A stretch of 64,000 nucleotides of DNA, from assembly GCA_049294275.1 (NCBI GenBank), contig JBAQCQ010000050.1:7729-71728 (forward strand). Reading direction: 5' to 3'. The translations under genes were made by a program, and so were the position numbers. The notes under the pieces were generated by a model. The model was given only the letters and a program-made list of their open reading frames with translations, ran no database searches and was not told where the DNA came from. The DNA is from Bacteroidales bacterium (GTDB lineage Bacteria; Bacteroidota; Bacteroidia; Bacteroidales; VadinHA17). Of this stretch, positions 1-64,000 are shown piece after piece. How positions within the stretch are numbered: position 1 is the first letter of the stretch; every line of letters begins with the position of its first letter.

Positions 1-1980
1 ATAGTCCCTTCCGGGTATGGTGAAACCGGGTTCCGTATACTCTGAATAATGACCCCTGAATACCCTGGCGTTGATATTCACATACCATAACATGGCATTG
101 ATCCCGCCGCCGGTCTCATAACCGTTAATCAGGTTGAAAGGCTTTGAGATAGTTGTCAGGGACCCGTCAATGGGTGAACTGATCAGGCTGTAACGGTTGC
201 CAACCTTATCCGAAAAGAACTCATTGTATACATAGGGCGAGAAGTAGTTGCTGCCAAAATTCCATGTGTAAGTAAACTGCAGACGGTCACGGTAATCAGG
301 CCTCAGATCAGGATTACCCTGCGTTACGGAATAATTCTGCCCTATCTTCCAGTAAGGATTCATATTATAGATTCCCGGTCGGTTGATCCTCCTGTTGTAG
401 GTGAATTTCAGGTTATGCGATGCCGAGAACTTATATTGGATATTGGCTGAGGGCAGGAAACAGGTATAATCGGGCCTGGTGACCGAATCTGCCATGATAT
501 GACTGTTTTCAACCCTTAACATGGTCTGGAAGCCGAACTTCTTCATGTTGAAGGTGACCCCGGCGTAACCCGAGTTCCTCAACTCGGCATACTCAAACAG
601 GTTGCTTTCTTCCTGGTCATCAATCCTGAAATCATAACCAAGCTGCTGATAGTAAAACTGATGCCCGGCTTCAATCTTTGCATTCAGCCCGATGGGATAT
701 ACAAAATCAAGCTTTGTCGAAAGATAATTCCTTTGATTCAGGTCATCTTCCATTCGTGAATAGGTGCTGAGTACTTCATCACTGTTATAAGGATGCGTGC
801 TGTTTGTAAAATCACTCTCCTCGGCAGAGTTGAAGAGGTAATAGCTTACCTCAGCCGTGAGCTCCTCCACAGGCTTCTTGAAAGTCCTTTTATAAAAGAG
901 GGAAAATGTGGTCTCATCACTGTGCAGGTTGCTGTTAATCAGTGATGTGACTGTGTTCAGAGGACTGCCGGTCTTGTAGAGTGTTGTATTGCCCGAAAGA
1001 TCCACAGCCTGGCTGACTGGTTTGTAACTGAAGTTGAAACTCAGGTTGTTCTTATCATCTATATAATAATCAAACCCGCTGTTGACAGAAGGCACGGATA
1101 CTTTAATCGCTCCTGGCCCCTGCATGCTGGTGGTTGAATCAATCGCCGGGAAACGGCTTTCATTCGAAGAAGTGATATTGAGCCCCTGGTAGATGGAGAG
1201 AGCAGTGACATAAAATGTAATCTTCCCCATCGAATAATCCAGGCTTCCCGAAGCCACACTGGTAACCTTATGGAACGGCTTTAGACTGAGAGCAATATTG
1301 CCGCTCATTCCATACCTGGCTTCCTTCTTAAGGATGATGCTTATTACCCCGTCAATATTACCTTCATATTTGCCGGAAGGGTTACTGATGATCTCAATAC
1401 TCTGAATATCAGATGGCAGAATCCTTGCCAGGAACTCACTGTCACGCTGCCTTCCATCTACCTGGATAATGAAGTTGCTGCTTCCGTTAAGCGTGATATT
1501 ATTCTGAAAATCGACATTCACCTGCGGTATTTTCTTCAGGATGTCATACCCGTTGCTCGAGGATTTCGAGACAACCTCGGGAATGGCATAAACAGTCCTG
1601 TCTACCATCTCCTTGCCCTTCAGACGCTCACCCACCACAGTCACTTCGCCCATGACGGTAGTTGTTTCGGACAGGAAAATTGTATCCACCGCAACCTCAT
1701 CCGCACCTTCAGTGACAGTGACAGGCCTCCCGTCAGGTGTGTACCCGACGAAGCTTACTCTTACAAAATAATTACCAGGTCTGACCTTTTCGAGCAGGTA
1801 GCCTCCGTCAGTTAAAGTTATAACGCCTGTCAACAGGGCTGAATCCGGTAACGCCAGCAATGCCACAGTTGCAAACTGTACAGGTGTTTTGTCGGCTTCG
1901 AAGCAGACCTTTCCCCTTATATTCTGAGCCTGTGCTGCAATTGATACTGTCAACAGCAGCACTATAACAATCTTTCTCAT
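1..1980 (-). CDS. Outer-membrane beta-barrel protein (TonB-dependent-receptor-like) with N-terminal carboxypeptidase-regulatory-like domain; C-terminus cut by the window edge
   Basis: Absent from the ORF track. Frame-1 triplets of the + strand from 1 to 1980 contain no TTA/CTA/TCA, giving a 660-codon stop-free minus frame. It starts at ATG 1980-1978, preceded by in-frame TAA at 1983-1981. The translation begins MRKIVIVLLLTVSIAAQAQNIRGKV...GGYLLEKVRPGNYFVRVSFVGY (signal peptide plus CarboxypepD_reg-like motif). The rest is Tyr/Asn/Gly/Ser-rich alternating beta-strand sequence typical of Bacteroidota OMP barrels. Confidence 0.75.
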   Translation of the reverse strand, partial: MRKIVIVLLLTVSIAAQAQNIRGKVCFEADKTPVQFATVALLALPDSALLTGVITLTDGGYLLEKVRPGNYFVRVSFVGYTPDGRPVTVTEGADEVAVDTIFLSETTTVMGEVTVVGERLKGKEMVDRTVYAIPEVVSKSSSNGYDILKKIPQVNVDFQNNITLNGSSNFIIQVDGRQRDSEFLARILPSDIQSIEIISNPSGKYEGNIDGVISIILKKEARYGMSGNIALSLKPFHKVTSVASGSLDYSMGKITFYVTALSIYQGLNITSSNESRFPAIDSTTSMQGPGAIKVSVPSVNSGFDYYIDDKNNLSFNFSYKPVSQAVDLSGNTTLYKTGSPLNTVTSLINSNLHSDETTFSLFYKRTFKKPVEELTAEVSYYLFNSAEESDFTNSTHPYNSDEVLSTYSRMEDDLNQRNYLSTKLDFVYPIGLNAKIEAGHQFYYQQLGYDFRIDDQEESNLFEYAELRNSGYAGVTFNMKKFGFQTMLRVENSHIMADSVTRPDYTCFLPSANIQYKFSASHNLKFTYNRRINRPGIYNMNPYWKIGQNYSVTQGNPDLRPDYRDRLQFTYTWNFGSNYFSPYVYNEFFSDKVGNRYSLISSPIDGSLTTISKPFNLINGYETGGGINAMLWYVNINARVFRGHYSEYTEPGFTIPGRDY

Positions 1981-1996
1981 TTAATTTCAAATCGAG

Positions 1997-2944
1997 CTAC
2001 TTAATTGTCCTGACTTTTGATTCGCCGTTTATATCCAGGGGTATCTGCATGCTGAATCCCGGAGCACTTACATCAAGGTTGCCTGAAATGCGTGTTTTCA
2101 CGTTGTCTTCAGATATAAGACCGGTACGGATATCGATAACCATATTCGATTTGCCCAATCCCTTCAGATTGCCATAGGTCACAGTGGCGCCTCCCGACTG
2201 TATAGGGGCGGCATTCTCAGATGCCTTGAACTGCAATTCGGAACTGATCTTTGCAAAATCACCCTCAATTCCGTCCAGTCTATAGGTGGTCACAATATTG
2301 AGGTTCATCCCTCCTGCACTCATATCCTGGGTCACGGCCCAATTCTCCCCAATTGAAATCTGCCTGCCGGGAAGACACCATGTGAATGTCCCGATCATCG
2401 TTTTCAGGCTTTCGGCGCTGACAGACCCGGCTATCTGTGTCTTCAATGCAGCTGCCACGGGGCCGGTCAGGGTAATTAAACCGGTATCTTTCAGGACCAT
2501 GTCCGACACCATCTTCGAATTGACTATTTCAACCGGACGGCCGGCATAATCCATCTTGACAAACAGGGCAGCTTTGCTCAGCCTGTTCATGAAATATGAC
2601 ATAATATCAGCTGTTTCCGGTGATTTAACATCACCATCCACGGTTGAATTGATATCGATCATCTTACCCATGGAATTTGTCTTTGTAATCAGGGTGTCAA
2701 ATCGTATCTCAAGGACCATAAGTTCAGGTGTCACATCAATCATTTTCAGAGACATGATGTATTCCACCTTCGTCTCCACGTTCTGCGTGTTGCCGTTAAC
2801 CGTCTGTGAAACAGTCTGCTCTGAAACAGACCTCAAGCGGTAGACTTTGTTTTTTTCGGGGTTCAGCTTCAGGGTGGCACTGTTTTGTGCCATTAACGTA
2901 ACACCTGTCAGTATTACGGCTGTTATTAACAGAATTCTTTTCAT
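1997..2944 (-). CDS. Hypothetical secreted protein (signal peptide), immediately upstream of the barrel gene
   Basis: 315-aa ORF. The N-terminus MKRILLITAVILTGVTLMAQ is signal-peptide-like. It lies 17 nt from the downstream barrel gene, so co-transcription is likely. I recognise no catalytic motif. Confidence 0.6.
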   Translation of the reverse strand: MKRILLITAVILTGVTLMAQNSATLKLNPEKNKVYRLRSVSEQTVSQTVNGNTQNVETKVEYIMSLKMIDVTPELMVLEIRFDTLITKTNSMGKMIDINSTVDGDVKSPETADIMSYFMNRLSKAALFVKMDYAGRPVEIVNSKMVSDMVLKDTGLITLTGPVAAALKTQIAGSVSAESLKTMIGTFTWCLPGRQISIGENWAVTQDMSAGGMNLNIVTTYRLDGIEGDFAKISSELQFKASENAAPIQSGGATVTYGNLKGLGKSNMVIDIRTGLISEDNVKTRISGNLDVSAPGFSMQIPLDINGESKVRTIK

Positions 2945-3075
2945 TGGCTTTTTGTTGAAATTTTATGCAATTCTACCGATTGTGGGTGCTCACTCAAAGA
3001 TTTAATCGGTGAACAGAGAAAATTTGCCGGTAAAGTGTAATTAATGGGAAGTATGCGGAGGTTTGAATATACGGG

Positions 3076-3190
3076 GTCAGGAGAACAGAAGGTCTGATGT
3101 CTGAAGTCAGAAGGTCAGGAGGAGTGGCGGCAGGCGACTGATGACTGGCGACTGATGACTGGAGACTGATGACTGACCTGAAGGTCACGA
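3076..3190. repeat. Period-7 tandem array, G(A/T)CTGNN family
   Basis: Heptads gtctgat gtctgaa gtcagaa occupy 3092-3112. Six in-phase heptads gcgactg atgactg gcgactg atgactg gagactg atgactg occupy 3134-3175. The array is intergenic, between the rnfA terminator and the hypothetical gene. Confidence 0.85.
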
Positions 3191-3363
3191 ACATGAAGAC
3201 AATAGATAAACCTCCGGTTGGTCAGTCACATTGAAAACGTCCTGTACTGTTTATTTATAACGACTTTCACGGACTGACAGAGGGTGTAACAGATGCAAAC
3301 ACGGAAAATTAAAAAAAAATCCAGATTAATACAAGGAAAAACGCTCCAAAATGCTACGGAGCA

Positions 3364-3394
3364 TAAAAAACCGCCGAGGGTCACTTCGGCGGTT
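3364..3394 (-). terminator. Rho-independent terminator of the rnf operon
   Basis: A 9-bp stem aaccgccga/tcggcggtt (3369-3377 with 3386-3394) has an 8-nt loop. On the minus strand a T-run follows (plus-strand A-run 3365-3370). A second small hairpin gctcc...ggagc lies at 3343-3362. The site is 62 nt downstream of the rnfA stop. Confidence 0.75.
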
Positions 3395-3455
3395 TGAGGC
3401 TCTACATTGCCGAAGCAGCGCGGCGGCGGCTTTGATTTTTAATGTTCAGTCGGGA

Positions 3456-4028
3456 TTAAACAAGCCCGGCAAATCCCATGAATGCCAGCGACAGGATACC
3501 GGCAGTTACAAGCGCTATCGGCGCTCCTTTCATACCGTTTGGTACATCTGCCAGCTCAAGCTGCTCACGGATACCGGCCAGGATAACCAGGGCCAGTCCG
3601 AAACCTATCGCAGTGGCTGCGCCATAGACAACTCCCTCCACCAGACTGTAGTCCTTCTTAATCACAAGAATGGCGACACCAAGCACGGCACAGTTCGTGG
3701 TGATAAGAGGCAGAAAAATCCCAAGTGCCTGGTATAGGGGCTGGCTGATCTTTTTCAGGATGATCTCAACCATCTGAACGAGAGCGGCAATCACCAGGAT
3801 GAACGTTATTGTCTGCATAAAAGCTATACCCAAAGGTACAAGGACATAGGTGTGAATCAGGTAGGTAACCATGGTCGCCAGGACTATGACAAAAACCACT
3901 GCCCCTGACATTCCCATTGCAGTACTTACTTTATTTGAAACACCCAGAAAAGGACAAACTCCCAGATACTGGGCCAATACTACGTTATTGACCAGTATAG
4001 CACTAATTATCAGTAAAATATATTCCAT
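3456..4028 (-). CDS. rnfA: Rnf electron-transport complex subunit A
   Basis: 190-aa polytopic protein with LGVCPFLGVS and TTNCAVLG motifs characteristic of RnfA/RsxA. It is the last gene of the rnf cluster. Confidence 0.95.
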   Translation of the reverse strand: MEYILLIISAILVNNVVLAQYLGVCPFLGVSNKVSTAMGMSGAVVFVIVLATMVTYLIHTYVLVPLGIAFMQTITFILVIAALVQMVEIILKKISQPLYQALGIFLPLITTNCAVLGVAILVIKKDYSLVEGVVYGAATAIGFGLALVILAGIREQLELADVPNGMKGAPIALVTAGILSLAFMGFAGLV

Positions 4029-4040
4029 ATCGTTTCCTCC

Positions 4041-4625
4041 CTAAGCTTTCTTGTTGACACGGTTTACTATGGCTATCATATATCCAAGCGCTAAAAAGGC
4101 CCCTGGCGCAAGGATAAATACCAGGATACCGTCTCCCTCGATGAACTTGAAACCGGCAATGGCGCCGCTGCCAAGTATCTCCCTGATAGCGCCAAGCACC
4201 CCCAGCGCCGCGGTGAAACCAAGCCCCATGCCGGCACCGTCAACAACGGATGACCAGACAGTGTTCTTGCTGGCAAACGCTTCGGCACGGCCAAGAACAA
4301 TACAGTTGACAACTATCAGGGGGATGAAAATACCCAGTGTCTCGTACAGCGAAGGAACATAGGCCTGCATCACCAGGTCAACTATCGTGACAAAGGTGGC
4401 TATCACCACTATGAAAGCCGGTATACGTACCTTGTCCGGTATCACGTTCTTCATCATCGAGATCACTGTGTTCGAGCCAAGCAGCACAAACATGGTTGCC
4501 AACCCCATGCCTATCCCGTTGACCATTGACGATGTGGTCGCCAGGGTCGGACACGTACCCAGAATCATCACCAGTATGGGATTCTCCTTTAAAAAGCCTT
4601 TGGTGAAATTTTGCAGCTGGTTCAT
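4041..4625 (-). CDS. rnfE: Rnf electron-transport complex subunit E
   Basis: 194 aa with GTCPTLATT and [14 protein letters not shown] motifs typical of RnfE/NqrD. It overlaps rnfG by 4 nt. Confidence 0.95.
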
Positions 4626-5215
4626 TTCAAACCTCCTTTCTCAAATGTGTTGTATGCCCTCTGAATGCCGTCACAAAACGCCCTTGAACTGATGGTGGCA
4701 GCCGTGATGGCATCAACCGGACCACCGTCCTTTTTTACCTTAAGAGGAAATTCTGCAGGATTCTTTCCCCTGAACTGATCCTTGAACTCGGGCTTCTCCG
4801 GCGTGCCGTCAGGAACCATCTTCGTTCCAAGTCCCGGTGTCTCCTTATGCTCCAGGATATTAATGTTATAGATAGCCCCGTCAGGGGTGAATCCCACCAT
4901 AAATCCTATGTAACCGCTGAAGCCGTTGTTGGTGTATGACCTGATGGCATACCCTACAGTATCCTCCCCATTCTTTGCAGGGTAAACCTCAAGTGAATCG
5001 CCTTCACCTGTGGGCAGCATGAACATCTCATCGTTAGGATTGTTCGTGAATTCCGGTACTACCCGCTTGATGGCATCCAGCTTCTTGTTAAGCATCGATA
5101 TCTCTATCGGCGTCTTCGTCATCTCATAAACAATACCAAGCGCTGCCGAGGCCCCAAGGGAGATCATAGTCAGCGAAAGAACCATGTTCTTCAGTGATGA
5201 TTGCATCTTAGCCAT
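4622..5215 (-). CDS. rnfG: Rnf electron-transport complex subunit G (FMN-binding)
   Basis: 197 aa with an N-terminal TM anchor and the FMN-binding-domain motif [12 protein letters not shown]. Confidence 0.9.
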
Positions 5216-6209
5216 GCTTCACCTCCTTTCCGAACCTTGCAGGTTTTATGTACATGTTCAGCAGCGGCACAAAAGCATTCATAATCAGAATGGCAAACGA
5301 TACACCCTCGGGATAGGCCCCCCAGTTTCGAATAAGCACTGTGATAACCCCTATGCCAATGCCGTAAATGATCATCCCTTTATGCGTCATTGGCGATGTC
5401 ACATAATCAGTCGCCATGAAAATCGCACCCAGCATAATACCGCCGGTCAGAAGATGGAATCCGGGGTCAGCATATTTTGCCGGGTCAGCCAGCCAGAGGA
5501 TCCCTGTGAAAACAGCCACGGTAAGAAGCACCGAGACCGGAATATGCCAGGAGATAATTTTCCTCCATATCATGTAAATTCCGCCGATTATCAGAGCCAC
5601 AGCTGCTATCTCACCCATCGAGCCACCCATATACCCGTAAAAGAGCTGCATATGCGTCGGGACCTTCTCCATCAAAGCCGACACCGTCTCACCGTTCCTG
5701 ATTCCTTCACTCATGATACCCAGTGGCGTGGCACCGGTGACAGCATCAAAATAACCTGTACTGAAACCGGAAGGAACAGGCCAGCTGGTCATCTGCACAG
5801 GGAACGATATCAACAGGAACACTCTTCCCACCAGCGCCGGGTTGAAGGGGTTGCTGCCCAGCCCCCCGAAAGTCATCTTGGCAACGCCGATAGAGATGAC
5901 CGCCCCGATGATGATAATATATACCGGCAGGTTGGAGGGCACATTGAATGCAAGCAGCAGCCCTGTGACTACCGCAGAACCGTCTGTCACAGATGGCTTT
6001 GTCTTCAGGATAAACTTCTGCGTCAGGTACTCAACCGCGACACATGAGAGCACCGAGGTGAGAGTCACGATTATTGCCCCAACCCCGAAAAAGTATATCG
6101 AGGCTGCCAGCGCAGGCGCCAGGGCGATCACCACGCCGTACATCAGCCTGCGGGTCGTTTCCGGGCTCTGCTGGTGCGGTGATGGGGAGACATTGAGGAT
6201 GTTATTCAT
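5208..6209 (-). CDS. rnfD: Rnf electron-transport complex subunit D
   Basis: 333-aa polytopic protein with AVTGATPLG (flavin attachment region) and FMATDYVTSP, typical of RnfD/NqrB. Confidence 0.95.
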   Translation of the reverse strand: MNNILNVSPSPHQQSPETTRRLMYGVVIALAPALAASIYFFGVGAIIVTLTSVLSCVAVEYLTQKFILKTKPSVTDGSAVVTGLLLAFNVPSNLPVYIIIIGAVISIGVAKMTFGGLGSNPFNPALVGRVFLLISFPVQMTSWPVPSGFSTGYFDAVTGATPLGIMSEGIRNGETVSALMEKVPTHMQLFYGYMGGSMGEIAAVALIIGGIYMIWRKIISWHIPVSVLLTVAVFTGILWLADPAKYADPGFHLLTGGIMLGAIFMATDYVTSPMTHKGMIIYGIGIGVITVLIRNWGAYPEGVSFAILIMNAFVPLLNMYIKPARFGKEVKHG

Positions 6210-6221
6210 ATCGCTTCTGTG

Positions 6222-7583
6222 CTATTTCGTGTTACGTTCGCGTGCCATGCGGATCACTGTCGATTTGCCCAGCCTGATATAATCAAGCAGAGGCCTCTTC
6301 GCCGGGCAGGTGTAGGAACATGCCCCGCACTCCATGCAGTCAGTGATCTTCTCCTTCTCAGCCCTTTCCCACATGGCCTTTTCCGACAGGGCGGAGATAA
6401 GCCAGGGCTCAAGCCCCATGGCACATGCCGATGAGCACTTGCCGCACCTGATACACGGCAGAACATCCGCACGCCGCGAGACATCAGAGGGGAATAGGAT
6501 GATACCCGATGTGCCCTTGGTAACAGGCACATCAGTCATCGCCAGCGCCTTGCCCATCATCGGACCGCCGTTGACCACCTTGCCGGTGTCGTCAGGCATG
6601 CCGCCGGCAGCCTCTATCAGGGCCGTCACCGGGGTGCCTATACGCACCCGGAAATTGCCGGGATCCTTTACTGATATGCCGGTCACAGTCACCACTCTCT
6701 CTATAAGCGGCTTGTTCTTCTGCACAGCCTCATAGACCGCAAAGGCGGTGCCCACATTCTGTACTACGACACCAACATCCACAGGCAGACCCCCCGATGG
6801 AACCTCCCTGCCAGCGCAGGCCCTGATCAGCTGCTTCTCACCTCCCTGCGGATACTTGACTTTAAGAGGCTGAATGGTTATCCCACTGAATTCCTTTGCC
6901 AGCTCCGTCAGCTGACTGATGGCATCAGGCTTGTTTGCCTCAATGCCAACCACGGCCTGGTCAACACCCAGCGCCTTCATGATTATGGCCGCACCGGTAA
7001 GTAACTCGGCTCCGTTCTCAAGCATCAGCCTGTGGTCCGACGTGAGATAGGGCTCGCACTCCACACCGTTGATTATGAGCAGGTCACATTTTTTCCCTGA
7101 AGGTACAGTCAGCTTGATGTGTGTGGGGAAGGTGGCGCCACCAAGCCCCACAAGCCCGCACTGCTGACACCGTTCTATGATCTGCTCGCGCGTCATGGTA
7201 ATCCTCCTGACCAGCGCCGGACTCCTGTCAATGGTTTCAACCCACTCATCACCGTCAACATCAATGACCACCGCCGTCTGCTTGTATCCAGTGGTGTCAA
7301 CCACGGTGTCAATCTTGCTGACTTTACCCGAGACAGGTGAGTGGATGTTGGCAGAGACAAATCCTTTCGCCTGCGCAATTACCTGTCCGGCCTTCACGAC
7401 AGTGCCCTTCTCAACCGTGGGCGTAGCCGGCGCTCCTATATGCTGTGAGACGGGAACCGTCACCTGTGGAGGTACCGGAAGGACAACTATCGGCTTGTCG
7501 GCCGTCAGCTTGTTCTCAGGCGGATGAATGCCGCCCTTCGGGAATGTCTTGAACACGTTTATGGAATTTATCTGGTTATTCAA
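6222..7583 (-). CDS. rnfC: Rnf electron-transport complex subunit C
   Basis: 453 aa with two 4Fe-4S motifs (CIRCGKCSSAC, CMECGACSYTC) and the NADH/FMN-binding region GLGGATFPT. The track start is TTG at 7583. GTG at 7556 (giving MFKTFPKGGIHPPENK) is an equally plausible start. Confidence 0.93.
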   Translation of the reverse strand: MNNQINSINVFKTFPKGGIHPPENKLTADKPIVVLPVPPQVTVPVSQHIGAPATPTVEKGTVVKAGQVIAQAKGFVSANIHSPVSGKVSKIDTVVDTTGYKQTAVVIDVDGDEWVETIDRSPALVRRITMTREQIIERCQQCGLVGLGGATFPTHIKLTVPSGKKCDLLIINGVECEPYLTSDHRLMLENGAELLTGAAIIMKALGVDQAVVGIEANKPDAISQLTELAKEFSGITIQPLKVKYPQGGEKQLIRACAGREVPSGGLPVDVGVVVQNVGTAFAVYEAVQKNKPLIERVVTVTGISVKDPGNFRVRIGTPVTALIEAAGGMPDDTGKVVNGGPMMGKALAMTDVPVTKGTSGIILFPSDVSRRADVLPCIRCGKCSSACAMGLEPWLISALSEKAMWERAEKEKITDCMECGACSYTCPAKRPLLDYIRLGKSTVIRMARERNTK

Positions 7584-7680
7584 TTATCAGTTCGTTGCTG
7601 CTTTTCTCAGTTTGTCTCAGCCTCTGCCAGTTTTTTGCTGCTATCAGTTTATTCTTGTCATTATCAGTTCGTTGATGCTT
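7583..7680. repeat. 21-nt direct repeat (20/21 identical) flanking the 77-nt rnfB-rnfC spacer
   Basis: attatcagttcgttgCtgctt at 7583-7603 and attatcagttcgttgAtgctt at 7660-7680, offset 77 nt. The second copy encodes the rnfB C-terminus and stop codon. The first abuts the rnfC start region. Confidence 0.85.
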
Positions 7681-8527
7681 CTGCCGGCTCGGCAGGCTTC
7701 TCCTGCTTCACCGGGAAGCCTATCTCCGGGATGGCCCCTGTAGGGCACTCCGGGGCACACTTGCGGCAGAGCTTGCATTTATATGAGTCGATGAGGGCCA
7801 GGTTGTCAACCATGGTGATGGCATCATACGGACAAACCTTGACACATTTGCCGCAACCTATGCACGCCACCTTGCATGCCTTGCGGGCAGGCCCGCCCTT
7901 GTCCTTGTTGACACACGATACAAATATCTTGCGGTCTTTCTTGTTACGCTTGCGGAGCTCTATAATATTGCGCGGACAGGCCTTCACACAGGTGCCACAG
8001 GCTACGCACTTGTCGTCAAGTATTACCGGCAGCTCTGTGACTGGATCCAGAAACATGGCATCGAACTTGCATGTCACAACACAGTCGCCGCACCCGAGAC
8101 ACCCGTAATGACAACCGGTTGTCCCTCCGTAAAGCGAATGGGCCACCCGACAGCTGACGGCCCCGTCATAATAAGAGGTGCGCTTGGCGTTGTCAGGCGT
8201 GCCGTTGCAGCGTACCACAGCTACCTTCGGGTCAACAGCCACAGCCTGACGGTCGAGGATGAGAGCTACCTTACTCATCGTGTCAGCACCACCGACCGGG
8301 CAGTTGAGACCTTCAAACGAGGTCGATTTCACCAACGTCTCGGCAAAGGCGCGACAGCCGGTGTATCCGCATCCGCCACAGTTGGCACCGGGAAGGGCTT
8401 CATTAACCAGATCGATGCGCGGATCTTCTACAACCTTGAACTTCTGCGCTATAAAATAGAGTATCACCGCGGCAAGCAGCCCCAGTGCACCCAGCATCGC
8501 TATCGTCAACAAAACAGTGGAACTCAT
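7664..8527 (-). CDS. rnfB: Rnf electron-transport complex subunit B (polyferredoxin)
   Basis: 287 aa with an N-terminal TM helix, a CGGCGYTGC cluster region, and several 4Fe-4S ferredoxin motifs (CVACGTCVKACP, CIGCGKCVKVCP, CKLCRKCAPECP). Confidence 0.9.
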   Translation of the reverse strand: MSSTVLLTIAMLGALGLLAAVILYFIAQKFKVVEDPRIDLVNEALPGANCGGCGYTGCRAFAETLVKSTSFEGLNCPVGGADTMSKVALILDRQAVAVDPKVAVVRCNGTPDNAKRTSYYDGAVSCRVAHSLYGGTTGCHYGCLGCGDCVVTCKFDAMFLDPVTELPVILDDKCVACGTCVKACPRNIIELRKRNKKDRKIFVSCVNKDKGGPARKACKVACIGCGKCVKVCPYDAITMVDNLALIDSYKCKLCRKCAPECPTGAIPEIGFPVKQEKPAEPAEASTN

Positions 8528-8530
8528 CTG

Positions 8531-8950
8531 TCAGACCTTTATTTTGAATTCAAACTTTTTCCCGATTATGCCTCTCAGCAGCCATATGGACAGGTAGTAC
8601 AGGCCCACCGCTGCAAACGACAACATCGCCGACACCACTTCCCCGGCCCCGGTAACAGTTGTGATGACAAACACTGCTATAAGCACAATGAAGGGAATGA
8701 TGTATCCTATTGCCAAAGCACGGAAGCCCTGTGACACCTGCATCACAACCATGACATGATCACCAGCCTTGATGGCGGCGCTGTTTTTTACGGTTATGAT
8801 CCTGGTGTCAGCCTTGCCGGGAGAGCATACCGATTTGGCAAGGCATCCCGAGCAGGCCTCAGCAGTGATTATCTCCACCTCGGCTGTGCCGTCACCCGGC
8901 ACCCTTAAAACCGTCCCTTCATGTGTGATTGTCTCTTCCTGCGGCATCAA
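8531..8950 (-). CDS. RseC/MucC-family (SoxR-reducing system) membrane protein, first gene of the rnf operon
   Basis: 139 aa. An N-terminal soluble part carries CSGCLAKSVC and is followed by two TM helices. It lies 3 nt upstream of rnfB. This architecture and position are typical of RseC-like genes preceding Bacteroidota rnf operons. Confidence 0.8.
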   Translation of the reverse strand: MMPQEETITHEGTVLRVPGDGTAEVEIITAEACSGCLAKSVCSPGKADTRIITVKNSAAIKAGDHVMVVMQVSQGFRALAIGYIIPFIVLIAVFVITTVTGAGEVVSAMLSFAAVGLYYLSIWLLRGIIGKKFEFKIKV

Positions 8951-9140
8951 AAAAATATTGCAGCCGCAATTTTAAGGAATTACGGGGAATTAATAAAGAA
9001 CAACAGTCATAATTTTGGGAAGTCCGAAAGTCCTTAAAGTCGAAAGCCGGGAGGTCTGTCGCTTTTTGCTCCGTCATGCAGCCCTGCTGCCACGCAGTCT
9101 AAATGCATTAATTTCAGTTCGTACTCCTTAATTCTTCTCT

Positions 9141-9217
9141 ATTGCCGACTGCCGACTGCCGATTACCGACTGCCGATTGCCGACTGCCGACTGCCGATTG
9201 CGGATTGCGGACTGCCG
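9141..9217. repeat. Heptanucleotide tandem array, 11 x A(C/T)T(G/A)C(C/G)G
   Basis: attgccg actgccg actgccg attaccg actgccg attgccg actgccg actgccg attgcgg attgcgg actgccg, read directly in phase from 9141. Confidence 0.95.
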
Positions 9218-9255
9218 AATAGGATTTGAGATTGACAGTGGTATAACATCTTTCA

Positions 9256-9290
9256 AAACCGCAAACCGCAAACCGCAAACCGCAAACCGC
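9256..9290. repeat. Heptanucleotide tandem array, 5 perfect copies of AAACCGC
   Basis: aaaccgc x5 at 9256-9290, ending 18 nt from the recG stop codon (9309). Confidence 0.95.
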
Positions 9291-9308
9291 AAATTCTGCT
9301 ACCTGAAT

Positions 9309-11414
9309 TCAGCTGATATCACTCCACGAATACTTCTTCCCGAAAAGTCTCCGGAGCGTGGCCCTGAGCACCTGGTTATCCGGGTGCGACAGCTCAGGGT
9401 CATCACCCAGGATCTCCTCTGCCCGCGACCGGGCGAGGTTGAGTATCTGCCCATCCTTGCCGAGATCAGCAATCTTAAGGTCGAAGGCCATTCCGCTCTG
9501 CTGCGTCCCCTCGAGGTCACCCGGCCCGCGCATGCGGAGATCGGCCTCTGCTATCTCGAAGCCGTCGTTTGTCGCTATCATCGTGTTGATGCGCTCAGAA
9601 GCCTCTGCAGAGCGCTTGTGCGATGTCATCAGTATGCAGTACGACTGGTCGGCGCCACGGCCCACCCGCCCCCTCAGCTGGTGCAGCTGAGACAGGCCGA
9701 AGCGCTCGGCGCTCTCTATCACCATCACACTTGCATTGGGAATGTCAACCCCTACCTCTATGACGGTTGTTGCAACCATTATCTGGGCCTGGCCGCGGCG
9801 GAACAGGTTCATCGAAATCTCCTTGTCCTTCGAAGTCATCCGGCCATGCACCACGCTGATACAATACTGAGGCGGAGGGAATGCCCGGGCCATGCTTTCC
9901 AAACCATCCTCAAGATCTTTGTAATCAAGCGATTCGGACTCACTTATCAACGGGTAAACAACGTATACCTGCCTGCCGTCCTCTATCTGCCTCCGCATGA
10001 AGCCGAACACCTTCTCGCGCTCTGCGTCCGTGAAACTCATCGTCTTTACCGGCTTGCGCCCGGGAGGCATCTCATCAATAACCGAGACATCAAGGTCTCC
10101 GTAGAGGGTCATCGCCAGGGTACGGGGAATAGGAGTGGCCGTCATAACAAGCACATGAGGCGGGCATTCGCTCTTCTGCCACAGCCTGGCCCTCTGCGCC
10201 ACACCAAAGCGGTGCTGCTCGTCAATTATCACCAGCCCGAGGTTCTTATACTTCACGGTCTCCTCAATAAGCGCATGCGTCCCTACCAGAATAGATATGC
10301 TCCCGTCAAGCAACCCGTTCTCTATCCGCACCCGCTCACTGCGCTTCGTCGAGCCGGTGAGCAGAGCCGCTTCGGCGTTAATCCCGCTTATAAACCGGCT
10401 GATAGAATTGAAATGCTGTATGGCAAGCACTTCAGTAGGAGCCATCAGGCAGCTCTGGAAGCCGTTGTCGGCCCCGATAAGCATGCTCATAAGCGCAACC
10501 ATCGTCTTGCCGCTTCCCACATCGCCCTGCAGAAGCCTGTTCATCTGTCGGCCGCTGCCGAGATCCGCCCTGATCTCCCGTATAACTCTTTTCTGAGCCT
10601 CAGTCAGTGCAAAAGGCAGGTTGTTGGCGTAAAACGAATTTAGCCTCTCGCCAACCACCGAGAAGAGAAACCCGCGTGTGTTCTTCGCCCGGCTGCCCTT
10701 GTATCTCAGGAGATTGAGCTGTATATAGAAAAGCTCCTCGAACTTCAGCCTGAAACGGGCTTTGTCTATGTCGAGGTTGGAGTCAGGAAAATGAATGCGG
10801 AAGAGGGCATCGGAGAGACTCATCAGCTTCATCTGCCCTGTAATGGAGTCAGGCAGTGTCTCCGCTAAGCGAAGCGAGGGCTGCGAGAAGGCGGTCGCCA
10901 TCAGCTTAGCGATGGCTTTCGAATGCAGAAAATGATCCTTCATCTTCTCGGTTGTGCTGTACTGAGCCTCGAATGCAGAGGAGACCCTCGTTTCCCGCTT
11001 ATCAGCCTCTTCCACCTCCGGATGGACTATGTTGAAGGCACCGCTGAAGAGAGAAGGTTTACCATATATAATATACTCTTTTTCAATTTTATAGGCGTTG
11101 AGAACCCATTTATGGCCCTTGAACCATACCAATCTGACCATACCTGTCTCGTCATAGAAATCAGCGGTGAGCCTCGTGCCCCTGCCGCCACCCTCAGTTG
11201 AAAAACGGCGAATCTTACCCCTGACCTGTACGTACTGCATGTCGGTGTCAAGCTCACTGACCTTGTAAAAACGGGTCTTGTCAATATACTTGTAGGGAAA
11301 ATAGTAGATGAGGTCCCTGAATGTATGTATGTCAGCCTCCGCCTCAAGCAGTTCAGCCCGCTTCGGACCAACACCGGGAAGGAATTTTATCTCACTGTCA
11401 AGCAGTTCAGACAT
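9309..11414 (-). CDS. recG: ATP-dependent DNA helicase RecG
   Basis: 701 aa with Walker A GDVGSGKT, DEQH box IIDEQHRFGV, an N-terminal wedge/OB region and C-terminal helicase motifs (QLRGRVGRG). Confidence 0.95.
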   Translation of the reverse strand: MSELLDSEIKFLPGVGPKRAELLEAEADIHTFRDLIYYFPYKYIDKTRFYKVSELDTDMQYVQVRGKIRRFSTEGGGRGTRLTADFYDETGMVRLVWFKGHKWVLNAYKIEKEYIIYGKPSLFSGAFNIVHPEVEEADKRETRVSSAFEAQYSTTEKMKDHFLHSKAIAKLMATAFSQPSLRLAETLPDSITGQMKLMSLSDALFRIHFPDSNLDIDKARFRLKFEELFYIQLNLLRYKGSRAKNTRGFLFSVVGERLNSFYANNLPFALTEAQKRVIREIRADLGSGRQMNRLLQGDVGSGKTMVALMSMLIGADNGFQSCLMAPTEVLAIQHFNSISRFISGINAEAALLTGSTKRSERVRIENGLLDGSISILVGTHALIEETVKYKNLGLVIIDEQHRFGVAQRARLWQKSECPPHVLVMTATPIPRTLAMTLYGDLDVSVIDEMPPGRKPVKTMSFTDAEREKVFGFMRRQIEDGRQVYVVYPLISESESLDYKDLEDGLESMARAFPPPQYCISVVHGRMTSKDKEISMNLFRRGQAQIMVATTVIEVGVDIPNASVMVIESAERFGLSQLHQLRGRVGRGADQSYCILMTSHKRSAEASERINTMIATNDGFEIAEADLRMRGPGDLEGTQQSGMAFDLKIADLGKDGQILNLARSRAEEILGDDPELSHPDNQVLRATLRRLFGKKYSWSDIS

Positions 11415-11449
11415 CTGGTAAGGTAAAAATGATACTCACCGAAAATAGT

Positions 11450-11457
11450 TAAATTTG
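11450..11457 (+). promoter_or_regulatory. Candidate Bacteroidota -7 promoter box (TAnnTTTG) for the methyltransferase gene
   Basis: Exact match taaatttg, 29 nt upstream of ATG 11487. Confidence 0.4.
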
Positions 11458-11486
11458 CCCGGCTTTCAAATTGGCTGACTGAGTTA

Positions 11487-12425
11487 ATGAACCTTTATCC
11501 TGTGATGGCCTTTGTCAGACACCTGTTAACTGCCAGGAGCACGGCAGGACACGGGGTGCACAGTCCGTTCGTCTTTGATTTTCTGACAAATGTGGTCCGG
11601 GGAAAGGGTGACCCGAAAATTTCCGTCGAGGTTGAGAGTCTTCGTCGGGAGATGCGCTCTGACCGGCGAACAGTAATGGTAACCGACCTCGGAGCAGGCT
11701 CAGCCACTCGGAAAGGAGAGGAGCGAAGGATTTCAGAAATTGCAGGCACGGCCGCGATGCCTCCCAGGCAGGCAGGATTGCTGGCAAGGATAGCACAGAG
11801 TGAAGTGTTCAGGACTCAGGGTGAAGGGCTCAGAGCGAAGGGCTCAGAGCTCAGGACTCAGGGTGAAGAGCTCAGAGCTAAGAGCATTCAGGGAGCGAAT
11901 AAGCACAGTTCCGCGAAAACGGGCGGGCTCAGGGAACGTACCTCGGAGAGAGTGTCAGACGATTCAATTATACTGGAACTTGGAACATCACTCGGGATAA
12001 GCACACTGGCGCTGGCGCTTGCGGCTCCGGAGAGACAGGTGGTGACCGTTGAGGGTTGCCCGGCGCTTGCGGAAATTGCCCGGCAAAACCTCCTCAGACA
12101 CGGCGCCGTAAACGTCACGGTGATTAACATGGAGTTCAGCAAGGCACTCGAAATGCTCAGGACCCACGGAACAACCGTCTCCCTGGCCTTCATAGATGGC
12201 AACCACAGGGGCACGGCCCTGAAACAGTACACTGAAATCATACTGTCAATGGGGAATGAAATGATCATCGTGGCCGACGACATTCATCTCACCCGCGAAA
12301 TGTACGGAGCATGGCGCTCACTGGCATCATCGGACATTGCCGCTGCAACCATGGAAACATTCCGGTTCGGAATCCTCTTCTGTCACCGCAACCTTACACC
12401 GGGAGACTACCGCATCAGACATTAA
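11487..12425 (+). CDS. Class I SAM-dependent methyltransferase (O-methyltransferase-like) carrying a repeat-derived internal insert
   Basis: 312 aa with the N-terminal conserved HGVHSPFVFDF and SAM motif I ILELGTSLGIS, followed by FIDGNH...VADDIH. About 56 low-complexity residues (aa 105-160) lie between the N-terminal region and motif I. Confidence 0.75.
   Translation: MNLYPVMAFVRHLLTARSTAGHGVHSPFVFDFLTNVVRGKGDPKISVEVESLRREMRSDRRTVMVTDLGAGSATRKGEERRISEIAGTAAMPPRQAGLLARIAQSEVFRTQGEGLRAKGSELRTQGEELRAKSIQGANKHSSAKTGGLRERTSERVSDDSIILELGTSLGISTLALALAAPERQVVTVEGCPALAEIARQNLLRHGAVNVTVINMEFSKALEMLRTHGTTVSLAFIDGNHRGTALKQYTEIILSMGNEMIIVADDIHLTREMYGAWRSLASSDIAAATMETFRFGILFCHRNLTPGDYRIRH
11809..11885. 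repeat. Period-7 tandem array inside a coding sequence (11 heptads; 28-nt unit repeated at 42-nt offset)
   Basis: tcaggac tcagggt gaagggc tcagagc gaagggc tcagagc tcaggac tcagggt gaagagc tcagagc taagagc. Positions 11809-11836 and 11851-11878 differ at 1 of 28 nt. In frame the array reads FRTQGEGLRAKGSELRTQGEELRAK. Confidence 0.9.
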
Positions 12426-12496
12426 CAAAAAATAACAACATCATAACATATTTATAGAGGATTTTGAACTAATTTCGGGACTTTAACAAAAAAGGC

Positions 12497-13207
12497 ATGG
12501 ATAAGGTCATAGAGATACATGAGATAATAAAGAATTACCAGGTTGGCTCAGTGATTGTCAGAGCACTCCGGTCGGTATCACTTGAGATAAAGAGAAACGA
12601 GTACGTGGCCATCATGGGCCCTTCAGGGTCAGGCAAATCGACCCTGATGAATATACTGGGCTGCCTCGACACTCCTACAAAAGGACAGTACATCCTTAAC
12701 GGTACCGACGTCAGCAAGATGGAAGATGACAGGCTCGCCGAGATACGCAACAAGGAGATCGGTTTCGTCTTCCAGACATTTAACCTCCTGCCCAGATACA
12801 CAGCACTCGAGAATGTGACCCTGCCGCTGATTTATGCCGGTGTTCCCCGACATGAAAGGGATGATCATGCCAAAAGGGTACTTGACCTTGTGGGACTGAC
12901 CGACAGGATGACCCACAAACCAAATGAACTGTCAGGCGGTCAGCGCCAGAGAGTCGCAATTGCCAGGGCCATGGTAAACGACCCCTCTATAATACTTGCC
13001 GACGAGCCTACAGGTAACCTCGACAGTAAAACTTCATATGACATCATGGGCCTTCTTGACAAAATCCACGATAACGGCAATACTGTCATCGTCGTGACCC
13101 ACGAGGAGGATATCGCACGCCACGCACACCGTATCATTAAACTGATGGACGGTGAAGTGTCGGCCGATTACATGAATGAATACCGCATTGAGGTAAGAAC
13201 GAAATAG
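12497..13207 (+). CDS. ABC transporter ATP-binding protein (MacB/LolD-like)
   Basis: 236 aa with Walker [10 protein letters not shown], signature LSGGQRQR and Walker [12 protein letters not shown]. No permease gene is adjacent. Confidence 0.9.
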
Positions 13208-13226
13208 AGTTTCTTCACTCCCCGCA

Positions 13227-13778
13227 ATGAAGATCTATACCAAAACAGGTGACAGGGGAGAGACATCCGTTATCGGGGGCATAAGACTCCCGAAACATCA
13301 TCCCCGCATTGAAGCCTACGGCACTGTCGATGAACTCATTGCCTGGATCGGATTGCTGAGGGCAGCCGAACAGTCATGCGTATCAAAAGATGAACTTATC
13401 ACAATTCAGTCCGTTCTGATGTCATGCTGTTCTGTCATCGCAACACACCCAACAGCCAGAGTACCGGAGGGAATAAGCATAGATGACACATCGGAGCTTG
13501 AAAAGTCAATAGACAGAATGGAGACCGGCCTGCCGAAACTGACCTCTTTTGTGCTACCAGGAGGCCATCCGGCAGCAGCACAATGTAATATCGCACGCAC
13601 CGTCTGCCGGAGGGCCGAACGCGCGCTCCTGCGCCTCAACGAATCCGAAAAAATCGATCCCCATGTGGTCAAATACCTCAACCGCCTCTCCGATTATCTA
13701 TTCGTGCTGACCAGGTGCCTGTCATATGAATCAGGAACAGAGGAAGTTAGGTGGATCCCATATAAAAAGGTGAAATAA
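13227..13778 (+). CDS. ATP:cob(I)alamin adenosyltransferase, PduO/MMAB type
   Basis: 183 aa. The N-terminus MKIYTKTGDRGETS...RIEAYGTVDEL and the central LPGG motif are characteristic of the PduO-type family. Confidence 0.9.
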   Translation: MKIYTKTGDRGETSVIGGIRLPKHHPRIEAYGTVDELIAWIGLLRAAEQSCVSKDELITIQSVLMSCCSVIATHPTARVPEGISIDDTSELEKSIDRMETGLPKLTSFVLPGGHPAAAQCNIARTVCRRAERALLRLNESEKIDPHVVKYLNRLSDYLFVLTRCLSYESGTEEVRWIPYKKVK

Positions 13779-13823
13779 TCTCCACAAAAAATTCCCTTAC
13801 TCTTTTTTTATTCTAAATAATTT

Positions 13824-13831
13824 TATATTTG
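13824..13831 (+). promoter_or_regulatory. Candidate -7 promoter box (TAnnTTTG) for the DUF2795-like gene
   Basis: Exact match tatatttg, 38 nt upstream of ATG 13870. Confidence 0.4.
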
Positions 13832-13869
13832 CGGACTTTAAGAAGGGTAATAATATAACTTTCTCAGAT

Positions 13870-14091
13870 ATGTATTGGACACTTGAATTAGCATCGAAAC
13901 TCGAGGATGCCCCCTGGCCAGCAACCAAGGACGAACTCATTGATTTTGCCATACGGTCAGGTGCCCCTATGGAAGTCATCGAAAACCTGCAGGAAATTGA
14001 AGATGAAGGTGATATTTACGAAAGTATAGAAGATATCTGGCCCGACTATCCATCAAAAGACGATTTTTTCTTCAACGAAGACGAATATTAA
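13870..14091 (+). CDS. Small acidic DUF2795-like protein
   Basis: 73-aa ORF MYWTLELASKLEDAPWPATKDELIDFAIRSGAP..., which I recall as the conserved Bacteroidota DUF2795 pattern. It has its own -7 box and lies in a clean intergenic setting. Confidence 0.7.
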   Translation: MYWTLELASKLEDAPWPATKDELIDFAIRSGAPMEVIENLQEIEDEGDIYESIEDIWPDYPSKDDFFFNEDEY

Positions 14092-14120
14092 TCACCAAGC
14101 TTGGCATTTTACTAAATATT

Positions 14121-14147
14121 AGAATATCAGATAGTTCCTGATATTCT
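14121..14147. terminator. Hairpin between convergent genes (possible terminator, no U-tract)
   Basis: A 10-bp stem agaatatcag/ctgatattct with a 7-nt loop. It overlaps the stop codon of the OstA-like gene. There is no flanking T-run, so support is weak. Confidence 0.3.
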
Positions 14148-15738
14148 ACTCCATTTCGCCAAGGTCCTTTTTCACCTCATAACCTCTTAAAGGACGCAGT
14201 TCCGGGTGCCACCTGAAACCGTCAAGCCTTCTTTCAGACTCAGGTTTTATCAAAGGCGGATCCATGACCCCGTCAGGACTCTGGTTCTGGTATATCTCCG
14301 CAATCTTTCCCTCTTCAATGAAAATCTCAATGGAGGCGCTTCTTGCCCTGTTCACCCCAACAAGCTCATTCCCGTCGACCACATAGTAAATTGCCTCGCC
14401 GTTGCCGATGACCTTGATCCGGCGCAGCTTGTTGTCAATAAAATAGCCTGACAGGTTTTTCCCGCTTATCTGGTCAAACCGTGCCGTGTCGACCTCACTG
14501 ACCACGAAAGCATTGTTGTACAGCTCCATATGGTCAGCCTTGCTGTTTACGGTGTAGAGTACAATTGAATCCGCCGTGAGTTGGTTCTCCCGTGACCAGA
14601 CTATGGGGCCCTGGTAGAGCCTGATTACTGAATCACGGAAGGAGTAAGCCAGCGAGTCGCATCGTCCCTGCATCTCGTGGCTGAACATGGTACATCCGTA
14701 ATAGGCCTTGAGAAGCCTGTGGCTGACACCTGCAGTGTCGGCAACAGGTATTGCCCTGAGAGTGTCTGCCCTGAGAGTCAGAGTGTCATCATCGGAGAAA
14801 ATCGTGAACCACGGAGTACCAGTAAGCAGAATCTTCTCAGGCCGCTTGAAGTACTTTGCATAATCCCCGCCACCGGTAATGTTGTCGGTGGTATCAGTGA
14901 TGGTCACATGGCCGAATCCTTCACCCTCGCCTTTCTTCTCATCATACCACAGGGTGTCGCCGGTGATCCGCTGCTCACGGTTATCAAGCACGGCGTTCTT
15001 CATCAGTTCCGAGATGTCATTGCGTGTATCGCTCCACCCGTTCTCGCAGTAGAGATAGATGCTGTCGCCCAGGACCTCTGTAGGTCCTGCAAACCAGGCG
15101 ATTTCATTGTTGGTGTCATAACGCATGGTGTCAGCGCGCATGACATAGTCGGGGTTTACAATTTTAACACTGTCACGGAAGTGCAGCATTTTCTGGCTCG
15201 AATAGTAGATCCCCACCCTGCTTGTCAGCGTATTGTCACCGCTGAGGATACGCCCACCGGTGTCATAATTGGCCACCTGCGTGTTGACATCGTAGTCGAC
15301 CTTTTCGGTGAACAACCGCATCTCATTGTCTGCCAGCACAACGCTGTCGGTCATTACGGCCTTGCCGGAGTCACCGGAGTATGTCAGGTACTGTCCCCAT
15401 ATATGGATGGTGTCACCCTGCCATATGTGGATTCTGCTGAAGGCGAAGACCTGGTTGGTATCGTCATAATACCAGGCGCTGTCACAATCCATGAAGAGGT
15501 CATTGTGCTTAAGGCTTACATTACCGTTCAGCCTGTTGCTTGAGCGACCCATGGTCCGGTCAAACCGCATCGAGTCTGAATGCAGGATCTCAACCCTGCG
15601 GCGGCCTGCCGGCTGCTGACCTGATGTCTGCTGTCCCGACGCTTCGGCAGGCAACAAAAAAAGGGCTGCCGGCAGCAACAAATAAACCGGGATGAAGAAA
15701 AAGAGACGCAGCAGCGCTATCTTATCTATTCGAACCAT
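14146..15738 (-). CDS. OstA-like (LptD N-terminal-domain family) envelope protein
   Basis: 530 aa with a signal/anchor sequence and repeated beta-jellyroll-like segments (…LHSDSMRFD…LNGNVSL…DCDSAWYY…). It is the last gene of the guaB/SurA-like/OstA-like string conserved in Bacteroidota. Confidence 0.65.
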   Translation of the reverse strand: MVRIDKIALLRLFFFIPVYLLLPAALFLLPAEASGQQTSGQQPAGRRRVEILHSDSMRFDRTMGRSSNRLNGNVSLKHNDLFMDCDSAWYYDDTNQVFAFSRIHIWQGDTIHIWGQYLTYSGDSGKAVMTDSVVLADNEMRLFTEKVDYDVNTQVANYDTGGRILSGDNTLTSRVGIYYSSQKMLHFRDSVKIVNPDYVMRADTMRYDTNNEIAWFAGPTEVLGDSIYLYCENGWSDTRNDISELMKNAVLDNREQRITGDTLWYDEKKGEGEGFGHVTITDTTDNITGGGDYAKYFKRPEKILLTGTPWFTIFSDDDTLTLRADTLRAIPVADTAGVSHRLLKAYYGCTMFSHEMQGRCDSLAYSFRDSVIRLYQGPIVWSRENQLTADSIVLYTVNSKADHMELYNNAFVVSEVDTARFDQISGKNLSGYFIDNKLRRIKVIGNGEAIYYVVDGNELVGVNRARSASIEIFIEEGKIAEIYQNQSPDGVMDPPLIKPESERRLDGFRWHPELRPLRGYEVKKDLGEME

Positions 15739-17075
15739 CCGGAATAGTGGAACTTGCAGTCCCGGAAATCCTCGCTGACACGAATGTATGTCCTTTTGAT
15801 CTTATCTTTGATCCACTCCTCGTATTTCCTGCCCTGCTTGTCCCTGAGCGCCGCCTCGGCGAGGTAGCTGTAATCATCCTTCATGTTCACACTGTGCGGT
15901 GCGATCTCATCGTCGAGCCTGATGATGCAATAGATGCTGTTGCCTTTTGCATCGGTGGTCCGGAAAGGTTCGGAGATCTCTCCCAGTTTCATGTTACGGA
16001 CAACCAGGTTAACCTCCTTGGACAACTCATCCAGGGTCAGCCATTCGACGCGGTCAGACGGGTTTGAACTGACCATCTTTCCTCCGTTTGCCCTTGTTGT
16101 CCTGTCTGATGAATACCTCATTGCCGCCTGCTTGAACGTGAGGCTGTCACTGCGTATCAGCGCTGCGATGCTGTCAAGCTTGAGGATTGCCCATTCGGTT
16201 TGGTTTGCTGACAGTTTCGGCTTCATGAGTATATGGCGCGAGTTCACCATATCACCCTTCCTGTCGACCAGCTGGATAATGTGAAAGCCGAACTCGGTCT
16301 CTACGATTTTGGAAACAACATCCTTCTTCAGGCTCCATGCTGCCTCTGCGTAAGGCTTGGCAAGCTCACCCCTGAGAGTATAGCCGGTCTCGCCTCCTTT
16401 TGGCGCAGTACCCGGATCCTCGGAATAGAGGATGGCCAGGGTGCTGAAACTCTCGCCGTTGATTATCCGGCTGCGAAGGTCAAGCAGCTTCTGGCGTACC
16501 TCAGCCTTGCTGGCCTCCATGTCAGGCGGTTCAACCGAGATTATGCTCAGCTGTACCTTTCGTGGCACCAGTGGCAGGGAATCCTTCGGAATGCTGTTGA
16601 AATACTTCTTTATCTCATCCGGGGTGACAGTGATGTTCTGGGCAATCGTTCCCTGGGTCTCCTGTACAATGTACTGGTTGGTGAGCATCTCCCGCAGATC
16701 CTGCCTGATCTCAGCCATGCTCTTGTTGAAGTATGATTCAAGCGCCTGCTCTGAACCGGCGCGTCTGATATATTCCGTCAGCCGGCTGGTCAGGTCTGCC
16801 TCCACTGACTCGGGTGACACCTCTATGGAGTCTATGCGTGCCTGGTCGAGGAAAAGCTTCTGAATGAGCATATCCTCAAACACCCGGCACCGCAGCAGAT
16901 CAACAGGAGTCGGGTCCCGCTCCGCTTTAAGCTGCACCACCTGTCCCTCAACCTCCGAGAGGTAAATGACCTCATTTCCCACGACGCCAACTATCGATTC
17001 AACTATCTGTTGTCCGGCCGCACCGTACCCCGCAAACATCAGCAGCACCGGTAAAATCAATATCCTTTTGTTCAT
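15726..17075 (-). CDS. SurA-like periplasmic chaperone / parvulin-type peptidyl-prolyl isomerase
   Basis: 449 aa with a signal peptide, a SurA N-terminal-like region and a parvulin core (…ETEFGFHIIQLVDRKGD…). Confidence 0.85.
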   Translation of the reverse strand: MNKRILILPVLLMFAGYGAAGQQIVESIVGVVGNEVIYLSEVEGQVVQLKAERDPTPVDLLRCRVFEDMLIQKLFLDQARIDSIEVSPESVEADLTSRLTEYIRRAGSEQALESYFNKSMAEIRQDLREMLTNQYIVQETQGTIAQNITVTPDEIKKYFNSIPKDSLPLVPRKVQLSIISVEPPDMEASKAEVRQKLLDLRSRIINGESFSTLAILYSEDPGTAPKGGETGYTLRGELAKPYAEAAWSLKKDVVSKIVETEFGFHIIQLVDRKGDMVNSRHILMKPKLSANQTEWAILKLDSIAALIRSDSLTFKQAAMRYSSDRTTRANGGKMVSSNPSDRVEWLTLDELSKEVNLVVRNMKLGEISEPFRTTDAKGNSIYCIIRLDDEIAPHSVNMKDDYSYLAEAALRDKQGRKYEEWIKDKIKRTYIRVSEDFRDCKFHYSGWFE

Positions 17076-17090
17076 TCTTTCCTTTTTGTT

Positions 17091-17939
17091 CTAGTAGACT
17101 TTCAGGGTGTTGCTCCTGACTGCCTCGTTGTAAATACCGTCTTCAAGTTTCTGCAGGAATTCGTTCCTGCGGTTATTCATTATGATTGTCTTCACCTGCC
17201 CCCTGATATATTCGAAAGGAGCCACGCTGTTTCTGAGCTTGTATTCCCTTATGGCAATGAAATAGACATACTGGTCATCCTTAAGCTCCACCGCGCTGTT
17301 CCTTGCAAGCCACTCTTCCTGACTTGATGACTCGAGCGGCACCTCCATCAGGAGCTGAGTGAATGGTATCCACTCTTCATTGTAGTCGTCATACCTGACT
17401 GCATACTGGAAGCAGAGATCCTCAAGGGCATTCAGGTCAGCCGGTTCTGATGACCTGTAGAGCTTCCTTATCCTGTCGAGATCAGGCGTCGTTGCCGGCA
17501 CCTTGACGAAAAGCGCCCTGACAAGGTTTGATGTAAGGGTAAAGGTGCTGAGATTGCCAACATAGTAATCCTGCAACTCATTGTCAGTGACTGCGGTATC
17601 AAGCCTCTGAATGATCATCTGCTGCTGGTACTGGTATATCAGCAGGTTGTTTCTCATCTCGTTCAGCTGCCTGTTCACCTCAGCCTTGTATTCGGGTGTC
17701 AGGTTTTCCTCAGCCCTTATGGCCAGAAGCTCCTTGCGTGCCCACTGACGGATGTAACTCTGCACGGCAGAGATGCTGTCAGTCTCGCTCATACCGCTCA
17801 ACACCAGCCCAGTCGGAATCTGGTCAAGATAAAGCACCCTGTCACCGGCACGGGCCACCGCAACACGCTCAGTCTCTTTCACTGCCTGATTGCATGCAAC
17901 GGTGAGCAACAGGATTATCGGTAGGGCAAGCCGCATCAT
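17091..17939 (-). CDS. Lipoprotein, SurA-N-terminal-like chaperone domain (no PPIase core recognised)
   Basis: 282 aa with lipobox LLTVAC. It lies between guaB and the SurA-like gene. The function is inferred from context only. Confidence 0.5.
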   Translation of the reverse strand: MMRLALPIILLLTVACNQAVKETERVAVARAGDRVLYLDQIPTGLVLSGMSETDSISAVQSYIRQWARKELLAIRAEENLTPEYKAEVNRQLNEMRNNLLIYQYQQQMIIQRLDTAVTDNELQDYYVGNLSTFTLTSNLVRALFVKVPATTPDLDRIRKLYRSSEPADLNALEDLCFQYAVRYDDYNEEWIPFTQLLMEVPLESSSQEEWLARNSAVELKDDQYVYFIAIREYKLRNSVAPFEYIRGQVKTIIMNNRRNEFLQKLEDGIYNEAVRSNTLKVY

Positions 17940-17941
17940 GA

Positions 17942-19432
17942 TCAGTATTCGTTTACCTTCCTGCTGTAGTTAGGTGCCTCACGGGTTATGGTCACATCAT
18001 GCGGATGGCTCTCGATGACGCCGGCGCTTGTGACCCTGACAAAACGCCCGTCCCTCTTCAGTGTGGGTATGTCGCGCGCTCCGCAGTAACCCATGCCTGA
18101 GCGGAGTCCGCCAAGGAACTGGTATATTACCTCATTCAGTGTTCCTTTGTACGGAACGCGTGCCGTAATTCCTTCGGGAACAAGCTTATGGATGTCATCC
18201 TCCATGTCCTGGAAGTACCGGTCCTTGGAGCCCATCTGCATCGCTTCGACTGAACCCATGCCGCGGTATGTCTTGAATTTCCTGCCGTTATAGATTATTG
18301 TTTCGCCGGGCGACTCCTCAACGCCGGCAAAGAGCGACCCCGCCATCACGCAGTCAGCTCCTGCCGCCAGCGCCTTGACTATATCACCCGAATAGCGGAT
18401 CCCACCGTCAGCTATTACCGGAACACCGCTTCCGTCAATGGCTCTCGCCACGTTGTATATGGCGGAGAGCTGAGGTACTCCGACACCTGCGACAACCCTG
18501 GTCGTGCATATCGATCCGGGCCCGATGCCCACCTTGACTGCATCTGCTCCCTCGTCAACCAGCCTTTTCGCGGCATCAGCCGTACCTATATTGCCGACAA
18601 CAATCTCCGTTCCGGGAAAAATCTTCTTTATCTCATTCAGAATCTCAATCACACTTTTGGTATGGCCGTGAGCGGTGTCAATGGCTATAGCGTCAACTCC
18701 GGCGCCGACAAGCGCCTCGACCCTCGAGAGTGTGTTGGGCGCGATGCCAACCGCGGCGGCAACCCTCAGGCGCCCCTTGTCATCCTTGCACGCATTGGGT
18801 CTGTCCTTTGCCTTCGTGATATCCTTGTAGGTCACCAGCCCTTTCAGCCTTCCCTTTTCATCGACAATCGGAAGCTTTTCGATCTTGTGTATCTGCAGGA
18901 TCTCTGCCGCCGCTGCCAGGTCAGTCTGGTGACTGAGTGTGATCAGCTTCGACTGCGGAGTCATGATCTCGCTTATCCGGTGAGAATAGTCCGTCTCAAA
19001 ACGCAGGTCCCTGTTCGTTACAATGCCAACCAGCGCACCGTCGTCATTGACAACAGGTATGCCGCCTATCTTGAACTCCTTCATCAGCGCAAGGGCATCA
19101 GCCACGGTGGCGTTGTCATTGATTGTCACCGGGTCAAAGATCATCACGCTCTCGGCACGCTTGACCTTCCTTACCTGGGCAGCCTGCTGCCCGATAGACA
19201 TGTTCTTGTGGATAACGCCTATGCCTCCCTCACGGGCAATGGCTATTGCCAGCTCCGCATCGGTCACCGTATCCATCGCCGCCGAGACAATCGGGGTGTT
19301 GATACCTACGTTGCGGGTGAACTTCGATCTCAGATCAACGTCGCGGGGCAGGACTTCCGAATAGGCCGGAAGAAGCAGCACGTCATCGAAGGTCAGACCT
19401 TCGAAAAGCAGTTTATCTTCACTGAATGACAT
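17942..19432 (-). CDS. guaB: IMP dehydrogenase
   Basis: 496 aa with a CBS pair and the catalytic loop [11 protein letters not shown]. The sequence is IMPDH-like along its full length. Confidence 0.97.
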
Positions 19433-19527
19433 CGGGCAAGGTTTATTTGGGGCGAAAATTACAAAAAATTGCCATGCACCGGCATATCTAAAATGTCAAT
19501 AAAAGGTTAAAAATGAGATTGAGTTAT

Positions 19528-19535
19528 TAAATTTG
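19528..19535 (+). promoter_or_regulatory. Candidate -7 promoter box (TAnnTTTG) for recQ
   Basis: Exact match taaatttg, 15 nt upstream of ATG 19551. Confidence 0.4.
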
Positions 19536-19550
19536 TATTAATCAGGCTGC

Positions 19551-21467
19551 ATGACGATGTCACCGGACATATACAGGGAAACGCTTGCGCGTTACTGGGG
19601 CTTCACTTCATTCAGGCCACTGCAGGAGGATATCATTGATGCGGTAGTCTCGGGGAATGATGTGATTGGCCTTCTCCCTACCGGTGGCGGGAAATCGGTC
19701 ACATACCAGGTGCCGCCGGTGGCAACCGAAGGCCTTTGCCTTGTCATTACCCCGCTCATAGCCCTCATGAAGGACCAGGTCACACGCCTGAAGTCGATGA
19801 ATATCAAGGCGATGGCCATTCACAGCGGGCTTACCCGCGAGGAGGTTGAGATATCTCTCGACAATTGCCTCTATGGTGAATACCGCCTCCTCTATGTCAG
19901 CCCGGAGCGGTTGCAGACACCCCTCTTCAGGGCACGCCTGCCAAGATTCAACTTCACAATGGTTGCAGTGGATGAGGCCCACTGCATATCACAGTGGGGG
20001 TATGACTTCAGGCCGTCATACCTGCATATTGCAGAGATAAGGGAGATTCTCGGAGACAAGGTGCCCTTCCTCGCACTGACCGCAACGGCCACACCCCGGG
20101 TGATAAAGGACATAGCTTTACGGCTTAAGCTGAAGAACCCCAGAATTCTGCAGACCAGCTTCCGGAGGACCAACATTACATATGTAGTCAGGGAGGTCGA
20201 AGACAAAAGCGCCTACGTCCTTCGCAGCCTGAACAGGGAGCAGGGCAGCGGGATCATCTATGTCAACAGCAGGAAGAGATCTAAGGAGGTGGCTGAAATA
20301 CTCGTAGCAAATGATATACACGCCGATTTCTATCATGCCGGACTGCCCCAGGAGATGCGCGACAGGAAACAGAATGCCTGGAGTTCCGGCGAGGTGCGGG
20401 TCATAGTTGCCACTAATGCCTTCGGTATGGGGATTGACAAGGCAGACGTGAGGTTCGTCATCCACTGGGACTGCCCTGACTCGATCGAGGCCTATTACCA
20501 GGAGTCAGGCAGGGCCGGACGCGACGGCCAGCCGGCATTTGCCGTGCTGCTCTGGTCACAGGATGAGAAGAGGAGGCTGACCGATTCGGTGAGGATCAAG
20601 TTTCCTCCTGTAGAGAAGATAAAGGACGTTTATGAAGCTATCGGGAACTTCTACCAGTTACCGGTCGGATCAGGAAAGAACAGTGTCCACGATTTCGACC
20701 TCTGGAAATTTGTAACGGCGTTCCGGTTCTCGGTTACTGAGACATATAACAGCCTCAACTTCCTGCAGAAAGAGGGTTACCTCGAATTCACAGACGAGAT
20801 CAACAACCCGTCACGGGTCCATTTCGTGGTGAGCCGCGATGACCTTTACAAATTCCAGGTGGCCAATGAGGAGTATGACAGGTTCATCAAGCTGCTGCTC
20901 CGTACCTACAGCGGCATGTTCTCGGAATTTGTTCCCATCAATGAGGAAAACCTCGCAAACAGGTCAGGTATGACCCGCGAAGCAATCTATCAGTACCTCC
21001 TGAGACTGACATCCCAGGGGATCATCCACTTCATCCCCGGGAAAAAGAGCCCCCTGGTCATCTTCACCGAGGAGAGGCTTGACCGCAGCCACCTCGTGAT
21101 ATCCCCGGAGCTCTACCTGAAGGTGAAGGAGAACTATATTGAAAGAGTGGCTAAAATCATTGAGTATGCCGAAAACAAAACCCGTTGCAGGTCAGCTTTC
21201 CTTACAGGCTACTTCGGAGACGAAAACGGCCGCTGCGGACTGTGCGACACATGTCAGGAGAGAAATGAACTGGAACTGAGCAAATATGAATTCGACCTCA
21301 TAATTGATAAAATAAAGGAGCTCCTGGGTGCAAGCCCGATGAGACCGGAGGAGCTTGCCCTCGCAATGGAGATACCGGCGGAAAAAAGTGCCAGGGTGAT
21401 CCGGTGGCTCCTCGACCACGAAAAGCTGCTTTATGACGATGACCACAGGCTTGTGTGGAAAAAGTGA
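19551..21467 (+). CDS. recQ: RecQ-family ATP-dependent DNA helicase
   Basis: 638 aa with motif I PTGGGKS, DEAH box VAVDEAHCISQWGYDFRPSY, the RecQ-Ct region and a Cys cluster CGLCDTC. Confidence 0.9.
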   Translation: MTMSPDIYRETLARYWGFTSFRPLQEDIIDAVVSGNDVIGLLPTGGGKSVTYQVPPVATEGLCLVITPLIALMKDQVTRLKSMNIKAMAIHSGLTREEVEISLDNCLYGEYRLLYVSPERLQTPLFRARLPRFNFTMVAVDEAHCISQWGYDFRPSYLHIAEIREILGDKVPFLALTATATPRVIKDIALRLKLKNPRILQTSFRRTNITYVVREVEDKSAYVLRSLNREQGSGIIYVNSRKRSKEVAEILVANDIHADFYHAGLPQEMRDRKQNAWSSGEVRVIVATNAFGMGIDKADVRFVIHWDCPDSIEAYYQESGRAGRDGQPAFAVLLWSQDEKRRLTDSVRIKFPPVEKIKDVYEAIGNFYQLPVGSGKNSVHDFDLWKFVTAFRFSVTETYNSLNFLQKEGYLEFTDEINNPSRVHFVVSRDDLYKFQVANEEYDRFIKLLLRTYSGMFSEFVPINEENLANRSGMTREAIYQYLLRLTSQGIIHFIPGKKSPLVIFTEERLDRSHLVISPELYLKVKENYIERVAKIIEYAENKTRCRSAFLTGYFGDENGRCGLCDTCQERNELELSKYEFDLIIDKIKELLGASPMRPEELALAMEIPAEKSARVIRWLLDHEKLLYDDDHRLVWKK

Positions 21468-21514
21468 CATCAATCCTTTTATCAACATTGCCCGATTATT
21501 TGCCCCGGAATCAG

Positions 21515-21522
21515 TACTTTTG
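21515..21522 (+). promoter_or_regulatory. Candidate -7 promoter box (TAnnTTTG) for the DUF5063-like gene
   Basis: Exact match tacttttg, 17 nt upstream of ATG 21540. Confidence 0.35.
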
Positions 21523-21539
21523 CCGATGATTTCAGACTG

Positions 21540-22106
21540 ATGGAAAAAGAGGAAAAGAAAATATATTCTCGCCCGGTTATAGAATTTGCTGCTTCAGCAA
21601 ACGAATACTGCAAATACCTTGAGGCGACAGGTGAAATAAATGGTATCGAGGTACTGAAAGTGATGCAGCGACTCCTCCCGTTTATCTATCTAAGGGCATC
21701 GCTGCTCCCTATGCCCGAGCCTCTCCTGGAAGAGGGAATAGAAAAGAATGTGACTGAATTCGACTGGACCAGGATGCATGACAACCTGCTTGCCAAAATG
21801 GGGAACAATGATCCCTATCCGGTCATTGTTTCAGCCGGCGACCCCTCCGACGGGCTTTATACAGGCAGCATTGCTGAGAGCCTTACCGACGTGTACCAGG
21901 ATCTCAAGGATTTCATCGTGAGCTACAAGAGCGGAAATGAGGAGGTCATGAATGACGCCGTCTGGGAAGTGCTTATGAATTTCGAGGAGTTCTGGGGAAA
22001 GAAACTTCTGAATGTCCTCACCGCCATTCATACAGTGCTCTATTCTGAGGCAGACGCTGAGGAGAAAGACCAAAACGGACAACCGGAAGATGACAAAACA
22101 GTATAG
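21540..22106 (+). CDS. Hypothetical acidic protein (DUF5063-like)
   Basis: 188-aa ORF between recQ and the exonuclease gene, a position I recall as typical for DUF5063 in Bacteroidales. I recognise no catalytic motif. Confidence 0.55.
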   Translation: MEKEEKKIYSRPVIEFAASANEYCKYLEATGEINGIEVLKVMQRLLPFIYLRASLLPMPEPLLEEGIEKNVTEFDWTRMHDNLLAKMGNNDPYPVIVSAGDPSDGLYTGSIAESLTDVYQDLKDFIVSYKSGNEEVMNDAVWEVLMNFEEFWGKKLLNVLTAIHTVLYSEADAEEKDQNGQPEDDKTV

Positions 22107-22689
22107 TGAAAGTGTCACTGATGATGATCTTAGAAGCCTGCCACTCATTCAGTTTGAGGGAAAGGTGATCCTTGTTGACAATATGCAGCAGTTCCGCCAG
22201 GTGATCAGCGAGATGGGCCGGCCTGCAATCCTTGGCTTTGATACCGAAACCAAGCCATCATTCAAAAAGGGGCGAAGACATGCAGTCTCCCTGCTGCAGC
22301 TGGCTGATGACCGAAGGGCCTGGCTCTTCAGGCTGAATATGATCGGACTGCCTCCGGAGCTGGTTTCATTACTGGCTGATGAAAGTATAATCAAGGCAGG
22401 AGTGGCCATCCACGATGATATCAAGGCTCTCAGATCACTGGTTGCTTTTGAACCGGGAGGATTCGTTGACCTGCAGACAGTGGTTGCAGCTCACGGGATC
22501 AAGCAGCTGGGACTGAAAAAGCTCTCTGCAATAATTCTCGGGTATTCAATCTCCAAATCGCAGCAGACATCAAATTGGGAGGCGCCCGCCCTGACCGAGC
22601 CCCAGCAACGCTATGCAGCCACCGACGCATGGATCTGCAGGCGGATTTATATTGCACTTAACGGCAAGATCAGCCACCACCAGCCCTAA
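22090..22689 (+). CDS. 3'-5' exonuclease (DEDD/RNase D-like domain)
   Basis: ILGFDTETKPSF (Exo I), AIHDDIKAL and YAATDAW (Exo III) motifs. I place the start at ATG 22090 (MTKQYSE...), not the track start 22012, which lies inside the upstream gene. Confidence 0.85.
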   Translation: MTKQYSESVTDDDLRSLPLIQFEGKVILVDNMQQFRQVISEMGRPAILGFDTETKPSFKKGRRHAVSLLQLADDRRAWLFRLNMIGLPPELVSLLADESIIKAGVAIHDDIKALRSLVAFEPGGFVDLQTVVAAHGIKQLGLKKLSAIILGYSISKSQQTSNWEAPALTEPQQRYAATDAWICRRIYIALNGKISHHQP

Positions 22690-22693
22690 AGAA

Positions 22694-23878
22694 ATGCCAG
22701 CACGGATAATCCTGAAAAAAGGAAAAGACCAGTCGGTGAGACGATACCATCCGTGGATATTCTCCGGCGCAATAGCAACCATTAAGGATTCACCTTCTGA
22801 AGGCGACACTGTGGAGGTATACGCCTCTGATGAGACATACCTGGCAACGGGTCACTGGTCGCCCGGCTCGATAGCTGTGAGGATCTTCTCTTTCACACCC
22901 TGCGAACCTGACCGCGAATTCTTCAGAAAGAGGCTCTCAGACGCAATGCAGTACCGAATTAATACAGGCATCGCCGGAAGCGGGGAAACGGATGTATGGA
23001 GGCTCGTGCACGGTGAGGGAGACGGCCTCCCGGGACTCATCATTGACATCTACGGAAGCGTGGCGGTGATGCAGGCACACACGGCCGGATTCTGGCATAT
23101 CCGTGAAATGATCGCCGGACTCCTTCCTGAGATCACCGGAGGCAGAGTTCAGTCTGTGTATAACAAAAGCGAGGGAACGGTTCCCTTCATGGCTAAACCC
23201 GGGCCTGTCAACGGTTACCTGGCCGGCCCTGACGCTGGAAGCGGCGCCATTGTCAGGGAAAACGGCTTCAAATTCAGGGTTGACTGGGAGAAGGGACAGA
23301 AAACGGGTTTCTTCATCGACCAGCGCGACAGCCGGAGCCTGCTCCGACAGTACAGCAAGGGAAGGAATGTCCTGAATATGTTCGGTTACACAGGGGGCTT
23401 CTCTGTCTATGCGATGAGCAACGCAGCCCTGGTGCATACCGTTGACAGCTCTGCCGCTGCCACAGCCCTGGCGGATGAGAACGTCAGCCTTAACTTCGGG
23501 AAAGACCCGCGGCACACCTCCTTTGCAACGGATGCCTTCAGATTCCTGGCTGAAATGAAGAGTGAATATGACCTGATCGTGCTTGACCCTCCTGCCTTCG
23601 CCAAACACCAGACAGCCCTAGACCAGGCACTGCAGGGCTACAGGAGACTTAACGCCATCGCAATCCAGAAGATTAAGCCGGGAGGAATACTCTTTACATT
23701 CTCCTGTTCACAGGTGGTCAGCCGTGACGACTTCCGACGCTCAGTCTTTGTCGCCGCTGCCAACACCGGACGCAATGTCAGAATCCTGCATCAGACAGGC
23801 CAGCCGCCTGACCACCCGGTGAATATCTATCACCCCGAGAGCGAGTATCTGAAAGGATTTGTTCTTTACGTTGAGTAA
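22694..23878 (+). CDS. rlmI: Class I SAM-dependent rRNA methyltransferase, RlmI-like (PUA + MTase)
   Basis: The N-terminus MPARIILKKGKDQSVRRYHPWIFSGAI is PUA-like. The MTase core includes VLNMFGYTGGFSV and DPPAFAK. I place the start at ATG 22694. The track start 22613 overlaps the exonuclease gene. Confidence 0.85.
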   Translation: MPARIILKKGKDQSVRRYHPWIFSGAIATIKDSPSEGDTVEVYASDETYLATGHWSPGSIAVRIFSFTPCEPDREFFRKRLSDAMQYRINTGIAGSGETDVWRLVHGEGDGLPGLIIDIYGSVAVMQAHTAGFWHIREMIAGLLPEITGGRVQSVYNKSEGTVPFMAKPGPVNGYLAGPDAGSGAIVRENGFKFRVDWEKGQKTGFFIDQRDSRSLLRQYSKGRNVLNMFGYTGGFSVYAMSNAALVHTVDSSAAATALADENVSLNFGKDPRHTSFATDAFRFLAEMKSEYDLIVLDPPAFAKHQTALDQALQGYRRLNAIAIQKIKPGGILFTFSCSQVVSRDDFRRSVFVAAANTGRNVRILHQTGQPPDHPVNIYHPESEYLKGFVLYVE

Positions 23879-23883
23879 CCGTT

Positions 23884-26025
23884 ATGGATCCTTCAGCACA
23901 TATTAAGACCATAGCACAGAAGCTTCACCTGCACGACTGGCAGGTTGAGAACACGCTGCGTCTTCTTGACGACGGAGCTACCATACCGTTTATAAGCCGC
24001 TACCGCAAGGAGGTGACAGGCAGTCTGGATGAGGTTCAGCTCGCCGGTATACGTGACGAATACGAGAGGCTCCGGGAGCTGGAAAAACGGAGGGAGGCCA
24101 TAATCAAATCTATAGAGGAACAGGAGAAAATGACCACTGAGTTGCTGGCGAAAATCAATGCTGCCATGACGCTGTCGCAACTCGAGGATCTCTATCTTCC
24201 CTTCAGGCCGAAACGCAAGACACGTGCATCGGTGGCGCGGTCAAAAGGGCTTGAGCCATTAGCTTTGTGGCTGCTTGAGCAGAGGCCGGGTGACCCTGAG
24301 AGCGAAGCCGCGAAATACACAGGTGATGAGGTTGAAACCGCTGATGAAGCCCTGGCCGGGGCACGCGATATCATAGCGGAGATTGTAAGCGAGAACGAAC
24401 AGGTGCGTGGCTCGCTTCGGAAGCTCTATGAACGCGATGCCGTCATCACATCCAGAGGTGTGAAGGGTAAGGAGGAGGAGGGAAACAAGTTCAGCGACTA
24501 TTTTGAATGGTCCGAACCGCTGCGCCGCTGCCCGTCACACAGGTTCCTGGCTATGCTCCGCGGCGAGGAGGAGGAATTCCTGAGAATCACGATCATGCCG
24601 GCAGAGGATATGGCTGTGGAAACGGTGGAGAAGCTGTTTGTCAAATCAAACAACAACGCTTCACGCCAGGTGAAGGAGGCTGTCTCCGACAGCTGGAGCC
24701 GCCTGCTGGCGCCCTCCATGGAGACTGAGTTCAGGAAAACGGCCAAGGAAAAGGCTGACGAGGAGGCTATCCGCGTTTTTGCCGATAACCTGCGCCAGCT
24801 GCTGCTGGCACCGCCACTGGGCGAGAAGAGCGTCCTGGCCCTCGATCCGGGCTTCCGGACGGGATGCAAGGTAGTCTGCCTCAACAGGCAGGGGGCCCTG
24901 CTCCATCATGACGTGATCTACCCGCACCCCCCGCAGAACGAGACCGCCCGGAGTGTCAGCAAACTCCTCTCGCTGGTCGACAGCTATGGCATTGAGGCAA
25001 TAGCGATTGGAAACGGAACGGCAAGCAGGGAGACGGAGGAGTTTATAAAGCAGTACCTACCGTCGGAGTCGGGAATAAAGATATTTGTGGTGAACGAAGC
25101 GGGCGCATCAATATACTCGGCTTCAAAGATTGCCCGCGATGAGTTCCCGGAACAGGACGTCACAGTGCGCGGCGCGGTCTCAATCGGCCGCCGCCTGATG
25201 GACCCGCTGGCGGAGCTGGTGAAGATTGACCCCAAATCGATCGGTGTCGGTCAGTACCAGCATGACGTGGATCAGGTACGACTGCAGACCGGTCTCGATG
25301 AGGTTGTAATGTCATGCGTCAATGCGGTGGGAGTGGAGGTGAACACCGCCAGCCCGCACCTGCTTACTTACGTCTCTGGCCTTGGCCCTAAGCTGGCACA
25401 GAATATTGTCGATTACCGGACTGAAAAGGGACCCTTCCGTTCGCGTGCCGAACTGATGAACGTTAAAAGGATGGGCGACAAGGCCTACGAACAGGCCGCC
25501 GGGTTCCTCAGGATAAGAAACGCCGCCAACCCGCTCGACGCTTCTGCCGTGCACCCCGAGAGCTATCATATAGTGGAGAGGATGGCAAAGGATGCAGGAT
25601 GCACCGTGGCTGACCTGATCCGTGATGAGGCCAGGAGAAAGTCAATAAATATTGAAAGATATATCACACCTGAGGCCGGACTGCCTACACTCAAGGATAT
25701 AATGGCCGAGCTGGCGAAGCCGGGGCGCGACCCGAGGTCATCAATACAGGAGTTCAGCTTCGCGGATATTCACACCCTGGAGGATGTGAAGGAGGGGATG
25801 GTGGTGCCCGGAATCGTAACAAACATCACGAAGTTCGGAGCCTTCGTTGATATCGGGGTCAAGCAGGACGGGCTTGTGCATGTCTCCCAGATGGCAGACC
25901 GCTACGTCAACGACCCGTCAAAGGTGGTCAAACTCCACCAGCACCTGATGGTACGCGTTGTCAGCGTAGATCTTGCCCGAAAGCGGATTCAGCTTTCGCT
26001 GAAGGGATTAGGCAGTAGGCAGTAG
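23884..26025 (+). CDS. tex: Tex-like transcription accessory protein (S1 RNA-binding)
   Basis: 713 aa with the N-terminal Tex helix-turn-helix region (IPFISRYRKE), a YqgF-like domain, HhH, and a C-terminal S1 domain (GIVTNITKFGAFVDIG). Confidence 0.93.
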   Translation: MDPSAHIKTIAQKLHLHDWQVENTLRLLDDGATIPFISRYRKEVTGSLDEVQLAGIRDEYERLRELEKRREAIIKSIEEQEKMTTELLAKINAAMTLSQLEDLYLPFRPKRKTRASVARSKGLEPLALWLLEQRPGDPESEAAKYTGDEVETADEALAGARDIIAEIVSENEQVRGSLRKLYERDAVITSRGVKGKEEEGNKFSDYFEWSEPLRRCPSHRFLAMLRGEEEEFLRITIMPAEDMAVETVEKLFVKSNNNASRQVKEAVSDSWSRLLAPSMETEFRKTAKEKADEEAIRVFADNLRQLLLAPPLGEKSVLALDPGFRTGCKVVCLNRQGALLHHDVIYPHPPQNETARSVSKLLSLVDSYGIEAIAIGNGTASRETEEFIKQYLPSESGIKIFVVNEAGASIYSASKIARDEFPEQDVTVRGAVSIGRRLMDPLAELVKIDPKSIGVGQYQHDVDQVRLQTGLDEVVMSCVNAVGVEVNTASPHLLTYVSGLGPKLAQNIVDYRTEKGPFRSRAELMNVKRMGDKAYEQAAGFLRIRNAANPLDASAVHPESYHIVERMAKDAGCTVADLIRDEARRKSINIERYITPEAGLPTLKDIMAELAKPGRDPRSSIQEFSFADIHTLEDVKEGMVVPGIVTNITKFGAFVDIGVKQDGLVHVSQMADRYVNDPSKVVKLHQHLMVRVVSVDLARKRIQLSLKGLGSRQ
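26009..26025. repeat. Short heptad repeat TAGGCAG x2.4 forming the last codons and stop codon of tex
   Basis: taggcag taggcag tag at 26009-26025. The final TAG is the tex stop codon. Confidence 0.6.
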
Positions 26026-26174
26026 TGTCAATTATTGCCCGTAGGGCATATAGTATTGTAGTTAAATGACATATATTATTAGATACATTCCCCGTAGAGC
26101 CTGCCCCGATAGCCGTCTGACGTATCTGGGGGGTAAAGTATTGTAGGACAACGTATTAACTATAAATATTTTCT

Positions 26175-28319
26175 ATGAAAAAGACCATTCTATTCCTCTC
26201 CGCCGCCACCATGCTGCTCGTAATAGCTTCCTGCGGCACAAAACCCCAGCCCCCCGTGGCTGAAAAAATCCCCTTCGTGGTTGCCAGCAACGGCAACGAA
26301 CGCATTGACAACTACTTCTGGATGCGCCTCAGCGATGAACAAAAGAATGCTGAGACGCCAGACTCACAGACAGTAAAGGTGCTGGCTTACCTCAATGCCG
26401 AGAATGACTACGCCGACGCTGTGATGAAGCATACCGAAGCTTTTCAGCAGAAGCTCTTTGAAGAGATAAAGGGACGCATCAAGGAAGACGATGAGACCGT
26501 CCCTTACCTTGACAACGGCTACTGGTATCATTCCAAATACTTCGAGGGCAAGGAGTACCCTGTCATGTACAGGAGAAAAGACGGCGTCGAAACACCCGAG
26601 GTTATGCTCGATGTAAACCTGCTTGCTGAAGGCCATGAATTCACAAGTGTTGGCGGCGGGTCCGTCTCACCTGATAACAACCTCATGGCATACGGCGTTG
26701 ACCATGTCAGCCGCAGGCAGTACACGATTTTTGTGAAGGATCTCAAAACAGGCCAGCTGCTTCCTGATGAGATAGTCAACACCACAAGCCAGAGCGTCTG
26801 GGCCGCCGACAACAAAACCCTCTTCTACGTGAAAAAAGATCCGGAAACTCTCAGGGCAGCCTCAATAATGAAGCATGTGCTGGGTACCCCGGTATCTGAG
26901 GACAAGGCAGTGTTCGATGAAACCGATGAGACATTCTCGGTCTATCTTGGCAAGACAAAAAGCAAGAAATACATTACTATCACCTCAAGCCAGACACTGA
27001 CGACGGAGGTTCGCCTCATTGAAGCCGACAAGCCCAATGGCGAGGTTACTCTCTTTGAGCCCCGGGCAACTGACCGTCTTTACTCGGTTGAACATCTGAA
27101 CGGACAGTTTTACATTCTGACCAATGCAGACGGTGCAAAGAACTTCAAGCTTATGAAATGTGCTGAAAACAAGCCTGGTAAGCACAACTGGACAGAGGTC
27201 ATTCCTCACAGGGCTGACGTCCTTCTTGAAAACTTCGAGATTTTTGATAATTACCTCGTTGCAGATGAGAGAATAAAAGGGCTCACCAACCTCCGCATCA
27301 TTGGGCTCGCTGATGGTTCTGAGCATTTTCTTGATTTCGGAGAGGAGACATATACCGCCGGCATAAGTGTCAATCCAAATGCTTCCACAACCCTGCTCAG
27401 ATACAGTTACTCCTCACTGACAACCCCGAACTCCGTCTACGACTATGACATGGCAGCCAGGTTGAAGACACTGCTGAAACAGGACAGCGTCCTCGGAGGA
27501 TTCGATAAAAACAATTATGAGTCGCAACGCCTCTGGGCCACCGCCGGCGATGGCACCCGGGTGCCTGTCTCTCTGGTTTACCGCAAGGGATTCGTCAAGG
27601 TTGGCACCGCACCGATGCTGCTCTATTCCTACGGTTCTTACGGCAGCTCGACAGATCCCTCATTCCGCTCATCAGTAATCAGCCTTCTCGACAGGGGATT
27701 CGTCTACGCTCTTGCCCATATCAGGGGTGGCAGTGAAATGGGACGCCAGTGGTATGAAGACGGCAAGCTGCTAAAAAAGATAAACACATTCACCGACTTC
27801 AATGACTGTGCACGCTTTTTGATAAATGAGAAATACACTTCGCCGGAGCATCTCTATGCAATGGGCGGCAGCGCCGGCGGCCTCCTGATGGGCGCCATCG
27901 TGAACATGGAGCCGCAGCTCTATAACGGAGTCATCGCCGCTGTACCATTCGTTGACGTAGTGAGCACCATGCTTGACGCCACCATCCCCCTGACGACCTT
28001 CGAATGGGATGAGTGGGGTGATCCGCGCAAGCAGGAGTACTATGACTATATGCTTTCCTACTCGCCCTATGACCAGGTTAAAGCCCGGGCCTATCCCAAC
28101 CTGCTTGTGACAACCGGTTACTGGGATTCACAGGTACAGTACTGGGAACCGGCAAAATGGGTGGCAAAACTGCGTGACATGAAGACCGATGACAACATTC
28201 TCATCATGGATGTCAACATGACTGCCGGCCACGGAGGCGCCTCCGGCCGTTTTGAGCGCCTGAAGACCACCGCTCTTGAGTATGCTTTCATTCTTGATCT
28301 GGAGGGGATTAAAGAATAA
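26175..28319 (+). CDS. ptrB: S9A serine peptidase, oligopeptidase B (protease II)-like
   Basis: 714 aa with a lipoprotein-like signal (VIASC), a beta-propeller N-domain, the nucleophile elbow GGSAGGLLMG and C-terminal AGHGG. Confidence 0.88.
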   Translation: MKKTILFLSAATMLLVIASCGTKPQPPVAEKIPFVVASNGNERIDNYFWMRLSDEQKNAETPDSQTVKVLAYLNAENDYADAVMKHTEAFQQKLFEEIKGRIKEDDETVPYLDNGYWYHSKYFEGKEYPVMYRRKDGVETPEVMLDVNLLAEGHEFTSVGGGSVSPDNNLMAYGVDHVSRRQYTIFVKDLKTGQLLPDEIVNTTSQSVWAADNKTLFYVKKDPETLRAASIMKHVLGTPVSEDKAVFDETDETFSVYLGKTKSKKYITITSSQTLTTEVRLIEADKPNGEVTLFEPRATDRLYSVEHLNGQFYILTNADGAKNFKLMKCAENKPGKHNWTEVIPHRADVLLENFEIFDNYLVADERIKGLTNLRIIGLADGSEHFLDFGEETYTAGISVNPNASTTLLRYSYSSLTTPNSVYDYDMAARLKTLLKQDSVLGGFDKNNYESQRLWATAGDGTRVPVSLVYRKGFVKVGTAPMLLYSYGSYGSSTDPSFRSSVISLLDRGFVYALAHIRGGSEMGRQWYEDGKLLKKINTFTDFNDCARFLINEKYTSPEHLYAMGGSAGGLLMGAIVNMEPQLYNGVIAAVPFVDVVSTMLDATIPLTTFEWDEWGDPRKQEYYDYMLSYSPYDQVKARAYPNLLVTTGYWDSQVQYWEPAKWVAKLRDMKTDDNILIMDVNMTAGHGGASGRFERLKTTALEYAFILDLEGIKE

Positions 28320-28373
28320 GATGCCGGTGCATAATACGCCACGGAGCCCGTCCATCAGCATAATTGAAATGAA

Positions 28374-28403
28374 AGAGGCTGACCTGATTACCGGTCAGCC
28401 TCT
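28374..28403. terminator. Strong hairpin between convergent ptrB and M28 peptidase genes (putative bidirectional terminator)
   Basis: An 11-bp perfect stem agaggctgacc/ggtcagcctct with an 8-nt loop. The U-tracts are weak on both strands. Confidence 0.55.
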
Positions 28404-28456
28404 GCTGTAATAAACAGAACTGAAAAACTTATACTCTTTCCAAGGTCGCAGCAGGA

Positions 28457-30022
28457 CTAAAAACCGTAAGGCGGCCTCTGCTGCGTTGACTGCATCTGTG
28501 GTTTGCGGGGTATTAGATTATCTTCCATTGCCGCATTCCATGCCATCCATGCGGTAATAATCGCATTATGCCTCAGGTCGGGAAGGAGAAGACGCTCCCA
28601 TGTGTCTGCCAGAGTGTGGTAGCCGCGGCCGTATTCGATCTCATCCTGGATGAACTGGAAGCCCGGGAGGCCGACGCCGTCAAAGCTCTGATGATCAGTC
28701 CCGCCGGTATTGCGCACCGCAATGGTGGTGAAGCCCATATCCCTCATCGGTTCCATCCACTCTTCGAAAAGGGGACGCACCAGGTTGTTCTCCTGCAGGT
28801 ATATCCCCCGGTACCGACCCGTGCCGTTGTCCATATTGAAATAAACCGAGAATTTTTCGAACCCCGGTTTCTTCTCGTTCTTCTCCCTGTCAAAAAGGTA
28901 GGCCGAGACGTAACCCCGCGATCCGAGTAACCCCTGCTCTTCACCTCCCCAGAGTGCTATTCGAATCGTCCGCCTGGGTTTTGCATCGAGAGCCTTCAGT
29001 ATCCTGATAGTCTCCATCATCACTATGCAACCCGAAGCATCGTCTGCTGCGCCTGTACCCCCGTGCCATGAGTCGATATGACCTCCCAGCAGCACCACCT
29101 GGTCCTTCAGTTTCGGATCAGTGCCGGGAATCTCTGCAATTACATTGTAAACACTTTTGCCAGGAATGAATTCTGCCTTTACCTCAGCTTCAATCTCAAC
29201 CTTTTCTCCTTTTTTAAGCATACGCTCCATACGGCCGTAGGGCTCCATGGGTATGCTTATCTCCGTAACCTGGGGCTGCCCCTTGCCGTCAAACGATGCG
29301 CCTGACGAACGCGGAACATTGAAGGCATTGCCCTGGCTGATTATCATCGCCACATCCTCGCTGCGCAAAAACTCAGTGATTTTGTTGCGCAGTTCACGCA
29401 TGGCCATCCAGTCTCCCGCTATTCTGCGCGACGGCGCACCGCCGGCAGGAACCAATGAAAGATTTTTAAGATCCTCTTCCGTGAGCCTGCTGGCAAGCGG
29501 CTCCCAGTTAACCTCATACTGTGAGGTGGCAGGTGACATAATAATCTTTCCCTTCAGTTTCCCGCGGTATTTTTCAATATCGTTTAAAGTCTTAATGTCT
29601 ACGAGGATCACTTCTCCCTTAATCAGCCCGTTGGTGCCTGATGTCCAGGCTACAGGGGTGACCGAAAAATTGCTGTAATAGGGAGAGGTCATCGCAGCAT
29701 AGGCCTTTGAATAGTCCCATCCGCCGCGGGAAAAATCACCGGCCACCTCAATGCGGACATTCGACAGGCCATATTCCGCCAGTTTGGCCCTGGCGATCTC
29801 GTTGGCGCGGTCAATCCCCGGTGACCCTGTCAGACGTGGACCCGCCAGATCTGTCATGATGTATGCAAGTGTCTCAATGTCAGAATTTCTCAGACCCTCC
29901 TGCCTTATCTTGTAAACCATCGAAAGGTCGACTGCCACCTCCTGCGATGAGACTGGCATGACCGTAACAAACAGGATAGCCGTGATTATCGCAATCCTTG
30001 CGTAATTGAAAAGGTTTTTCAT
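28457..30022 (-). CDS. M28-family metallo-aminopeptidase with PA domain
   Basis: 521 aa with a signal peptide and zinc-ligand motifs GGHIDSWHGGTGAADDASG and WGGEEQGLLGS. Confidence 0.85.
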   Translation of the reverse strand: MKNLFNYARIAIITAILFVTVMPVSSQEVAVDLSMVYKIRQEGLRNSDIETLAYIMTDLAGPRLTGSPGIDRANEIARAKLAEYGLSNVRIEVAGDFSRGGWDYSKAYAAMTSPYYSNFSVTPVAWTSGTNGLIKGEVILVDIKTLNDIEKYRGKLKGKIIMSPATSQYEVNWEPLASRLTEEDLKNLSLVPAGGAPSRRIAGDWMAMRELRNKITEFLRSEDVAMIISQGNAFNVPRSSGASFDGKGQPQVTEISIPMEPYGRMERMLKKGEKVEIEAEVKAEFIPGKSVYNVIAEIPGTDPKLKDQVVLLGGHIDSWHGGTGAADDASGCIVMMETIRILKALDAKPRRTIRIALWGGEEQGLLGSRGYVSAYLFDREKNEKKPGFEKFSVYFNMDNGTGRYRGIYLQENNLVRPLFEEWMEPMRDMGFTTIAVRNTGGTDHQSFDGVGLPGFQFIQDEIEYGRGYHTLADTWERLLLPDLRHNAIITAWMAWNAAMEDNLIPRKPQMQSTQQRPPYGF

Positions 30023-30096
30023 TTTTTTTGTGGATTAAGCGGAATAAATATACTTTCATAAATTTTACGCGCTGAAGCATTAACATTAATTAACTT

Positions 30097-30104
30097 TACT
30101 TTTG
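30097..30104 (+). promoter_or_regulatory. Candidate -7 promoter box (TAnnTTTG) for mutS2
   Basis: Exact match tacttttg, 18 nt upstream of ATG 30123. Confidence 0.4.
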
Positions 30105-30122
30105 CGCTGAGAGGAGCATTAA

Positions 30123-32600
30123 ATGATATATCCCGACACATACGAGCTGAAGATCGGATTCGACCGGATAAGAGAGCACCTGAACTCTGCCTGCCTCAGT
30201 CCGGCCGGAATAAGGAGGGTGGAGGCCATGCAGGTCTCATTCTCGGTTGATGAGGTAAAAAAACGCCTCTCGGTGACCTCGGAGTTTCAACAGATCCTCT
30301 CATACAGCGACCAATTTCCGTCAGACAACTTCAATGACCCCCAGGCAATGCTGGCGAAGCTTCGCATTGAGGGCACCTTCCCCGAACCGGAGGAGGTGGT
30401 GGCGCTCAGGGGTGCCCTTGACACAATCAGGCGCATCATAGGATTCTTTAAGAACAGGAAGGATGGCCGCTATCCCTTGCTGACTGAAATGGCCATGGAG
30501 GTGGTTTATTATCCGTTTGTTACGGAAGCCATTGACCGGATCATTGATAAGGAGGGGAAAGTGCGCGATAGCGCCTCCCCGGCACTCAAGACCATTCGTT
30601 CCGACCTTGCATCAAAGAGCCTGGCGGCCGTGAGAAAGCTCCATTCAGTGCTGAGACAGGCCCAGGCTGACGGCATTGTCGACCGCGACGTCACCGTGGC
30701 GGTGCGCAACGGCAGGGGAGTGATCCCGGTAACCGCCCCGAACAAGCGCGGTATAAAAGGCTTCGTGCATGACGAATCAGCCACCGGAAAGACAGTCTTC
30801 ATAGAGCCCGCGGAGGTGGTGGAACTGAACAATGAAATCACAGAGCTTGAACACCAGGAGAAACGTGAGATAGTACGGATACTGACAGCACTGGCTGATA
30901 CGATAAGACCCTATATTGACGGCCTGGAAACCAACCTGGCATTCCTGGCTGAGATCGATTTCATCAGGGCCAAGGCGCAGTTCGGACTTAGACTGCACAG
31001 CATAATGCCGGCTGTTACCGGCAGTCCGCACATCCGCTGGATCAATGCACGACATCCGCTGCTGACACTCTCATTCGCCCGTACCACCGGAAGAGAAGTG
31101 GTGCCGCTGACAATAACAATTGACAGCAGGGACCGCATCCTGGTCATCTCCGGACCCAACGCCGGGGGCAAATCGGTCTGCCTTAAAACAGTGGCACTGA
31201 TACAGTATATGCTTCAGTGCGGCATGACCATCCCCGTTGCTGAAGGCACGGAGACAGGCATCTTCGGCAAATTCTTCATAGATATTGGCGACGAGCAGAG
31301 CATAGAGAATGACCTCAGCACCTACAGCTCGCACCTGATCAGCATGAAATGGATGCTGAAACATGCCGACCACAGTTCCCTTGTGATGATTGATGAGTTC
31401 GGCACAGGGACGGAGCCTGTATTGGGAGGGGCGCTGGCCGAAGCTATCCTTGCCGAACTGAACAATCGCGGGGCATACGGGGTGATAACCACACACTATA
31501 CCAACCTGAAGCACTTTGCAACCTCGCAGGAGGGCATCAGCAACGGAGCCATGGCTTTCGACAACCAGCTGTTGCAGCCTCTCTTCAGGCTCGACCAGGG
31601 TAAACCGGGAAGTTCGTTCGCCTTTGAAATAGCAAAGAAGATAGGCCTGCCCAATGAGATACTTGCCGATGCTGCAGCCAGGGCAGGAGAGGGTAATGTT
31701 GATTTTGACCGCAATTTAAGGGAGATAGCACGTGACAAACGCTACTGGGAAAAGAAGAGGGAGACGGTACGGCGCCATGAGAAGAGGCTTGAGGAACTGA
31801 TAACCACTTACGAAGCACAGCTGGGTGATATTAAGACACAGAAGAAGGAGATCATCGGACAGGCAAGGAACATGGCGGAAGAGATGCTGCGTGACACCAA
31901 CCGGATGATCGAAAATACAATACGAACCATCAGGGAGGCACAGGCGGAGAAAGAGACGACCAAAGAAGTGCGTGAGGAGCTTGACAGCTTCCGCGAACAA
32001 CTGGCCAGGGAGGAGAAGCCTCAGGAGTTACCTGTGGTCGCACCGCCGCTGAAGGATACACCCGCCGCAAGCATCGTCAAACGCATTGCCCGGAAAAAGG
32101 AACCGGAACCGGTGGTGAAGAAGAAACCGGGCAGGCTGGCCCCCGGCGACTATGTAAGAATAACCGGAACAGACACAGTGGGTGAGGTGACGGAAATAAG
32201 AGGCAGGAAGCTCCGGATAGTCTCGGGCAGTCTTAAAATGAGTATTGACATCTCTAAAACTGAGCCGGTGGATACTGCCGGATACCGGAAGGAGCTTTCA
32301 GCGAACCGCCCGCAACCAAAGATCGACTGGTCGCTCAACACGAAACGGAACCAGTTCAATCCTGAGATTGACGTGAGAGGCATGCGCACCGAAGAGGCAC
32401 TGCGCATTGTGCAGGAGTTCATCGATACGGCCCTGATGATACAGTTCAGGAGCCTGCGCATCCTTCACGGCAAGGGTAACGGAATATTAAGGCAGATGAT
32501 AAGACAGTACCTCGCCTCCACCGGGGCGGTGCGCAGCGTCGCCGACGAGCATGTCGACCGTGGCGGCGCCGGCATAACCCTCGTGGAGCTGGATCTGTGA
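30123..32600 (+). CDS. mutS2: Endonuclease MutS2 (MutS domain V + Smr)
   Basis: 825 aa with Walker A GPNAGGKS, DEFGTGTEP, a coiled-coil linker and a C-terminal Smr domain (IDVRGMRTEEAL...LHGKGNGILR). Confidence 0.93.
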   Translation: MIYPDTYELKIGFDRIREHLNSACLSPAGIRRVEAMQVSFSVDEVKKRLSVTSEFQQILSYSDQFPSDNFNDPQAMLAKLRIEGTFPEPEEVVALRGALDTIRRIIGFFKNRKDGRYPLLTEMAMEVVYYPFVTEAIDRIIDKEGKVRDSASPALKTIRSDLASKSLAAVRKLHSVLRQAQADGIVDRDVTVAVRNGRGVIPVTAPNKRGIKGFVHDESATGKTVFIEPAEVVELNNEITELEHQEKREIVRILTALADTIRPYIDGLETNLAFLAEIDFIRAKAQFGLRLHSIMPAVTGSPHIRWINARHPLLTLSFARTTGREVVPLTITIDSRDRILVISGPNAGGKSVCLKTVALIQYMLQCGMTIPVAEGTETGIFGKFFIDIGDEQSIENDLSTYSSHLISMKWMLKHADHSSLVMIDEFGTGTEPVLGGALAEAILAELNNRGAYGVITTHYTNLKHFATSQEGISNGAMAFDNQLLQPLFRLDQGKPGSSFAFEIAKKIGLPNEILADAAARAGEGNVDFDRNLREIARDKRYWEKKRETVRRHEKRLEELITTYEAQLGDIKTQKKEIIGQARNMAEEMLRDTNRMIENTIRTIREAQAEKETTKEVREELDSFREQLAREEKPQELPVVAPPLKDTPAASIVKRIARKKEPEPVVKKKPGRLAPGDYVRITGTDTVGEVTEIRGRKLRIVSGSLKMSIDISKTEPVDTAGYRKELSANRPQPKIDWSLNTKRNQFNPEIDVRGMRTEEALRIVQEFIDTALMIQFRSLRILHGKGNGILRQMIRQYLASTGAVRSVADEHVDRGGAGITLVELDL

Positions 32601-32677
32601 CACCATACCGGTAAGGAGTGGTAATTTTCATCCCTTCCCGGGAAAATATAGCCTATACTTGCAAAAATATACAGAAG

Positions 32678-34609
32678 ATGATGAAAAGAATTACACTTTC
32701 ACTGTTACTTATGGCCGCCATCATTCCGGCTGGCTCACAGACAAATGATTTCTACGATGACGCGCCCACAGCAAAACTTAAGGGCAGTACGAAAATTCTT
32801 GTCACCGGCGAGGTGCAGAATGAGATGACCGTCGACATCACCCGGCTGCCGAAACACAGCATCACCGTCAAGGAGACAACCCTCACTGACGGAAAGGTGC
32901 GCTTCACCGGTGCATACCGCTACGACGGTTACTCGGTCTATGATATTCTTGACAGGGTAGTTCTGAAGAAAAAGAACGAGGCTGAATTTCCCCCGATTAT
33001 TGACCTCTGTGTGGAAATCACCAATGACAGGGGTGAGAGTGTCACCTTCTCGTGGGGAGAGATTTACTACCCGGTCAACCGTCACCGGTTACTGATCGCC
33101 ACCTCGGTGGCACGCATTGTGCCGTCGAAGGCCAAAGACCTATGGCCATTGCCGCTGGAGACAAAAATTATCGCGGGCAATGACCTGGTCACGGCCAGGA
33201 ATATAAGTAACCCGGTGAAGATCACCGTAAAATCGCTTGACAGCAAATACACCATCAATAAGAATATCACTCCGTTGTTCTCAGAGACAATGAAGATATG
33301 CGTCAACGGGAAGCAGCGGAGCGTAATGACACAGCTGCCGGAGAGCGTGGTCAATGAAACATTCCGTACGGTGTTCTACGGCAGGGGTATGGGTATCCAT
33401 GGAACAACGCCTTTTACAGGAGGCAGGCTCTCTGATCTGCTGACGGATTACTACCGGTCAACTGCTGACGCACTGCGCAACGGGATTGTTGTCATTGCCG
33501 GTGTTGACGGTTACCGTGCGGCTTTCACACTCAGTGAGATAGCGAACCGCAATGACCAGCAGGAGGTATTGATCATCGACAGTGATAATTACGAGGGAGC
33601 AGGCCGCTTCTCGCTCTTCCCTGCAGGCGACTTCTTCTCTGACCGGGCCATCAAGGCGATTATGGAGATTGATCTGCTTCTGCCAAAGACCGGATCGCAA
33701 TGGGCGATCGTCGTCCACGGCGGCGCCGGTACAATCACCCGTGCCCGCATGACGCCTGAAGTAGAAGCAGAGTACCGTAACATGATGAAGGCGGTGATTG
33801 ATACCGGCGCAGCCATCCTGGCTTCCGGCGGCTCGGCCCTAGACGCCATCGAACGTACCATCAGGCTCATGGAGGACTCCCCGCTCTTCAACGCCGGGAA
33901 AGGCGCCGTCTTCACCCATGAAGGCCGCAATGAGCTTGACGCCTCCATCATGGACGGCAGTGACCTCGCTGCCGGCGCCGTGGCCGGCGTGACCGACATA
34001 CGCAACCCCATCACCGCCGCACGCACGGTAATGGAGAAATCGCCGCACGTGATGCTGACCGGCAGGGGAGCCTCGGAGTTCGCGGCAGAGAAGGGACTCG
34101 AGATAGTCGACCCCTCATATTTCCGCGATGAGAGAAGATACAATGAACTGCAGAGGGCACTGAACAATGAAAAGCACGGCACGGTGGGCTGCGTGGCGCT
34201 CGACATGAACGGCGACCTGGCCGCAGGAACCTCCACCGGAGGGATGACCAATAAACGCTACAATAGGGTGGGCGACGCCCCGGTGATAGGCGCCGGCACC
34301 TATGCCAACAACGCCACATGCGCCGTTTCTGCCACAGGCCACGGAGAATATTTTATCAGGTATACCGTAGCCCATGACATCTCGGCGCTGATGGAATACA
34401 GGGGATTATCCCTGGATGAAGCTGCCAGGGAGGTCATCATGGAAAAACTGGTCACGGCAGGCGGTACAGGTGGCGTCATAGCCCTTGACAGGAAGGGTAA
34501 TGTAAGTATGCCATTCAACACCGAGGGGATGTACCGGGGGTTTAAAACCTCAGGGGGCGGGAGCGGAGTATATATATTCTCGGATGAGCCGGATAAACTG
34601 ACTCCGTAA
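32678..34609 (+). CDS. Secreted fusion protein: duplicated unknown N-terminal module plus C-terminal isoaspartyl peptidase/L-asparaginase (Ntn hydrolase)
   Basis: I place the start at ATG 32678 (MMKRITLSLLLMAAIIPAGSQ signal peptide). From about 33695 the C-terminal half reads WAIVVHGGAG...FNAGKGAVF...HGTVGCVALD...GTSTGGM...GAGTYA, the plant-type asparaginase/IaaA signature including the autoprocessing GT site. Confidence 0.85.
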   Translation: MMKRITLSLLLMAAIIPAGSQTNDFYDDAPTAKLKGSTKILVTGEVQNEMTVDITRLPKHSITVKETTLTDGKVRFTGAYRYDGYSVYDILDRVVLKKKNEAEFPPIIDLCVEITNDRGESVTFSWGEIYYPVNRHRLLIATSVARIVPSKAKDLWPLPLETKIIAGNDLVTARNISNPVKITVKSLDSKYTINKNITPLFSETMKICVNGKQRSVMTQLPESVVNETFRTVFYGRGMGIHGTTPFTGGRLSDLLTDYYRSTADALRNGIVVIAGVDGYRAAFTLSEIANRNDQQEVLIIDSDNYEGAGRFSLFPAGDFFSDRAIKAIMEIDLLLPKTGSQWAIVVHGGAGTITRARMTPEVEAEYRNMMKAVIDTGAAILASGGSALDAIERTIRLMEDSPLFNAGKGAVFTHEGRNELDASIMDGSDLAAGAVAGVTDIRNPITAARTVMEKSPHVMLTGRGASEFAAEKGLEIVDPSYFRDERRYNELQRALNNEKHGTVGCVALDMNGDLAAGTSTGGMTNKRYNRVGDAPVIGAGTYANNATCAVSATGHGEYFIRYTVAHDISALMEYRGLSLDEAAREVIMEKLVTAGGTGGVIALDRKGNVSMPFNTEGMYRGFKTSGGGSGVYIFSDEPDKLTP

Positions 34610-34655
34610 CTGACAGCCATTAATTCACTCTGATGCCGCCGGGTGCTGAACTGCA

Positions 34656-34689
34656 CAAAAAACGCGGCGCCCTGTCCCTGGCGCCGCGT
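34656..34689 (-). terminator. Rho-independent terminator downstream of the DUF4097 gene
   Basis: A GC-rich stem of 10 bp (acgcggcgcc/ggcgccgcgt) with an 8-nt loop. On the minus strand a T-run follows (plus-strand A-run 34657-34662). Confidence 0.7.
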
Positions 34690-34715
34690 CAATTGAGTAA
34701 AGAAACACAAGTCGT

Positions 34716-35798
34716 TTAATTGAGTCTTACTGACCCGTATGAAGCAGTAACTTTTACCATAGATGTCGGATTGCTGCATTTGCCCACCTTGCCTGCCATC
34801 TCCGATGAGGTGTTGCCCACAATCCGCTTGTCAGGCGAGAAGCTGGTATCATCCACCTTTAGACTTCCGTATGAAGTTGTTGCCTCAAGCATGTAGCAGG
34901 CAGCAGGATCAATACCCAGCCTCACCGCGCAGTAACCGGCCTTGACAGTGATCTTTTCAAACCCGGCAGGGACCCTCTCAACCGCAAGATTCCCGTATTT
35001 GGTCTCAACCTCGAGCTTCCTGTTCACTTTCTTGAAGTTGAGATCAGTGTATCCCCCCATCAGGACTATGTTATTGGCATTTGTAACGATGTATCCGTCA
35101 TATTTGCTGTCGGCTACCAGCGAGCTGACCTCTTCAACCGAGATCTTCGAGTACCTGCTGTCTACCAGCAGGGCTGTAGCTCTCCGGACGCTGAACATGC
35201 CGCAGTAGCGGGCGTTGATCTCCGCCCAGCCAAGCTCATCGACGGTTGCCTTGCCGTATGCAACTGCCAGGCTGTTGATAGGCTTGACATTACCTCTCGA
35301 GAGCTTGCCAACAGTCAGGTCGCCATACTTCACCTCGAGGTGGGTAAGGCCTGAGACCTCATCCACCACAGTGTTGCCGTACCTGTTGGAGATGTCAAGG
35401 TTGACCCGGGCGGGCATTTTGATATTGTAATTAATGCTGAAACTGTGGTTCGATCCCTTCCAGCTTATCGACGAGAAATCGGAACTGAATACTGTCTCGG
35501 CTGTCAGGTTTCCTCCCTCTTCGGTGAATTTCACCGTAATCATATCAAGGAGTTTCCTGGCCCTGTCGGCTGAAGGATGCTCGACCTTTACCGTAACGTT
35601 GACAACAATTCTGTTCTGGTCCCATGTCTCTGTTACCACGGCGCCAAACTTATTGATAACCTTGAGCGTCGAGTTGTCGGTTGGTACCATCTCTCTCTGA
35701 AAATCCTTCTTAACCTCTTCGGCAGAGGCTGTGAGGGTGACTGCGCACAACAATGCTGCGAACAGTGCCACCCTGCGGTTAGATAACGACTTTTTCAT
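34716..35798 (-). CDS. DUF4097-like beta-strand-repeat protein (putative adhesin fold), secreted
   Basis: 360 aa with a signal peptide and repetitive beta-strand segments (…YGNTVVDEV…KYGDLTVGKL…KYGNLAVERV…SYGSLKVDD…SYGSVRL). It is the third gene of the ECF sigma module. Confidence 0.65.
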   Translation of the reverse strand: MKKSLSNRRVALFAALLCAVTLTASAEEVKKDFQREMVPTDNSTLKVINKFGAVVTETWDQNRIVVNVTVKVEHPSADRARKLLDMITVKFTEEGGNLTAETVFSSDFSSISWKGSNHSFSINYNIKMPARVNLDISNRYGNTVVDEVSGLTHLEVKYGDLTVGKLSRGNVKPINSLAVAYGKATVDELGWAEINARYCGMFSVRRATALLVDSRYSKISVEEVSSLVADSKYDGYIVTNANNIVLMGGYTDLNFKKVNRKLEVETKYGNLAVERVPAGFEKITVKAGYCAVRLGIDPAACYMLEATTSYGSLKVDDTSFSPDKRIVGNTSSEMAGKVGKCSNPTSMVKVTASYGSVRLN

Positions 35799-36342
35799 GG
35801 CTGACTGGGTTTTCGGTTTCTGCTTTTATCTGTCTGAGCTGGTCAAGTATGTAGGTCATTACTTCCAGCTTGGTCTGGTAATGCTTTATCATAGCGTCGA
35901 TGATACGCTGGTCATTGGGGTTGGCTTTGAGTTCCTTCTGCAGTTCCACATAGACCGAATCCATTGACGCCATCTCACTCATTAGGGCTTCCTTCTGCCC
36001 GGGGTTCGAGAGGTCGAGAGATGTAAACTCATTTTCCATGAAACTTACCTGGGTCACGTAGTAATTTTCCACCTCGCGGTATTCAGGTGAAACTTCACTG
36101 AGTGTCATCGTCTTTCTCAGGTTCGGCCTCACAAAGTGGTCAAAGGTCCACAGTGATGAGAGGGTCACCAGCAGGGTCACCACAGCTGCCTTGAGCAGGT
36201 ATGGAAGGATACTCCGCTTGGCTTTGCCGGCATGCAGCCTGGTGGCAAGCTTGAAGCTGAATCTCTCGAAATGCCCTTCAACCGGCTCCCTGTCGTCAAA
36301 TTCGCCTCTTTCTCTTTTGATTAGTTCTTCAAGTGTATTCAT
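35779..36342 (-). CDS. Putative anti-sigma factor (single-pass membrane protein)
   Basis: 187 aa with one TM segment (ILPYLLKAAVVTLLVTLSSLW). Its start abuts the sigma-factor stop and it overlaps the DUF4097 gene by 20 nt. The call rests on context. Confidence 0.5.
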   Translation of the reverse strand: MNTLEELIKRERGEFDDREPVEGHFERFSFKLATRLHAGKAKRSILPYLLKAAVVTLLVTLSSLWTFDHFVRPNLRKTMTLSEVSPEYREVENYYVTQVSFMENEFTSLDLSNPGQKEALMSEMASMDSVYVELQKELKANPNDQRIIDAMIKHYQTKLEVMTYILDQLRQIKAETENPVSHEKVVI

Positions 36343-36914
36343 TATTCGTATTTTTTCCTGTTTTTAAGTTCACCCGCCAGCTTCTGCTTTGCCCTCGACA
36401 GTTGTGACCGCGAGGTGCTGCTTGAGATGTGGAGCATCTCTGCTATCTCGTCATGGTCATAACCCTCGATGAGATAGAGAGAGAGTATCACGCGGTATCC
36501 TTCCGGAAGCCTTTCAATGGCAGCTTTCACCTCTTCAACCTTTTCCTCCAGTTCCTCCTTATAGGCAGCGTCATCGTTGCTGTCGTCGGGGATCCCGGCG
36601 TGATTGTCAATGTCTTCAAAGATCGCCTTCCTTTTTCCCAGGGCGTCGAGTGATCTGTTGACCACTATTTTCTTCAGCCATGCACCGAAGCTGACGGTAC
36701 CCGAGTAGGTGTTTATCTTTTCGAAAGCCGAGAGGAACGCTTCCTGCATCACATCTTCAGCTTCCATGTCATCGTTCACGATACGCAGGCTTGTGTTGAA
36801 CATCGCCTTGTAATAGAGCTTATAAACCTGGAACTGCGCCTTCTGGTCTCCTTCACGACACCCGTCGATCAGGTTCTGATGGATGTTCCTGAATGCTGCT
36901 TCAACATTTTCCAT
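36342..36914 (-). CDS. ECF-type RNA polymerase sigma-70 family factor
   Basis: Region 2 (DVMQEAFLSAF) and region 4 (GYDHDEIAEMLHISSSTSRSQLSRAK) are present. I prefer ATG 36914 (MENVEAAF...) over the track GTG start at 36959. Confidence 0.88.
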   Translation of the reverse strand: MENVEAAFRNIHQNLIDGCREGDQKAQFQVYKLYYKAMFNTSLRIVNDDMEAEDVMQEAFLSAFEKINTYSGTVSFGAWLKKIVVNRSLDALGKRKAIFEDIDNHAGIPDDSNDDAAYKEELEEKVEEVKAAIERLPEGYRVILSLYLIEGYDHDEIAEMLHISSSTSRSQLSRAKQKLAGELKNRKKYE

Positions 36915-37049
36915 CTTTAATACAAGATCTGGTTTAAGTATGTTTGACGCTGCACCCACGTATCTGAACTCTTCAATTCAATGACGGGGACTGCATGCAA
37001 ATGCTGCATCCAAGGTAAAGAAAAGCTGTAAGAGGATAAAAAATATTTT

Positions 37050-37856
37050 TCAGCCCTGTGTAACCGCCCCGGTGGCATAGTCAAGTTCCGACCCGAAGAG
37101 GCTGTGGGGAATGGAATAAACCAGCAGCAGGATGATGGCTGCAGCTATGGTATAACCGGGACTCGGGCGCTTTCTGTTCATTACCACTGCCACTATCCAT
37201 GCTATAACGGCAATAAGCGTTTTGTTGTCGGTAAGATCCCATCCGAAGGGAATGCCGGTCCATAATTCCCCGAAGGCAAATTTCTGAACCAGGGGGCCGA
37301 GAATCATACCTCCGGCAAGCAGCAGCCAGAGAGCCCACTGGCCGTAACTCTTCTGTTCGGTGCGGCCGGCAGCCGCCGTGATACCCGCAAGGTTCGAAAG
37401 AAGCATGGCAAAAAACATTATCAGGATATGGGGAATCATTATCACGGCGGGAACATTGCCCTTGAACCTGATTACAACCGGCTGTTCGCGCGCTATCACA
37501 ACCTGGCTGCCCGTGGGTGTCGAAAGTACTATGTAATATTCCAGTTTGCCGGCAGCAGGCTGGGAGGGAAGCTCACCGGCGAGAACGGTCCCGTCATGCT
37601 TCATGGAGACTGCTGTCCACTCTTCATTGACCCTGAACTTTTTGAAGAACAGGTCACCCCTGACATCAGCAGGCAACTCAAGTTTGATCATGCAGGGGCG
37701 GGTGTTGGTCTGGCTTCTGCTGAGTCTGAGTGGGTATTCGGTGCCGTCAATCACGGCGTCAACCCGCTTTGGGTATGTCGGACCTGTTGTTCTCTGGTAC
37801 ATTGCGGCCGCAATTGTAATGAGAACGGCTATGGTCCAGAAGAGAAATTTTTTCAT
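37050..37856 (-). CDS. Hypothetical membrane protein (N-terminal anchor, about 120-aa extracytoplasmic domain, 4-5 C-terminal TM helices)
   Basis: 268-aa ORF lying 18 nt downstream of the M28/PDZ peptidase gene. The hydrophobic-segment pattern is read from the translation. I recognise no family. Confidence 0.55.
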   Translation of the reverse strand: MKKFLFWTIAVLITIAAAMYQRTTGPTYPKRVDAVIDGTEYPLRLSRSQTNTRPCMIKLELPADVRGDLFFKKFRVNEEWTAVSMKHDGTVLAGELPSQPAAGKLEYYIVLSTPTGSQVVIAREQPVVIRFKGNVPAVIMIPHILIMFFAMLLSNLAGITAAAGRTEQKSYGQWALWLLLAGGMILGPLVQKFAFGELWTGIPFGWDLTDNKTLIAVIAWIVAVVMNRKRPSPGYTIAAAIILLLVYSIPHSLFGSELDYATGAVTQG

Positions 37857-37874
37857 ATCGGCTGAATTTTCTTT

Positions 37875-39641
37875 TTACAACTTAATTAGCAGCAACTCTG
37901 ATTTCCCGTCGCGGATGACCTCCACCGTGACTGTCTGGCCCGGTTTAAGCTGGCTGAGCCTGAACATGTAGTCCTCAATATTATTCACAGGCTTTTCCTC
38001 TATGGCCGCGATTATATCACCCTTCACCATTCCGCCCAGTGCTGCGGGTTTGCCAGGGGTTACAAAATCGGCCCTGAGGCCGTTCTTTACATTTCCTGCG
38101 AAGTCAGGCATGATCCCGAGTGTCACTCCGCGCCTGCGGCTCATCGACTGCACGGGCCCCTTCGGTCCGGCTTGCGTGAAGGCCAGCCTCTCCGTCTCGC
38201 CGGCAGCGCTGCTCATTATATCGTACAGCAGGTCACCTATCCTTACCATCCCCTCATAATTGAGCTTGTCCCATGTGTCTGCGGGAGTGTGATAGTCGAG
38301 ATGGGCACCGGTGGTGAAGACAAGCACCGGTATATCCTTCGCGTAGAACGAGGAGTGGTCAGATGGTCCGTAACCTTCGTCGGTAAAACTGAGACTGAGG
38401 AGCGTGGAGTCATTAAAGGATGCAACCTTATCACGCAATCCTGATGCGGTGCCCACACCACCTACCTGCAGCCCGTTACCCTCCTTTAGCCGGCCGACCA
38501 TGTCCAGATTTACCATCAGGTTGACTGCCGCGGGATCAATGCCCATATTATCAACAAAGTATTTGGAGCCAAGCAGTCCCATCTCCTCACCTGAGAAGGC
38601 AACAAAGAGCATATTGCGGACAGGTCCCTCTTTCACTGCAGCAAGTCTTTCGGCCAGTTCAATCATCAGGGCTACTCCTGATGCATTGTCATCGGCTCCG
38701 TAATGAACGGCAACCGTATCCGGATTCCTGCTTCCCGAACCGGGCCCCCCCGTTCCAAGATGATCATAATGCGCTCCTATGATGACGTATTCAGAAGATG
38801 GTTGTTCTGCATCAATCTTCATGACCACGTTGGCAGTGGCGGCCTTCCTTGCAATCACTTCAGCCTCAGCTTCAGCAACGGAACCGGTAATGAAACTGCC
38901 TGTCATGGTCATCGCCTCAGCTCTGTTTTCCATTTCAGCCAGAGAGAAGCCTGAAGGTTTCAGTATTGAATCAGCTACGCTTCGCCTGATCTGAAGCACA
39001 GGAATACCCGCGCTTCCCTCGTTGCGGGAGGGCCTCTCAAGATTATCCGCCGGATCCCACTTCTCTCCCGAAACAAGAAGTACACCTGTAGCACCGTTTT
39101 CCCTGGCGTTGAGCACCTTAATCCGGTCAGAGCTTATTTCGGCATATGCCTTTGCAGCCGGATTTGATTCGGGGTAACCCCTGAGCATCAGAACCCATTT
39201 GCCCCTGATGTCAATGCCCTTGAAATCATTCCATTTAAGTGAGTCGGCCTGCGACATGAAACCGTATCCGCAAAATGCAACCGGGGCATTCAGGGCACTG
39301 TTTGAGGTGAGAGCCAGCGGTGCAAAGTCAGTCTGAGGCAGATATTTTCTGTCGTTTACCACCAGCATGTTCCGTTCACCGGTTTCAACTTTGGTATTGA
39401 CGGTAAACGACTGCAGTCCGGTACCATTGAACGGAACCAGTCCAGCTTTGATGAGTTCATCCCTGATGAAAATTGCTGCAAGGGAATCCCCGCCTGTTCC
39501 GGTTCCCCTGCCGGCAAACCCTTCTGAGGCAAGCCGCTCTGTGATTGATGTCAGTTCATCCGGTGTAACATAAGCGAGTCGCCTGGTGCCTGCGCATGCA
39601 TTCAGGACAATAACGGCACATATTATCACAAGTAATCTCAT
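37875..39641 (-). CDS. M28-family peptidase lipoprotein with PA domain and C-terminal PDZ domain
   Basis: I place the start at ATG 39641 (MRLLVIICAVIVLNAC lipobox). M28 zinc motifs IIGAHYDHLG, GADDNASG and FSGEEMGLLGS are present. The C-terminal PDZ-like segment is GLRADFVTPGKPAALGGMVKGDIIAAIEEKPV...VTVEVIRDGK. Confidence 0.8.
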   Translation of the reverse strand: MRLLVIICAVIVLNACAGTRRLAYVTPDELTSITERLASEGFAGRGTGTGGDSLAAIFIRDELIKAGLVPFNGTGLQSFTVNTKVETGERNMLVVNDRKYLPQTDFAPLALTSNSALNAPVAFCGYGFMSQADSLKWNDFKGIDIRGKWVLMLRGYPESNPAAKAYAEISSDRIKVLNARENGATGVLLVSGEKWDPADNLERPSRNEGSAGIPVLQIRRSVADSILKPSGFSLAEMENRAEAMTMTGSFITGSVAEAEAEVIARKAATANVVMKIDAEQPSSEYVIIGAHYDHLGTGGPGSGSRNPDTVAVHYGADDNASGVALMIELAERLAAVKEGPVRNMLFVAFSGEEMGLLGSKYFVDNMGIDPAAVNLMVNLDMVGRLKEGNGLQVGGVGTASGLRDKVASFNDSTLLSLSFTDEGYGPSDHSSFYAKDIPVLVFTTGAHLDYHTPADTWDKLNYEGMVRIGDLLYDIMSSAAGETERLAFTQAGPKGPVQSMSRRRGVTLGIMPDFAGNVKNGLRADFVTPGKPAALGGMVKGDIIAAIEEKPVNNIEDYMFRLSQLKPGQTVTVEVIRDGKSELLLIKL

Positions 39642-39660
39642 AATCCAGTTTAAGTGCCGG

Positions 39661-39668
39661 CAAAAATA
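39661..39668 (-). promoter_or_regulatory. Candidate -7 promoter box (TAnnTTTG on the minus strand) for the M28/PDZ peptidase
   Basis: Plus-strand caaaaata is tatttttg on the minus strand. It lies 19 nt upstream of ATG 39641 and inside the track's N-terminal extension (start 39716). Confidence 0.4.
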
Positions 39669-39729
39669 GCAATCTTTTACAACCGGAACAGTATCATATA
39701 TACAATACTCCGTCACGGGGAGGGTGACC

Positions 39730-40941
39730 CTATTCGAACTGCAGGATAGCCTTTGTGATCAGGGCTATGGCATCGCGGAGTTGCTCCTCAGTTATGACCA
39801 GGGGAGGGGCGAACCGTATGATATGTCCATGTGTTGGTTTTGCAAGAACTCCAAGCTCAGCCATTGTGAGGCACACATCCCATGCCTCCTTGCCGTTCTT
39901 CGGCCTGATAACGATAGCGTTGAGCAGCCCTTTTCCCCTAACCAGTTCAATCATGTCAGATTTCACGGCTCTCATCTCATCACGGAAGATCTTCCCGAGT
40001 TTCTCTGCCTTTTCAGCCAGTTTCTCCTCTCTGACAACCTCGAGGGCGGCAATCGCCACCTTTCCGGCAAGCGGATTTCCCCCGAAGGTGGAGCCGTGTT
40101 CACCCGGCTTGATGGTAAGCATAATCTCATCATCGGCAAGCACTGCCGAGATTGGAATGACCCCCCCTGAAAGCGCTTTGCCAAGAATTAAAATGTCAGG
40201 CCTGACTCCCTCATGCTCGCATGCCAGCAGCTTACCTGTCCGGGCAATGCCCGTCTGCACTTCGTCGGCAATGAAGAGGACATTCTTCTGCCTGCACATA
40301 TCATAAGCCTTTCTTATATATCCTTCATCGGGTACGAAGACACCGGCCTCACCCTGGATGGGCTCCACGAGGAAGCCTGCCACATCGGGGTCGGCTAGCG
40401 CTTTCCCGAGCGCGGGCAAATCGTTGTAGGGAATGGTGATAAAGCCCGGAGTGAAAGGACCGTAGTCCTTGCGGGCATCCGGATCGGTCGACATGGAGAC
40501 GATCGTGATCGTGCGGCCGTGAAAGTTGCCTTCACACACGATGATCTTCGCCTGGTTCTGACTTATTCCCTTTTTAAGGTATGCCCATTTGCGGCAGAGC
40601 TTAAGGGCAGTCTCATCGGCCTCAGCTCCCGTATTCATGGGAAGAATCTTGTCATAACCAAAATACTTCGTTATATACTCCTCATATTCGCCAAGAACGG
40701 AGTTGAAAAAAGCCCTGGATGTAAGAGTCAGCTTTTGCGCCTGTTCCACAAGTGCCGCAGTTATCTTCGGATGGCAATGTCCCTGGTTGACGGCTGAATA
40801 GGCAGAGAGAAAATCATAGTACCGTTTTCCCTCCACATCCCAGACAAACGGTCCCTGTCCCCGGTCAAGCACCACGGGCAGGGGATGATAGTTATGTGCT
40901 CCGTATTTCTCTTCTCTTTCAATATAATCATGAAGTTGCAT
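39730..40941 (-). CDS. rocD: Ornithine aminotransferase (ornithine--oxo-acid transaminase)
   Basis: 403-aa class-III aminotransferase with [22 protein letters not shown] and the PLP-Lys region LGKALSGG. Confidence 0.92.
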
Positions 40942-41015
40942 AGCTCTTATGTTTTATTTTGTTCTCAGCGGGAGGCAATGTTACAAACCTTTTTCGACAA
41001 AAAGAAAGGAATGAA

Positions 41016-41699
41016 TCATGATTCTTCACCGAGAAGATCCGGTCTTTTTTCCCGGGTCAGGCGAACCGACTGCTCGAAGCGCCATTTTTCAATTTCCGGT
41101 GTATTGCCGCCGGTCAGGATGTCCGGTACCTTCCATCCCATGAATTCGGCCGGCCTGGTATAAACCGGCGGTGCCAGGAGGTTATCCTGGAAGGAGTCGG
41201 AGAGGGCTGATTCAACATCGGAGATGGCCCCGGGCATCAGTCTTACAATGGCATCGGTTATCACTGCAGCCGGGAGCTCTCCCCCGGAAAGCACATAGTC
41301 TCCGATGGATATTTCGCGGGTGATCAGATGGTCCCTGATACGCTGGTCTATCCCTTTATAGTGACCTGCAAGAATGATCAGATTCTCCTTCATCGACAGT
41401 TCGTTTGCCAGTTGCTGGCTGAAACGCGTTCCGTCAGGAGAGGTATAGATGATTTCATCATAGGGCCTCTGCGAGGTGAGGTGTTTGATGCAGTTATAAA
41501 CAGGCTCAATCATCATCACCATGCCGGCACCGCCTCCGAAGGGATAATCGTCGGTACTCCTGTGTTTGTCAGTAGAATATTCGCGCAGGTTGATAATGTT
41601 GATTTCGACAATGCCACGGGCCCTGGCTCTTTTGATAATCGACTCATCAAAGGGACTCCTGAGCAGTTCAGGCAGTACTGTTATTATGTCAATTCTCAT
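41016..41699 (-). CDS. trmD: tRNA (guanine37-N1)-methyltransferase
   Basis: 227 aa with [11 protein letters not shown]..., GGGAGMVM and [11 protein letters not shown], which are TrmD hallmarks. Confidence 0.95.
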
Positions 41700-41736
41700 A
41701 AAATTCCTGTTTGGTAAATCTAATACAGTTTTCTTG

Positions 41737-41744
41737 TATATTTG
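41737..41744 (+). promoter_or_regulatory. Candidate -7 promoter box (TAnnTTTG) for yegP
   Basis: Exact match tatatttg, 42 nt upstream of ATG 41787. Confidence 0.4.
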
Positions 41745-41786
41745 AAAACGACATGTCGAAATTAACCTATAAAGAAATTTAGAAAA

Positions 41787-42119
41787 ATGGGAAAATTTGT
41801 TATCACGAAGAGGAAAAACGGTGAGTTTCAGTTCAATCTTCTTGCCGGCAATGGCCAGGTGATCCTTGCAAGCGAGGGTTATGCCTCAAAACCCTCATGC
41901 ATGAACGGAGTAAAATCTGTCATGAAGAATGCCGCCGATGCAAAGAGGTTTGAGTCAAAGGTAGCCAGGAACGGCAAGGTCCACTTCAACCTGAAGGCAA
42001 CCAACGGACAGGTCATTGGCAAGAGCGAGATGTATGACACAACAGCCAGCTGTGAAAACGGAATTGTATCTGTGAAGAAGAATGCACCTGGTGCAACAAT
42101 TGAAGACAAGACAAAGTAG
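41787..42119 (+). CDS. yegP: YegP-family protein (tandem DUF1508)
   Basis: 110 aa with two DUF1508 repeats ([19 protein letters not shown] and [18 protein letters not shown]). Confidence 0.85.
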
Positions 42120-42125
42120 GTTGTC

Positions 42126-43814
42126 CTATTTATCTCTTTCGCAGACGATCTTTCCGTCTGTGATAGTATAATCAGCTTTCACTGACATAATCATCCCCTC
42201 GGTGATATTGAAAATATCTTCTGAGAGAATGGTTATGTCTGCTAAATAGCCCTCCTTCAGCATCCCTTTCCTCTCGTCTGTGAACTGGGCGTATGAAGCC
42301 CCAAGTGTATAGTACTCAATGGCTTTTTCCATGGATATCTTTTCCATCGGGAACCAGCCTTCGCCCTCTTCTCCCTTTCGGTCTTTACGCGTCACGGCCG
42401 CATACAAACCCTCCATGGGGTTCAGAGGCTCGACGGAGTAGTCTGTGCCAAAGGCCAGTCTTGCCCCGCTGTCGGCAAGGCTCTTCCAGGCATAGGCCAG
42501 GCGACTGCGTTCAGAGCCGATACGTTTTTCGGCAAAACGCTTGTCGGTGATGCAGTGGACAGGCTGCATGGATGCAATGACACCAAGTCCTGCAAAACGC
42601 GGGATATCCTCCTCAATAAGTATCTGTGCATGTTCGGAGCGGTGCCGGCTGTCGCGGGAACCATTGACATCACGCGCCTTTTCAAATGCGTTGAGAATCC
42701 AGTTGTTGGCTTTCGGACCGATGGCATGAATCCCGATCTGAAACCCCCGGCTGTCGGCAGCCACGACTCTCTTTTCAAGCTCTTCATAGCTCATCTGGGG
42801 CAGTCCGGTCTTGTCTGGCTCGTCATTGAACGGTTCGAACATCATTGCAGTGGCCGATCCCAGTGTGCCGTCCATGAAATCCTTCAGGTAACCGAACCTA
42901 ATCCAGTCGCCTGAGGAGGGATACTTCTTCCTCAATTGCTCATACCTTTCAAGTTTATCAGAGTCGGCTGTCAACTCGCCTCCAATATCAATGCGGCAGG
43001 TGAGCATCCCCGCAGTCCTGATCGAATCATACATGTCAAAATTGGCGCTTCCGGGGATCTGAATGCTTGTAATACCATACTCCGCAGCCTGGCGCAGGGC
43101 AGTAATATATCCGCGCCACTCTTTCTCCCTGGCCTCTTCAGGACTCATCTCCGTTTTAACCGCCCCTGTCTTTATGAGCTCCATGGCGCTCTCCTTGAGA
43201 ATACCCGTCGGTTCACCCGAGACGGGGTCTTTCATTATCTCACCGCCAAACGGGTCTGGCGTGTTTCGAGTGATGCCAGAGTTGTCCAGCACAAAACTGT
43301 TGACCAGGACACTGTGGCCGTCCGTGCGGCGGAGCACCACGGGATTGTCCGGGGAGACGGCATCGATAAGCTCTTTGGCTGGCCAGTCACGGGTGGTGAA
43401 CATCTCATGCTCCCAGTGTCCTCCGTAGATGAGCTGACCCTTTTTCGACCTGGCCACCTGCTCCCTGACCCGCTCTGTAATTACAGACGGGTCAGTCACG
43501 TACCGCAGCTCAATATAGTCAGGGTCAACCGGTCCGAAATGCGCATGGGCATCATTGAAGCCCGGGATTACAGTACGGCCGCCGGCTTCTATCACCCTGG
43601 TGGCCGAGGGGTCTGTTAGCCTCCTGATCTGGTTGTCACTCCCTACGGCAATGATCTTATTGTCCTTTACAGCTACAGCTTCGGCATAAGGTCTCTGGGA
43701 ATCTTCGGTGATAACCTTGCCGCCGGTGATCACAAGGTCAGCCTTTTCCGTTGCTGAACAACCCGTGGCAACCAGTATTGAAAGTGACATAATTGAAATA
43801 ATTCCTGTTTTCAT
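42126..43814 (-). CDS. Amidohydrolase-family metallo-hydrolase (Amidohydro_3/YtcJ-like), lipoprotein
   Basis: 562 aa with lipobox VATGC and the metal-binding NDAHAHF motif. It has the later HAIGP and SMQPVH segments typical of the TIM-barrel amidohydrolase_3 family. Confidence 0.85.
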   Translation of the reverse strand: MKTGIISIMSLSILVATGCSATEKADLVITGGKVITEDSQRPYAEAVAVKDNKIIAVGSDNQIRRLTDPSATRVIEAGGRTVIPGFNDAHAHFGPVDPDYIELRYVTDPSVITERVREQVARSKKGQLIYGGHWEHEMFTTRDWPAKELIDAVSPDNPVVLRRTDGHSVLVNSFVLDNSGITRNTPDPFGGEIMKDPVSGEPTGILKESAMELIKTGAVKTEMSPEEAREKEWRGYITALRQAAEYGITSIQIPGSANFDMYDSIRTAGMLTCRIDIGGELTADSDKLERYEQLRKKYPSSGDWIRFGYLKDFMDGTLGSATAMMFEPFNDEPDKTGLPQMSYEELEKRVVAADSRGFQIGIHAIGPKANNWILNAFEKARDVNGSRDSRHRSEHAQILIEEDIPRFAGLGVIASMQPVHCITDKRFAEKRIGSERSRLAYAWKSLADSGARLAFGTDYSVEPLNPMEGLYAAVTRKDRKGEEGEGWFPMEKISMEKAIEYYTLGASYAQFTDERKGMLKEGYLADITILSEDIFNITEGMIMSVKADYTITDGKIVCERDK

Positions 43815-43907
43815 GAGAATGATTTATCATAACCTGTGCAAGATATAGAAATTGACATTATTTTAGTTGCCCGGTTACCTGTGTTTTAAACTCCAATATC
43901 TGAAACT

Positions 43908-45191
43908 ATGAAAAACAAGACTATCCCTCCGGGGTATCTCTTCACAAAGAGCTATTCGAATTATGTGTTCATCCTTCTGTTCCTGCTGTACCTGTTCGAT
44001 TATGCTGACAGGATGGTCGTCAGTTCAATGTTCTCATATATCCAGGCAGACCTGGGAATCAACGATTTTCAGTCGGGCTGGCTGGTCTCGGTGATCTATC
44101 TCACGATAGGCCTGATAACCTTTCCCGTCTCACTTGTAATAGACAGGTGGAGCAGGACTAAAACGGTGGGCATCATGGCGATAGTCTGGAGCCTTGCAAC
44201 ACTTCTCTGCGCCTTCACAGGGAATTATGTCCAGCTTTTCCTTGCACGAGTGCTGATAGGCTTTGGCGAAGCCGGATATGCCCCCGGCGGCAGCGCCCTC
44301 ATTTCCGGGATGTACCCGATGGAAAAACGTTCGAAGATGATGGGCCTGTGGAATGCCTCCATACCGATTGGTTCTGCCATTGGTGTGACCATGGGCGGTA
44401 TCATTGCAAGCACATGGGGCTGGAAACATGCCTTCGGGCTGGTTGCCATTCCCGGCCTGTTTATTGCAATACTGTTCCTCTTCGTAAAGGATTATAAAAC
44501 CGTTGCTCTGTCAAAAGTCGATGAATCCAACCAGAAGATTAAGATGGAGAGGAAGGATATCGCAAAAGAGTTTCTGAGGAAGCCTTCAGTGATATTCACC
44601 TATTTTGCAATGACCGCAATAGTATTTGTCACAACTGCCCTGATGGTCTGGTTGCCGAAGTATTTCCAGGTTACCAACGGCATGGATCCTAAAAAAGCCG
44701 GAAGCCTTGCAGGTGCCGTGATGATGCTTGCACTGGTGGGCGCTCCTCTCGGCGGATACATTATTGACCGCTGGAGAAAAACAATGCCTACCGCGCGGAT
44801 GATCTATCCTGCCATTTCGACCTTTATATCGGCACTGCTACTCTTCCTGGCACTTTATATATTCAAGGGTACATTGCAGCTGGTTACCCTGTTCATATTC
44901 GGGATCTTCATAATGCAGTTCATAAGCGGAGCTGCAGCAGTAACACAGGATGTGATTCATCCCGGACTGCGTGCAACCTCGTATGCAATAGCTGTCCTGG
45001 TGCAGAATCTTCTCGGATCCTTCACGGCCCCAATAGCACTGGGGCGCATCTCAGACCTGACCAATATCAAAACTGCCGTAAGCATCCTTCCTTTTTCGCT
45101 GCTTCTTGGCGCCCTGCTGTTCCTGATAGGAGCAAGTTATTATATCAAGGATCTGAAAAAGGTTGCACCCATAAAACTTGAGGCACAATAA
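43908..45191 (+). CDS. MFS transporter
   Basis: 427 aa with about 12 TM segments and the MFS loop motif DRWSRTK between TM2 and TM3. Confidence 0.85.
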   Translation: MKNKTIPPGYLFTKSYSNYVFILLFLLYLFDYADRMVVSSMFSYIQADLGINDFQSGWLVSVIYLTIGLITFPVSLVIDRWSRTKTVGIMAIVWSLATLLCAFTGNYVQLFLARVLIGFGEAGYAPGGSALISGMYPMEKRSKMMGLWNASIPIGSAIGVTMGGIIASTWGWKHAFGLVAIPGLFIAILFLFVKDYKTVALSKVDESNQKIKMERKDIAKEFLRKPSVIFTYFAMTAIVFVTTALMVWLPKYFQVTNGMDPKKAGSLAGAVMMLALVGAPLGGYIIDRWRKTMPTARMIYPAISTFISALLLFLALYIFKGTLQLVTLFIFGIFIMQFISGAAAVTQDVIHPGLRATSYAIAVLVQNLLGSFTAPIALGRISDLTNIKTAVSILPFSLLLGALLFLIGASYYIKDLKKVAPIKLEAQ

Positions 45192-45349
45192 ATAAGTGCT
45201 GCCCTGCGCGGGTACTGCTTCATCTGCTTTGGTATTGAAGAGGCCGGCCCTGCAGTTGAACCGGGTCATCATGCCCAATTCCTGCCTCCGGATTCATCGG
45301 GGCAGTTAGAGACATTATGGCAATGGCTGACGTTTTGAATTAATTATAG

Positions 45350-45357
45350 TAGATTTG
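45350..45357 (+). promoter_or_regulatory. Candidate -7 promoter box (TAnnTTTG) for lepB
   Basis: Exact match tagatttg, 19 nt upstream of ATG 45377. Confidence 0.4.
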
Positions 45358-45376
45358 CAGCGAAAATTCCGGAAAG

Positions 45377-46777
45377 ATGAAAGAGTTATTGCATAACAAA
45401 TTCTTTAAATTTGGCGTAGCTGCCGTGCTTTTCATATTGTGGGTCCTATGGATAGGCAACTTCTGGCTGCTCCTTGGCCTGCCAGTAGTGTTTGACATCT
45501 ATATAAGCAAGAAGGTCAACTGGGCTTTCTGGAAGAAGCGTCACGGAAAGAACAGCACTGTGATCGAATGGCTTGATGCCCTGATCTTCGCAGTGATAGC
45601 CGTAACCCTCATCAATATCTTCCTTTTCCAGAACTACCGTATCCCCACGCCCTCAATGGAGAAGACCCTCCTCGTGGGTGATCATCTTGCGGTTAGCAAG
45701 GTTGCCTATGGCCCGCGCATGCCGAACACCCCCGTTGCCTTCCCCTTTACACAGCATACAATGCCCTTTACTGGCGGCAAGGGAAAGTCATGGTCAGACC
45801 TGGTCCACTGGAAATACAAGAGACTCAAGGGATTCGGACATGTGAAAAATGATGATATAGTGGTATTCAACTTCCCGGCAGGTGATACCGTCTGTCTCGA
45901 ACAGCAGGCAATCAGTTACTATGAGATACTCAGGGAACAGACCGAGATGTTCACCGCAGAGGATATCAGGGCGGGAAGAGCGCCCAGGAGCAAGGAGGAG
46001 TACTATGCCAGGGCAAGGCAGATGGTCTGGAATGAGTACACGGTCATCTACAGACCCGTTGACCGCCGCGATAATTACGTTAAGAGATGTATTGGCATAC
46101 CCGGCGATACGATAAGGATCAGCGGAGGAAAACTCTTTGTGAATAACACTGAGGCGAAGGTGCATGATACCCAGCAGACCTCATACTATGTACGTACCAA
46201 CGGCACCCGCATTAACCCAAAGGCCTTCGAGAGAATGGGTGTTTCGAAGTCTGACCAGTCTCTAATGCTGTCGGGCACAGTTTACAGGCTTCCCCTGACG
46301 GCGGAAAATGCTCAGACCATCTCCGGCTTTGCCAATGTAACGGGCATCGAGGCCGACTACAACAGGCCGGGTGAATATACCCCGGCAGTCTTCCCCCATG
46401 ATCCGCAGTACAGATGGAACCAGGATAACTTCGGCCCTCTCTGGATACCGAAAAAAGGAACCACTGTGATGATTGACATGACCAATATCAGTCTATATAC
46501 ATCTATAATAGATATCTACGAGGAGAACGACCTTGAGATCCGTGACAGCCTGATCCTGATAAACGGCAAGCCTGCTGAATCCTACACCTTTAAAATGGAT
46601 TACTACTGGATGATGGGCGACAACCGGCATGGCTCATCCGATTCGCGGTACTGGGGCTTCGTCCCTGAGGATCACATCGTCGGCAGACCAGTTCTGGTCT
46701 GGCTCTCGATCGACAAGGAGGCCGATGGCTTCAGGAAGATAAGGTTCAACAGGTTTTTCAAGGGAGCCAAAAGGTAA
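45377..46777 (+). CDS. lepB: Signal peptidase I (long Bacteroidota form)
   Basis: 466 aa with the catalytic Ser box PTPSMEKTL, Lys box YVKRCIGIPGD and GDNRHGSSDSRYWGFVP. Confidence 0.9.
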   Translation: MKELLHNKFFKFGVAAVLFILWVLWIGNFWLLLGLPVVFDIYISKKVNWAFWKKRHGKNSTVIEWLDALIFAVIAVTLINIFLFQNYRIPTPSMEKTLLVGDHLAVSKVAYGPRMPNTPVAFPFTQHTMPFTGGKGKSWSDLVHWKYKRLKGFGHVKNDDIVVFNFPAGDTVCLEQQAISYYEILREQTEMFTAEDIRAGRAPRSKEEYYARARQMVWNEYTVIYRPVDRRDNYVKRCIGIPGDTIRISGGKLFVNNTEAKVHDTQQTSYYVRTNGTRINPKAFERMGVSKSDQSLMLSGTVYRLPLTAENAQTISGFANVTGIEADYNRPGEYTPAVFPHDPQYRWNQDNFGPLWIPKKGTTVMIDMTNISLYTSIIDIYEENDLEIRDSLILINGKPAESYTFKMDYYWMMGDNRHGSSDSRYWGFVPEDHIVGRPVLVWLSIDKEADGFRKIRFNRFFKGAKR

Positions 46778-46778
46778 T

Positions 46779-46827
46779 TTGCGATTGTCGATTGGCCGAT
46801 TAAATCGAAAATCGAAAATCGATAATA
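46779..46827. repeat. Period-7 tandem array starting 2 nt after the lepB stop codon
   Basis: ttgcgat tgtcgat tggccga ttaaatc gaaaatc gaaaatc gataata, running directly into the terminator A-tract. Confidence 0.85.
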
Positions 46828-46853
46828 AAAAAGCGGGTCTCGCCCGCTTTTTT
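46827..46853. terminator. Bidirectional rho-independent terminator shared by lepB (+) and rplT (-)
   Basis: aaaaaaGCGGGtctcgCCCGCtttttt: a 5-bp GC stem extendable through the A/T tracts, with an A6 run on one side and a T6 run on the other. Confidence 0.8.
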
Positions 46854-47200
46854 CTATTCTTTCACTTTATCCACTATCGCCTTGAAGGCTTCAGGGTGAT
46901 TCATCGCCAGGTCGGCGAGAGTCTTGCGGTTGAGGGCGATGCCCTTCTTCTCAAGCCCGCCGATGAACTGCGAGTAACTCATTCCGTGAACGCGTACTCC
47001 TGCGTTGATCCTCTGGATCCACAATGCGCGGAACTGTCCCTTCTTGTCTTTGCGGTCACGGTATGCATAGCCGAGACCCTCTCAAGCACGTTCTTGGCAG
47101 CGGTGTAAACGTTGGAGTTGCTGCCGAAGTACCCTTTTGTCTGCTTGAAGATCTTCTTTCTTCTTGCCTTTGATGCTGGTGCGTTTGTTGCTCTTGGCAT
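46854..47200 (-). pseudogene. rplT: 50S ribosomal protein L20 gene with a 1-nt frameshift (347 nt instead of 348); probably a homopolymer miscall rather than a dead gene
   Basis: Frame 0 from ATG 47200 gives [41 protein letters not shown] and then non-L20 sequence ending at 46979. The -1 frame from the GGG run (plus-strand ccc 47077-47079) gives [74 protein letters not shown], with the stop at 46856-46854. Confidence 0.85.
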
Positions 47201-47302
47201 TTTCTTTTACTCATTTTCGGATGTAAGCGCCCATCAGGGTCTTTTAAGCTTCACATCCAGGTTAATAATTCAATTGATTATCACGCTGACAGGTCGTATC
47301 TG

Positions 47303-47500
47303 TTACTTCAGACCGAGCATAAGCTTCACATTCTTTTCATCAGTCTTGTCCACGAGGCCGCCGTATGTAAGATTCCTCTTACGCTTGGTCGACTTCTTGG
47401 TAAGGATGTGGCTCTTGAATGCATGCTTGCGCTTGATCTTACCTGTACCGGTCAGAGAAAACCTCTTCTTTGCTCCCGGATTTACTTTCATTTTTGGCAT
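47303..47500 (-). CDS. rpmI: 50S ribosomal protein L35
   Basis: 65 aa, [36 protein letters not shown]..., a full-length L35 pattern lying between infC and rplT. Confidence 0.95.
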
Positions 47501-47526
47501 GTTATATATATGTGTATAAAAAATTT

Positions 47527-48081
47527 CTACTTTTTTTTCTTCGGTGAGAGGATGATGATCATTCTCTTTCCCTCCAGCCTCGGCGTCTGGTCAACCTTGC
47601 CGTACTCATCCAGGTCGGCAACAAAACGTGCCAGCAGCTTTTCTCCCTGGTCCTTGAAGAGTATCGACCTTCCCTTGAAGAATACGTAAGCCCTTACCTT
47701 GGCGCCCTCCTCGAGGAAATTGATTGCATGCTTCAGCTTGAAGTTGTAATCGTGGTCGTCAGTGTTGGGTCCGAAACGTATCTCCTTCACAACAATTTTG
47801 GCTGCATTTGCCTTGATCTCCTTCTGTTTCTTCTTCTGCTGGTACAGAAACTTCTGGTAATCAACGATCTTGCAGACAGGTGGTTCAGCATTGGGAGATA
47901 TCTCAACAAGATCAAGCTCCATCTCATCTGCCAGACTGAGGGCATCCCTGATGTCCATTACCTTCGGCTCGATGTTTTCACCCACAACCCTTACTGTTCT
48001 GGCTGTAATCCTGTTGTTAATCCGGTGTTCCGGTTCGGGTTTTCTTCCCGGCCTGGGCCTGGAAAAGATCGGTCCTGCTAT
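47527..48081 (-). CDS. infC: Translation initiation factor IF-3, non-canonical start codon (exact start uncertain)
   Basis: The track ORF starts at an internal GTG (47985). The frame is open upstream to TAA at 48099-48097 and encodes the conserved IF-3 N-terminal motif [18 protein letters not shown]. There is no ATG, GTG or TTG in that stretch. Candidate starts are CTG 48096, ATA 48081, ATC 48069 and ATT 48021. Confidence 0.88.
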
Positions 48082-48127
48082 TGTATTGTCCTCCAGTTAA
48101 ATTAATACTATGTTTAAAATCAATCAC

Positions 48128-50068
48128 TTAATTTCCAATTTCCTTCAAAATCTCCTCCTTCACAAGGCTGAGGAAATCTTCCGGTTTCATAACCCCCTTA
48201 TCGCCTTCACCCTGCCTTCTGACAGAAACTGTTCCGGCTTCAACCTCTTTTTCTCCTATCACAAGAAGGTAGGGGATCCTCTTTAACTCATTATCCCTTA
48301 TCTTCTTACCTATCTTTTCGCTCCTGTCGTCAATCAGGGTGCGAATATCGGAATTATTAAGGAGATTTGAAATAGTTTTTGAATAATCATTGAATTTTTC
48401 GCTGATGGGTAGTACCACAGCCTGATCAGGTGTTAGCCAGAGCGGAAATTTCCCTGCGGTGTTTTCAATAAGAACAGCCATAAACCGCTCCATGGATCCG
48501 AAGATGGCCCTGTGTATCATGACCGGCTGGTGCTTCTGGTTGTCACTTCCGTTATATGTCAGTTCGAACCGCTCCGGCAGGTTATAATCGACCTGTATCG
48601 TCCCCAGCTGCCACTTGCGGCCGATCGCATCCCTGACCATGAAGTCGAGCTTGGGTCCGTAGAATGCAGCCTCACCAATGGCAATGGTGGTGATGAGGTT
48701 CTTCTCGCCGGCTGCTTCGATAATGGCCTTTTCCGCCTTCTCCCAGTTCTCGTCGGTGCCGATATACTTTTCCTTTTTTTCCGGATCGCGCAGCGATATC
48801 TGCGCGGTGAACTCGTTGAAACCGGCGATTTTGAAAATATACTGAACCAGGTCAATAATGCTCTTGAATTCCTCCTTCAACTGGTCGGGACGGCAGAAGT
48901 GGTGCGCATCGTCCTGTGTGAAGCTGCGTACCCTTGTCAGTCCGTGCAGCTCACCGCTCTGTTCATAACGGTAAACGGTACCGAACTCGGCCATTCTTAT
49001 CGGGAGCTCCCTGTAGGAGTGGGGTGTGGCGTTGAAGATCTCGCAGTGGTGCGGACAGTTCATCGGCTTGAGCATGAAGACTTCACCCTCCTGTGGAGTG
49101 GTTATCGGCCTGAAGGAGTCAGCTCCGTACTTCTCGAAGTGGCCCGAGGTCTTGTAGAGCTCAACATTCCCAATGTGCGGTGTAGAAACCATTACGTAGC
49201 CTCTCTCTTTCAGAACCCTGGTCATGAAATCGATAAGCCTCTGCTTCATGTCAGCCCCTTTGGGCAGCCAGAGAGGCAGTCCCATTCCTACCCTTGGTGA
49301 AAATGCGAAGAGCTCAAGCTCCTTTCCAATGCGGCGGTGGTCACGCTTGCGGGCCTCCTCGAGCATTACCATGTATTCATCAAGCATTTTCTGCTTCGGA
49401 AAGGTGATGCCGTAAATGCGCGTCATCATCTTCCGCTTTTCATCTCCCCGCCAGTAGGCACCGGCAAGACTGAGAACCTTGATTGCTTTTATTGATGAGG
49501 TATCAGGCAGGTGCGGTCCGCGGCACAGATCGGTGAAGTTACCCTGACGGTACAGGGTGATTGTGCCGTCTTCGAGCTCCGATATGAGTTCTGTCTTGTA
49601 TTCATCACCCTTTGCAGTGAAGAGATCCTTTGCCTCTTTCTTGCTGACTTCCATACGTATAATGGGACTGTTCCTTGCAGCCAGTTCCTTCATCTTTTCC
49701 TCAACGAGGGGCAGGTCGGCGTCAGTGATCACTTTTCCTTCACCCGGATCGACATCATAGTAAAACCCGTTTTCAACAGCCGGCCCGATGCCGAACTTAA
49801 TACCCGGCCAGAGCACCTCGAGCGCCTCCGCCATCAGATGAGCTGACGAGTGCCAGAAGGCATGCTTCGCCTCCGCATCGTCCCACTTGTGCAGACGAAG
49901 GGTGGCATCTGTCATGATGGGGCGCGAGAGATCCCACAACTCACCGTTGACCGTAGCTGAATAGACCTCCGCGGCAAGTCCCTTGCTGATCGACTTCGCA
50001 ATTTCGTAGCTGCTTACCCCCTTGCTGAACTCTCTGAATGAGCCGTCGGGAAAGGTGATCCTGATCAT
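48128..50068 (-). CDS. thrS: Threonine--tRNA ligase
   Basis: 646 aa with an N-terminal TGS domain, the editing-domain motif HSSAHLMA, a class II catalytic core and an anticodon-binding domain. It is the first gene of the thrS-infC-rpmI-rplT string. Confidence 0.97.
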
Positions 50069-50090
50069 TTTTCAAATTTTAAATAGTTTG

Positions 50091-50098
50091 CAAAGATA
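50091..50098 (-). promoter_or_regulatory. Candidate -7 promoter box (TAnnTTTG on the minus strand) for thrS-infC-rpmI-rplT
   Basis: Plus-strand caaagata is tatctttg on the minus strand, 22 nt upstream of ATG 50068. Confidence 0.4.
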
Positions 50099-50215
50099 AT
50101 GATTTTTAAAGGATCTTAAACAGCTCCTCCATGCATGGTAAAACCCATCCGTTTGTGGAAATTATTAATTGGCACAGATTTTGGATTTAACAAAACAGCA
50201 CTAATAACGGCAGTC

Positions 50216-50908
50216 ATGAAAAGAATTTTAATCTCAACGGTAGCAGCAGCAGTAATGCTCAGCTCATGTGACGTACAGCCCGATGCTTACTTCTTCACAG
50301 ACAAGATCAAGGCTGAGATAGGAGAGGAGATCTTCTTCTTCAACGGGTCACACAATGCAACTGAATTTGAGTGGGATTTTGGCGACGGCACCTGGTCGGA
50401 CGCTTATGAGCCCGCTCACTCTTATTCAGCCTCAGGGGTCTTCACGGTTATCCTGAGCGCCTACTCAAAGTCAGGTAATGCCGACAGGTCATATCTTGAC
50501 ATCGAAGTGATGTCACCTACAATGCTCGAGGTCGAGGTTCTTGAATGGTATGACGAGTATCCGGTGTCGGGAGCCAGCGTGATACTGTACCCCACGGAGC
50601 TCGACTGGGACAATGAGACCAATGCCATCGTTGAGGGTTTCACCAATGCTTCCGGCAAGGTGATATTTACTAATCTGCAACCCCGTGTGTATTATGTTGA
50701 TGTGTGGCATGAAACCCACAACAACTATACCCTCAGGAATGAGCCAGACGGTGTGCAATGGATCAGGACCGACCCGCTGCTAAAAAACGAGCTTAACCAG
50801 TTTATTGCCTGGGTTGATTACACCGGCACCAAGGGTGCGGTCACCCGCGACAGAAAGCAGCTGCTTCCGCTCAAGGCAAGGTCATTTAAGACTCCTGTAA
50901 AAAAGTAA
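50216..50908 (+). CDS. PKD-domain lipoprotein
   Basis: I place the start at ATG 50216 (MKRILISTVAAAVMLSSC lipobox). The PKD signature is FEWDFGDGTWSDAYEPAHSYSASGVFTVIL. A C-terminal beta-sandwich-like region follows. Confidence 0.75.
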   Translation: MKRILISTVAAAVMLSSCDVQPDAYFFTDKIKAEIGEEIFFFNGSHNATEFEWDFGDGTWSDAYEPAHSYSASGVFTVILSAYSKSGNADRSYLDIEVMSPTMLEVEVLEWYDEYPVSGASVILYPTELDWDNETNAIVEGFTNASGKVIFTNLQPRVYYVDVWHETHNNYTLRNEPDGVQWIRTDPLLKNELNQFIAWVDYTGTKGAVTRDRKQLLPLKARSFKTPVKK

Positions 50909-50960
50909 ATCCGGTTCAGACAAAAATATCGGGCGCAGATATCCATTTGATAAATTTTAT

Positions 50961-50968
50961 TAAGTTTG
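50961..50968 (+). promoter_or_regulatory. Candidate -7 promoter box (TAnnTTTG) for the symporter gene
   Basis: Exact match taagtttg, 30 nt upstream of ATG 50999. Confidence 0.4.
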
Positions 50969-50998
50969 TGAGTTCACTAACCTAATCGAGATAATCAA

Positions 50999-52729
50999 AT
51001 GGATACAAAATTCGCGCTTGGTGGGATAGACTATCTGATAATGATAGTCTATTTTGCTTTTGTACTGGGTATAGGGTGGGCCCTGAAAAAATACATGAAG
51101 AATGCCTCTGCCTTCCTTGAAGCGGGAAGATCCATCCCGGCATGGGTGGCAGGACTGGCATTCATCTCTACCAACCTCGGGGCTCTTGAGGTAATGGGAA
51201 TGACAGGCTCCGGCCTCAAGTACGGTATGCTCACCACCCATTTCTACTGGATAGGCGCTATTCCCGCCATGGTCTTCCTGGCCCTCTTCATGATGCGTTT
51301 TTATTATGGCTCCAAAGCCCGTTCAGTGCCTGAATACCTGAAGCTGCGCTTCAATGAAAAGACACGCGGACTCAACGCAATACTCTTTGCGGTTATGACC
51401 GTGCTGGCATCGGGTATTTCGATGTATGCCCTGGCCATCCTTCTCGAAAACGTACTCGGGTGGAACTTCAACGTATCGCTCCTGGCTTCTGCAGCTATTG
51501 TACTGGCCTACACCTATCTCGGAGGACTCTCCTCTGCCATTTACAACGAAGTGCTTCAGTTCTTCATAATCATCATCGGGCTTCTGCCCATGGCCATCCT
51601 CGTTATGAAAGACGTGGGAGGCTGGAGCGGCATGCAGGCAAGCCTTGCACCTATAGTGGAGGCTAAGGGATTTGCGGCCGACACATGGACCACCACATGG
51701 AAATATACTGCAACTGAATCCGGGAACCCTCTCGGGGTGGCATGGTACGGAATCTTGGCCGGACTGGGATTTGTGCTTTCGTTCGGATACTGGTGCACGA
51801 ACTTCCTGATAGTCCAGCGCGCAATGGCGGCCGAATCAATGACTGCGGCACGCAAGGTGCCCCTGATAGGCGCCATACCCAAGATGTTCATACCGTTCCT
51901 TATCATTGTTCCCGGTATTGCCGCCCTCGTTCTGCTGAATGATCCGCTGAAAGGATTTGCACTGCCGCTGAATGATGCGGGACAACCAATATATGACTAC
52001 ACGATCATCATGCTGCTCAAGCAGTACCTGCCGGCAGGCGTTCTGGGTCTCGGAGTAACAGCCCTGCTCGCCTCGTTCATGTCAGGGATGGCCGGAAACG
52101 TATCAGCCTTTAATACGGTATGGACCTATGACATCTACCAGAGCTATATCCGCCCCTCAACAGGGAACAGGGAGAGCGATGACAAACATTACCTTAAGGT
52201 TGGTAAAATGGCTACCATCTTTGGCGTAATTGTCAGCATTGCGGCAGCATACATAGCAAGCAAGTTCGGCAATATCATGGACTTCCTGCAGACGATTTTC
52301 TCAATGATTAACGCCCCGCTCTTCGCGGTGATCTTCCTGGGAATGTTCTGGAAACGGTCAACAGGCAACGCTGCATTCACCGGACTGCTTGTCGGTTTCC
52401 TTGTTGCACTCATGCACCATGGACTCACACAGCCAGAGGGCGCAACCACCCTCGTCAAGGGTGGCTGGCTAGGGGTAATCCATACCTACCCGGTCGAGAT
52501 GGCACAGAACTTCTGGACCGCCATAATCGCATTCACAACCGCAACTCTTCTTACAGTGGTGATATCCCTGCTGATGAAACGCGAAAAGAGCGATGCGGAG
52601 CTCGACGGTTTGGTCTACTCCATGACTCAGAGACTCGACGACAGTCACGTAAAATGGTACAGCAGACCATGGTTCCTCGCACTGATTGTGGGAATCATTA
52701 TGATTGTGCTCTCGATTTTGTTCTGGTAA
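50999..52729 (+). CDS. Sodium:solute symporter family (SSF/SGLT-like) transporter
   Basis: 576 aa with about 13-14 TM segments and SSF-type N-terminal segments (…FLEAGRSIPAWVAGLAFISTNLGA…). Confidence 0.9.
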   Translation: MDTKFALGGIDYLIMIVYFAFVLGIGWALKKYMKNASAFLEAGRSIPAWVAGLAFISTNLGALEVMGMTGSGLKYGMLTTHFYWIGAIPAMVFLALFMMRFYYGSKARSVPEYLKLRFNEKTRGLNAILFAVMTVLASGISMYALAILLENVLGWNFNVSLLASAAIVLAYTYLGGLSSAIYNEVLQFFIIIIGLLPMAILVMKDVGGWSGMQASLAPIVEAKGFAADTWTTTWKYTATESGNPLGVAWYGILAGLGFVLSFGYWCTNFLIVQRAMAAESMTAARKVPLIGAIPKMFIPFLIIVPGIAALVLLNDPLKGFALPLNDAGQPIYDYTIIMLLKQYLPAGVLGLGVTALLASFMSGMAGNVSAFNTVWTYDIYQSYIRPSTGNRESDDKHYLKVGKMATIFGVIVSIAAAYIASKFGNIMDFLQTIFSMINAPLFAVIFLGMFWKRSTGNAAFTGLLVGFLVALMHHGLTQPEGATTLVKGGWLGVIHTYPVEMAQNFWTAIIAFTTATLLTVVISLLMKREKSDAELDGLVYSMTQRLDDSHVKWYSRPWFLALIVGIIMIVLSILFW

Positions 52730-52747
52730 CCTCAAAAAACAAAGATC

Positions 52748-52960
52748 ATGTTAGATATAAGATTTCCGATTGGACTGATGTTCTCGACCTTCGGGCTGAT
52801 CATTACAGTGTACGGCCTGGCAACCATGGGCAATGATGCAATGTATGTGCGTTCACTCAATGTGAATGTCAACCTGATCTCCGGCCTGTGCACACTGGCC
52901 TTCGGCCTGGTAATGCTCTTCCTCTCAGATCCGGTAAAGAAAATACTCCGGAAAAAGTAA
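52748..52960 (+). CDS. Small two-TM membrane protein downstream of the symporter
   Basis: 70-aa ORF lying 18 nt after the symporter stop. It has two hydrophobic helices (IGLMFSTFGLIITVYGLA and LISGLCTLAFGLVMLFL) and is followed by a terminator. Confidence 0.5.
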   Translation: MLDIRFPIGLMFSTFGLIITVYGLATMGNDAMYVRSLNVNVNLISGLCTLAFGLVMLFLSDPVKKILRKK

Positions 52961-52971
52961 CGGGTGACTAC

Positions 52972-52999
52972 AAAAAAAGCTGCGAGAGCGGCTTTTTTT
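52972..52999. terminator. Bidirectional rho-independent terminator between the small membrane protein gene (+) and lysA (-)
   Basis: aaaaaaaGCTGCgagaGCGGCttttttt: a 6-bp stem with one G:U pair, a GAGA tetraloop, and A7/T7 flanks. Confidence 0.75.
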
Positions 53000-53015
53000 G
53001 TCAATTTAAATCCAT

Positions 53016-54167
53016 TTACAAATCATCGGAAAATACCGATGGCGGGAGGGAGCGCATATTGTACCGCATTGCCATCACCTCGCCGTAAGCCCCTGCCGAA
53101 CGTATAGCTATAAGGTCTCCGCGCCGGGTCTCCGGCAGTGAAATGAATTTTCCGAAGGTGTCAGTGGTTTCGCAGACAGGTCCGGCAACCGTATACTTTT
53201 TTGGGGGCAGCACCGAAGTGAGATTCTCAATACGGTGCAGGGCATGGTATAGCGCAGGCCTCAGCAGTTCTGTCATCCCTGCATCAAGGATTAGAAAGGT
53301 CTCCCCGGTACCAGGCTTCACGAACAGCACCTTAGAGATCAGCGAACCGCAACCGGCAGTGAGCGATCTGCCCAGCTCAAAGGAGATGGTGCTTCGTATG
53401 TTCCTGTCAAGATGCTTCCTGAAAATTTCGAAGTAATCGGCAAACGCGGGAAACCGGTCAGGTTCCTCGTAGCTTATGCCGAGACCTCCCCCAACATTGA
53501 TATCGAAGGGCTCCATATCCCTGTCAGAGAGCCACTGCCATATCTCATTCACCCTGGTGCAGAGATTCCGGTAGACATTGAGATCGGTGATCTGTGATCC
53601 TATGTGTAAGTGAATTCCCCTGAAGTCAACGTTCTTTAGTCCGGCCAGAAGGGAGATGACCTTTTCAAGTTCAGCAATCCTTATACCGAATTTGTTTTCA
53701 TCGGTACCGGTGGTGATGTTCCTGAGTGTGTGGGCCTCCACATTCGGATTGATCCTCAGTGCAACAGCCGCCCGATGCCCTGTTCTGCCTGCAATCTCCT
53801 CTATGACCTCCAGCTCACCGGCAGACTCGGCATTGAAACATTTAATCCCGAGTCTCAGTGCTGTTTCAATCTCCCTGTCGCTTTTACCAACACCTGCGAA
53901 CACCGTTTCTCCGGCAGAAAAGCCGCAGCTCACGGCATGTTCAATCTCGTTTCCGCTCACACAATCAGCCCCTAACCCGTACCCTGAAATGATTTTCATT
54001 ATTACCGGGTTGAAGTTGGCCTTGACGGCATAGTGCAGTCTGAAACCCCTGTTGACGGCCTCTCCCGAAGCCACCGACAGTGTTTCGCGCAACCGGTCGA
54101 GATCATAGTAGTAGAAGGGAGTCTCGTGTCTCTTCAGTTTCTCTGTCAATTCATTCGTGAACATCAT
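53016..54167 (-). CDS. lysA: Diaminopimelate decarboxylase
   Basis: 383-aa fold-III PLP decarboxylase with PLP-Lys motif HYAVKAN and HIGSQI. It overlaps lysC by 4 nt. Confidence 0.93.
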   Translation of the reverse strand: MMFTNELTEKLKRHETPFYYYDLDRLRETLSVASGEAVNRGFRLHYAVKANFNPVIMKIISGYGLGADCVSGNEIEHAVSCGFSAGETVFAGVGKSDREIETALRLGIKCFNAESAGELEVIEEIAGRTGHRAAVALRINPNVEAHTLRNITTGTDENKFGIRIAELEKVISLLAGLKNVDFRGIHLHIGSQITDLNVYRNLCTRVNEIWQWLSDRDMEPFDINVGGGLGISYEEPDRFPAFADYFEIFRKHLDRNIRSTISFELGRSLTAGCGSLISKVLFVKPGTGETFLILDAGMTELLRPALYHALHRIENLTSVLPPKKYTVAGPVCETTDTFGKFISLPETRRGDLIAIRSAGAYGEVMAMRYNMRSLPPSVFSDDL

Positions 54168-55483
54168 TCCTGCGTAAAAAGTTTGGCGCTGAGCGATCTG
54201 AGGGCTGTTAACTTGTCGCTCGTATTTATAAGTATTGATACACTGTTTTCACTGCCTCCGTATGATATCATCTTGACTGGTATGACATTCAGCGCCTCGA
54301 ATATTTCCGGGGCGGACCCTACCCTGTCAGGCCTGAAGTCCCCGACGACACAGATTATCGTCTGATCCTTTTCAACTTCAACGGCCCCAATCGAACTCAG
54401 GGTTCTGACTATCTCGCTGAGGTGGGTAGGGTCTTCAATCGTAAGCGAAACCGAGACCTCGGATGTTGTGATCATGTCTATCGGCGTCTTGAAAGCTTCG
54501 AAGGCTTCGAAAATCCTCCTCATGAAACCGTATGCCATCAGCATCCTGTCGGATTGGATTCTGAGCGCGGTGATCCCATCTTTTGCAGCAACGGCCTTAT
54601 AATCCTCCCGTGGTGATTCAGAAGTGATCAGCGTTCCTTCATCGGAGGGCTCCATTGTGTTCTTCAGCCTGACGGGGATATTCTTCAAACGGGCAGGGTT
54701 GATGCTGGAGGGATGGAGTATTTTCGCTCCGAAGTAGGCAAGCTCTGCCGCTTCACCATAGGAAAGGCTCCTTATCACCCGCGTGCCCTCTACATACCTC
54801 GGGTCATTGTTATGCAGCCCGCTGATATCCGTCCATATCTGAACTTCCTCAGCTCCGATGGCCGTCCCGGTGATGGTGGCGCTGTAGTCACTCCCTCCGC
54901 GGTGGAGGTTGTCAGTCTCTCCGTAAGCATTACGGCAGATGAATCCCTGGGTAATAATGATCTTTTCGTCCTTCACAGATGCCATCTCACGCTTCAGGTT
55001 CTCCCTTATATAGAAATAGTCGGGTTCGCCATCCTTGTCTATCCTCATGTAATTAAGGGCCGGCAGCAGGAAGGAAGGGATTCCCGTCTCCGAAAGCAGA
55101 AAATGTAGCAGAGCCGTTGAGATCAGTTCGCCGCGGGCAACAATGCGCTTCTCATTGTGACGGCTGTACTCACGCGTGAAGAGGTTGACGATATAATCGA
55201 AATGTTCATCGATCAGGTCATGCGCCCCCTCAGCCCAGGTTGATGAGGCGAAAAGCTCACCTGCAACAGTGTGATATCTGGCACGAAGCACACCTGTCTT
55301 TTTGCCTGCATCGTTTTTATTTCCTGTTGCAAACAGTTCCGAAATCTCTACAAGGGCATTTGTGGTACCAGCCATTGCCGACAGAACGACAATCTTCAAC
55401 TCACCGTCGTTTATAAGAGGGATCAGCGCCCTGAACCGCTCAGGACTTCCCACAGAGGTGCCCCCGAATTTATAGACCTTCAT
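54164..55483 (-). CDS. lysC: Aspartate kinase
   Basis: I place the start at ATG 55483 (MKVYKFGGTSVG, the kinase N-terminus). C-terminal ACT domains are present. The track's TTG start at 55552 lies upstream of the predicted -7 box at 55540-55547, so the box falls inside that extension. Confidence 0.92.
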   Translation of the reverse strand: MKVYKFGGTSVGSPERFRALIPLINDGELKIVVLSAMAGTTNALVEISELFATGNKNDAGKKTGVLRARYHTVAGELFASSTWAEGAHDLIDEHFDYIVNLFTREYSRHNEKRIVARGELISTALLHFLLSETGIPSFLLPALNYMRIDKDGEPDYFYIRENLKREMASVKDEKIIITQGFICRNAYGETDNLHRGGSDYSATITGTAIGAEEVQIWTDISGLHNNDPRYVEGTRVIRSLSYGEAAELAYFGAKILHPSSINPARLKNIPVRLKNTMEPSDEGTLITSESPREDYKAVAAKDGITALRIQSDRMLMAYGFMRRIFEAFEAFKTPIDMITTSEVSVSLTIEDPTHLSEIVRTLSSIGAVEVEKDQTIICVVGDFRPDRVGSAPEIFEALNVIPVKMISYGGSENSVSILINTSDKLTALRSLSAKLFTQE

Positions 55484-55539
55484 CTTCCTTCTCTGTACCA
55501 GATGCTGCCTCTGCGGCATCCATTCCATTGTTTGGGGAT

Positions 55540-55547
55540 CAAATATA
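55540..55547 (-). promoter_or_regulatory. Candidate -7 promoter box (TAnnTTTG on the minus strand) for lysC-lysA
   Basis: Plus-strand caaatata is tatatttg on the minus strand, 56 nt upstream of ATG 55483. Confidence 0.4.
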
Positions 55548-55619
55548 GGCAAAAGTGAAATCTGTAATTAAAAATTACGCTCTTTTCAGCAAAGAGGCAC
55601 GTTGATTAAAAAAAATCTT

Positions 55620-55627
55620 TATTTTTG
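55620..55627 (+). promoter_or_regulatory. Candidate -7 promoter box (TAnnTTTG) for the tRNA-Leu pair
   Basis: Exact match tatttttg, 92 nt upstream of the first tRNA. Confidence 0.35.
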
Positions 55628-55684
55628 CACCCGCGTTAAAGGACAAAGGGTAAAGGCGCAAGACAAATGAGTTCATTTTCAACA

Positions 55685-55719
55685 TTTGACTTTCGACTTT
55701 TGATTTTCGACTTTTAATT
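55685..55719. repeat. Period-7 array abutting the 5' end of tRNA-Leu(CAG)
   Basis: tttgact ttcgact tttgatt ttcgact tttaatt. The next base (55720) is tRNA position 1. Confidence 0.85.
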
Positions 55720-55803
55720 GCCCAGATGGCGAAATTGGTAGACGCGCTAGTTTCAGGGACTAGTGTCAGCAATGATGTGCAGGTTCGAGTCCTGTTCTGG
55801 GCA
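55720..55803 (+). tRNA. tRNA-Leu (anticodon CAG), class II with long variable arm
   Basis: Acceptor stem GCCCAGA/TCTGGGC, D-loop AATTGGTAG, anticodon stem CTAGT/ACTAG with loop TTCAGGG (CAG at 55754-55756), a long variable arm, T-loop GGTTCGAGTCC and discriminator A. No CCA is encoded. Confidence 0.93.
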
Positions 55804-55890
55804 CAGAAAGCAGCACAGAGCGCAGTGCAAGGAGCACAGAGCAGTAACACGCTGCCCTGAGCCCAGAGCCCTGGGCCCTGAGCCAAAACC
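55804..55890. repeat. Period-7 array filling the entire spacer between the two tRNA-Leu genes
   Basis: cagaaag cagcaca gagcgca gtgcaag gagcaca gagcagt aacacgc tgccctg agcccag agccctg ggccctg agccaaa acc. There are two sub-families, GAGCNCA and AGCCCNG. Confidence 0.85.
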
Positions 55891-55974
55891 GCCCAGGTGG
55901 TGAAATTGGTAGACACGCCAGCTTGAGGGGCTGGTGCTCGTAAGGGTGTGCAAGTTCGAGTCTTGTCCTGGGCA
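55891..55974 (+). tRNA. tRNA-Leu (anticodon GAG), class II with long variable arm
   Basis: Acceptor stem GCCCAGG/CCTGGGC, anticodon stem CCAGC/GCTGG with loop TTGAGGG (GAG at 55925-55927), T-loop AGTTCGAGTCT and discriminator A. Confidence 0.93.
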
Positions 55975-55978
55975 CACG

Positions 55979-56005
55979 AAAAAAGCCGTGAAGAACGGCT
56001 TTTTT
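55979..56005. terminator. Bidirectional rho-independent terminator after the tRNA pair (+) and the GH3 fusion gene (-)
   Basis: aaaaaaGCCGTgaagaACGGCtttttt: a 5-bp stem with a 5-nt loop and A6/T6 flanks. Confidence 0.75.
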
Positions 56006-56068
56006 ATTTTCGATTTTTTATCTTCGATTTGGGACCGTTAAAAATCGTCAATCGCAAATCACAAATTA
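56006..56068. repeat. Period-7 array between the terminator and the stop codon of the GH3 fusion gene
   Basis: attttcg atttttt atcttcg atttggg accgtta aaaatcg tcaatcg caaatca caaatta. The reverse complement of 56043-56057 (ttgcgattgacgatt) matches 46779-46793 (ttgcgattgtcgatt) at 14 of 15 positions. Confidence 0.8.
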
Positions 56069-59026
56069 TTGAATTATCGCATCATATGTTGCCTGCAGTA
56101 TCTTCCCTCGGATCGAGAGTTCAGAGAGAAGGTTGTTGTTGCGGGTGGGGTAGACCCTGTTGCTGAGGAAGACATATGATATCTCTGCCTCCGGGTCAAC
56201 CCATATGAACGTTCCTGTAAAACCCGAGTGGCCAAAGCTTGACTTTGAGGCGGAACGGCACGGGTAAGCCTCACCGGGAGGAATGGTGTCGTTCTCAAGC
56301 ATGGGCTTGTCAAAGCCAAGTGCCCTGCGGTTATGGTTCTCAGGGAACTGAACCCGGGTATACTCATTCAATACCTCCCGGCTCAGCACCCTGACCCCGC
56401 CGTACTCACCGCCGCGCCGGTACATCTCAACCAGCTTCATGAGATCATTTCCGGTGGCAAACAAGCCTGCATGGCCTGACACACCGCCAAGCATAGCAGT
56501 ACCCTCATCATGAACCGTCCCCCGTAGCAGCTGCCTGCGGAACAGCGAATCATATTCCGTTGGCACTATCCGTTCCAGGGGATACTTTTCAAATGGGTTG
56601 TAGGTGATGTTGAAAGCCCCTATCGGACGGTAGATGTTCTCCGGTGCGAACTTATCTATGGTCATGTCCGTCAGGCTCTCAATAATCTCAGCCGCCAGTA
56701 TGAATGTCAGGTCGGAATAGACATATTTTTTGGGGCCTGTCGGGCTGTCACGGATCTCCCTGAACATATCCTTCAGATAGTGTCTGTTCATATATACAGA
56801 GTCAGTAACCCTGAGTGCAAACCGCCTGTTTCTGACATCACTGAAGATGCCTCTCCTGAATGTGCTGTCGTTCTCGAGCGTGTTACGCCAGAAGGGTATC
56901 CATGACCTCAGGCCGGCCTGGTGGGCCAGCATTTCTCGCAGAACCATGTCACCCTTGTCTGAGAACCTGAACCATGGCAGGTACTCCCCCAGGGTCTTGT
57001 CGGGGTCGAAAAGCCCGCGGTCATTTAGCAGCATCAGCGACGGTGTCGCAGCTGATACCTTTGTCACCGAGGCCAGATCCCACATGTCGTGCTCCGATAC
57101 CGCCTCGGTGCTGTCATACAGGTGAAAGCCGTAGCATTTGTTGAGAACCACGATCCCCTTGCGGGCAATCAGCACCTGGCATCCTGGGAAGGCGAGGGTA
57201 TCGAGCCCCTTCTGAACGATTGAGTCAATCTTGCTGACCAGTCTTTCCGATGAGATACCTGCATTCTCGGGGAATCCGAACTGGAGCCTGATGCCTCCGG
57301 GCGTTTTAATGCCAAAACCTTCGGGATAAGCGGCGTTGACAGTGACAGGAAGTCGTCCGCTGGCACCCAGCCCCCCGAAGAGTACCTGCACCGCTGTCTG
57401 ATGTGCATAGCTGTTATCCTGGTAGCCAACAAGCAGAGCAGTCGGCCTGACACTCATGTCGAGCTTCGCAATACCGTATGGGTTTCCGAACCAGATGACT
57501 GCCGAACGGGTAAGTCCCGCTATCTGCCTGAAGACGGAATTCAGCTGCGGAGTCACTCCGTATCCTCCTGCAGGTTTCTGCTCAAGCGCGCAAATACCGG
57601 CGATGACCACATCATAATCCTTCAGCTTCGAGAGAACAAACCGGGCACCCTGTTCATTATCCGGATCAATGTAATAATGGTCAGCGTTTGTATACCTGTC
57701 GGTCATCTTCTGGAACTCTGTCATCGCCAGACGATTGACAGCTACGGTGGCAATCCTGATCTTGTCAAGTCGCCCCAGTGGCACAAGGTTCTCATTGTTT
57801 TCGATCAGCGTCATGGCGCCGGCGTAGAGCTCTCTTATCATGGCAGGGTGGGCTGATACGGGAATGGCATCTTTTCCCTCCGTACCGGAAAACCCGGTCT
57901 CCCCGCTCTCAAGCCACAGCTTGGCAGCCAGCAGCCTGCGGCACCTCGATGTGATCTCATCCACGGTTATCTCTCCCTTTTCAACCCTTTTGGCAATCTC
58001 ATCAATGGCACGCAACGGATCGGTGGAGTATTCAATGATGTCATTGCCTGCCTTAAGGGCCTCTGCATCCGCAATTCCTGACGGATATGTCAGGGTGGCA
58101 CCTGCCATGTTCATGGCATCGGTGAGTATAAGGCCCCGGAAACCGGTGTCCTCCCTGAGTATTCCGGTTATCACTTTTCGTGAGAATGTGGCGGGAAGAC
58201 GTGGCGTGGCCTCGAGTCCTGGAACACTTATGTGTGCTGTCATTATTGAACCCACACCCTCATTAATCAGACGCCTGAATGGCACCAGCTCGACTGCGTC
58301 AAACCGTTTCCTGTCACCCCTTATGACAGGAAGGCCGGTATGTGAGTCGATATCCGTATCACCGTGACCGGGGAAATGTTTTGCACAGGCCATAATACCA
58401 TGATCCTGAAGGCCTTTCATGTACATGACCGCCTTAGACGCCACCTTTTCCGGATCCTCACCGAAAGACCTGTAATTGATAACCGGGTTGAACGGGTTGT
58501 TGTTTACATCTGCTACCGGAGCCAGGTTGACGTTTACGCCAATGTCATGACATTGCCGTGCCACGGCTGTGCCCATCCTGTAGATGAGGGAATCATCCTG
58601 AAGGGCACCCATGGTCATCTGGTACGGGAAATCCTCGATCTCCATGAGCCTCATGCCCGTTCCCCATTCCGCATCCTGGGCAATAATGAGAGGGATCTTC
58701 GTTATCCTTTTGATTTGCTCCGTGTAATCTATCTGCCTGTCACGCGAGCCTTCAAAGAAAATAACTCCTCCGATGCCGTGCTTTGCCACAAGCTCCTCCA
58801 CCTGCCTGAAGTTGTCACCCTTCTCCGAAGCCCATGCCGGCACCCAGAAAAGCTGCGCAATCATCTCTCTTACAGTCAGAGTTCGGAGAAGACTGTCAAC
58901 CCTGGTATCGTTTAAATATTTTTGCCAAGGCAGATTGTTCCCGGTGGCCTGAGCCATCACAGGTGAGAAAATAGCGGGAGCCAGTGACAGAAGAACGGGA
59001 AACAATATGTTTTTCATCGGATGCAT
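56066..59026 (-). CDS. Bifunctional secreted protein: GH3 beta-N-acetylhexosaminidase (NagZ-like) N-terminal half plus serine beta-lactamase/PBP-like C-terminal half
   Basis: The GH3 motif is KHFPGHGDTDIDSH. The C-terminal half has SxxK (ASVTK) and other class-C/AmpH-like segments. I prefer ATG 59026 or 59017 because the track's TTG 59044 lies inside the predicted -7 box. Confidence 0.88.
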   Translation of the reverse strand: MHPMKNILFPVLLSLAPAIFSPVMAQATGNNLPWQKYLNDTRVDSLLRTLTVREMIAQLFWVPAWASEKGDNFRQVEELVAKHGIGGVIFFEGSRDRQIDYTEQIKRITKIPLIIAQDAEWGTGMRLMEIEDFPYQMTMGALQDDSLIYRMGTAVARQCHDIGVNVNLAPVADVNNNPFNPVINYRSFGEDPEKVASKAVMYMKGLQDHGIMACAKHFPGHGDTDIDSHTGLPVIRGDRKRFDAVELVPFRRLINEGVGSIMTAHISVPGLEATPRLPATFSRKVITGILREDTGFRGLILTDAMNMAGATLTYPSGIADAEALKAGNDIIEYSTDPLRAIDEIAKRVEKGEITVDEITSRCRRLLAAKLWLESGETGFSGTEGKDAIPVSAHPAMIRELYAGAMTLIENNENLVPLGRLDKIRIATVAVNRLAMTEFQKMTDRYTNADHYYIDPDNEQGARFVLSKLKDYDVVIAGICALEQKPAGGYGVTPQLNSVFRQIAGLTRSAVIWFGNPYGIAKLDMSVRPTALLVGYQDNSYAHQTAVQVLFGGLGASGRLPVTVNAAYPEGFGIKTPGGIRLQFGFPENAGISSERLVSKIDSIVQKGLDTLAFPGCQVLIARKGIVVLNKCYGFHLYDSTEAVSEHDMWDLASVTKVSAATPSLMLLNDRGLFDPDKTLGEYLPWFRFSDKGDMVLREMLAHQAGLRSWIPFWRNTLENDSTFRRGIFSDVRNRRFALRVTDSVYMNRHYLKDMFREIRDSPTGPKKYVYSDLTFILAAEIIESLTDMTIDKFAPENIYRPIGAFNITYNPFEKYPLERIVPTEYDSLFRRQLLRGTVHDEGTAMLGGVSGHAGLFATGNDLMKLVEMYRRGGEYGGVRVLSREVLNEYTRVQFPENHNRRALGFDKPMLENDTIPPGEAYPCRSASKSSFGHSGFTGTFIWVDPEAEISYVFLSNRVYPTRNNNLLSELSIRGKILQATYDAIIQ

Positions 59027-59041
59027 GAATTTGGAATGAAT

Positions 59042-59049
59042 CAAAAATA
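59042..59049 (-). promoter_or_regulatory. Candidate -7 promoter box (TAnnTTTG on the minus strand) for the GH3 fusion gene
   Basis: Plus-strand caaaaata is tatttttg on the minus strand, 15 nt upstream of ATG 59026. Confidence 0.4.
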
Positions 59050-59123
59050 GTACTTTTCTTTATTTATTATTCCTCATTTTGATTAGTTCCAATTTGTTAT
59101 TTTTACGAAGTTAAAAAACTAAA

Positions 59124-60254
59124 ATGGCAGCATCAAAGAGTCCCGGCAAGAGCGCCGGCAGCAAGTCAGCGCGTCTTATGTCACTCGACGTATTCAGGGG
59201 CATGACGGTGGTTTTCATGATCATTGTCAACACTCCCGGTACCTGGAGTCATGTGTTCCCCCCCCTCAGGCATGCCGCATGGCATGGCTGCACTCCTACA
59301 GACCTTGTCTTTCCCTCGTTTCTCTTTATCTCGGGGGTGGCAATGTGGTACTCCCTGCGAAAGTTCAATTTTGAGTTTTCCGGACCTTCCCTTGTGAGGA
59401 TACTGAGGAGAGTGGCCCTGATATTCGCCGTGGGTCTGTTCCTTAATATCTTCCCACGGTTTGTCCGCGACTATGACACCCTGCGGATAATGGGAGTGCT
59501 TCAGAGGATAGCCCTTGCATGGGGACTCGGAGCAGTGCTGGTGATGCTGATAAAAAGGAATTATATCTGGATAGCAACCGCAGTTATTCTTTTCGGTTAC
59601 TGGGCCCTGATGTACTTTTTTGGCGGGAGCGATCCCTATTCACTTGAAGGCAATTTCGCACGGACCGTTGACCTGGCTGTAATCGGTGAGAACCATCTCT
59701 ACAAGGGCTTCGGGGTACCTTTCGATCCGGAGGGACTGCTCAGCACCCTGCCTGCGACAGCGACGGTGCTGCTTGGCTTTATGGTTGGCCACCTCATAAG
59801 TAAGACGGGCACCACATGGAAAACCGTCGGCCTGATGGCGCTGATCGGAGCGCTGCTCATCGGAGCAGGCCTGATCTGGGGCGAGTTCTTCCCGATCAAC
59901 AAACCCATATGGACGAGCTCATATGTTCTCTATGCAGGAGGAATCGGGATGGTGATACTGGCGCTGCTCTTCATGATTGTGGATATATGGAATCTCCGGG
60001 GATGGACCGGCTTCTTCAACACTTTCGGCATCAATGCTCTTTTCACATACGTTCTGGCCAGCATGCTGACCAAAACTCTCCTGGTAATAAAGATCGGTGA
60101 ACAGTCACTCTACAGCTGGATCTTCACCCATGTCTGCAGCCCGCTGTTCGAAAACCAGAAGCTGGCAAGCCTCATGTTCCCCATAATGCTGGTGATTGTA
60201 ATCTGGGCCCTGGGTTATATCCTGTATCGCAAAAAAATCATCATCCGGCTCTGA
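59124..60254 (+). CDS. Polytopic membrane acyltransferase-like protein, HGSNAT/DUF5009 (DUF1624) family
   Basis: 376 aa. The N-terminus RLMSLDVFRGMTVVFMIIVNTPG...LRHAAWHGCTPTDLVFPSFLF matches the heparan-alpha-glucosaminide N-acetyltransferase-like family pattern. It has about 10 TM segments. Confidence 0.8.
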   Translation: MAASKSPGKSAGSKSARLMSLDVFRGMTVVFMIIVNTPGTWSHVFPPLRHAAWHGCTPTDLVFPSFLFISGVAMWYSLRKFNFEFSGPSLVRILRRVALIFAVGLFLNIFPRFVRDYDTLRIMGVLQRIALAWGLGAVLVMLIKRNYIWIATAVILFGYWALMYFFGGSDPYSLEGNFARTVDLAVIGENHLYKGFGVPFDPEGLLSTLPATATVLLGFMVGHLISKTGTTWKTVGLMALIGALLIGAGLIWGEFFPINKPIWTSSYVLYAGGIGMVILALLFMIVDIWNLRGWTGFFNTFGINALFTYVLASMLTKTLLVIKIGEQSLYSWIFTHVCSPLFENQKLASLMFPIMLVIVIWALGYILYRKKIIIRL

Positions 60255-60255
60255 A

Positions 60256-61674
60256 ATGGATATAAGGACAACGGTGGAAAAGGCCTTCCTGAGATGGAAA
60301 GGCTCACCTCCCGAAATAATTACCCGGCTGCCGCAGTCTGGCTCTGACAGGGTCTACTTCAGACTCTTCTATGCCGAGGGACAGGTCATCGGGGCCTTCA
60401 ACCCGAGCCGTGAAGAGAACGACGCATTTGTCGGTTTCTCGAACCACTTCAGGTCGAAACAGCTGCCTGTTCCCGAGATCTATATTTATTTTCCCGAAGA
60501 CAAGGTCTACTTCCTGGAAGACCTGGGCGACATTAACCTATTCACATGGCTTGCCCGGCGCTCCGACGATGAGAGATTCAACGAGGAGACTGAAGCTCTT
60601 TTCCTTACAATCGCGGCGGATCTTGTCAGGATACAGACCGAAGGCATCGAGGGGCTTGACCTGTCACTCTGCTATCCCCACCGTAGTTTTGACCGCCAGA
60701 GCATAGTGTGGGACATGAACTATTACAAGTATATGTTCCTGAAGCTGATGGCCGCCCCTTTCAATGAAATAAGGCTTGAGCGCGATTTTGAGACGCTGAC
60801 CCGCTTCCTGCTTGATGCAGGGCAGGATTATTTTCTCTACCGCGATTTCCAGACGGCCAATATCATGCTTCGCGACGGCAAGCCCTGGTACATTGACTAC
60901 CAGGGAGGCAGGCTTGGAGCTCCTCATTACGACATAGCCTCACTTGTCTTTGATGCCAAAGCCTATATACCGGCCGGCATAAGGGAGAAAACCCTGAACC
61001 GCCATCTTGACCTTTTCGCTGCTGCCACAGGTAAGACGAAGGAGTCTCTTCAAAGACACTCCGGGGCATTCACCCTGATAAGGCTCATGCAGGCCCTCGG
61101 AGCATTCGGATTCAGGGGACTGCATGAGAACAAGCCTACTTTTACGGAGAGCATCGTGCCGGCAGTGGAGCTGATGAATGAGCTTCTTGCAGGTGACACC
61201 CTGCAGATCGATCTCCCCGAACTCAGGAAAGCTTCGGAATCTGTCCCTTTGCAGAGGAAATACCGTATCCTCGAGCATTATAAGGACCTTGTGAAGATCC
61301 ACATCGAGAGCTTCTCCTATGTTAAGGGAAAGGTGATCACTTACGACAACGGCAGCGGATTTGTCTTCGACTGCCGTGGCCTGCGCAATCCCGCTACAGT
61401 GACGGAGCTTAACGATCTGACCGGGCTGGACCCCGAAGTGGTTGAGTTCTTTGGCAATGATGACGAGGCTGTGGCTTTCGTTGGTGACTGTACGAACATC
61501 ATCCGGAACTCATTGCCAATGATGCGCAGGAAGGGAATCCTTGATATCAATGCCTCCTTCGGTTGCGTGGGCGGGCGCCACCGCTCGGTCTGGTGCGCCG
61601 AGAGAGTGGCATCAATGCTCTCTGCAATGCCCGGAGCGACAGTGACAATAACCCATACGGCCATCGATCCATGA
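60256..61674 (+). CDS. amgK: APH-type sugar kinase (AmgK-like anomeric MurNAc/GlcNAc kinase) fused to a RapZ C-terminal-like domain
   Basis: Residues 1 to about 335 form a phosphotransferase fold with the catalytic segment YRDFQTANIML...IDYQGG. Residues from about 340 to 472 read IESFSYVKG...FVFDCRGLRNP...LTGLD...ASFGCVGGRHRSVWCAERVA. These align motif by motif with the E. coli RapZ C-terminal domain (VESFGFKHG...FDVRFLPNP...MTGLD...IGCTGGKHRSVYIAEQLA). Confidence 0.8.
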   Translation: MDIRTTVEKAFLRWKGSPPEIITRLPQSGSDRVYFRLFYAEGQVIGAFNPSREENDAFVGFSNHFRSKQLPVPEIYIYFPEDKVYFLEDLGDINLFTWLARRSDDERFNEETEALFLTIAADLVRIQTEGIEGLDLSLCYPHRSFDRQSIVWDMNYYKYMFLKLMAAPFNEIRLERDFETLTRFLLDAGQDYFLYRDFQTANIMLRDGKPWYIDYQGGRLGAPHYDIASLVFDAKAYIPAGIREKTLNRHLDLFAAATGKTKESLQRHSGAFTLIRLMQALGAFGFRGLHENKPTFTESIVPAVELMNELLAGDTLQIDLPELRKASESVPLQRKYRILEHYKDLVKIHIESFSYVKGKVITYDNGSGFVFDCRGLRNPATVTELNDLTGLDPEVVEFFGNDDEAVAFVGDCTNIIRNSLPMMRRKGILDINASFGCVGGRHRSVWCAERVASMLSAMPGATVTITHTAIDP

Positions 61675-62393
61675 AGGCTATGATCTTTGCCGCCGGCCTG
61701 GGGACAAGGCTAGGGGAACTGAGCAGGGAAAGACCAAAGGCCCTTGTCGATGTAAACGGTAAGACAGCACTGCGTCTGGCTGCGGAGAAACTTGCCGTAG
61801 CAGGGTTTAACGACCTGATAGTCAACATCCATCACCACCCTGTCCTGATGAAGGAGGAGATTGAGAGGCTTCGCGGCGATGGATTCCGGATAACAATATC
61901 CGATGAGACCACAGAGCTGCTTGACACCGGTGGCGGTCTGCTGAATGCGCGCGGTTTCTTTGACAGGGAACCATTCCTTTGTTATAATGTTGATATATTT
62001 ACAGACCTGGATATCAGGACCTTGTATCAGACCCACCTCAGTTCCGGAGCGCTGGCTACCCTGGCAGTGAGACACCGGCCGGGAAACAGGTTCTTCCTGG
62101 TGGACCGGACCGGGAGAATAAGAGGATGGAGAAACATAGCATCAAAGGAAGAGATAATCACTGTCAGCAGCAGCAAGGGGCTTGAAGAGATAGCTTTTTC
62201 AGGCATTCATGTGCTCTCCCCGGAGATCCTTGATATGATGCCGGAGGGCATCTATACAATGACATCGCTCTATCTCATGCTGGCCGGCAAAAACCGGATA
62301 ATGGCACACCTTCACGATGAGGGTTACTGGTTCGATTGCGGCACGCCGCAAAACCTTGAAAAGATAAGGCAGCACCTGGCAAAACTGGAGTAA
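61671..62393 (+). CDS. murU: Sugar-1-phosphate nucleotidyltransferase (MurU-like MurNAc-1-P uridylyltransferase)
   Basis: I place the start at ATG 61671 (MKAMIFAAGLGTRLGELSRERPKALV, the NTP-transferase signature). It overlaps the kinase stop by 4 nt (ATGA). The track start 61563 lies inside the kinase gene. Confidence 0.8.
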   Translation: MKAMIFAAGLGTRLGELSRERPKALVDVNGKTALRLAAEKLAVAGFNDLIVNIHHHPVLMKEEIERLRGDGFRITISDETTELLDTGGGLLNARGFFDREPFLCYNVDIFTDLDIRTLYQTHLSSGALATLAVRHRPGNRFFLVDRTGRIRGWRNIASKEEIITVSSSKGLEEIAFSGIHVLSPEILDMMPEGIYTMTSLYLMLAGKNRIMAHLHDEGYWFDCGTPQNLEKIRQHLAKLE

Positions 62394-62409
62394 GGTTCCC
62401 GTGCGGCTG

Positions 62410-63339
62410 TTACATCCACTTCATCCTCCTTAGAAGGAGAACCCCAAGGAATGAAAGAATTAGTGACCCTCCCAGTATCAGCCAGAAGGCCATCTTATTG
62501 TCTTCAAGCATGTTCGGGACATTCATGCCGTAAAAACTCGCAACCAGGGTCGGTACCATCAGAACAATCGTCACTATCGTCAGCGACTTCATCACTATGC
62601 TCAGGTTGTTGGAAATGACCGATGCAAAGGCATCCATCATACCGCTCTGAATATCGCTGTAAATCTTTGCCATCTCAATGGCCTGCCGGTTCTCTATCGT
62701 TGCCTCTTCCAGCAGGTCGGATGAAAACTCATAATCGCGGATCCACTTCGAGTTCTTCAGTTTCAGCATCATCATCTCGTTTGAACGGAGCGAGGTGGTG
62801 AAATAGACCAGGCACTTCTCCATCTTCAGAAGCCGGTGGAGCTCCTGATTGCGTGTCGACTTTTCCAGATCCTGCTCTATCATTGCAGTCTGGTTGTTGA
62901 TCTGCTTCAGGTACCTGTGGTAGAACATCGTAGTGCGAAGGAACAGATGCAGAATCAGGTCGATCTTGGTCTCGATGGTGATCCCCTTGCCGCTGCGGCT
63001 GAAGAAATCGTCGAGAACCTCATTGTTGTTGTGACAGATGATTACAAGACTGTCCTTATTCAGTACGAGCCCGAGAGGGATGGTTGTGAAGGGGAAACCG
63101 TTTGACTGATTCTGGTAGGGGATACGGTAAATCATAAGCAGCATATCATCCTCGACCTCCATCCTGGAGCGCTCGTCGACGTCAAGAATGTCGGCAAGAA
63201 AATCATCAGGCACCTTGAGGGTGGTCTTTAAAATTCCGATTTCCGAAGTGGTGGGATCGGTGACGTTGACAATGCAGCCTTTCTCATAAGAATTCAACGG
63301 AAGGAGACCGTTGGGGATCATCTGCCAGTAAGTAATCAT
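62410..63339 (-). CDS. corA: CorA-family magnesium/cobalt transporter
   Basis: YGMNV (GMN) motif between two C-terminal TM helices. I prefer ATG 63339, which is preceded by aggagg, over the track GTG at 63366. Confidence 0.9.
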   Translation of the reverse strand: MITYWQMIPNGLLPLNSYEKGCIVNVTDPTTSEIGILKTTLKVPDDFLADILDVDERSRMEVEDDMLLMIYRIPYQNQSNGFPFTTIPLGLVLNKDSLVIICHNNNEVLDDFFSRSGKGITIETKIDLILHLFLRTTMFYHRYLKQINNQTAMIEQDLEKSTRNQELHRLLKMEKCLVYFTTSLRSNEMMMLKLKNSKWIRDYEFSSDLLEEATIENRQAIEMAKIYSDIQSGMMDAFASVISNNLSIVMKSLTIVTIVLMVPTLVASFYGMNVPNMLEDNKMAFWLILGGSLILSFLGVLLLRRMKWM

Positions 63340-63462
63340 TATAGTACCTCCTCTTTTAATTTCCACAGAGGTACCTGTCGCCAGTTTACCTCAGCAGAAC
63401 GAAATTTATAAAACGGCTCGCGTGATAATCGTCCATAAAAGACAATTGTGTTGATACGAGTG

Positions 63463-63470
63463 CAAAAATA
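63463..63470 (-). promoter_or_regulatory. Candidate -7 promoter box (TAnnTTTG on the minus strand) for corA, implying a leader of about 115 nt
   Basis: Plus-strand caaaaata is tatttttg on the minus strand, 123 nt upstream of ATG 63339. Confidence 0.3.
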
Positions 63471-63520
63471 TAACTTTTCCTCTAAACGCATCAGAGGCCG
63501 GAAAAAATGTCTAAAAAAAT

Positions 63521-63528
63521 TACCTTTG
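63521..63528 (+). promoter_or_regulatory. Candidate -7 promoter box (TAnnTTTG) for the dehydrogenase gene
   Basis: Exact match tacctttg, 22 nt upstream of ATG 63551. Confidence 0.4.
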
Positions 63529-63550
63529 CAAATAACCAGAATATAACGTA

Positions 63551-64000
63551 ATGGGAAAGGTACTTGTTGTTGGCGCCGGTGGCGTCGGTACGGTTACGGT
63601 GACCAAAATGGCTCAGCTGCCCAAAGTGTTTGATGAGATCATGCTTGCCAGCCGGACAAAATCGAAATGCGATGCCATTGCAGAACGGACAGGCGGCAAT
63701 AGGGTGCAGACGGCGAAAGTGGACGCCGACAACGTGCGGGAAATGGTTCAGCTGATCAGATCCTTCGGTCCTGACCTCGTGGTCAACCTGGCACTTCCCT
63801 ACCAGGATCTTCACATAATGGATGCCTGCCTCGAAACCGGTGTGGCTTATCTCGATACTGCCAACTATGAACCGCCTGAAGAGGCTAAATATGAGTATTC
63901 CTGGCAGTGGGCCTACCATGACCGGTATCGCGGTGCGGGATTGACAGCAATCCTTGGCTGCGGCTTTGACCCGGGAGTGACCGGGGTGTTTACCGCCCAC
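63551..64000 (+). CDS. Saccharopine dehydrogenase-family protein (carboxynorspermidine/carboxyspermidine dehydrogenase-like); 3' end cut by the window edge
   Basis: Absent from the ORF track, which lists only the antisense 63491-64000 ORF. ATG 63551 opens a stop-free 150-codon frame: MGKVLVVGAGGVGTVTVTKMAQ... (Rossmann GxGxxG) ...VVNLALPYQDLHIMDACLETGVAYLDTANYEPPEEAKYEYSWQW...ILGCGFDPGVT. This is typical of the Sacchrp_dh/CANSDH family. Confidence 0.85.
   Translation, partial: MGKVLVVGAGGVGTVTVTKMAQLPKVFDEIMLASRTKSKCDAIAERTGGNRVQTAKVDADNVREMVQLIRSFGPDLVVNLALPYQDLHIMDACLETGVAYLDTANYEPPEEAKYEYSWQWAYHDRYRGAGLTAILGCGFDPGVTGVFTAH

Follow-up and report, generated by a model that had tools for sequence, protein, structure and literature searches.

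Heptanucleotide tandem repeats in length-tolerant DNA of an uncultured Bacteroidales lineage

Mazel et al. are said to have described, in 1990, cyanobacterial STRR sequences with the heptamer units CCCCAGT, TTGGTCA and CAACAGT. REPs are conserved palindromes of ~35 nt, associated with RAYT transposases and lacking a 7-nt period within them. According to the summaries in PMC4679880 and PMC4692102, Mrazek 2007 found heptanucleotides to be the most abundant class of long SSRs in most bacterial genomes, and both papers cite that work for the idea of polymerase slippage. The heptamers of Xanthomonas and Nostoc occupy intergenic sites between aligned ORFs, no more than 50 bp from stop codons; at one spacer their length differs between species, and some form inverted pairs (PMC4692102). 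For five Bacteroidetes, MacGregor 2015 (PMC4679880) reports TAACTGA along with "other heptamer direct repeats"; TAACTGA repeats are also reported there for Beggiatoaceae and cyanobacteria. A sequence-only reading of the DNA studied here had likened its period-7 arrays to STRRs, aptly as to period and placement, and knew of no equivalent described in Bacteroidota, which the MacGregor paper supplies. The arrays are heptanucleotide simple-sequence repeats of the known kind, present here in a Bacteroidales lineage that has not been cultured.

The 7-base tandem repeats of the window, by which we mean the whole 64-kb stretch of DNA analysed, are real and far above chance. Tandem Repeats Finder (TRF) and a second detector of our own found period-7, -14 or -21 arrays at or inside every interval that the sequence-only reading had listed, although the array at 26009-26025 is marginal by itself, and the period, described as strict, is irregular across parts of 3076-3190 and 55804-55850. 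Multiples of 7 (7, 14, 21) are the period of eight of the nine window arrays that TRF scores at 40 or more. At a score of at least 10 our detector found six arrays of period 7, four of period 14 and one of period 21, none of periods 4-6 or 8-11 in the window, and ~0.1 arrays per period in Markov-1 shuffles. Intergenic autocorrelation in the window peaks at lags 7, 14, 21 and 28, the peaks are abolished by masking the arrays, and the arrays make up ~12% of the window's 4.6 kb of intergenic DNA. In relatives, outside the ascertained loci, arrays of 7, 8 and 9 nt are about equally common. Might the arrays be assembly artefacts? They are not: the same spacers carry arrays in dozens of assemblies made independently from short or long reads, and one array version is identical across five metagenomes.

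Table 1. Repeat arrays and associated features, numbered from the first base of the window.
Position	Strand	Feature	Composition and setting	Found by
3092..3176		Heptad arrays 3092-3113 and 3133-3176	GTCTGAA x3 (3092-3113); GACTGAT/GACTGGC, period 14 (3133-3176); in 511-nt spacer from rnfA stop (3456) to DUF6263 gene start (2944)	TRF, own detector, sequence
9020..9046		8-9-nt array, AAGTCCGA / GACTTTCG family	Adjoins conserved rnf promoter block	TRF
9141..9218		(TGCCGAC/TGCCGAT) x10.9, period-21 super-repeat	CAGTCGG/CAATCGG in recG sense	TRF, own detector (score 39)
9256..9293		(AAACCGC) x5.4, perfect	Ends 15 nt before recG stop codon (9309-9311)	TRF
11796..11885	+	Heptad-derived array GCTCAGR, periods 7/14/21/28	In-frame, translated part of SAM-methyltransferase gene 11487-12425	TRF, Pfam
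26009..26025	+	(TAGGCAG) x2.4	Last four to five codons of tex (23884-26025) with its TAG stop; a GCCCGTAGGGCAT..AGTATTGTAG motif comes after it in two copies (26037-26146)	TRF, Pfam, motif search
46779..46826		Inverted pair of heptad arms	Left arm 46779-46800, TTGCGAT TGTCGAT TGGCCGAT; right arm 46802-46826, AAATCGA x3.6; between lepB stop (46775-46777) and bidirectional terminator 46827-46853 shared with rplT	TRF, inverted-repeat search, fold
55652..55719	+	tRNA leader module	Purine-rich arm AAGGCGC AAGACAA (55652-55669); array TTTGACT TTCGACT TTTGATT TTCGACT (55677-55719); ends at first base of tRNA-Leu(CAG), downstream of conserved TAtTTTTG promoter-like box 55620-55627	TRF, inverted repeat I1 (83%)
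55720..55975	+	Two tRNA-Leu genes, CAG 55720-55804 and GAG 55891-55975	86-nt spacer with GCRCAGA-type heptads (55808-55842) and inverted partner GCCCTGA (55854-55884)	ARAGORN, Rfam, TRF
55979..56068		Terminator hairpin (55979-56005) and inverted heptad arms	ATTTTCG ATTTTTT ATCTTCG (56006-56030); AATCGTC AATCGCA AATCACA (56040-56066); pair reaches stop codon (56066-56068) of convergent GH3/beta-lactamase gene	TRF, inverted-repeat search

Where do the arrays lie? Most are in non-coding gaps and adjoin stop codons, tRNA ends or terminators, as had been claimed for all of them; the exceptions are the translated methyltransferase array (11809-11885 in the earlier description), the array within the end of tex, and two distant arrays. 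Both of these had been put within 0-20 nt of a gene end or terminator. The actual distance from 3076-3190 to any such feature is at least 130 nt, the rnfA terminator lying upstream at 3395-3368; the gene end nearest to 9141-9217 is ~190 nt away, and that array adjoins only another array. The trailer array was detected at 56000-56030, with the arm at 56040-56066 (TRF and own detector). Across the window and the clade loci, 62 of 77 period-7 arrays are intergenic, though 88% of that sequence is coding; period-6 arrays there are coding in 21 of 27 cases. Of the 15 "coding" period-7 arrays, most belong to a single hypervariable methyltransferase linker, which follows ~100 conserved N-terminal residues, precedes the Rossmann motif IILELGTSLG, and is the site of the window's translated array. 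In orthologs this linker runs from nearly nothing (L018) to more than 200 residues (L008), and in L031 it holds 7-residue TADCRLK repeats made from CAGTC heptads; arrays persist in it only as in-frame 21-nt super-repeats. The arrays occupy the dispensable portion of each spacer, and they are nearly restricted to length-tolerant DNA: sequence immediately past stop codons, the tRNA-Leu leader, spacer and trailer, the flanks of bidirectional terminators, and one protein linker.

Comparison with ~65 related loci shows how freely the arrays come and go. The organism is a member of Bacteroidota, and its RecG relatives are uncultured Bacteroidales/"Rikenellaceae" MAGs, 80-93% identical. The recG-rnf spacers span 67-557 nt. 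Arrays occur in ~30 of 46 recG spacers, with many different heptads; two of the closest relatives (L001 and L047, 93% RecG identity) have none, the recG stop codon lying directly against the conserved promoter block. The 8-9-nt array at 9020-9046, part of the same system and additional to the intervals listed earlier, has its family at the equivalent position in L002, L004, L005 and L048, as 8- and 9-nt arrays. The architecture of the lepB-rplT module recurs in eight metagenome contigs with differing copy numbers. At the tRNA-Leu operon, the leaders of relatives either span ~23 nt and lack arrays (L099, L109, L116) or contain different heptads (L102-L104); the tRNA-tRNA gap is 8-9 nt in eight relatives and 61-86 nt in seven relatives and the window; and the trailer spot of relatives holds palindromic modules of the CGATT or the CAGTC family. 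Near-identical pairs catch the turnover at a finer scale. L099 and L109 (97.8% identical over 3.6 kb) have as their sole large indel a 72-nt palindromic heptad module, L098 and L101 (99.9% over 6.3 kb) have as their sole indel one 8-nt unit (6 versus 5 copies), and between L095 and L096 (99.8%) a two-base change converts one GACTGGA unit to GACTGCT. The arrays are dispensable at every comparable locus, and alter by whole units between near-identical strains. Because close relatives do without arrays at the same positions, the roles proposed earlier (protein binding, processing signals, tuning of promoters or terminators) are weakened.

The arrays had also been thought locus-specific, each with its own heptad. 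Instead, those of the window belong to three or four families that reappear both in other genomes and at loci that are not orthologous, with the cores CAGTC-NN/ACTGC-NN, AATCG-NN/CGCAA, GCNCAGA and TAGGCAR. Among distinct consensus heptads, 52 pairs differ by at most one base, against 16 +/- 3.6 in shuffled units, and CAGTC is found in 7 of 46 distinct units where 0.8 would be expected. The arrays at 3092-3176, whose minus strand belongs to the CAGTC-NN family, have BLAST matches among the arrays of L029 and L093, at sites that are not orthologous; that at 9141-9218 matches arrays in the orthologous spacer of L040, the methyltransferase linker of L031, and a spacer beside an aspartate kinase gene in L096. 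Two identities pointed out earlier are correct on reading the sequence, namely the 11-mer at 9036-9046, which equals the reverse complement of 55690-55700, and the agreement at 14 of 15 positions between 46779-46793 and the reverse complement of 56043-56057. GTCGAAA, however, is not at 46806-46820, where the sequence is cgaaaatcgaaaatc and holds ATCGAAA.

What accounts for such arrays? We think it somewhat probable that they are slippage-driven heptanucleotide repeats of the LSSR/STRR kind, which persist where a change in length is tolerated. Replication slippage or unequal exchange would create and remodel them, and units longer than ~4 nt may evade mismatch repair. A founder unit family, having arisen once in the lineage, might continually seed and homogenise arrays, which would explain the dominance of a few cores (CAGTC/ACTGC, AATCG/CGCAA, GCNCAGA, TAGGCAR). 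Where small hairpins already existed, in the tRNA leader, the tRNA-tRNA spacer and the terminator flank, both arms could have grown by heptad steps, giving long hairpins with one mismatch per heptad. If RNA 3' ends, processing or spacer length are affected, this would be a by-product and not a sequence-specific function. The arrays look like dispensable, fast-changing filler, and not like a novel signal. Several observations sit uneasily with slippage. Independent births by slippage predict unrelated units, so that related heptads and recurring families count against it; the 72-nt module was gained or lost in a single step, not unit by unit; and a fixed 7-nt polymerase footprint fails for those relatives that use 8- or 9-nt units in place of 7.

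Could the arrays, the inverted pairs above all, be REP-like structural elements, under selection because their transcribed hairpins shield the mRNA or tRNA precursors upstream of them against 3' exonucleases, insulate genes that converge, or direct the processing of the tRNA-Leu operon? Inverted pairs occur at four window loci, and several arrays paired in this way fold into long mismatched hairpins. The lepB-rplT arms are 88% complementary (fold z -1.7 to -2.4); 9256-9293 and the end of the 9141-9218 array show 74-79% complementarity (inverted-repeat search), and the minus-strand RNA of 9150-9295 folds at -55.8 kcal/mol with z = -4.5 on the transcribed strand and -1.5 on the other. The tRNA-tRNA spacer (-31.3 kcal/mol, z -3.2) has its hairpin retained in five relatives, and this, together with the strand bias beside recG, would fit selection on RNA structure. 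At two loci, and in relatives too, a palindromic module built from either unit family comes directly after a bidirectional terminator, and the arrays are probably transcribed, since stop codons and a conserved tRNA promoter-like box lie upstream of them. Yet close relatives are without modules at every locus, compensatory change is seen in only 2 of 22 pairs when the tRNA-spacer hairpin is compared among relatives, inverted partners are no commoner than in a reversed-sequence control (95-112 arrays), and 3076-3190, 55640-55719 and 56003-56068 fold no better than shuffles. We regard a REP-like role as rather unlikely.

That the modules are parts of small non-autonomous elements of the MITE, REP/BIME or cyanobacterial SDR kind, copied from one intergenic site to another by a recombinase or by template switching, we consider distinctly improbable, even though unit families are common to unrelated loci and different genomes, the tRNA-trailer module is 81% identical to the lepB-rplT module over 53 nt, and the 72-nt module is present or absent between closely similar contigs. 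Downstream of tex, (TAGGCAR)n is combined with a 25-nt motif, and this composite can be aligned to the spacer that follows recG in L004, which looks like dispersal and counts against slippage. This composite is the one exception, however: all other inter-locus matches are array-only and do not reach unique flanks (BLAST). Module lengths and unit mixes vary everywhere, the flanks of the 72-nt indel show no terminal inverted repeats and no target-site duplication, and no transposase or RAYT gene was seen among 10 annotated window proteins (Pfam). Very improbable, in our judgement, is a role as binding sites of a protein with a 7-nt register on DNA or single-stranded nucleic acid, such as the cold-shock or S1-like proteins proposed for the TAACTGA repeats. 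The families do conserve a 5-nt core with two variable positions, and for CspB it has been suggested that each protein binds one heptamer (PMC4679880), but several unrelated cores stand side by side, the unit becomes 8 or 9 nt in relatives, orientation to transcription varies (the window's recG arrays are G-rich in sense, those of most relatives C-rich), and the arrays can be dispensed with. It is scarcely credible that the arrays are phase-variable contingency loci in which the number of copies adjusts the geometry of promoters or terminators. Copy number does differ between near-identical strains; the arrays, however, precede the conserved promoter block and are found neither between promoter elements nor between promoter and start, none is in the window's eight purely divergent (promoter-only) spacers, the coding array stays in frame, and the neighbours are housekeeping genes.

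Like the LSSRs of Mrazek, Guo & Shah 2007, as later papers summarise them, the arrays are tandem 7-nt units, over-long against chance, mainly intergenic and lineage-specific in abundance, with slippage as the proposed source; unlike in those surveys as summarised, where the present lineage is absent, several unit families coexist here and relatives add 8- and 9-nt units. They share with GGGAATC of Xanthomonas and GGGGA(C/T)T of Nostoc (Rehm et al. 2015, PMC4692102) an intergenic position between co-oriented genes and near stop codons, units that vary around a conserved core, spacers in common whose lengths differ between species, and convergent inverted pairs, which are frequent there (70 of 186 in X. 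campestris). Nostoc GGGGACT contains, on the opposite strand, the CAGTC core of the present arrays. The present arrays differ in showing no four-unit preference and, for the most part, no G-tracts, so that no G-quadruplex is possible; only 55854-55884 has four CCC/GGG tracts. The TAACTGA repeats (PMC4679880) are likewise intergenic heptamer direct repeats of Bacteroidetes, with relatives that keep the gene neighbourhood and not the repeats, but they sit just upstream of start codons, whereas our arrays are mostly downstream of stop codons; the TAACTGA unit is absent from the window, and among related loci is found only in L019. Enterobacterial REP/BIME elements are similar in being intergenic, often 3' untranslated, with inverted-pair hairpins and variable presence between strains. 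The cyanobacterial STRRs belong to another phylum, and there is no exact unit identity with the units reported for them; they too have period 7, several unit types per genome and an intergenic position, and the STRR1 and STRR3 units, as they are said to read, become on rotation CAGTCCC and CAGTCAA, both with the CAGTC core that marks the main family of the present arrays.

Tandem Repeats Finder (TRF), a uniform detector set against shuffles, and autocorrelation of intergenic DNA all agree that the heptad arrays of the window are real, and they are highly non-random. Each of the nine intervals listed in the sequence-only reading has a TRF array at it or within it, with a period of 7, 14, 21 or 28, and the period is a multiple of 7 in 8 of the 9 TRF arrays of the window that score at least 40. 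The uniform detector (match +1, mismatch -2, score at least 10; null from Markov-1 shuffles of the window) picks out six arrays with period 7, four with period 14 and one with period 21, where the shuffles lead one to expect about 0.1 arrays per period; for periods 4-6 and 8-11 it finds none in the window. The autocorrelation of the 4.6 kb of intergenic DNA peaks at lags 7, 14, 21 and 28, and the peaks are gone once the arrays, which take up about 12% of the intergenic bases, are masked. The coding DNA of the window gives a period-3 signal only. On inspection of the sequences, the 11-mer identity and the 14-of-15 inverted match that the sequence-only reading described are correct, and the GTCGAAA that it placed at 46806-46820 is wrong, as ATCGAAA is present there.

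Where do the arrays sit? The gene content was taken from Pfam, ARAGORN and a terminator scan. The proposal that the arrays mark gene boundaries stands for six of the nine, which touch a stop codon, a tRNA end or a terminator; two others are far off, and one, the array at 11796-11885, is translated inside a methyltransferase ORF, so that the arrays are not all non-coding, as had been supposed. Over the window and the clade loci, 62 of 77 period-7 arrays are intergenic, though 88% of the sequence is coding; the gene context is co-directional in 54 cases, convergent in 1 and divergent in 1, counts that are pseudo-replicated by orthology. The arrays of the tRNA-Leu operon extend to the stop codon of a convergent GH3/beta-lactamase gene.

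Location and unit family of the heptad arrays in the window
Feature	Position	Setting	Unit family
array	3092-3176	511-nt gap between rnf operon and DUF6263 gene; downstream of rnfA terminator; ~130 nt to next start codon	GACTG/CAGTC-NN
arrays	9020-9293	occupy gap between recG stop codon and rnf operon	GACTG/CAGTC-NN (9141-9218); CGATT/AATCG-NN (9256)
array	11796-11885	inside ORF 11487-12425; not intergenic	GCNCAGA (11796)
array	26009-26025	encodes final codons and TAG stop of tex	TAGGCAG (26009), one-base variant of GACTG/CAGTC-NN
array	46779-46826	between lepB stop codon and bidirectional terminator shared with rplT	CGATT/AATCG-NN (46779)
arrays	55652-56068	leader, inter-tRNA spacer and post-terminator trailer of two-gene tRNA-Leu operon	CGATT/AATCG-NN (55677, 56000); GCNCAGA (55808)

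Two familiar roles were considered and rejected. The terminator scan shows that the arrays themselves are no canonical intrinsic terminators; real terminators adjoin arrays at 46827-46853 and 55979-56005, and one at 3395-3368 has arrays downstream. A Rho site would be C-rich and G-poor on the sense strand, and here C exceeds G only modestly (772 vs 559), with the skew reversed in the window itself. Rfam at the gathering threshold, over the whole window, finds the two tRNAs only, with no known RNA family overlapping the arrays.

The stretch at 55854-55884, with four CCC tracts at 4-nt spacing (GGG on the minus strand), is the sole window array with G-quadruplex or i-motif potential. A conserved block, aaaaaatctttatttttgcaCCCGC, precedes the tRNA-Leu pair (window 55600-55640; leaders in the metagenome contigs L093-L110); the TAtTTTTG within it fits TAnnTTTG, the -7 promoter consensus of Bacteroidetes. 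The listed aspartate kinase ORF (54164-55552, minus strand) starts about 22 codons early: relatives align only from residue 22-25 on. Its true start is therefore near 55486, which makes the spacer to the tRNA operon longer than the ORF list implies. The gene rplT (ribosomal protein L20; 46854-47200, minus strand) is split into two ORFs by a frameshift, which arises where an A-run has lost 1 nt (CTTG-AGAGG; three relatives have CTTGAAAAGG). An assembly indel error is the most likely cause, and exact copy counts in the window arrays therefore need some care.

The ORF at 11487-12425 encodes two parts that relatives conserve, about 100 residues at the N-terminus and a Rossmann domain (IILELGTSLG...), and the array lies in the linker between them. 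In orthologues from the related loci L001-L073 the linker of this SAM-dependent methyltransferase is hypervariable, with a length anywhere between about 5 and over 200 residues, and is made of translated DNA repeats. There is nearly no linker in L018, about 60 residues in the window and more than 200 in L008, where the repeats are of 23 residues; in L031 the linker consists of 7-residue TADCRLK repeats from CAGTC-type heptads. The coding array is in frame in all orthologues examined.

How do the arrays vary among relatives? The close RecG relatives, 80-93% identical, are from uncultured Bacteroidales and 'Rikenellaceae' MAGs (46 loci, species-representative genome set), and a distant RecG set is 54-64% identical (34 loci). 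Arrays lie directly 3' of the recG stop codon in about 30 of the 46 close-set loci, the units vary (AGGCAAT, CAGTCCG, CAAATCG, GCTCCAT, CTACTGC and 8-9-nt GACYTTCA types), and the recG-rnf spacer ranges in length from 67 to 557 nt. L001 and L047, which are among the closest relatives, have no array there: the recG stop codon directly adjoins a block, some 70 nt long, that is kept in nearly all recG-rnf spacers compared. The arrays are therefore inserted after the stop codon and ahead of a conserved promoter-proximal block. As no exact-protein match to the RseC-like gene was found, the recG-locus comparison is one without a same-species strain. One related locus (L003, 12190-12390) has a 35-nt unit, or five heptad lengths, in four to five tandem copies, each with a GC-rich hairpin CCGCCGGTGGGCGG between CGCAAAT and ACACAGT heptad-like ends.

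The relatives compared at the tRNA-Leu locus are metagenome contigs, located by means of the aspartate kinase gene beside it. Eight of them have a short tRNA-tRNA gap of 8-9 nt; seven, like the window, have one of 61-86 nt, and in every case the long gap is an inverted pair of heptad arrays, with units GCRCAGA/GCYCTGA or GACAAAA/CTTTTAT. Over 3.6 kb, contigs L099 and L109 share 97.8% identity, and their only large indel is a palindromic heptad module of 72 nt, with no target-site duplication and no terminal repeats at the indel. Copy-number comparison at orthologous loci of near-identical strains brought out one 8-nt unit indel and one unit replacement: L098 and L101, 99.9% identical over 6.3 kb, have as their only indel one unit of (CAGACCYT)n, and between L095 and L096 (99.8% identical) a two-base change turns one heptad variant into its neighbour. 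The lepB-rplT spacer has a constant design in 8 metagenome contigs, a terminator followed by (CGATTKY)n and inverted (AATCGNN)n; the copy numbers differ between contigs, and one version is identical in five samples. Comparison of related loci, near-identical strains and metagenome contigs thus excludes an assembly artefact, which the sequence-only reading had allowed for. It also shows that the arrays are dispensable and that their remodelling proceeds in unit-sized steps.

How far does the preference for 7 nt extend? In the window it is nearly absolute. In 769 kb of related loci, selected because the window bears arrays there, the raw counts are 71 for period 7, 18 for period 8 and 18 for period 9. 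In the 593 kb outside recG-adjacent regions they are 13, 10 and 11, with 11 for period 6 (mostly coding), each still about ten-fold above shuffle expectation. A strong clade-wide excess of period 7 is weakened accordingly: the predominance of 7 over 6 and 8 holds in the window, and it fails in the relatives once recG-adjacent regions are excluded, where 7, 8 and 9 are about equal. Units of 8 nt predominate in L009, L016, L033 and L036. In a distant set found through aspartate kinase (L118-L170), the period is a multiple of 7 in 59 of 85 TRF arrays, and named outgroups, among them L056 (a Bacteroidales MAG) and L045 (a Marinilabiliaceae MAG), have clear heptad arrays too. Other lineages, some of them named Bacteroidota, therefore also contain scattered heptad arrays. 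The distant set comprises soil and rhizosphere metagenome contigs (GC about 42%, aspartate kinase 54-58% identical), and its heptads differ: AAATCTC, GAAGTCG, ACTCACC, GCCAACT and GGACTAT.

The proposal that each locus has its own heptad does not survive, as three or four families cover the window arrays and BLAST matches join non-orthologous sites. With rotation and strand allowed for, the 38 distinct consensus heptads include 52 pairs that are no more than one base apart, against 16 +/- 3.6 such pairs for shuffled units. CAGTC is present in 7 of 46 distinct units and ACTGC in 6 of 46 (0.8 expected for each), and CGCAA and AATCG are likewise enriched. The recG-side array matches the methyltransferase linker of L031, the tRNA spacer matches that of L027, and such inter-locus matches are of arrays only, with one composite as the exception. 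The relatedness of the arrays is partly, and not wholly, common descent at orthologous spacers.

At four window loci an array stands beside its inverted counterpart. The tRNA spacer folds with -31.3 kcal/mol (z = -3.2), the recG-side pair with -55.8 kcal/mol (z = -4.5 on the transcribed strand, z = -1.5 on the other), and the lepB-rplT pair with z = -1.7 to -2.4; three other window array regions fold no better than shuffles. Does every array have an inverted partner? Partners are no commoner than in a reversed-sequence control (95-112 arrays of related loci, tested two ways), so pairing is a property of particular loci. The short leader aaagacatatctttc of L099, L109 and L116 resembles an unexpanded form of the heptad palindromes of the window and L103, which suggests that both arms of small hairpins may have grown in heptad steps.

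What process accounts for the arrays? We somewhat favour slippage. A few unit families would seed slippage-driven simple-sequence repeats, which would persist at any site that tolerates a change of length, and pre-existing hairpins would allow symmetric expansion. A REP-like structural role seems unlikely to us. The tRNA-spacer hairpin is retained in five relatives, with a compensatory change in only 2 of 22 pairs. Some form of dispersal is more doubtful still. REP/BIME or MITE elements have a conserved sequence with defined ends (terminal inverted repeats, target-site duplication) and many near-identical copies; here the 72-nt indel has neither terminal repeats nor a duplication, and the matches between loci are of arrays only. 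After the (TAGGCAR)n array there are two copies of GSCCRTAGGSCAT(A/T)AGTATTGTAG, about 85 nt apart (window 26037-26146; L004 12140-12250), and this composite of array and two 25-nt motif copies is downstream of tex in the window and downstream of recG in the related locus L004; since that is a non-orthologous spacer of another genome, the composite may be a small dispersed element. Either of these alternatives, if true, would be more interesting than slippage.

A broader possibility, to which we also give little credence, is that the arrays are the footprint of an active, sequence-biased process across phyla, such as REP/BIME-like mobile hairpins or a repeat-templating or repair activity. If true, it would explain CAGT-core heptads at unrelated loci, in Nostoc GGGGACT and STRR, together with the TAACTGA of Beggiatoaceae; palindromic modules of either unit family beside terminators and tRNAs; and the presence or absence of the whole 72-nt module between strains 98% identical. 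In a phase-variable contingency locus the repeat is within a reading frame or a promoter spacer, and a change of unit switches expression; here the arrays lie outside the conserved promoter block and the coding array is in frame. The results hold no pointer to a new regulatory system.

Heptamer repeats have been recognised, yet unexplained, in some bacterial genomes since 1990, and dozens of related MAGs and metagenome contigs make this lineage a well-sampled case: at fixed loci one can track how arrays are born and lost, how units change and how palindromes expand. Models of the 7-nt preference could be constrained by three features: unit families, rather than the period itself, appear to be inherited; entry into a protein linker is only as 21-nt super-repeats; and some relatives have 8- or 9-nt units. 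The arrays also break short-read assemblies, and are possible strain markers.

How do the arrays compare with known repeats? The cyanobacterial STRR units are CCCCAGT, TTGGTCA and CAACAGT; none of 46 consensus heptads is an STRR unit, and only a CAGTC core is in common, which STRR1 and STRR3 contain when rotated. Unlike the heterocystous cyanobacteria that carry STRR, the host's kin, by RecG, are Bacteroidales MAGs. GGGGACT of Nostoc has the CAGTC core on its opposite strand; the core common to all of these is a lead, not a result. The statement that no equivalent had been described in Bacteroidota is contradicted by TAACTGA arrays in five Bacteroidetes, with 'other heptamer direct repeats' in the same spacers and some relatives of the same gene order lacking the TAACTGA arrays (MacGregor 2015, PMC4679880). 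The window differs in having no tandem TAACTGA, its sole site within 2 mismatches being at chance level, and the related loci have one exact dimer, in L019. TAACTGA arrays lie a few nt upstream of starts, in forward orientation, whereas the window arrays follow stops, tRNAs or terminators, or are at least 130 nt from a start. The heptamer repeats of Xanthomonas (GGGAATC) and Nostoc (GGGGA(C/T)T) lie in intergenic DNA flanked by aligned ORFs, at most 50 bp from stops, with heterogeneous units around a conserved core, frequent convergent inverted pairs, and a position that is kept as length varies between species (Rehm 2015, PMC4692102). The window arrays are likewise intergenic between aligned ORFs, near stop codons and in inverted pairs; they differ from these G-quadruplex repeats, save at 55854-55884, in lacking G-runs of at least 3 per unit over at least 4 units, and from described heptamers in that several unit families coexist and one array is translated. 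In most genomes heptanucleotide repeats are the most abundant class of long SSR, possibly owing to the length of DNA contacted by polymerase (Mrazek 2007, as summarised in PMC4679880 and PMC4692102). The features of LSSRs are found here: head-to-tail units of 5-11 nt, longer than chance (11 window arrays vs about 0.1 per period); 7 nt as the dominant length in the window, with 7, 8 and 9 about equal in relatives beyond the ascertained loci; whole-unit copy change between strains, in two informative pairs, neither a 7-nt copy-number change; and units not a multiple of 3 kept out of coding sequence, the main coding case being in frame as 21-nt repeats. The arrays are thus repeats of a known kind, in a lineage for which that kind was previously unexamined.
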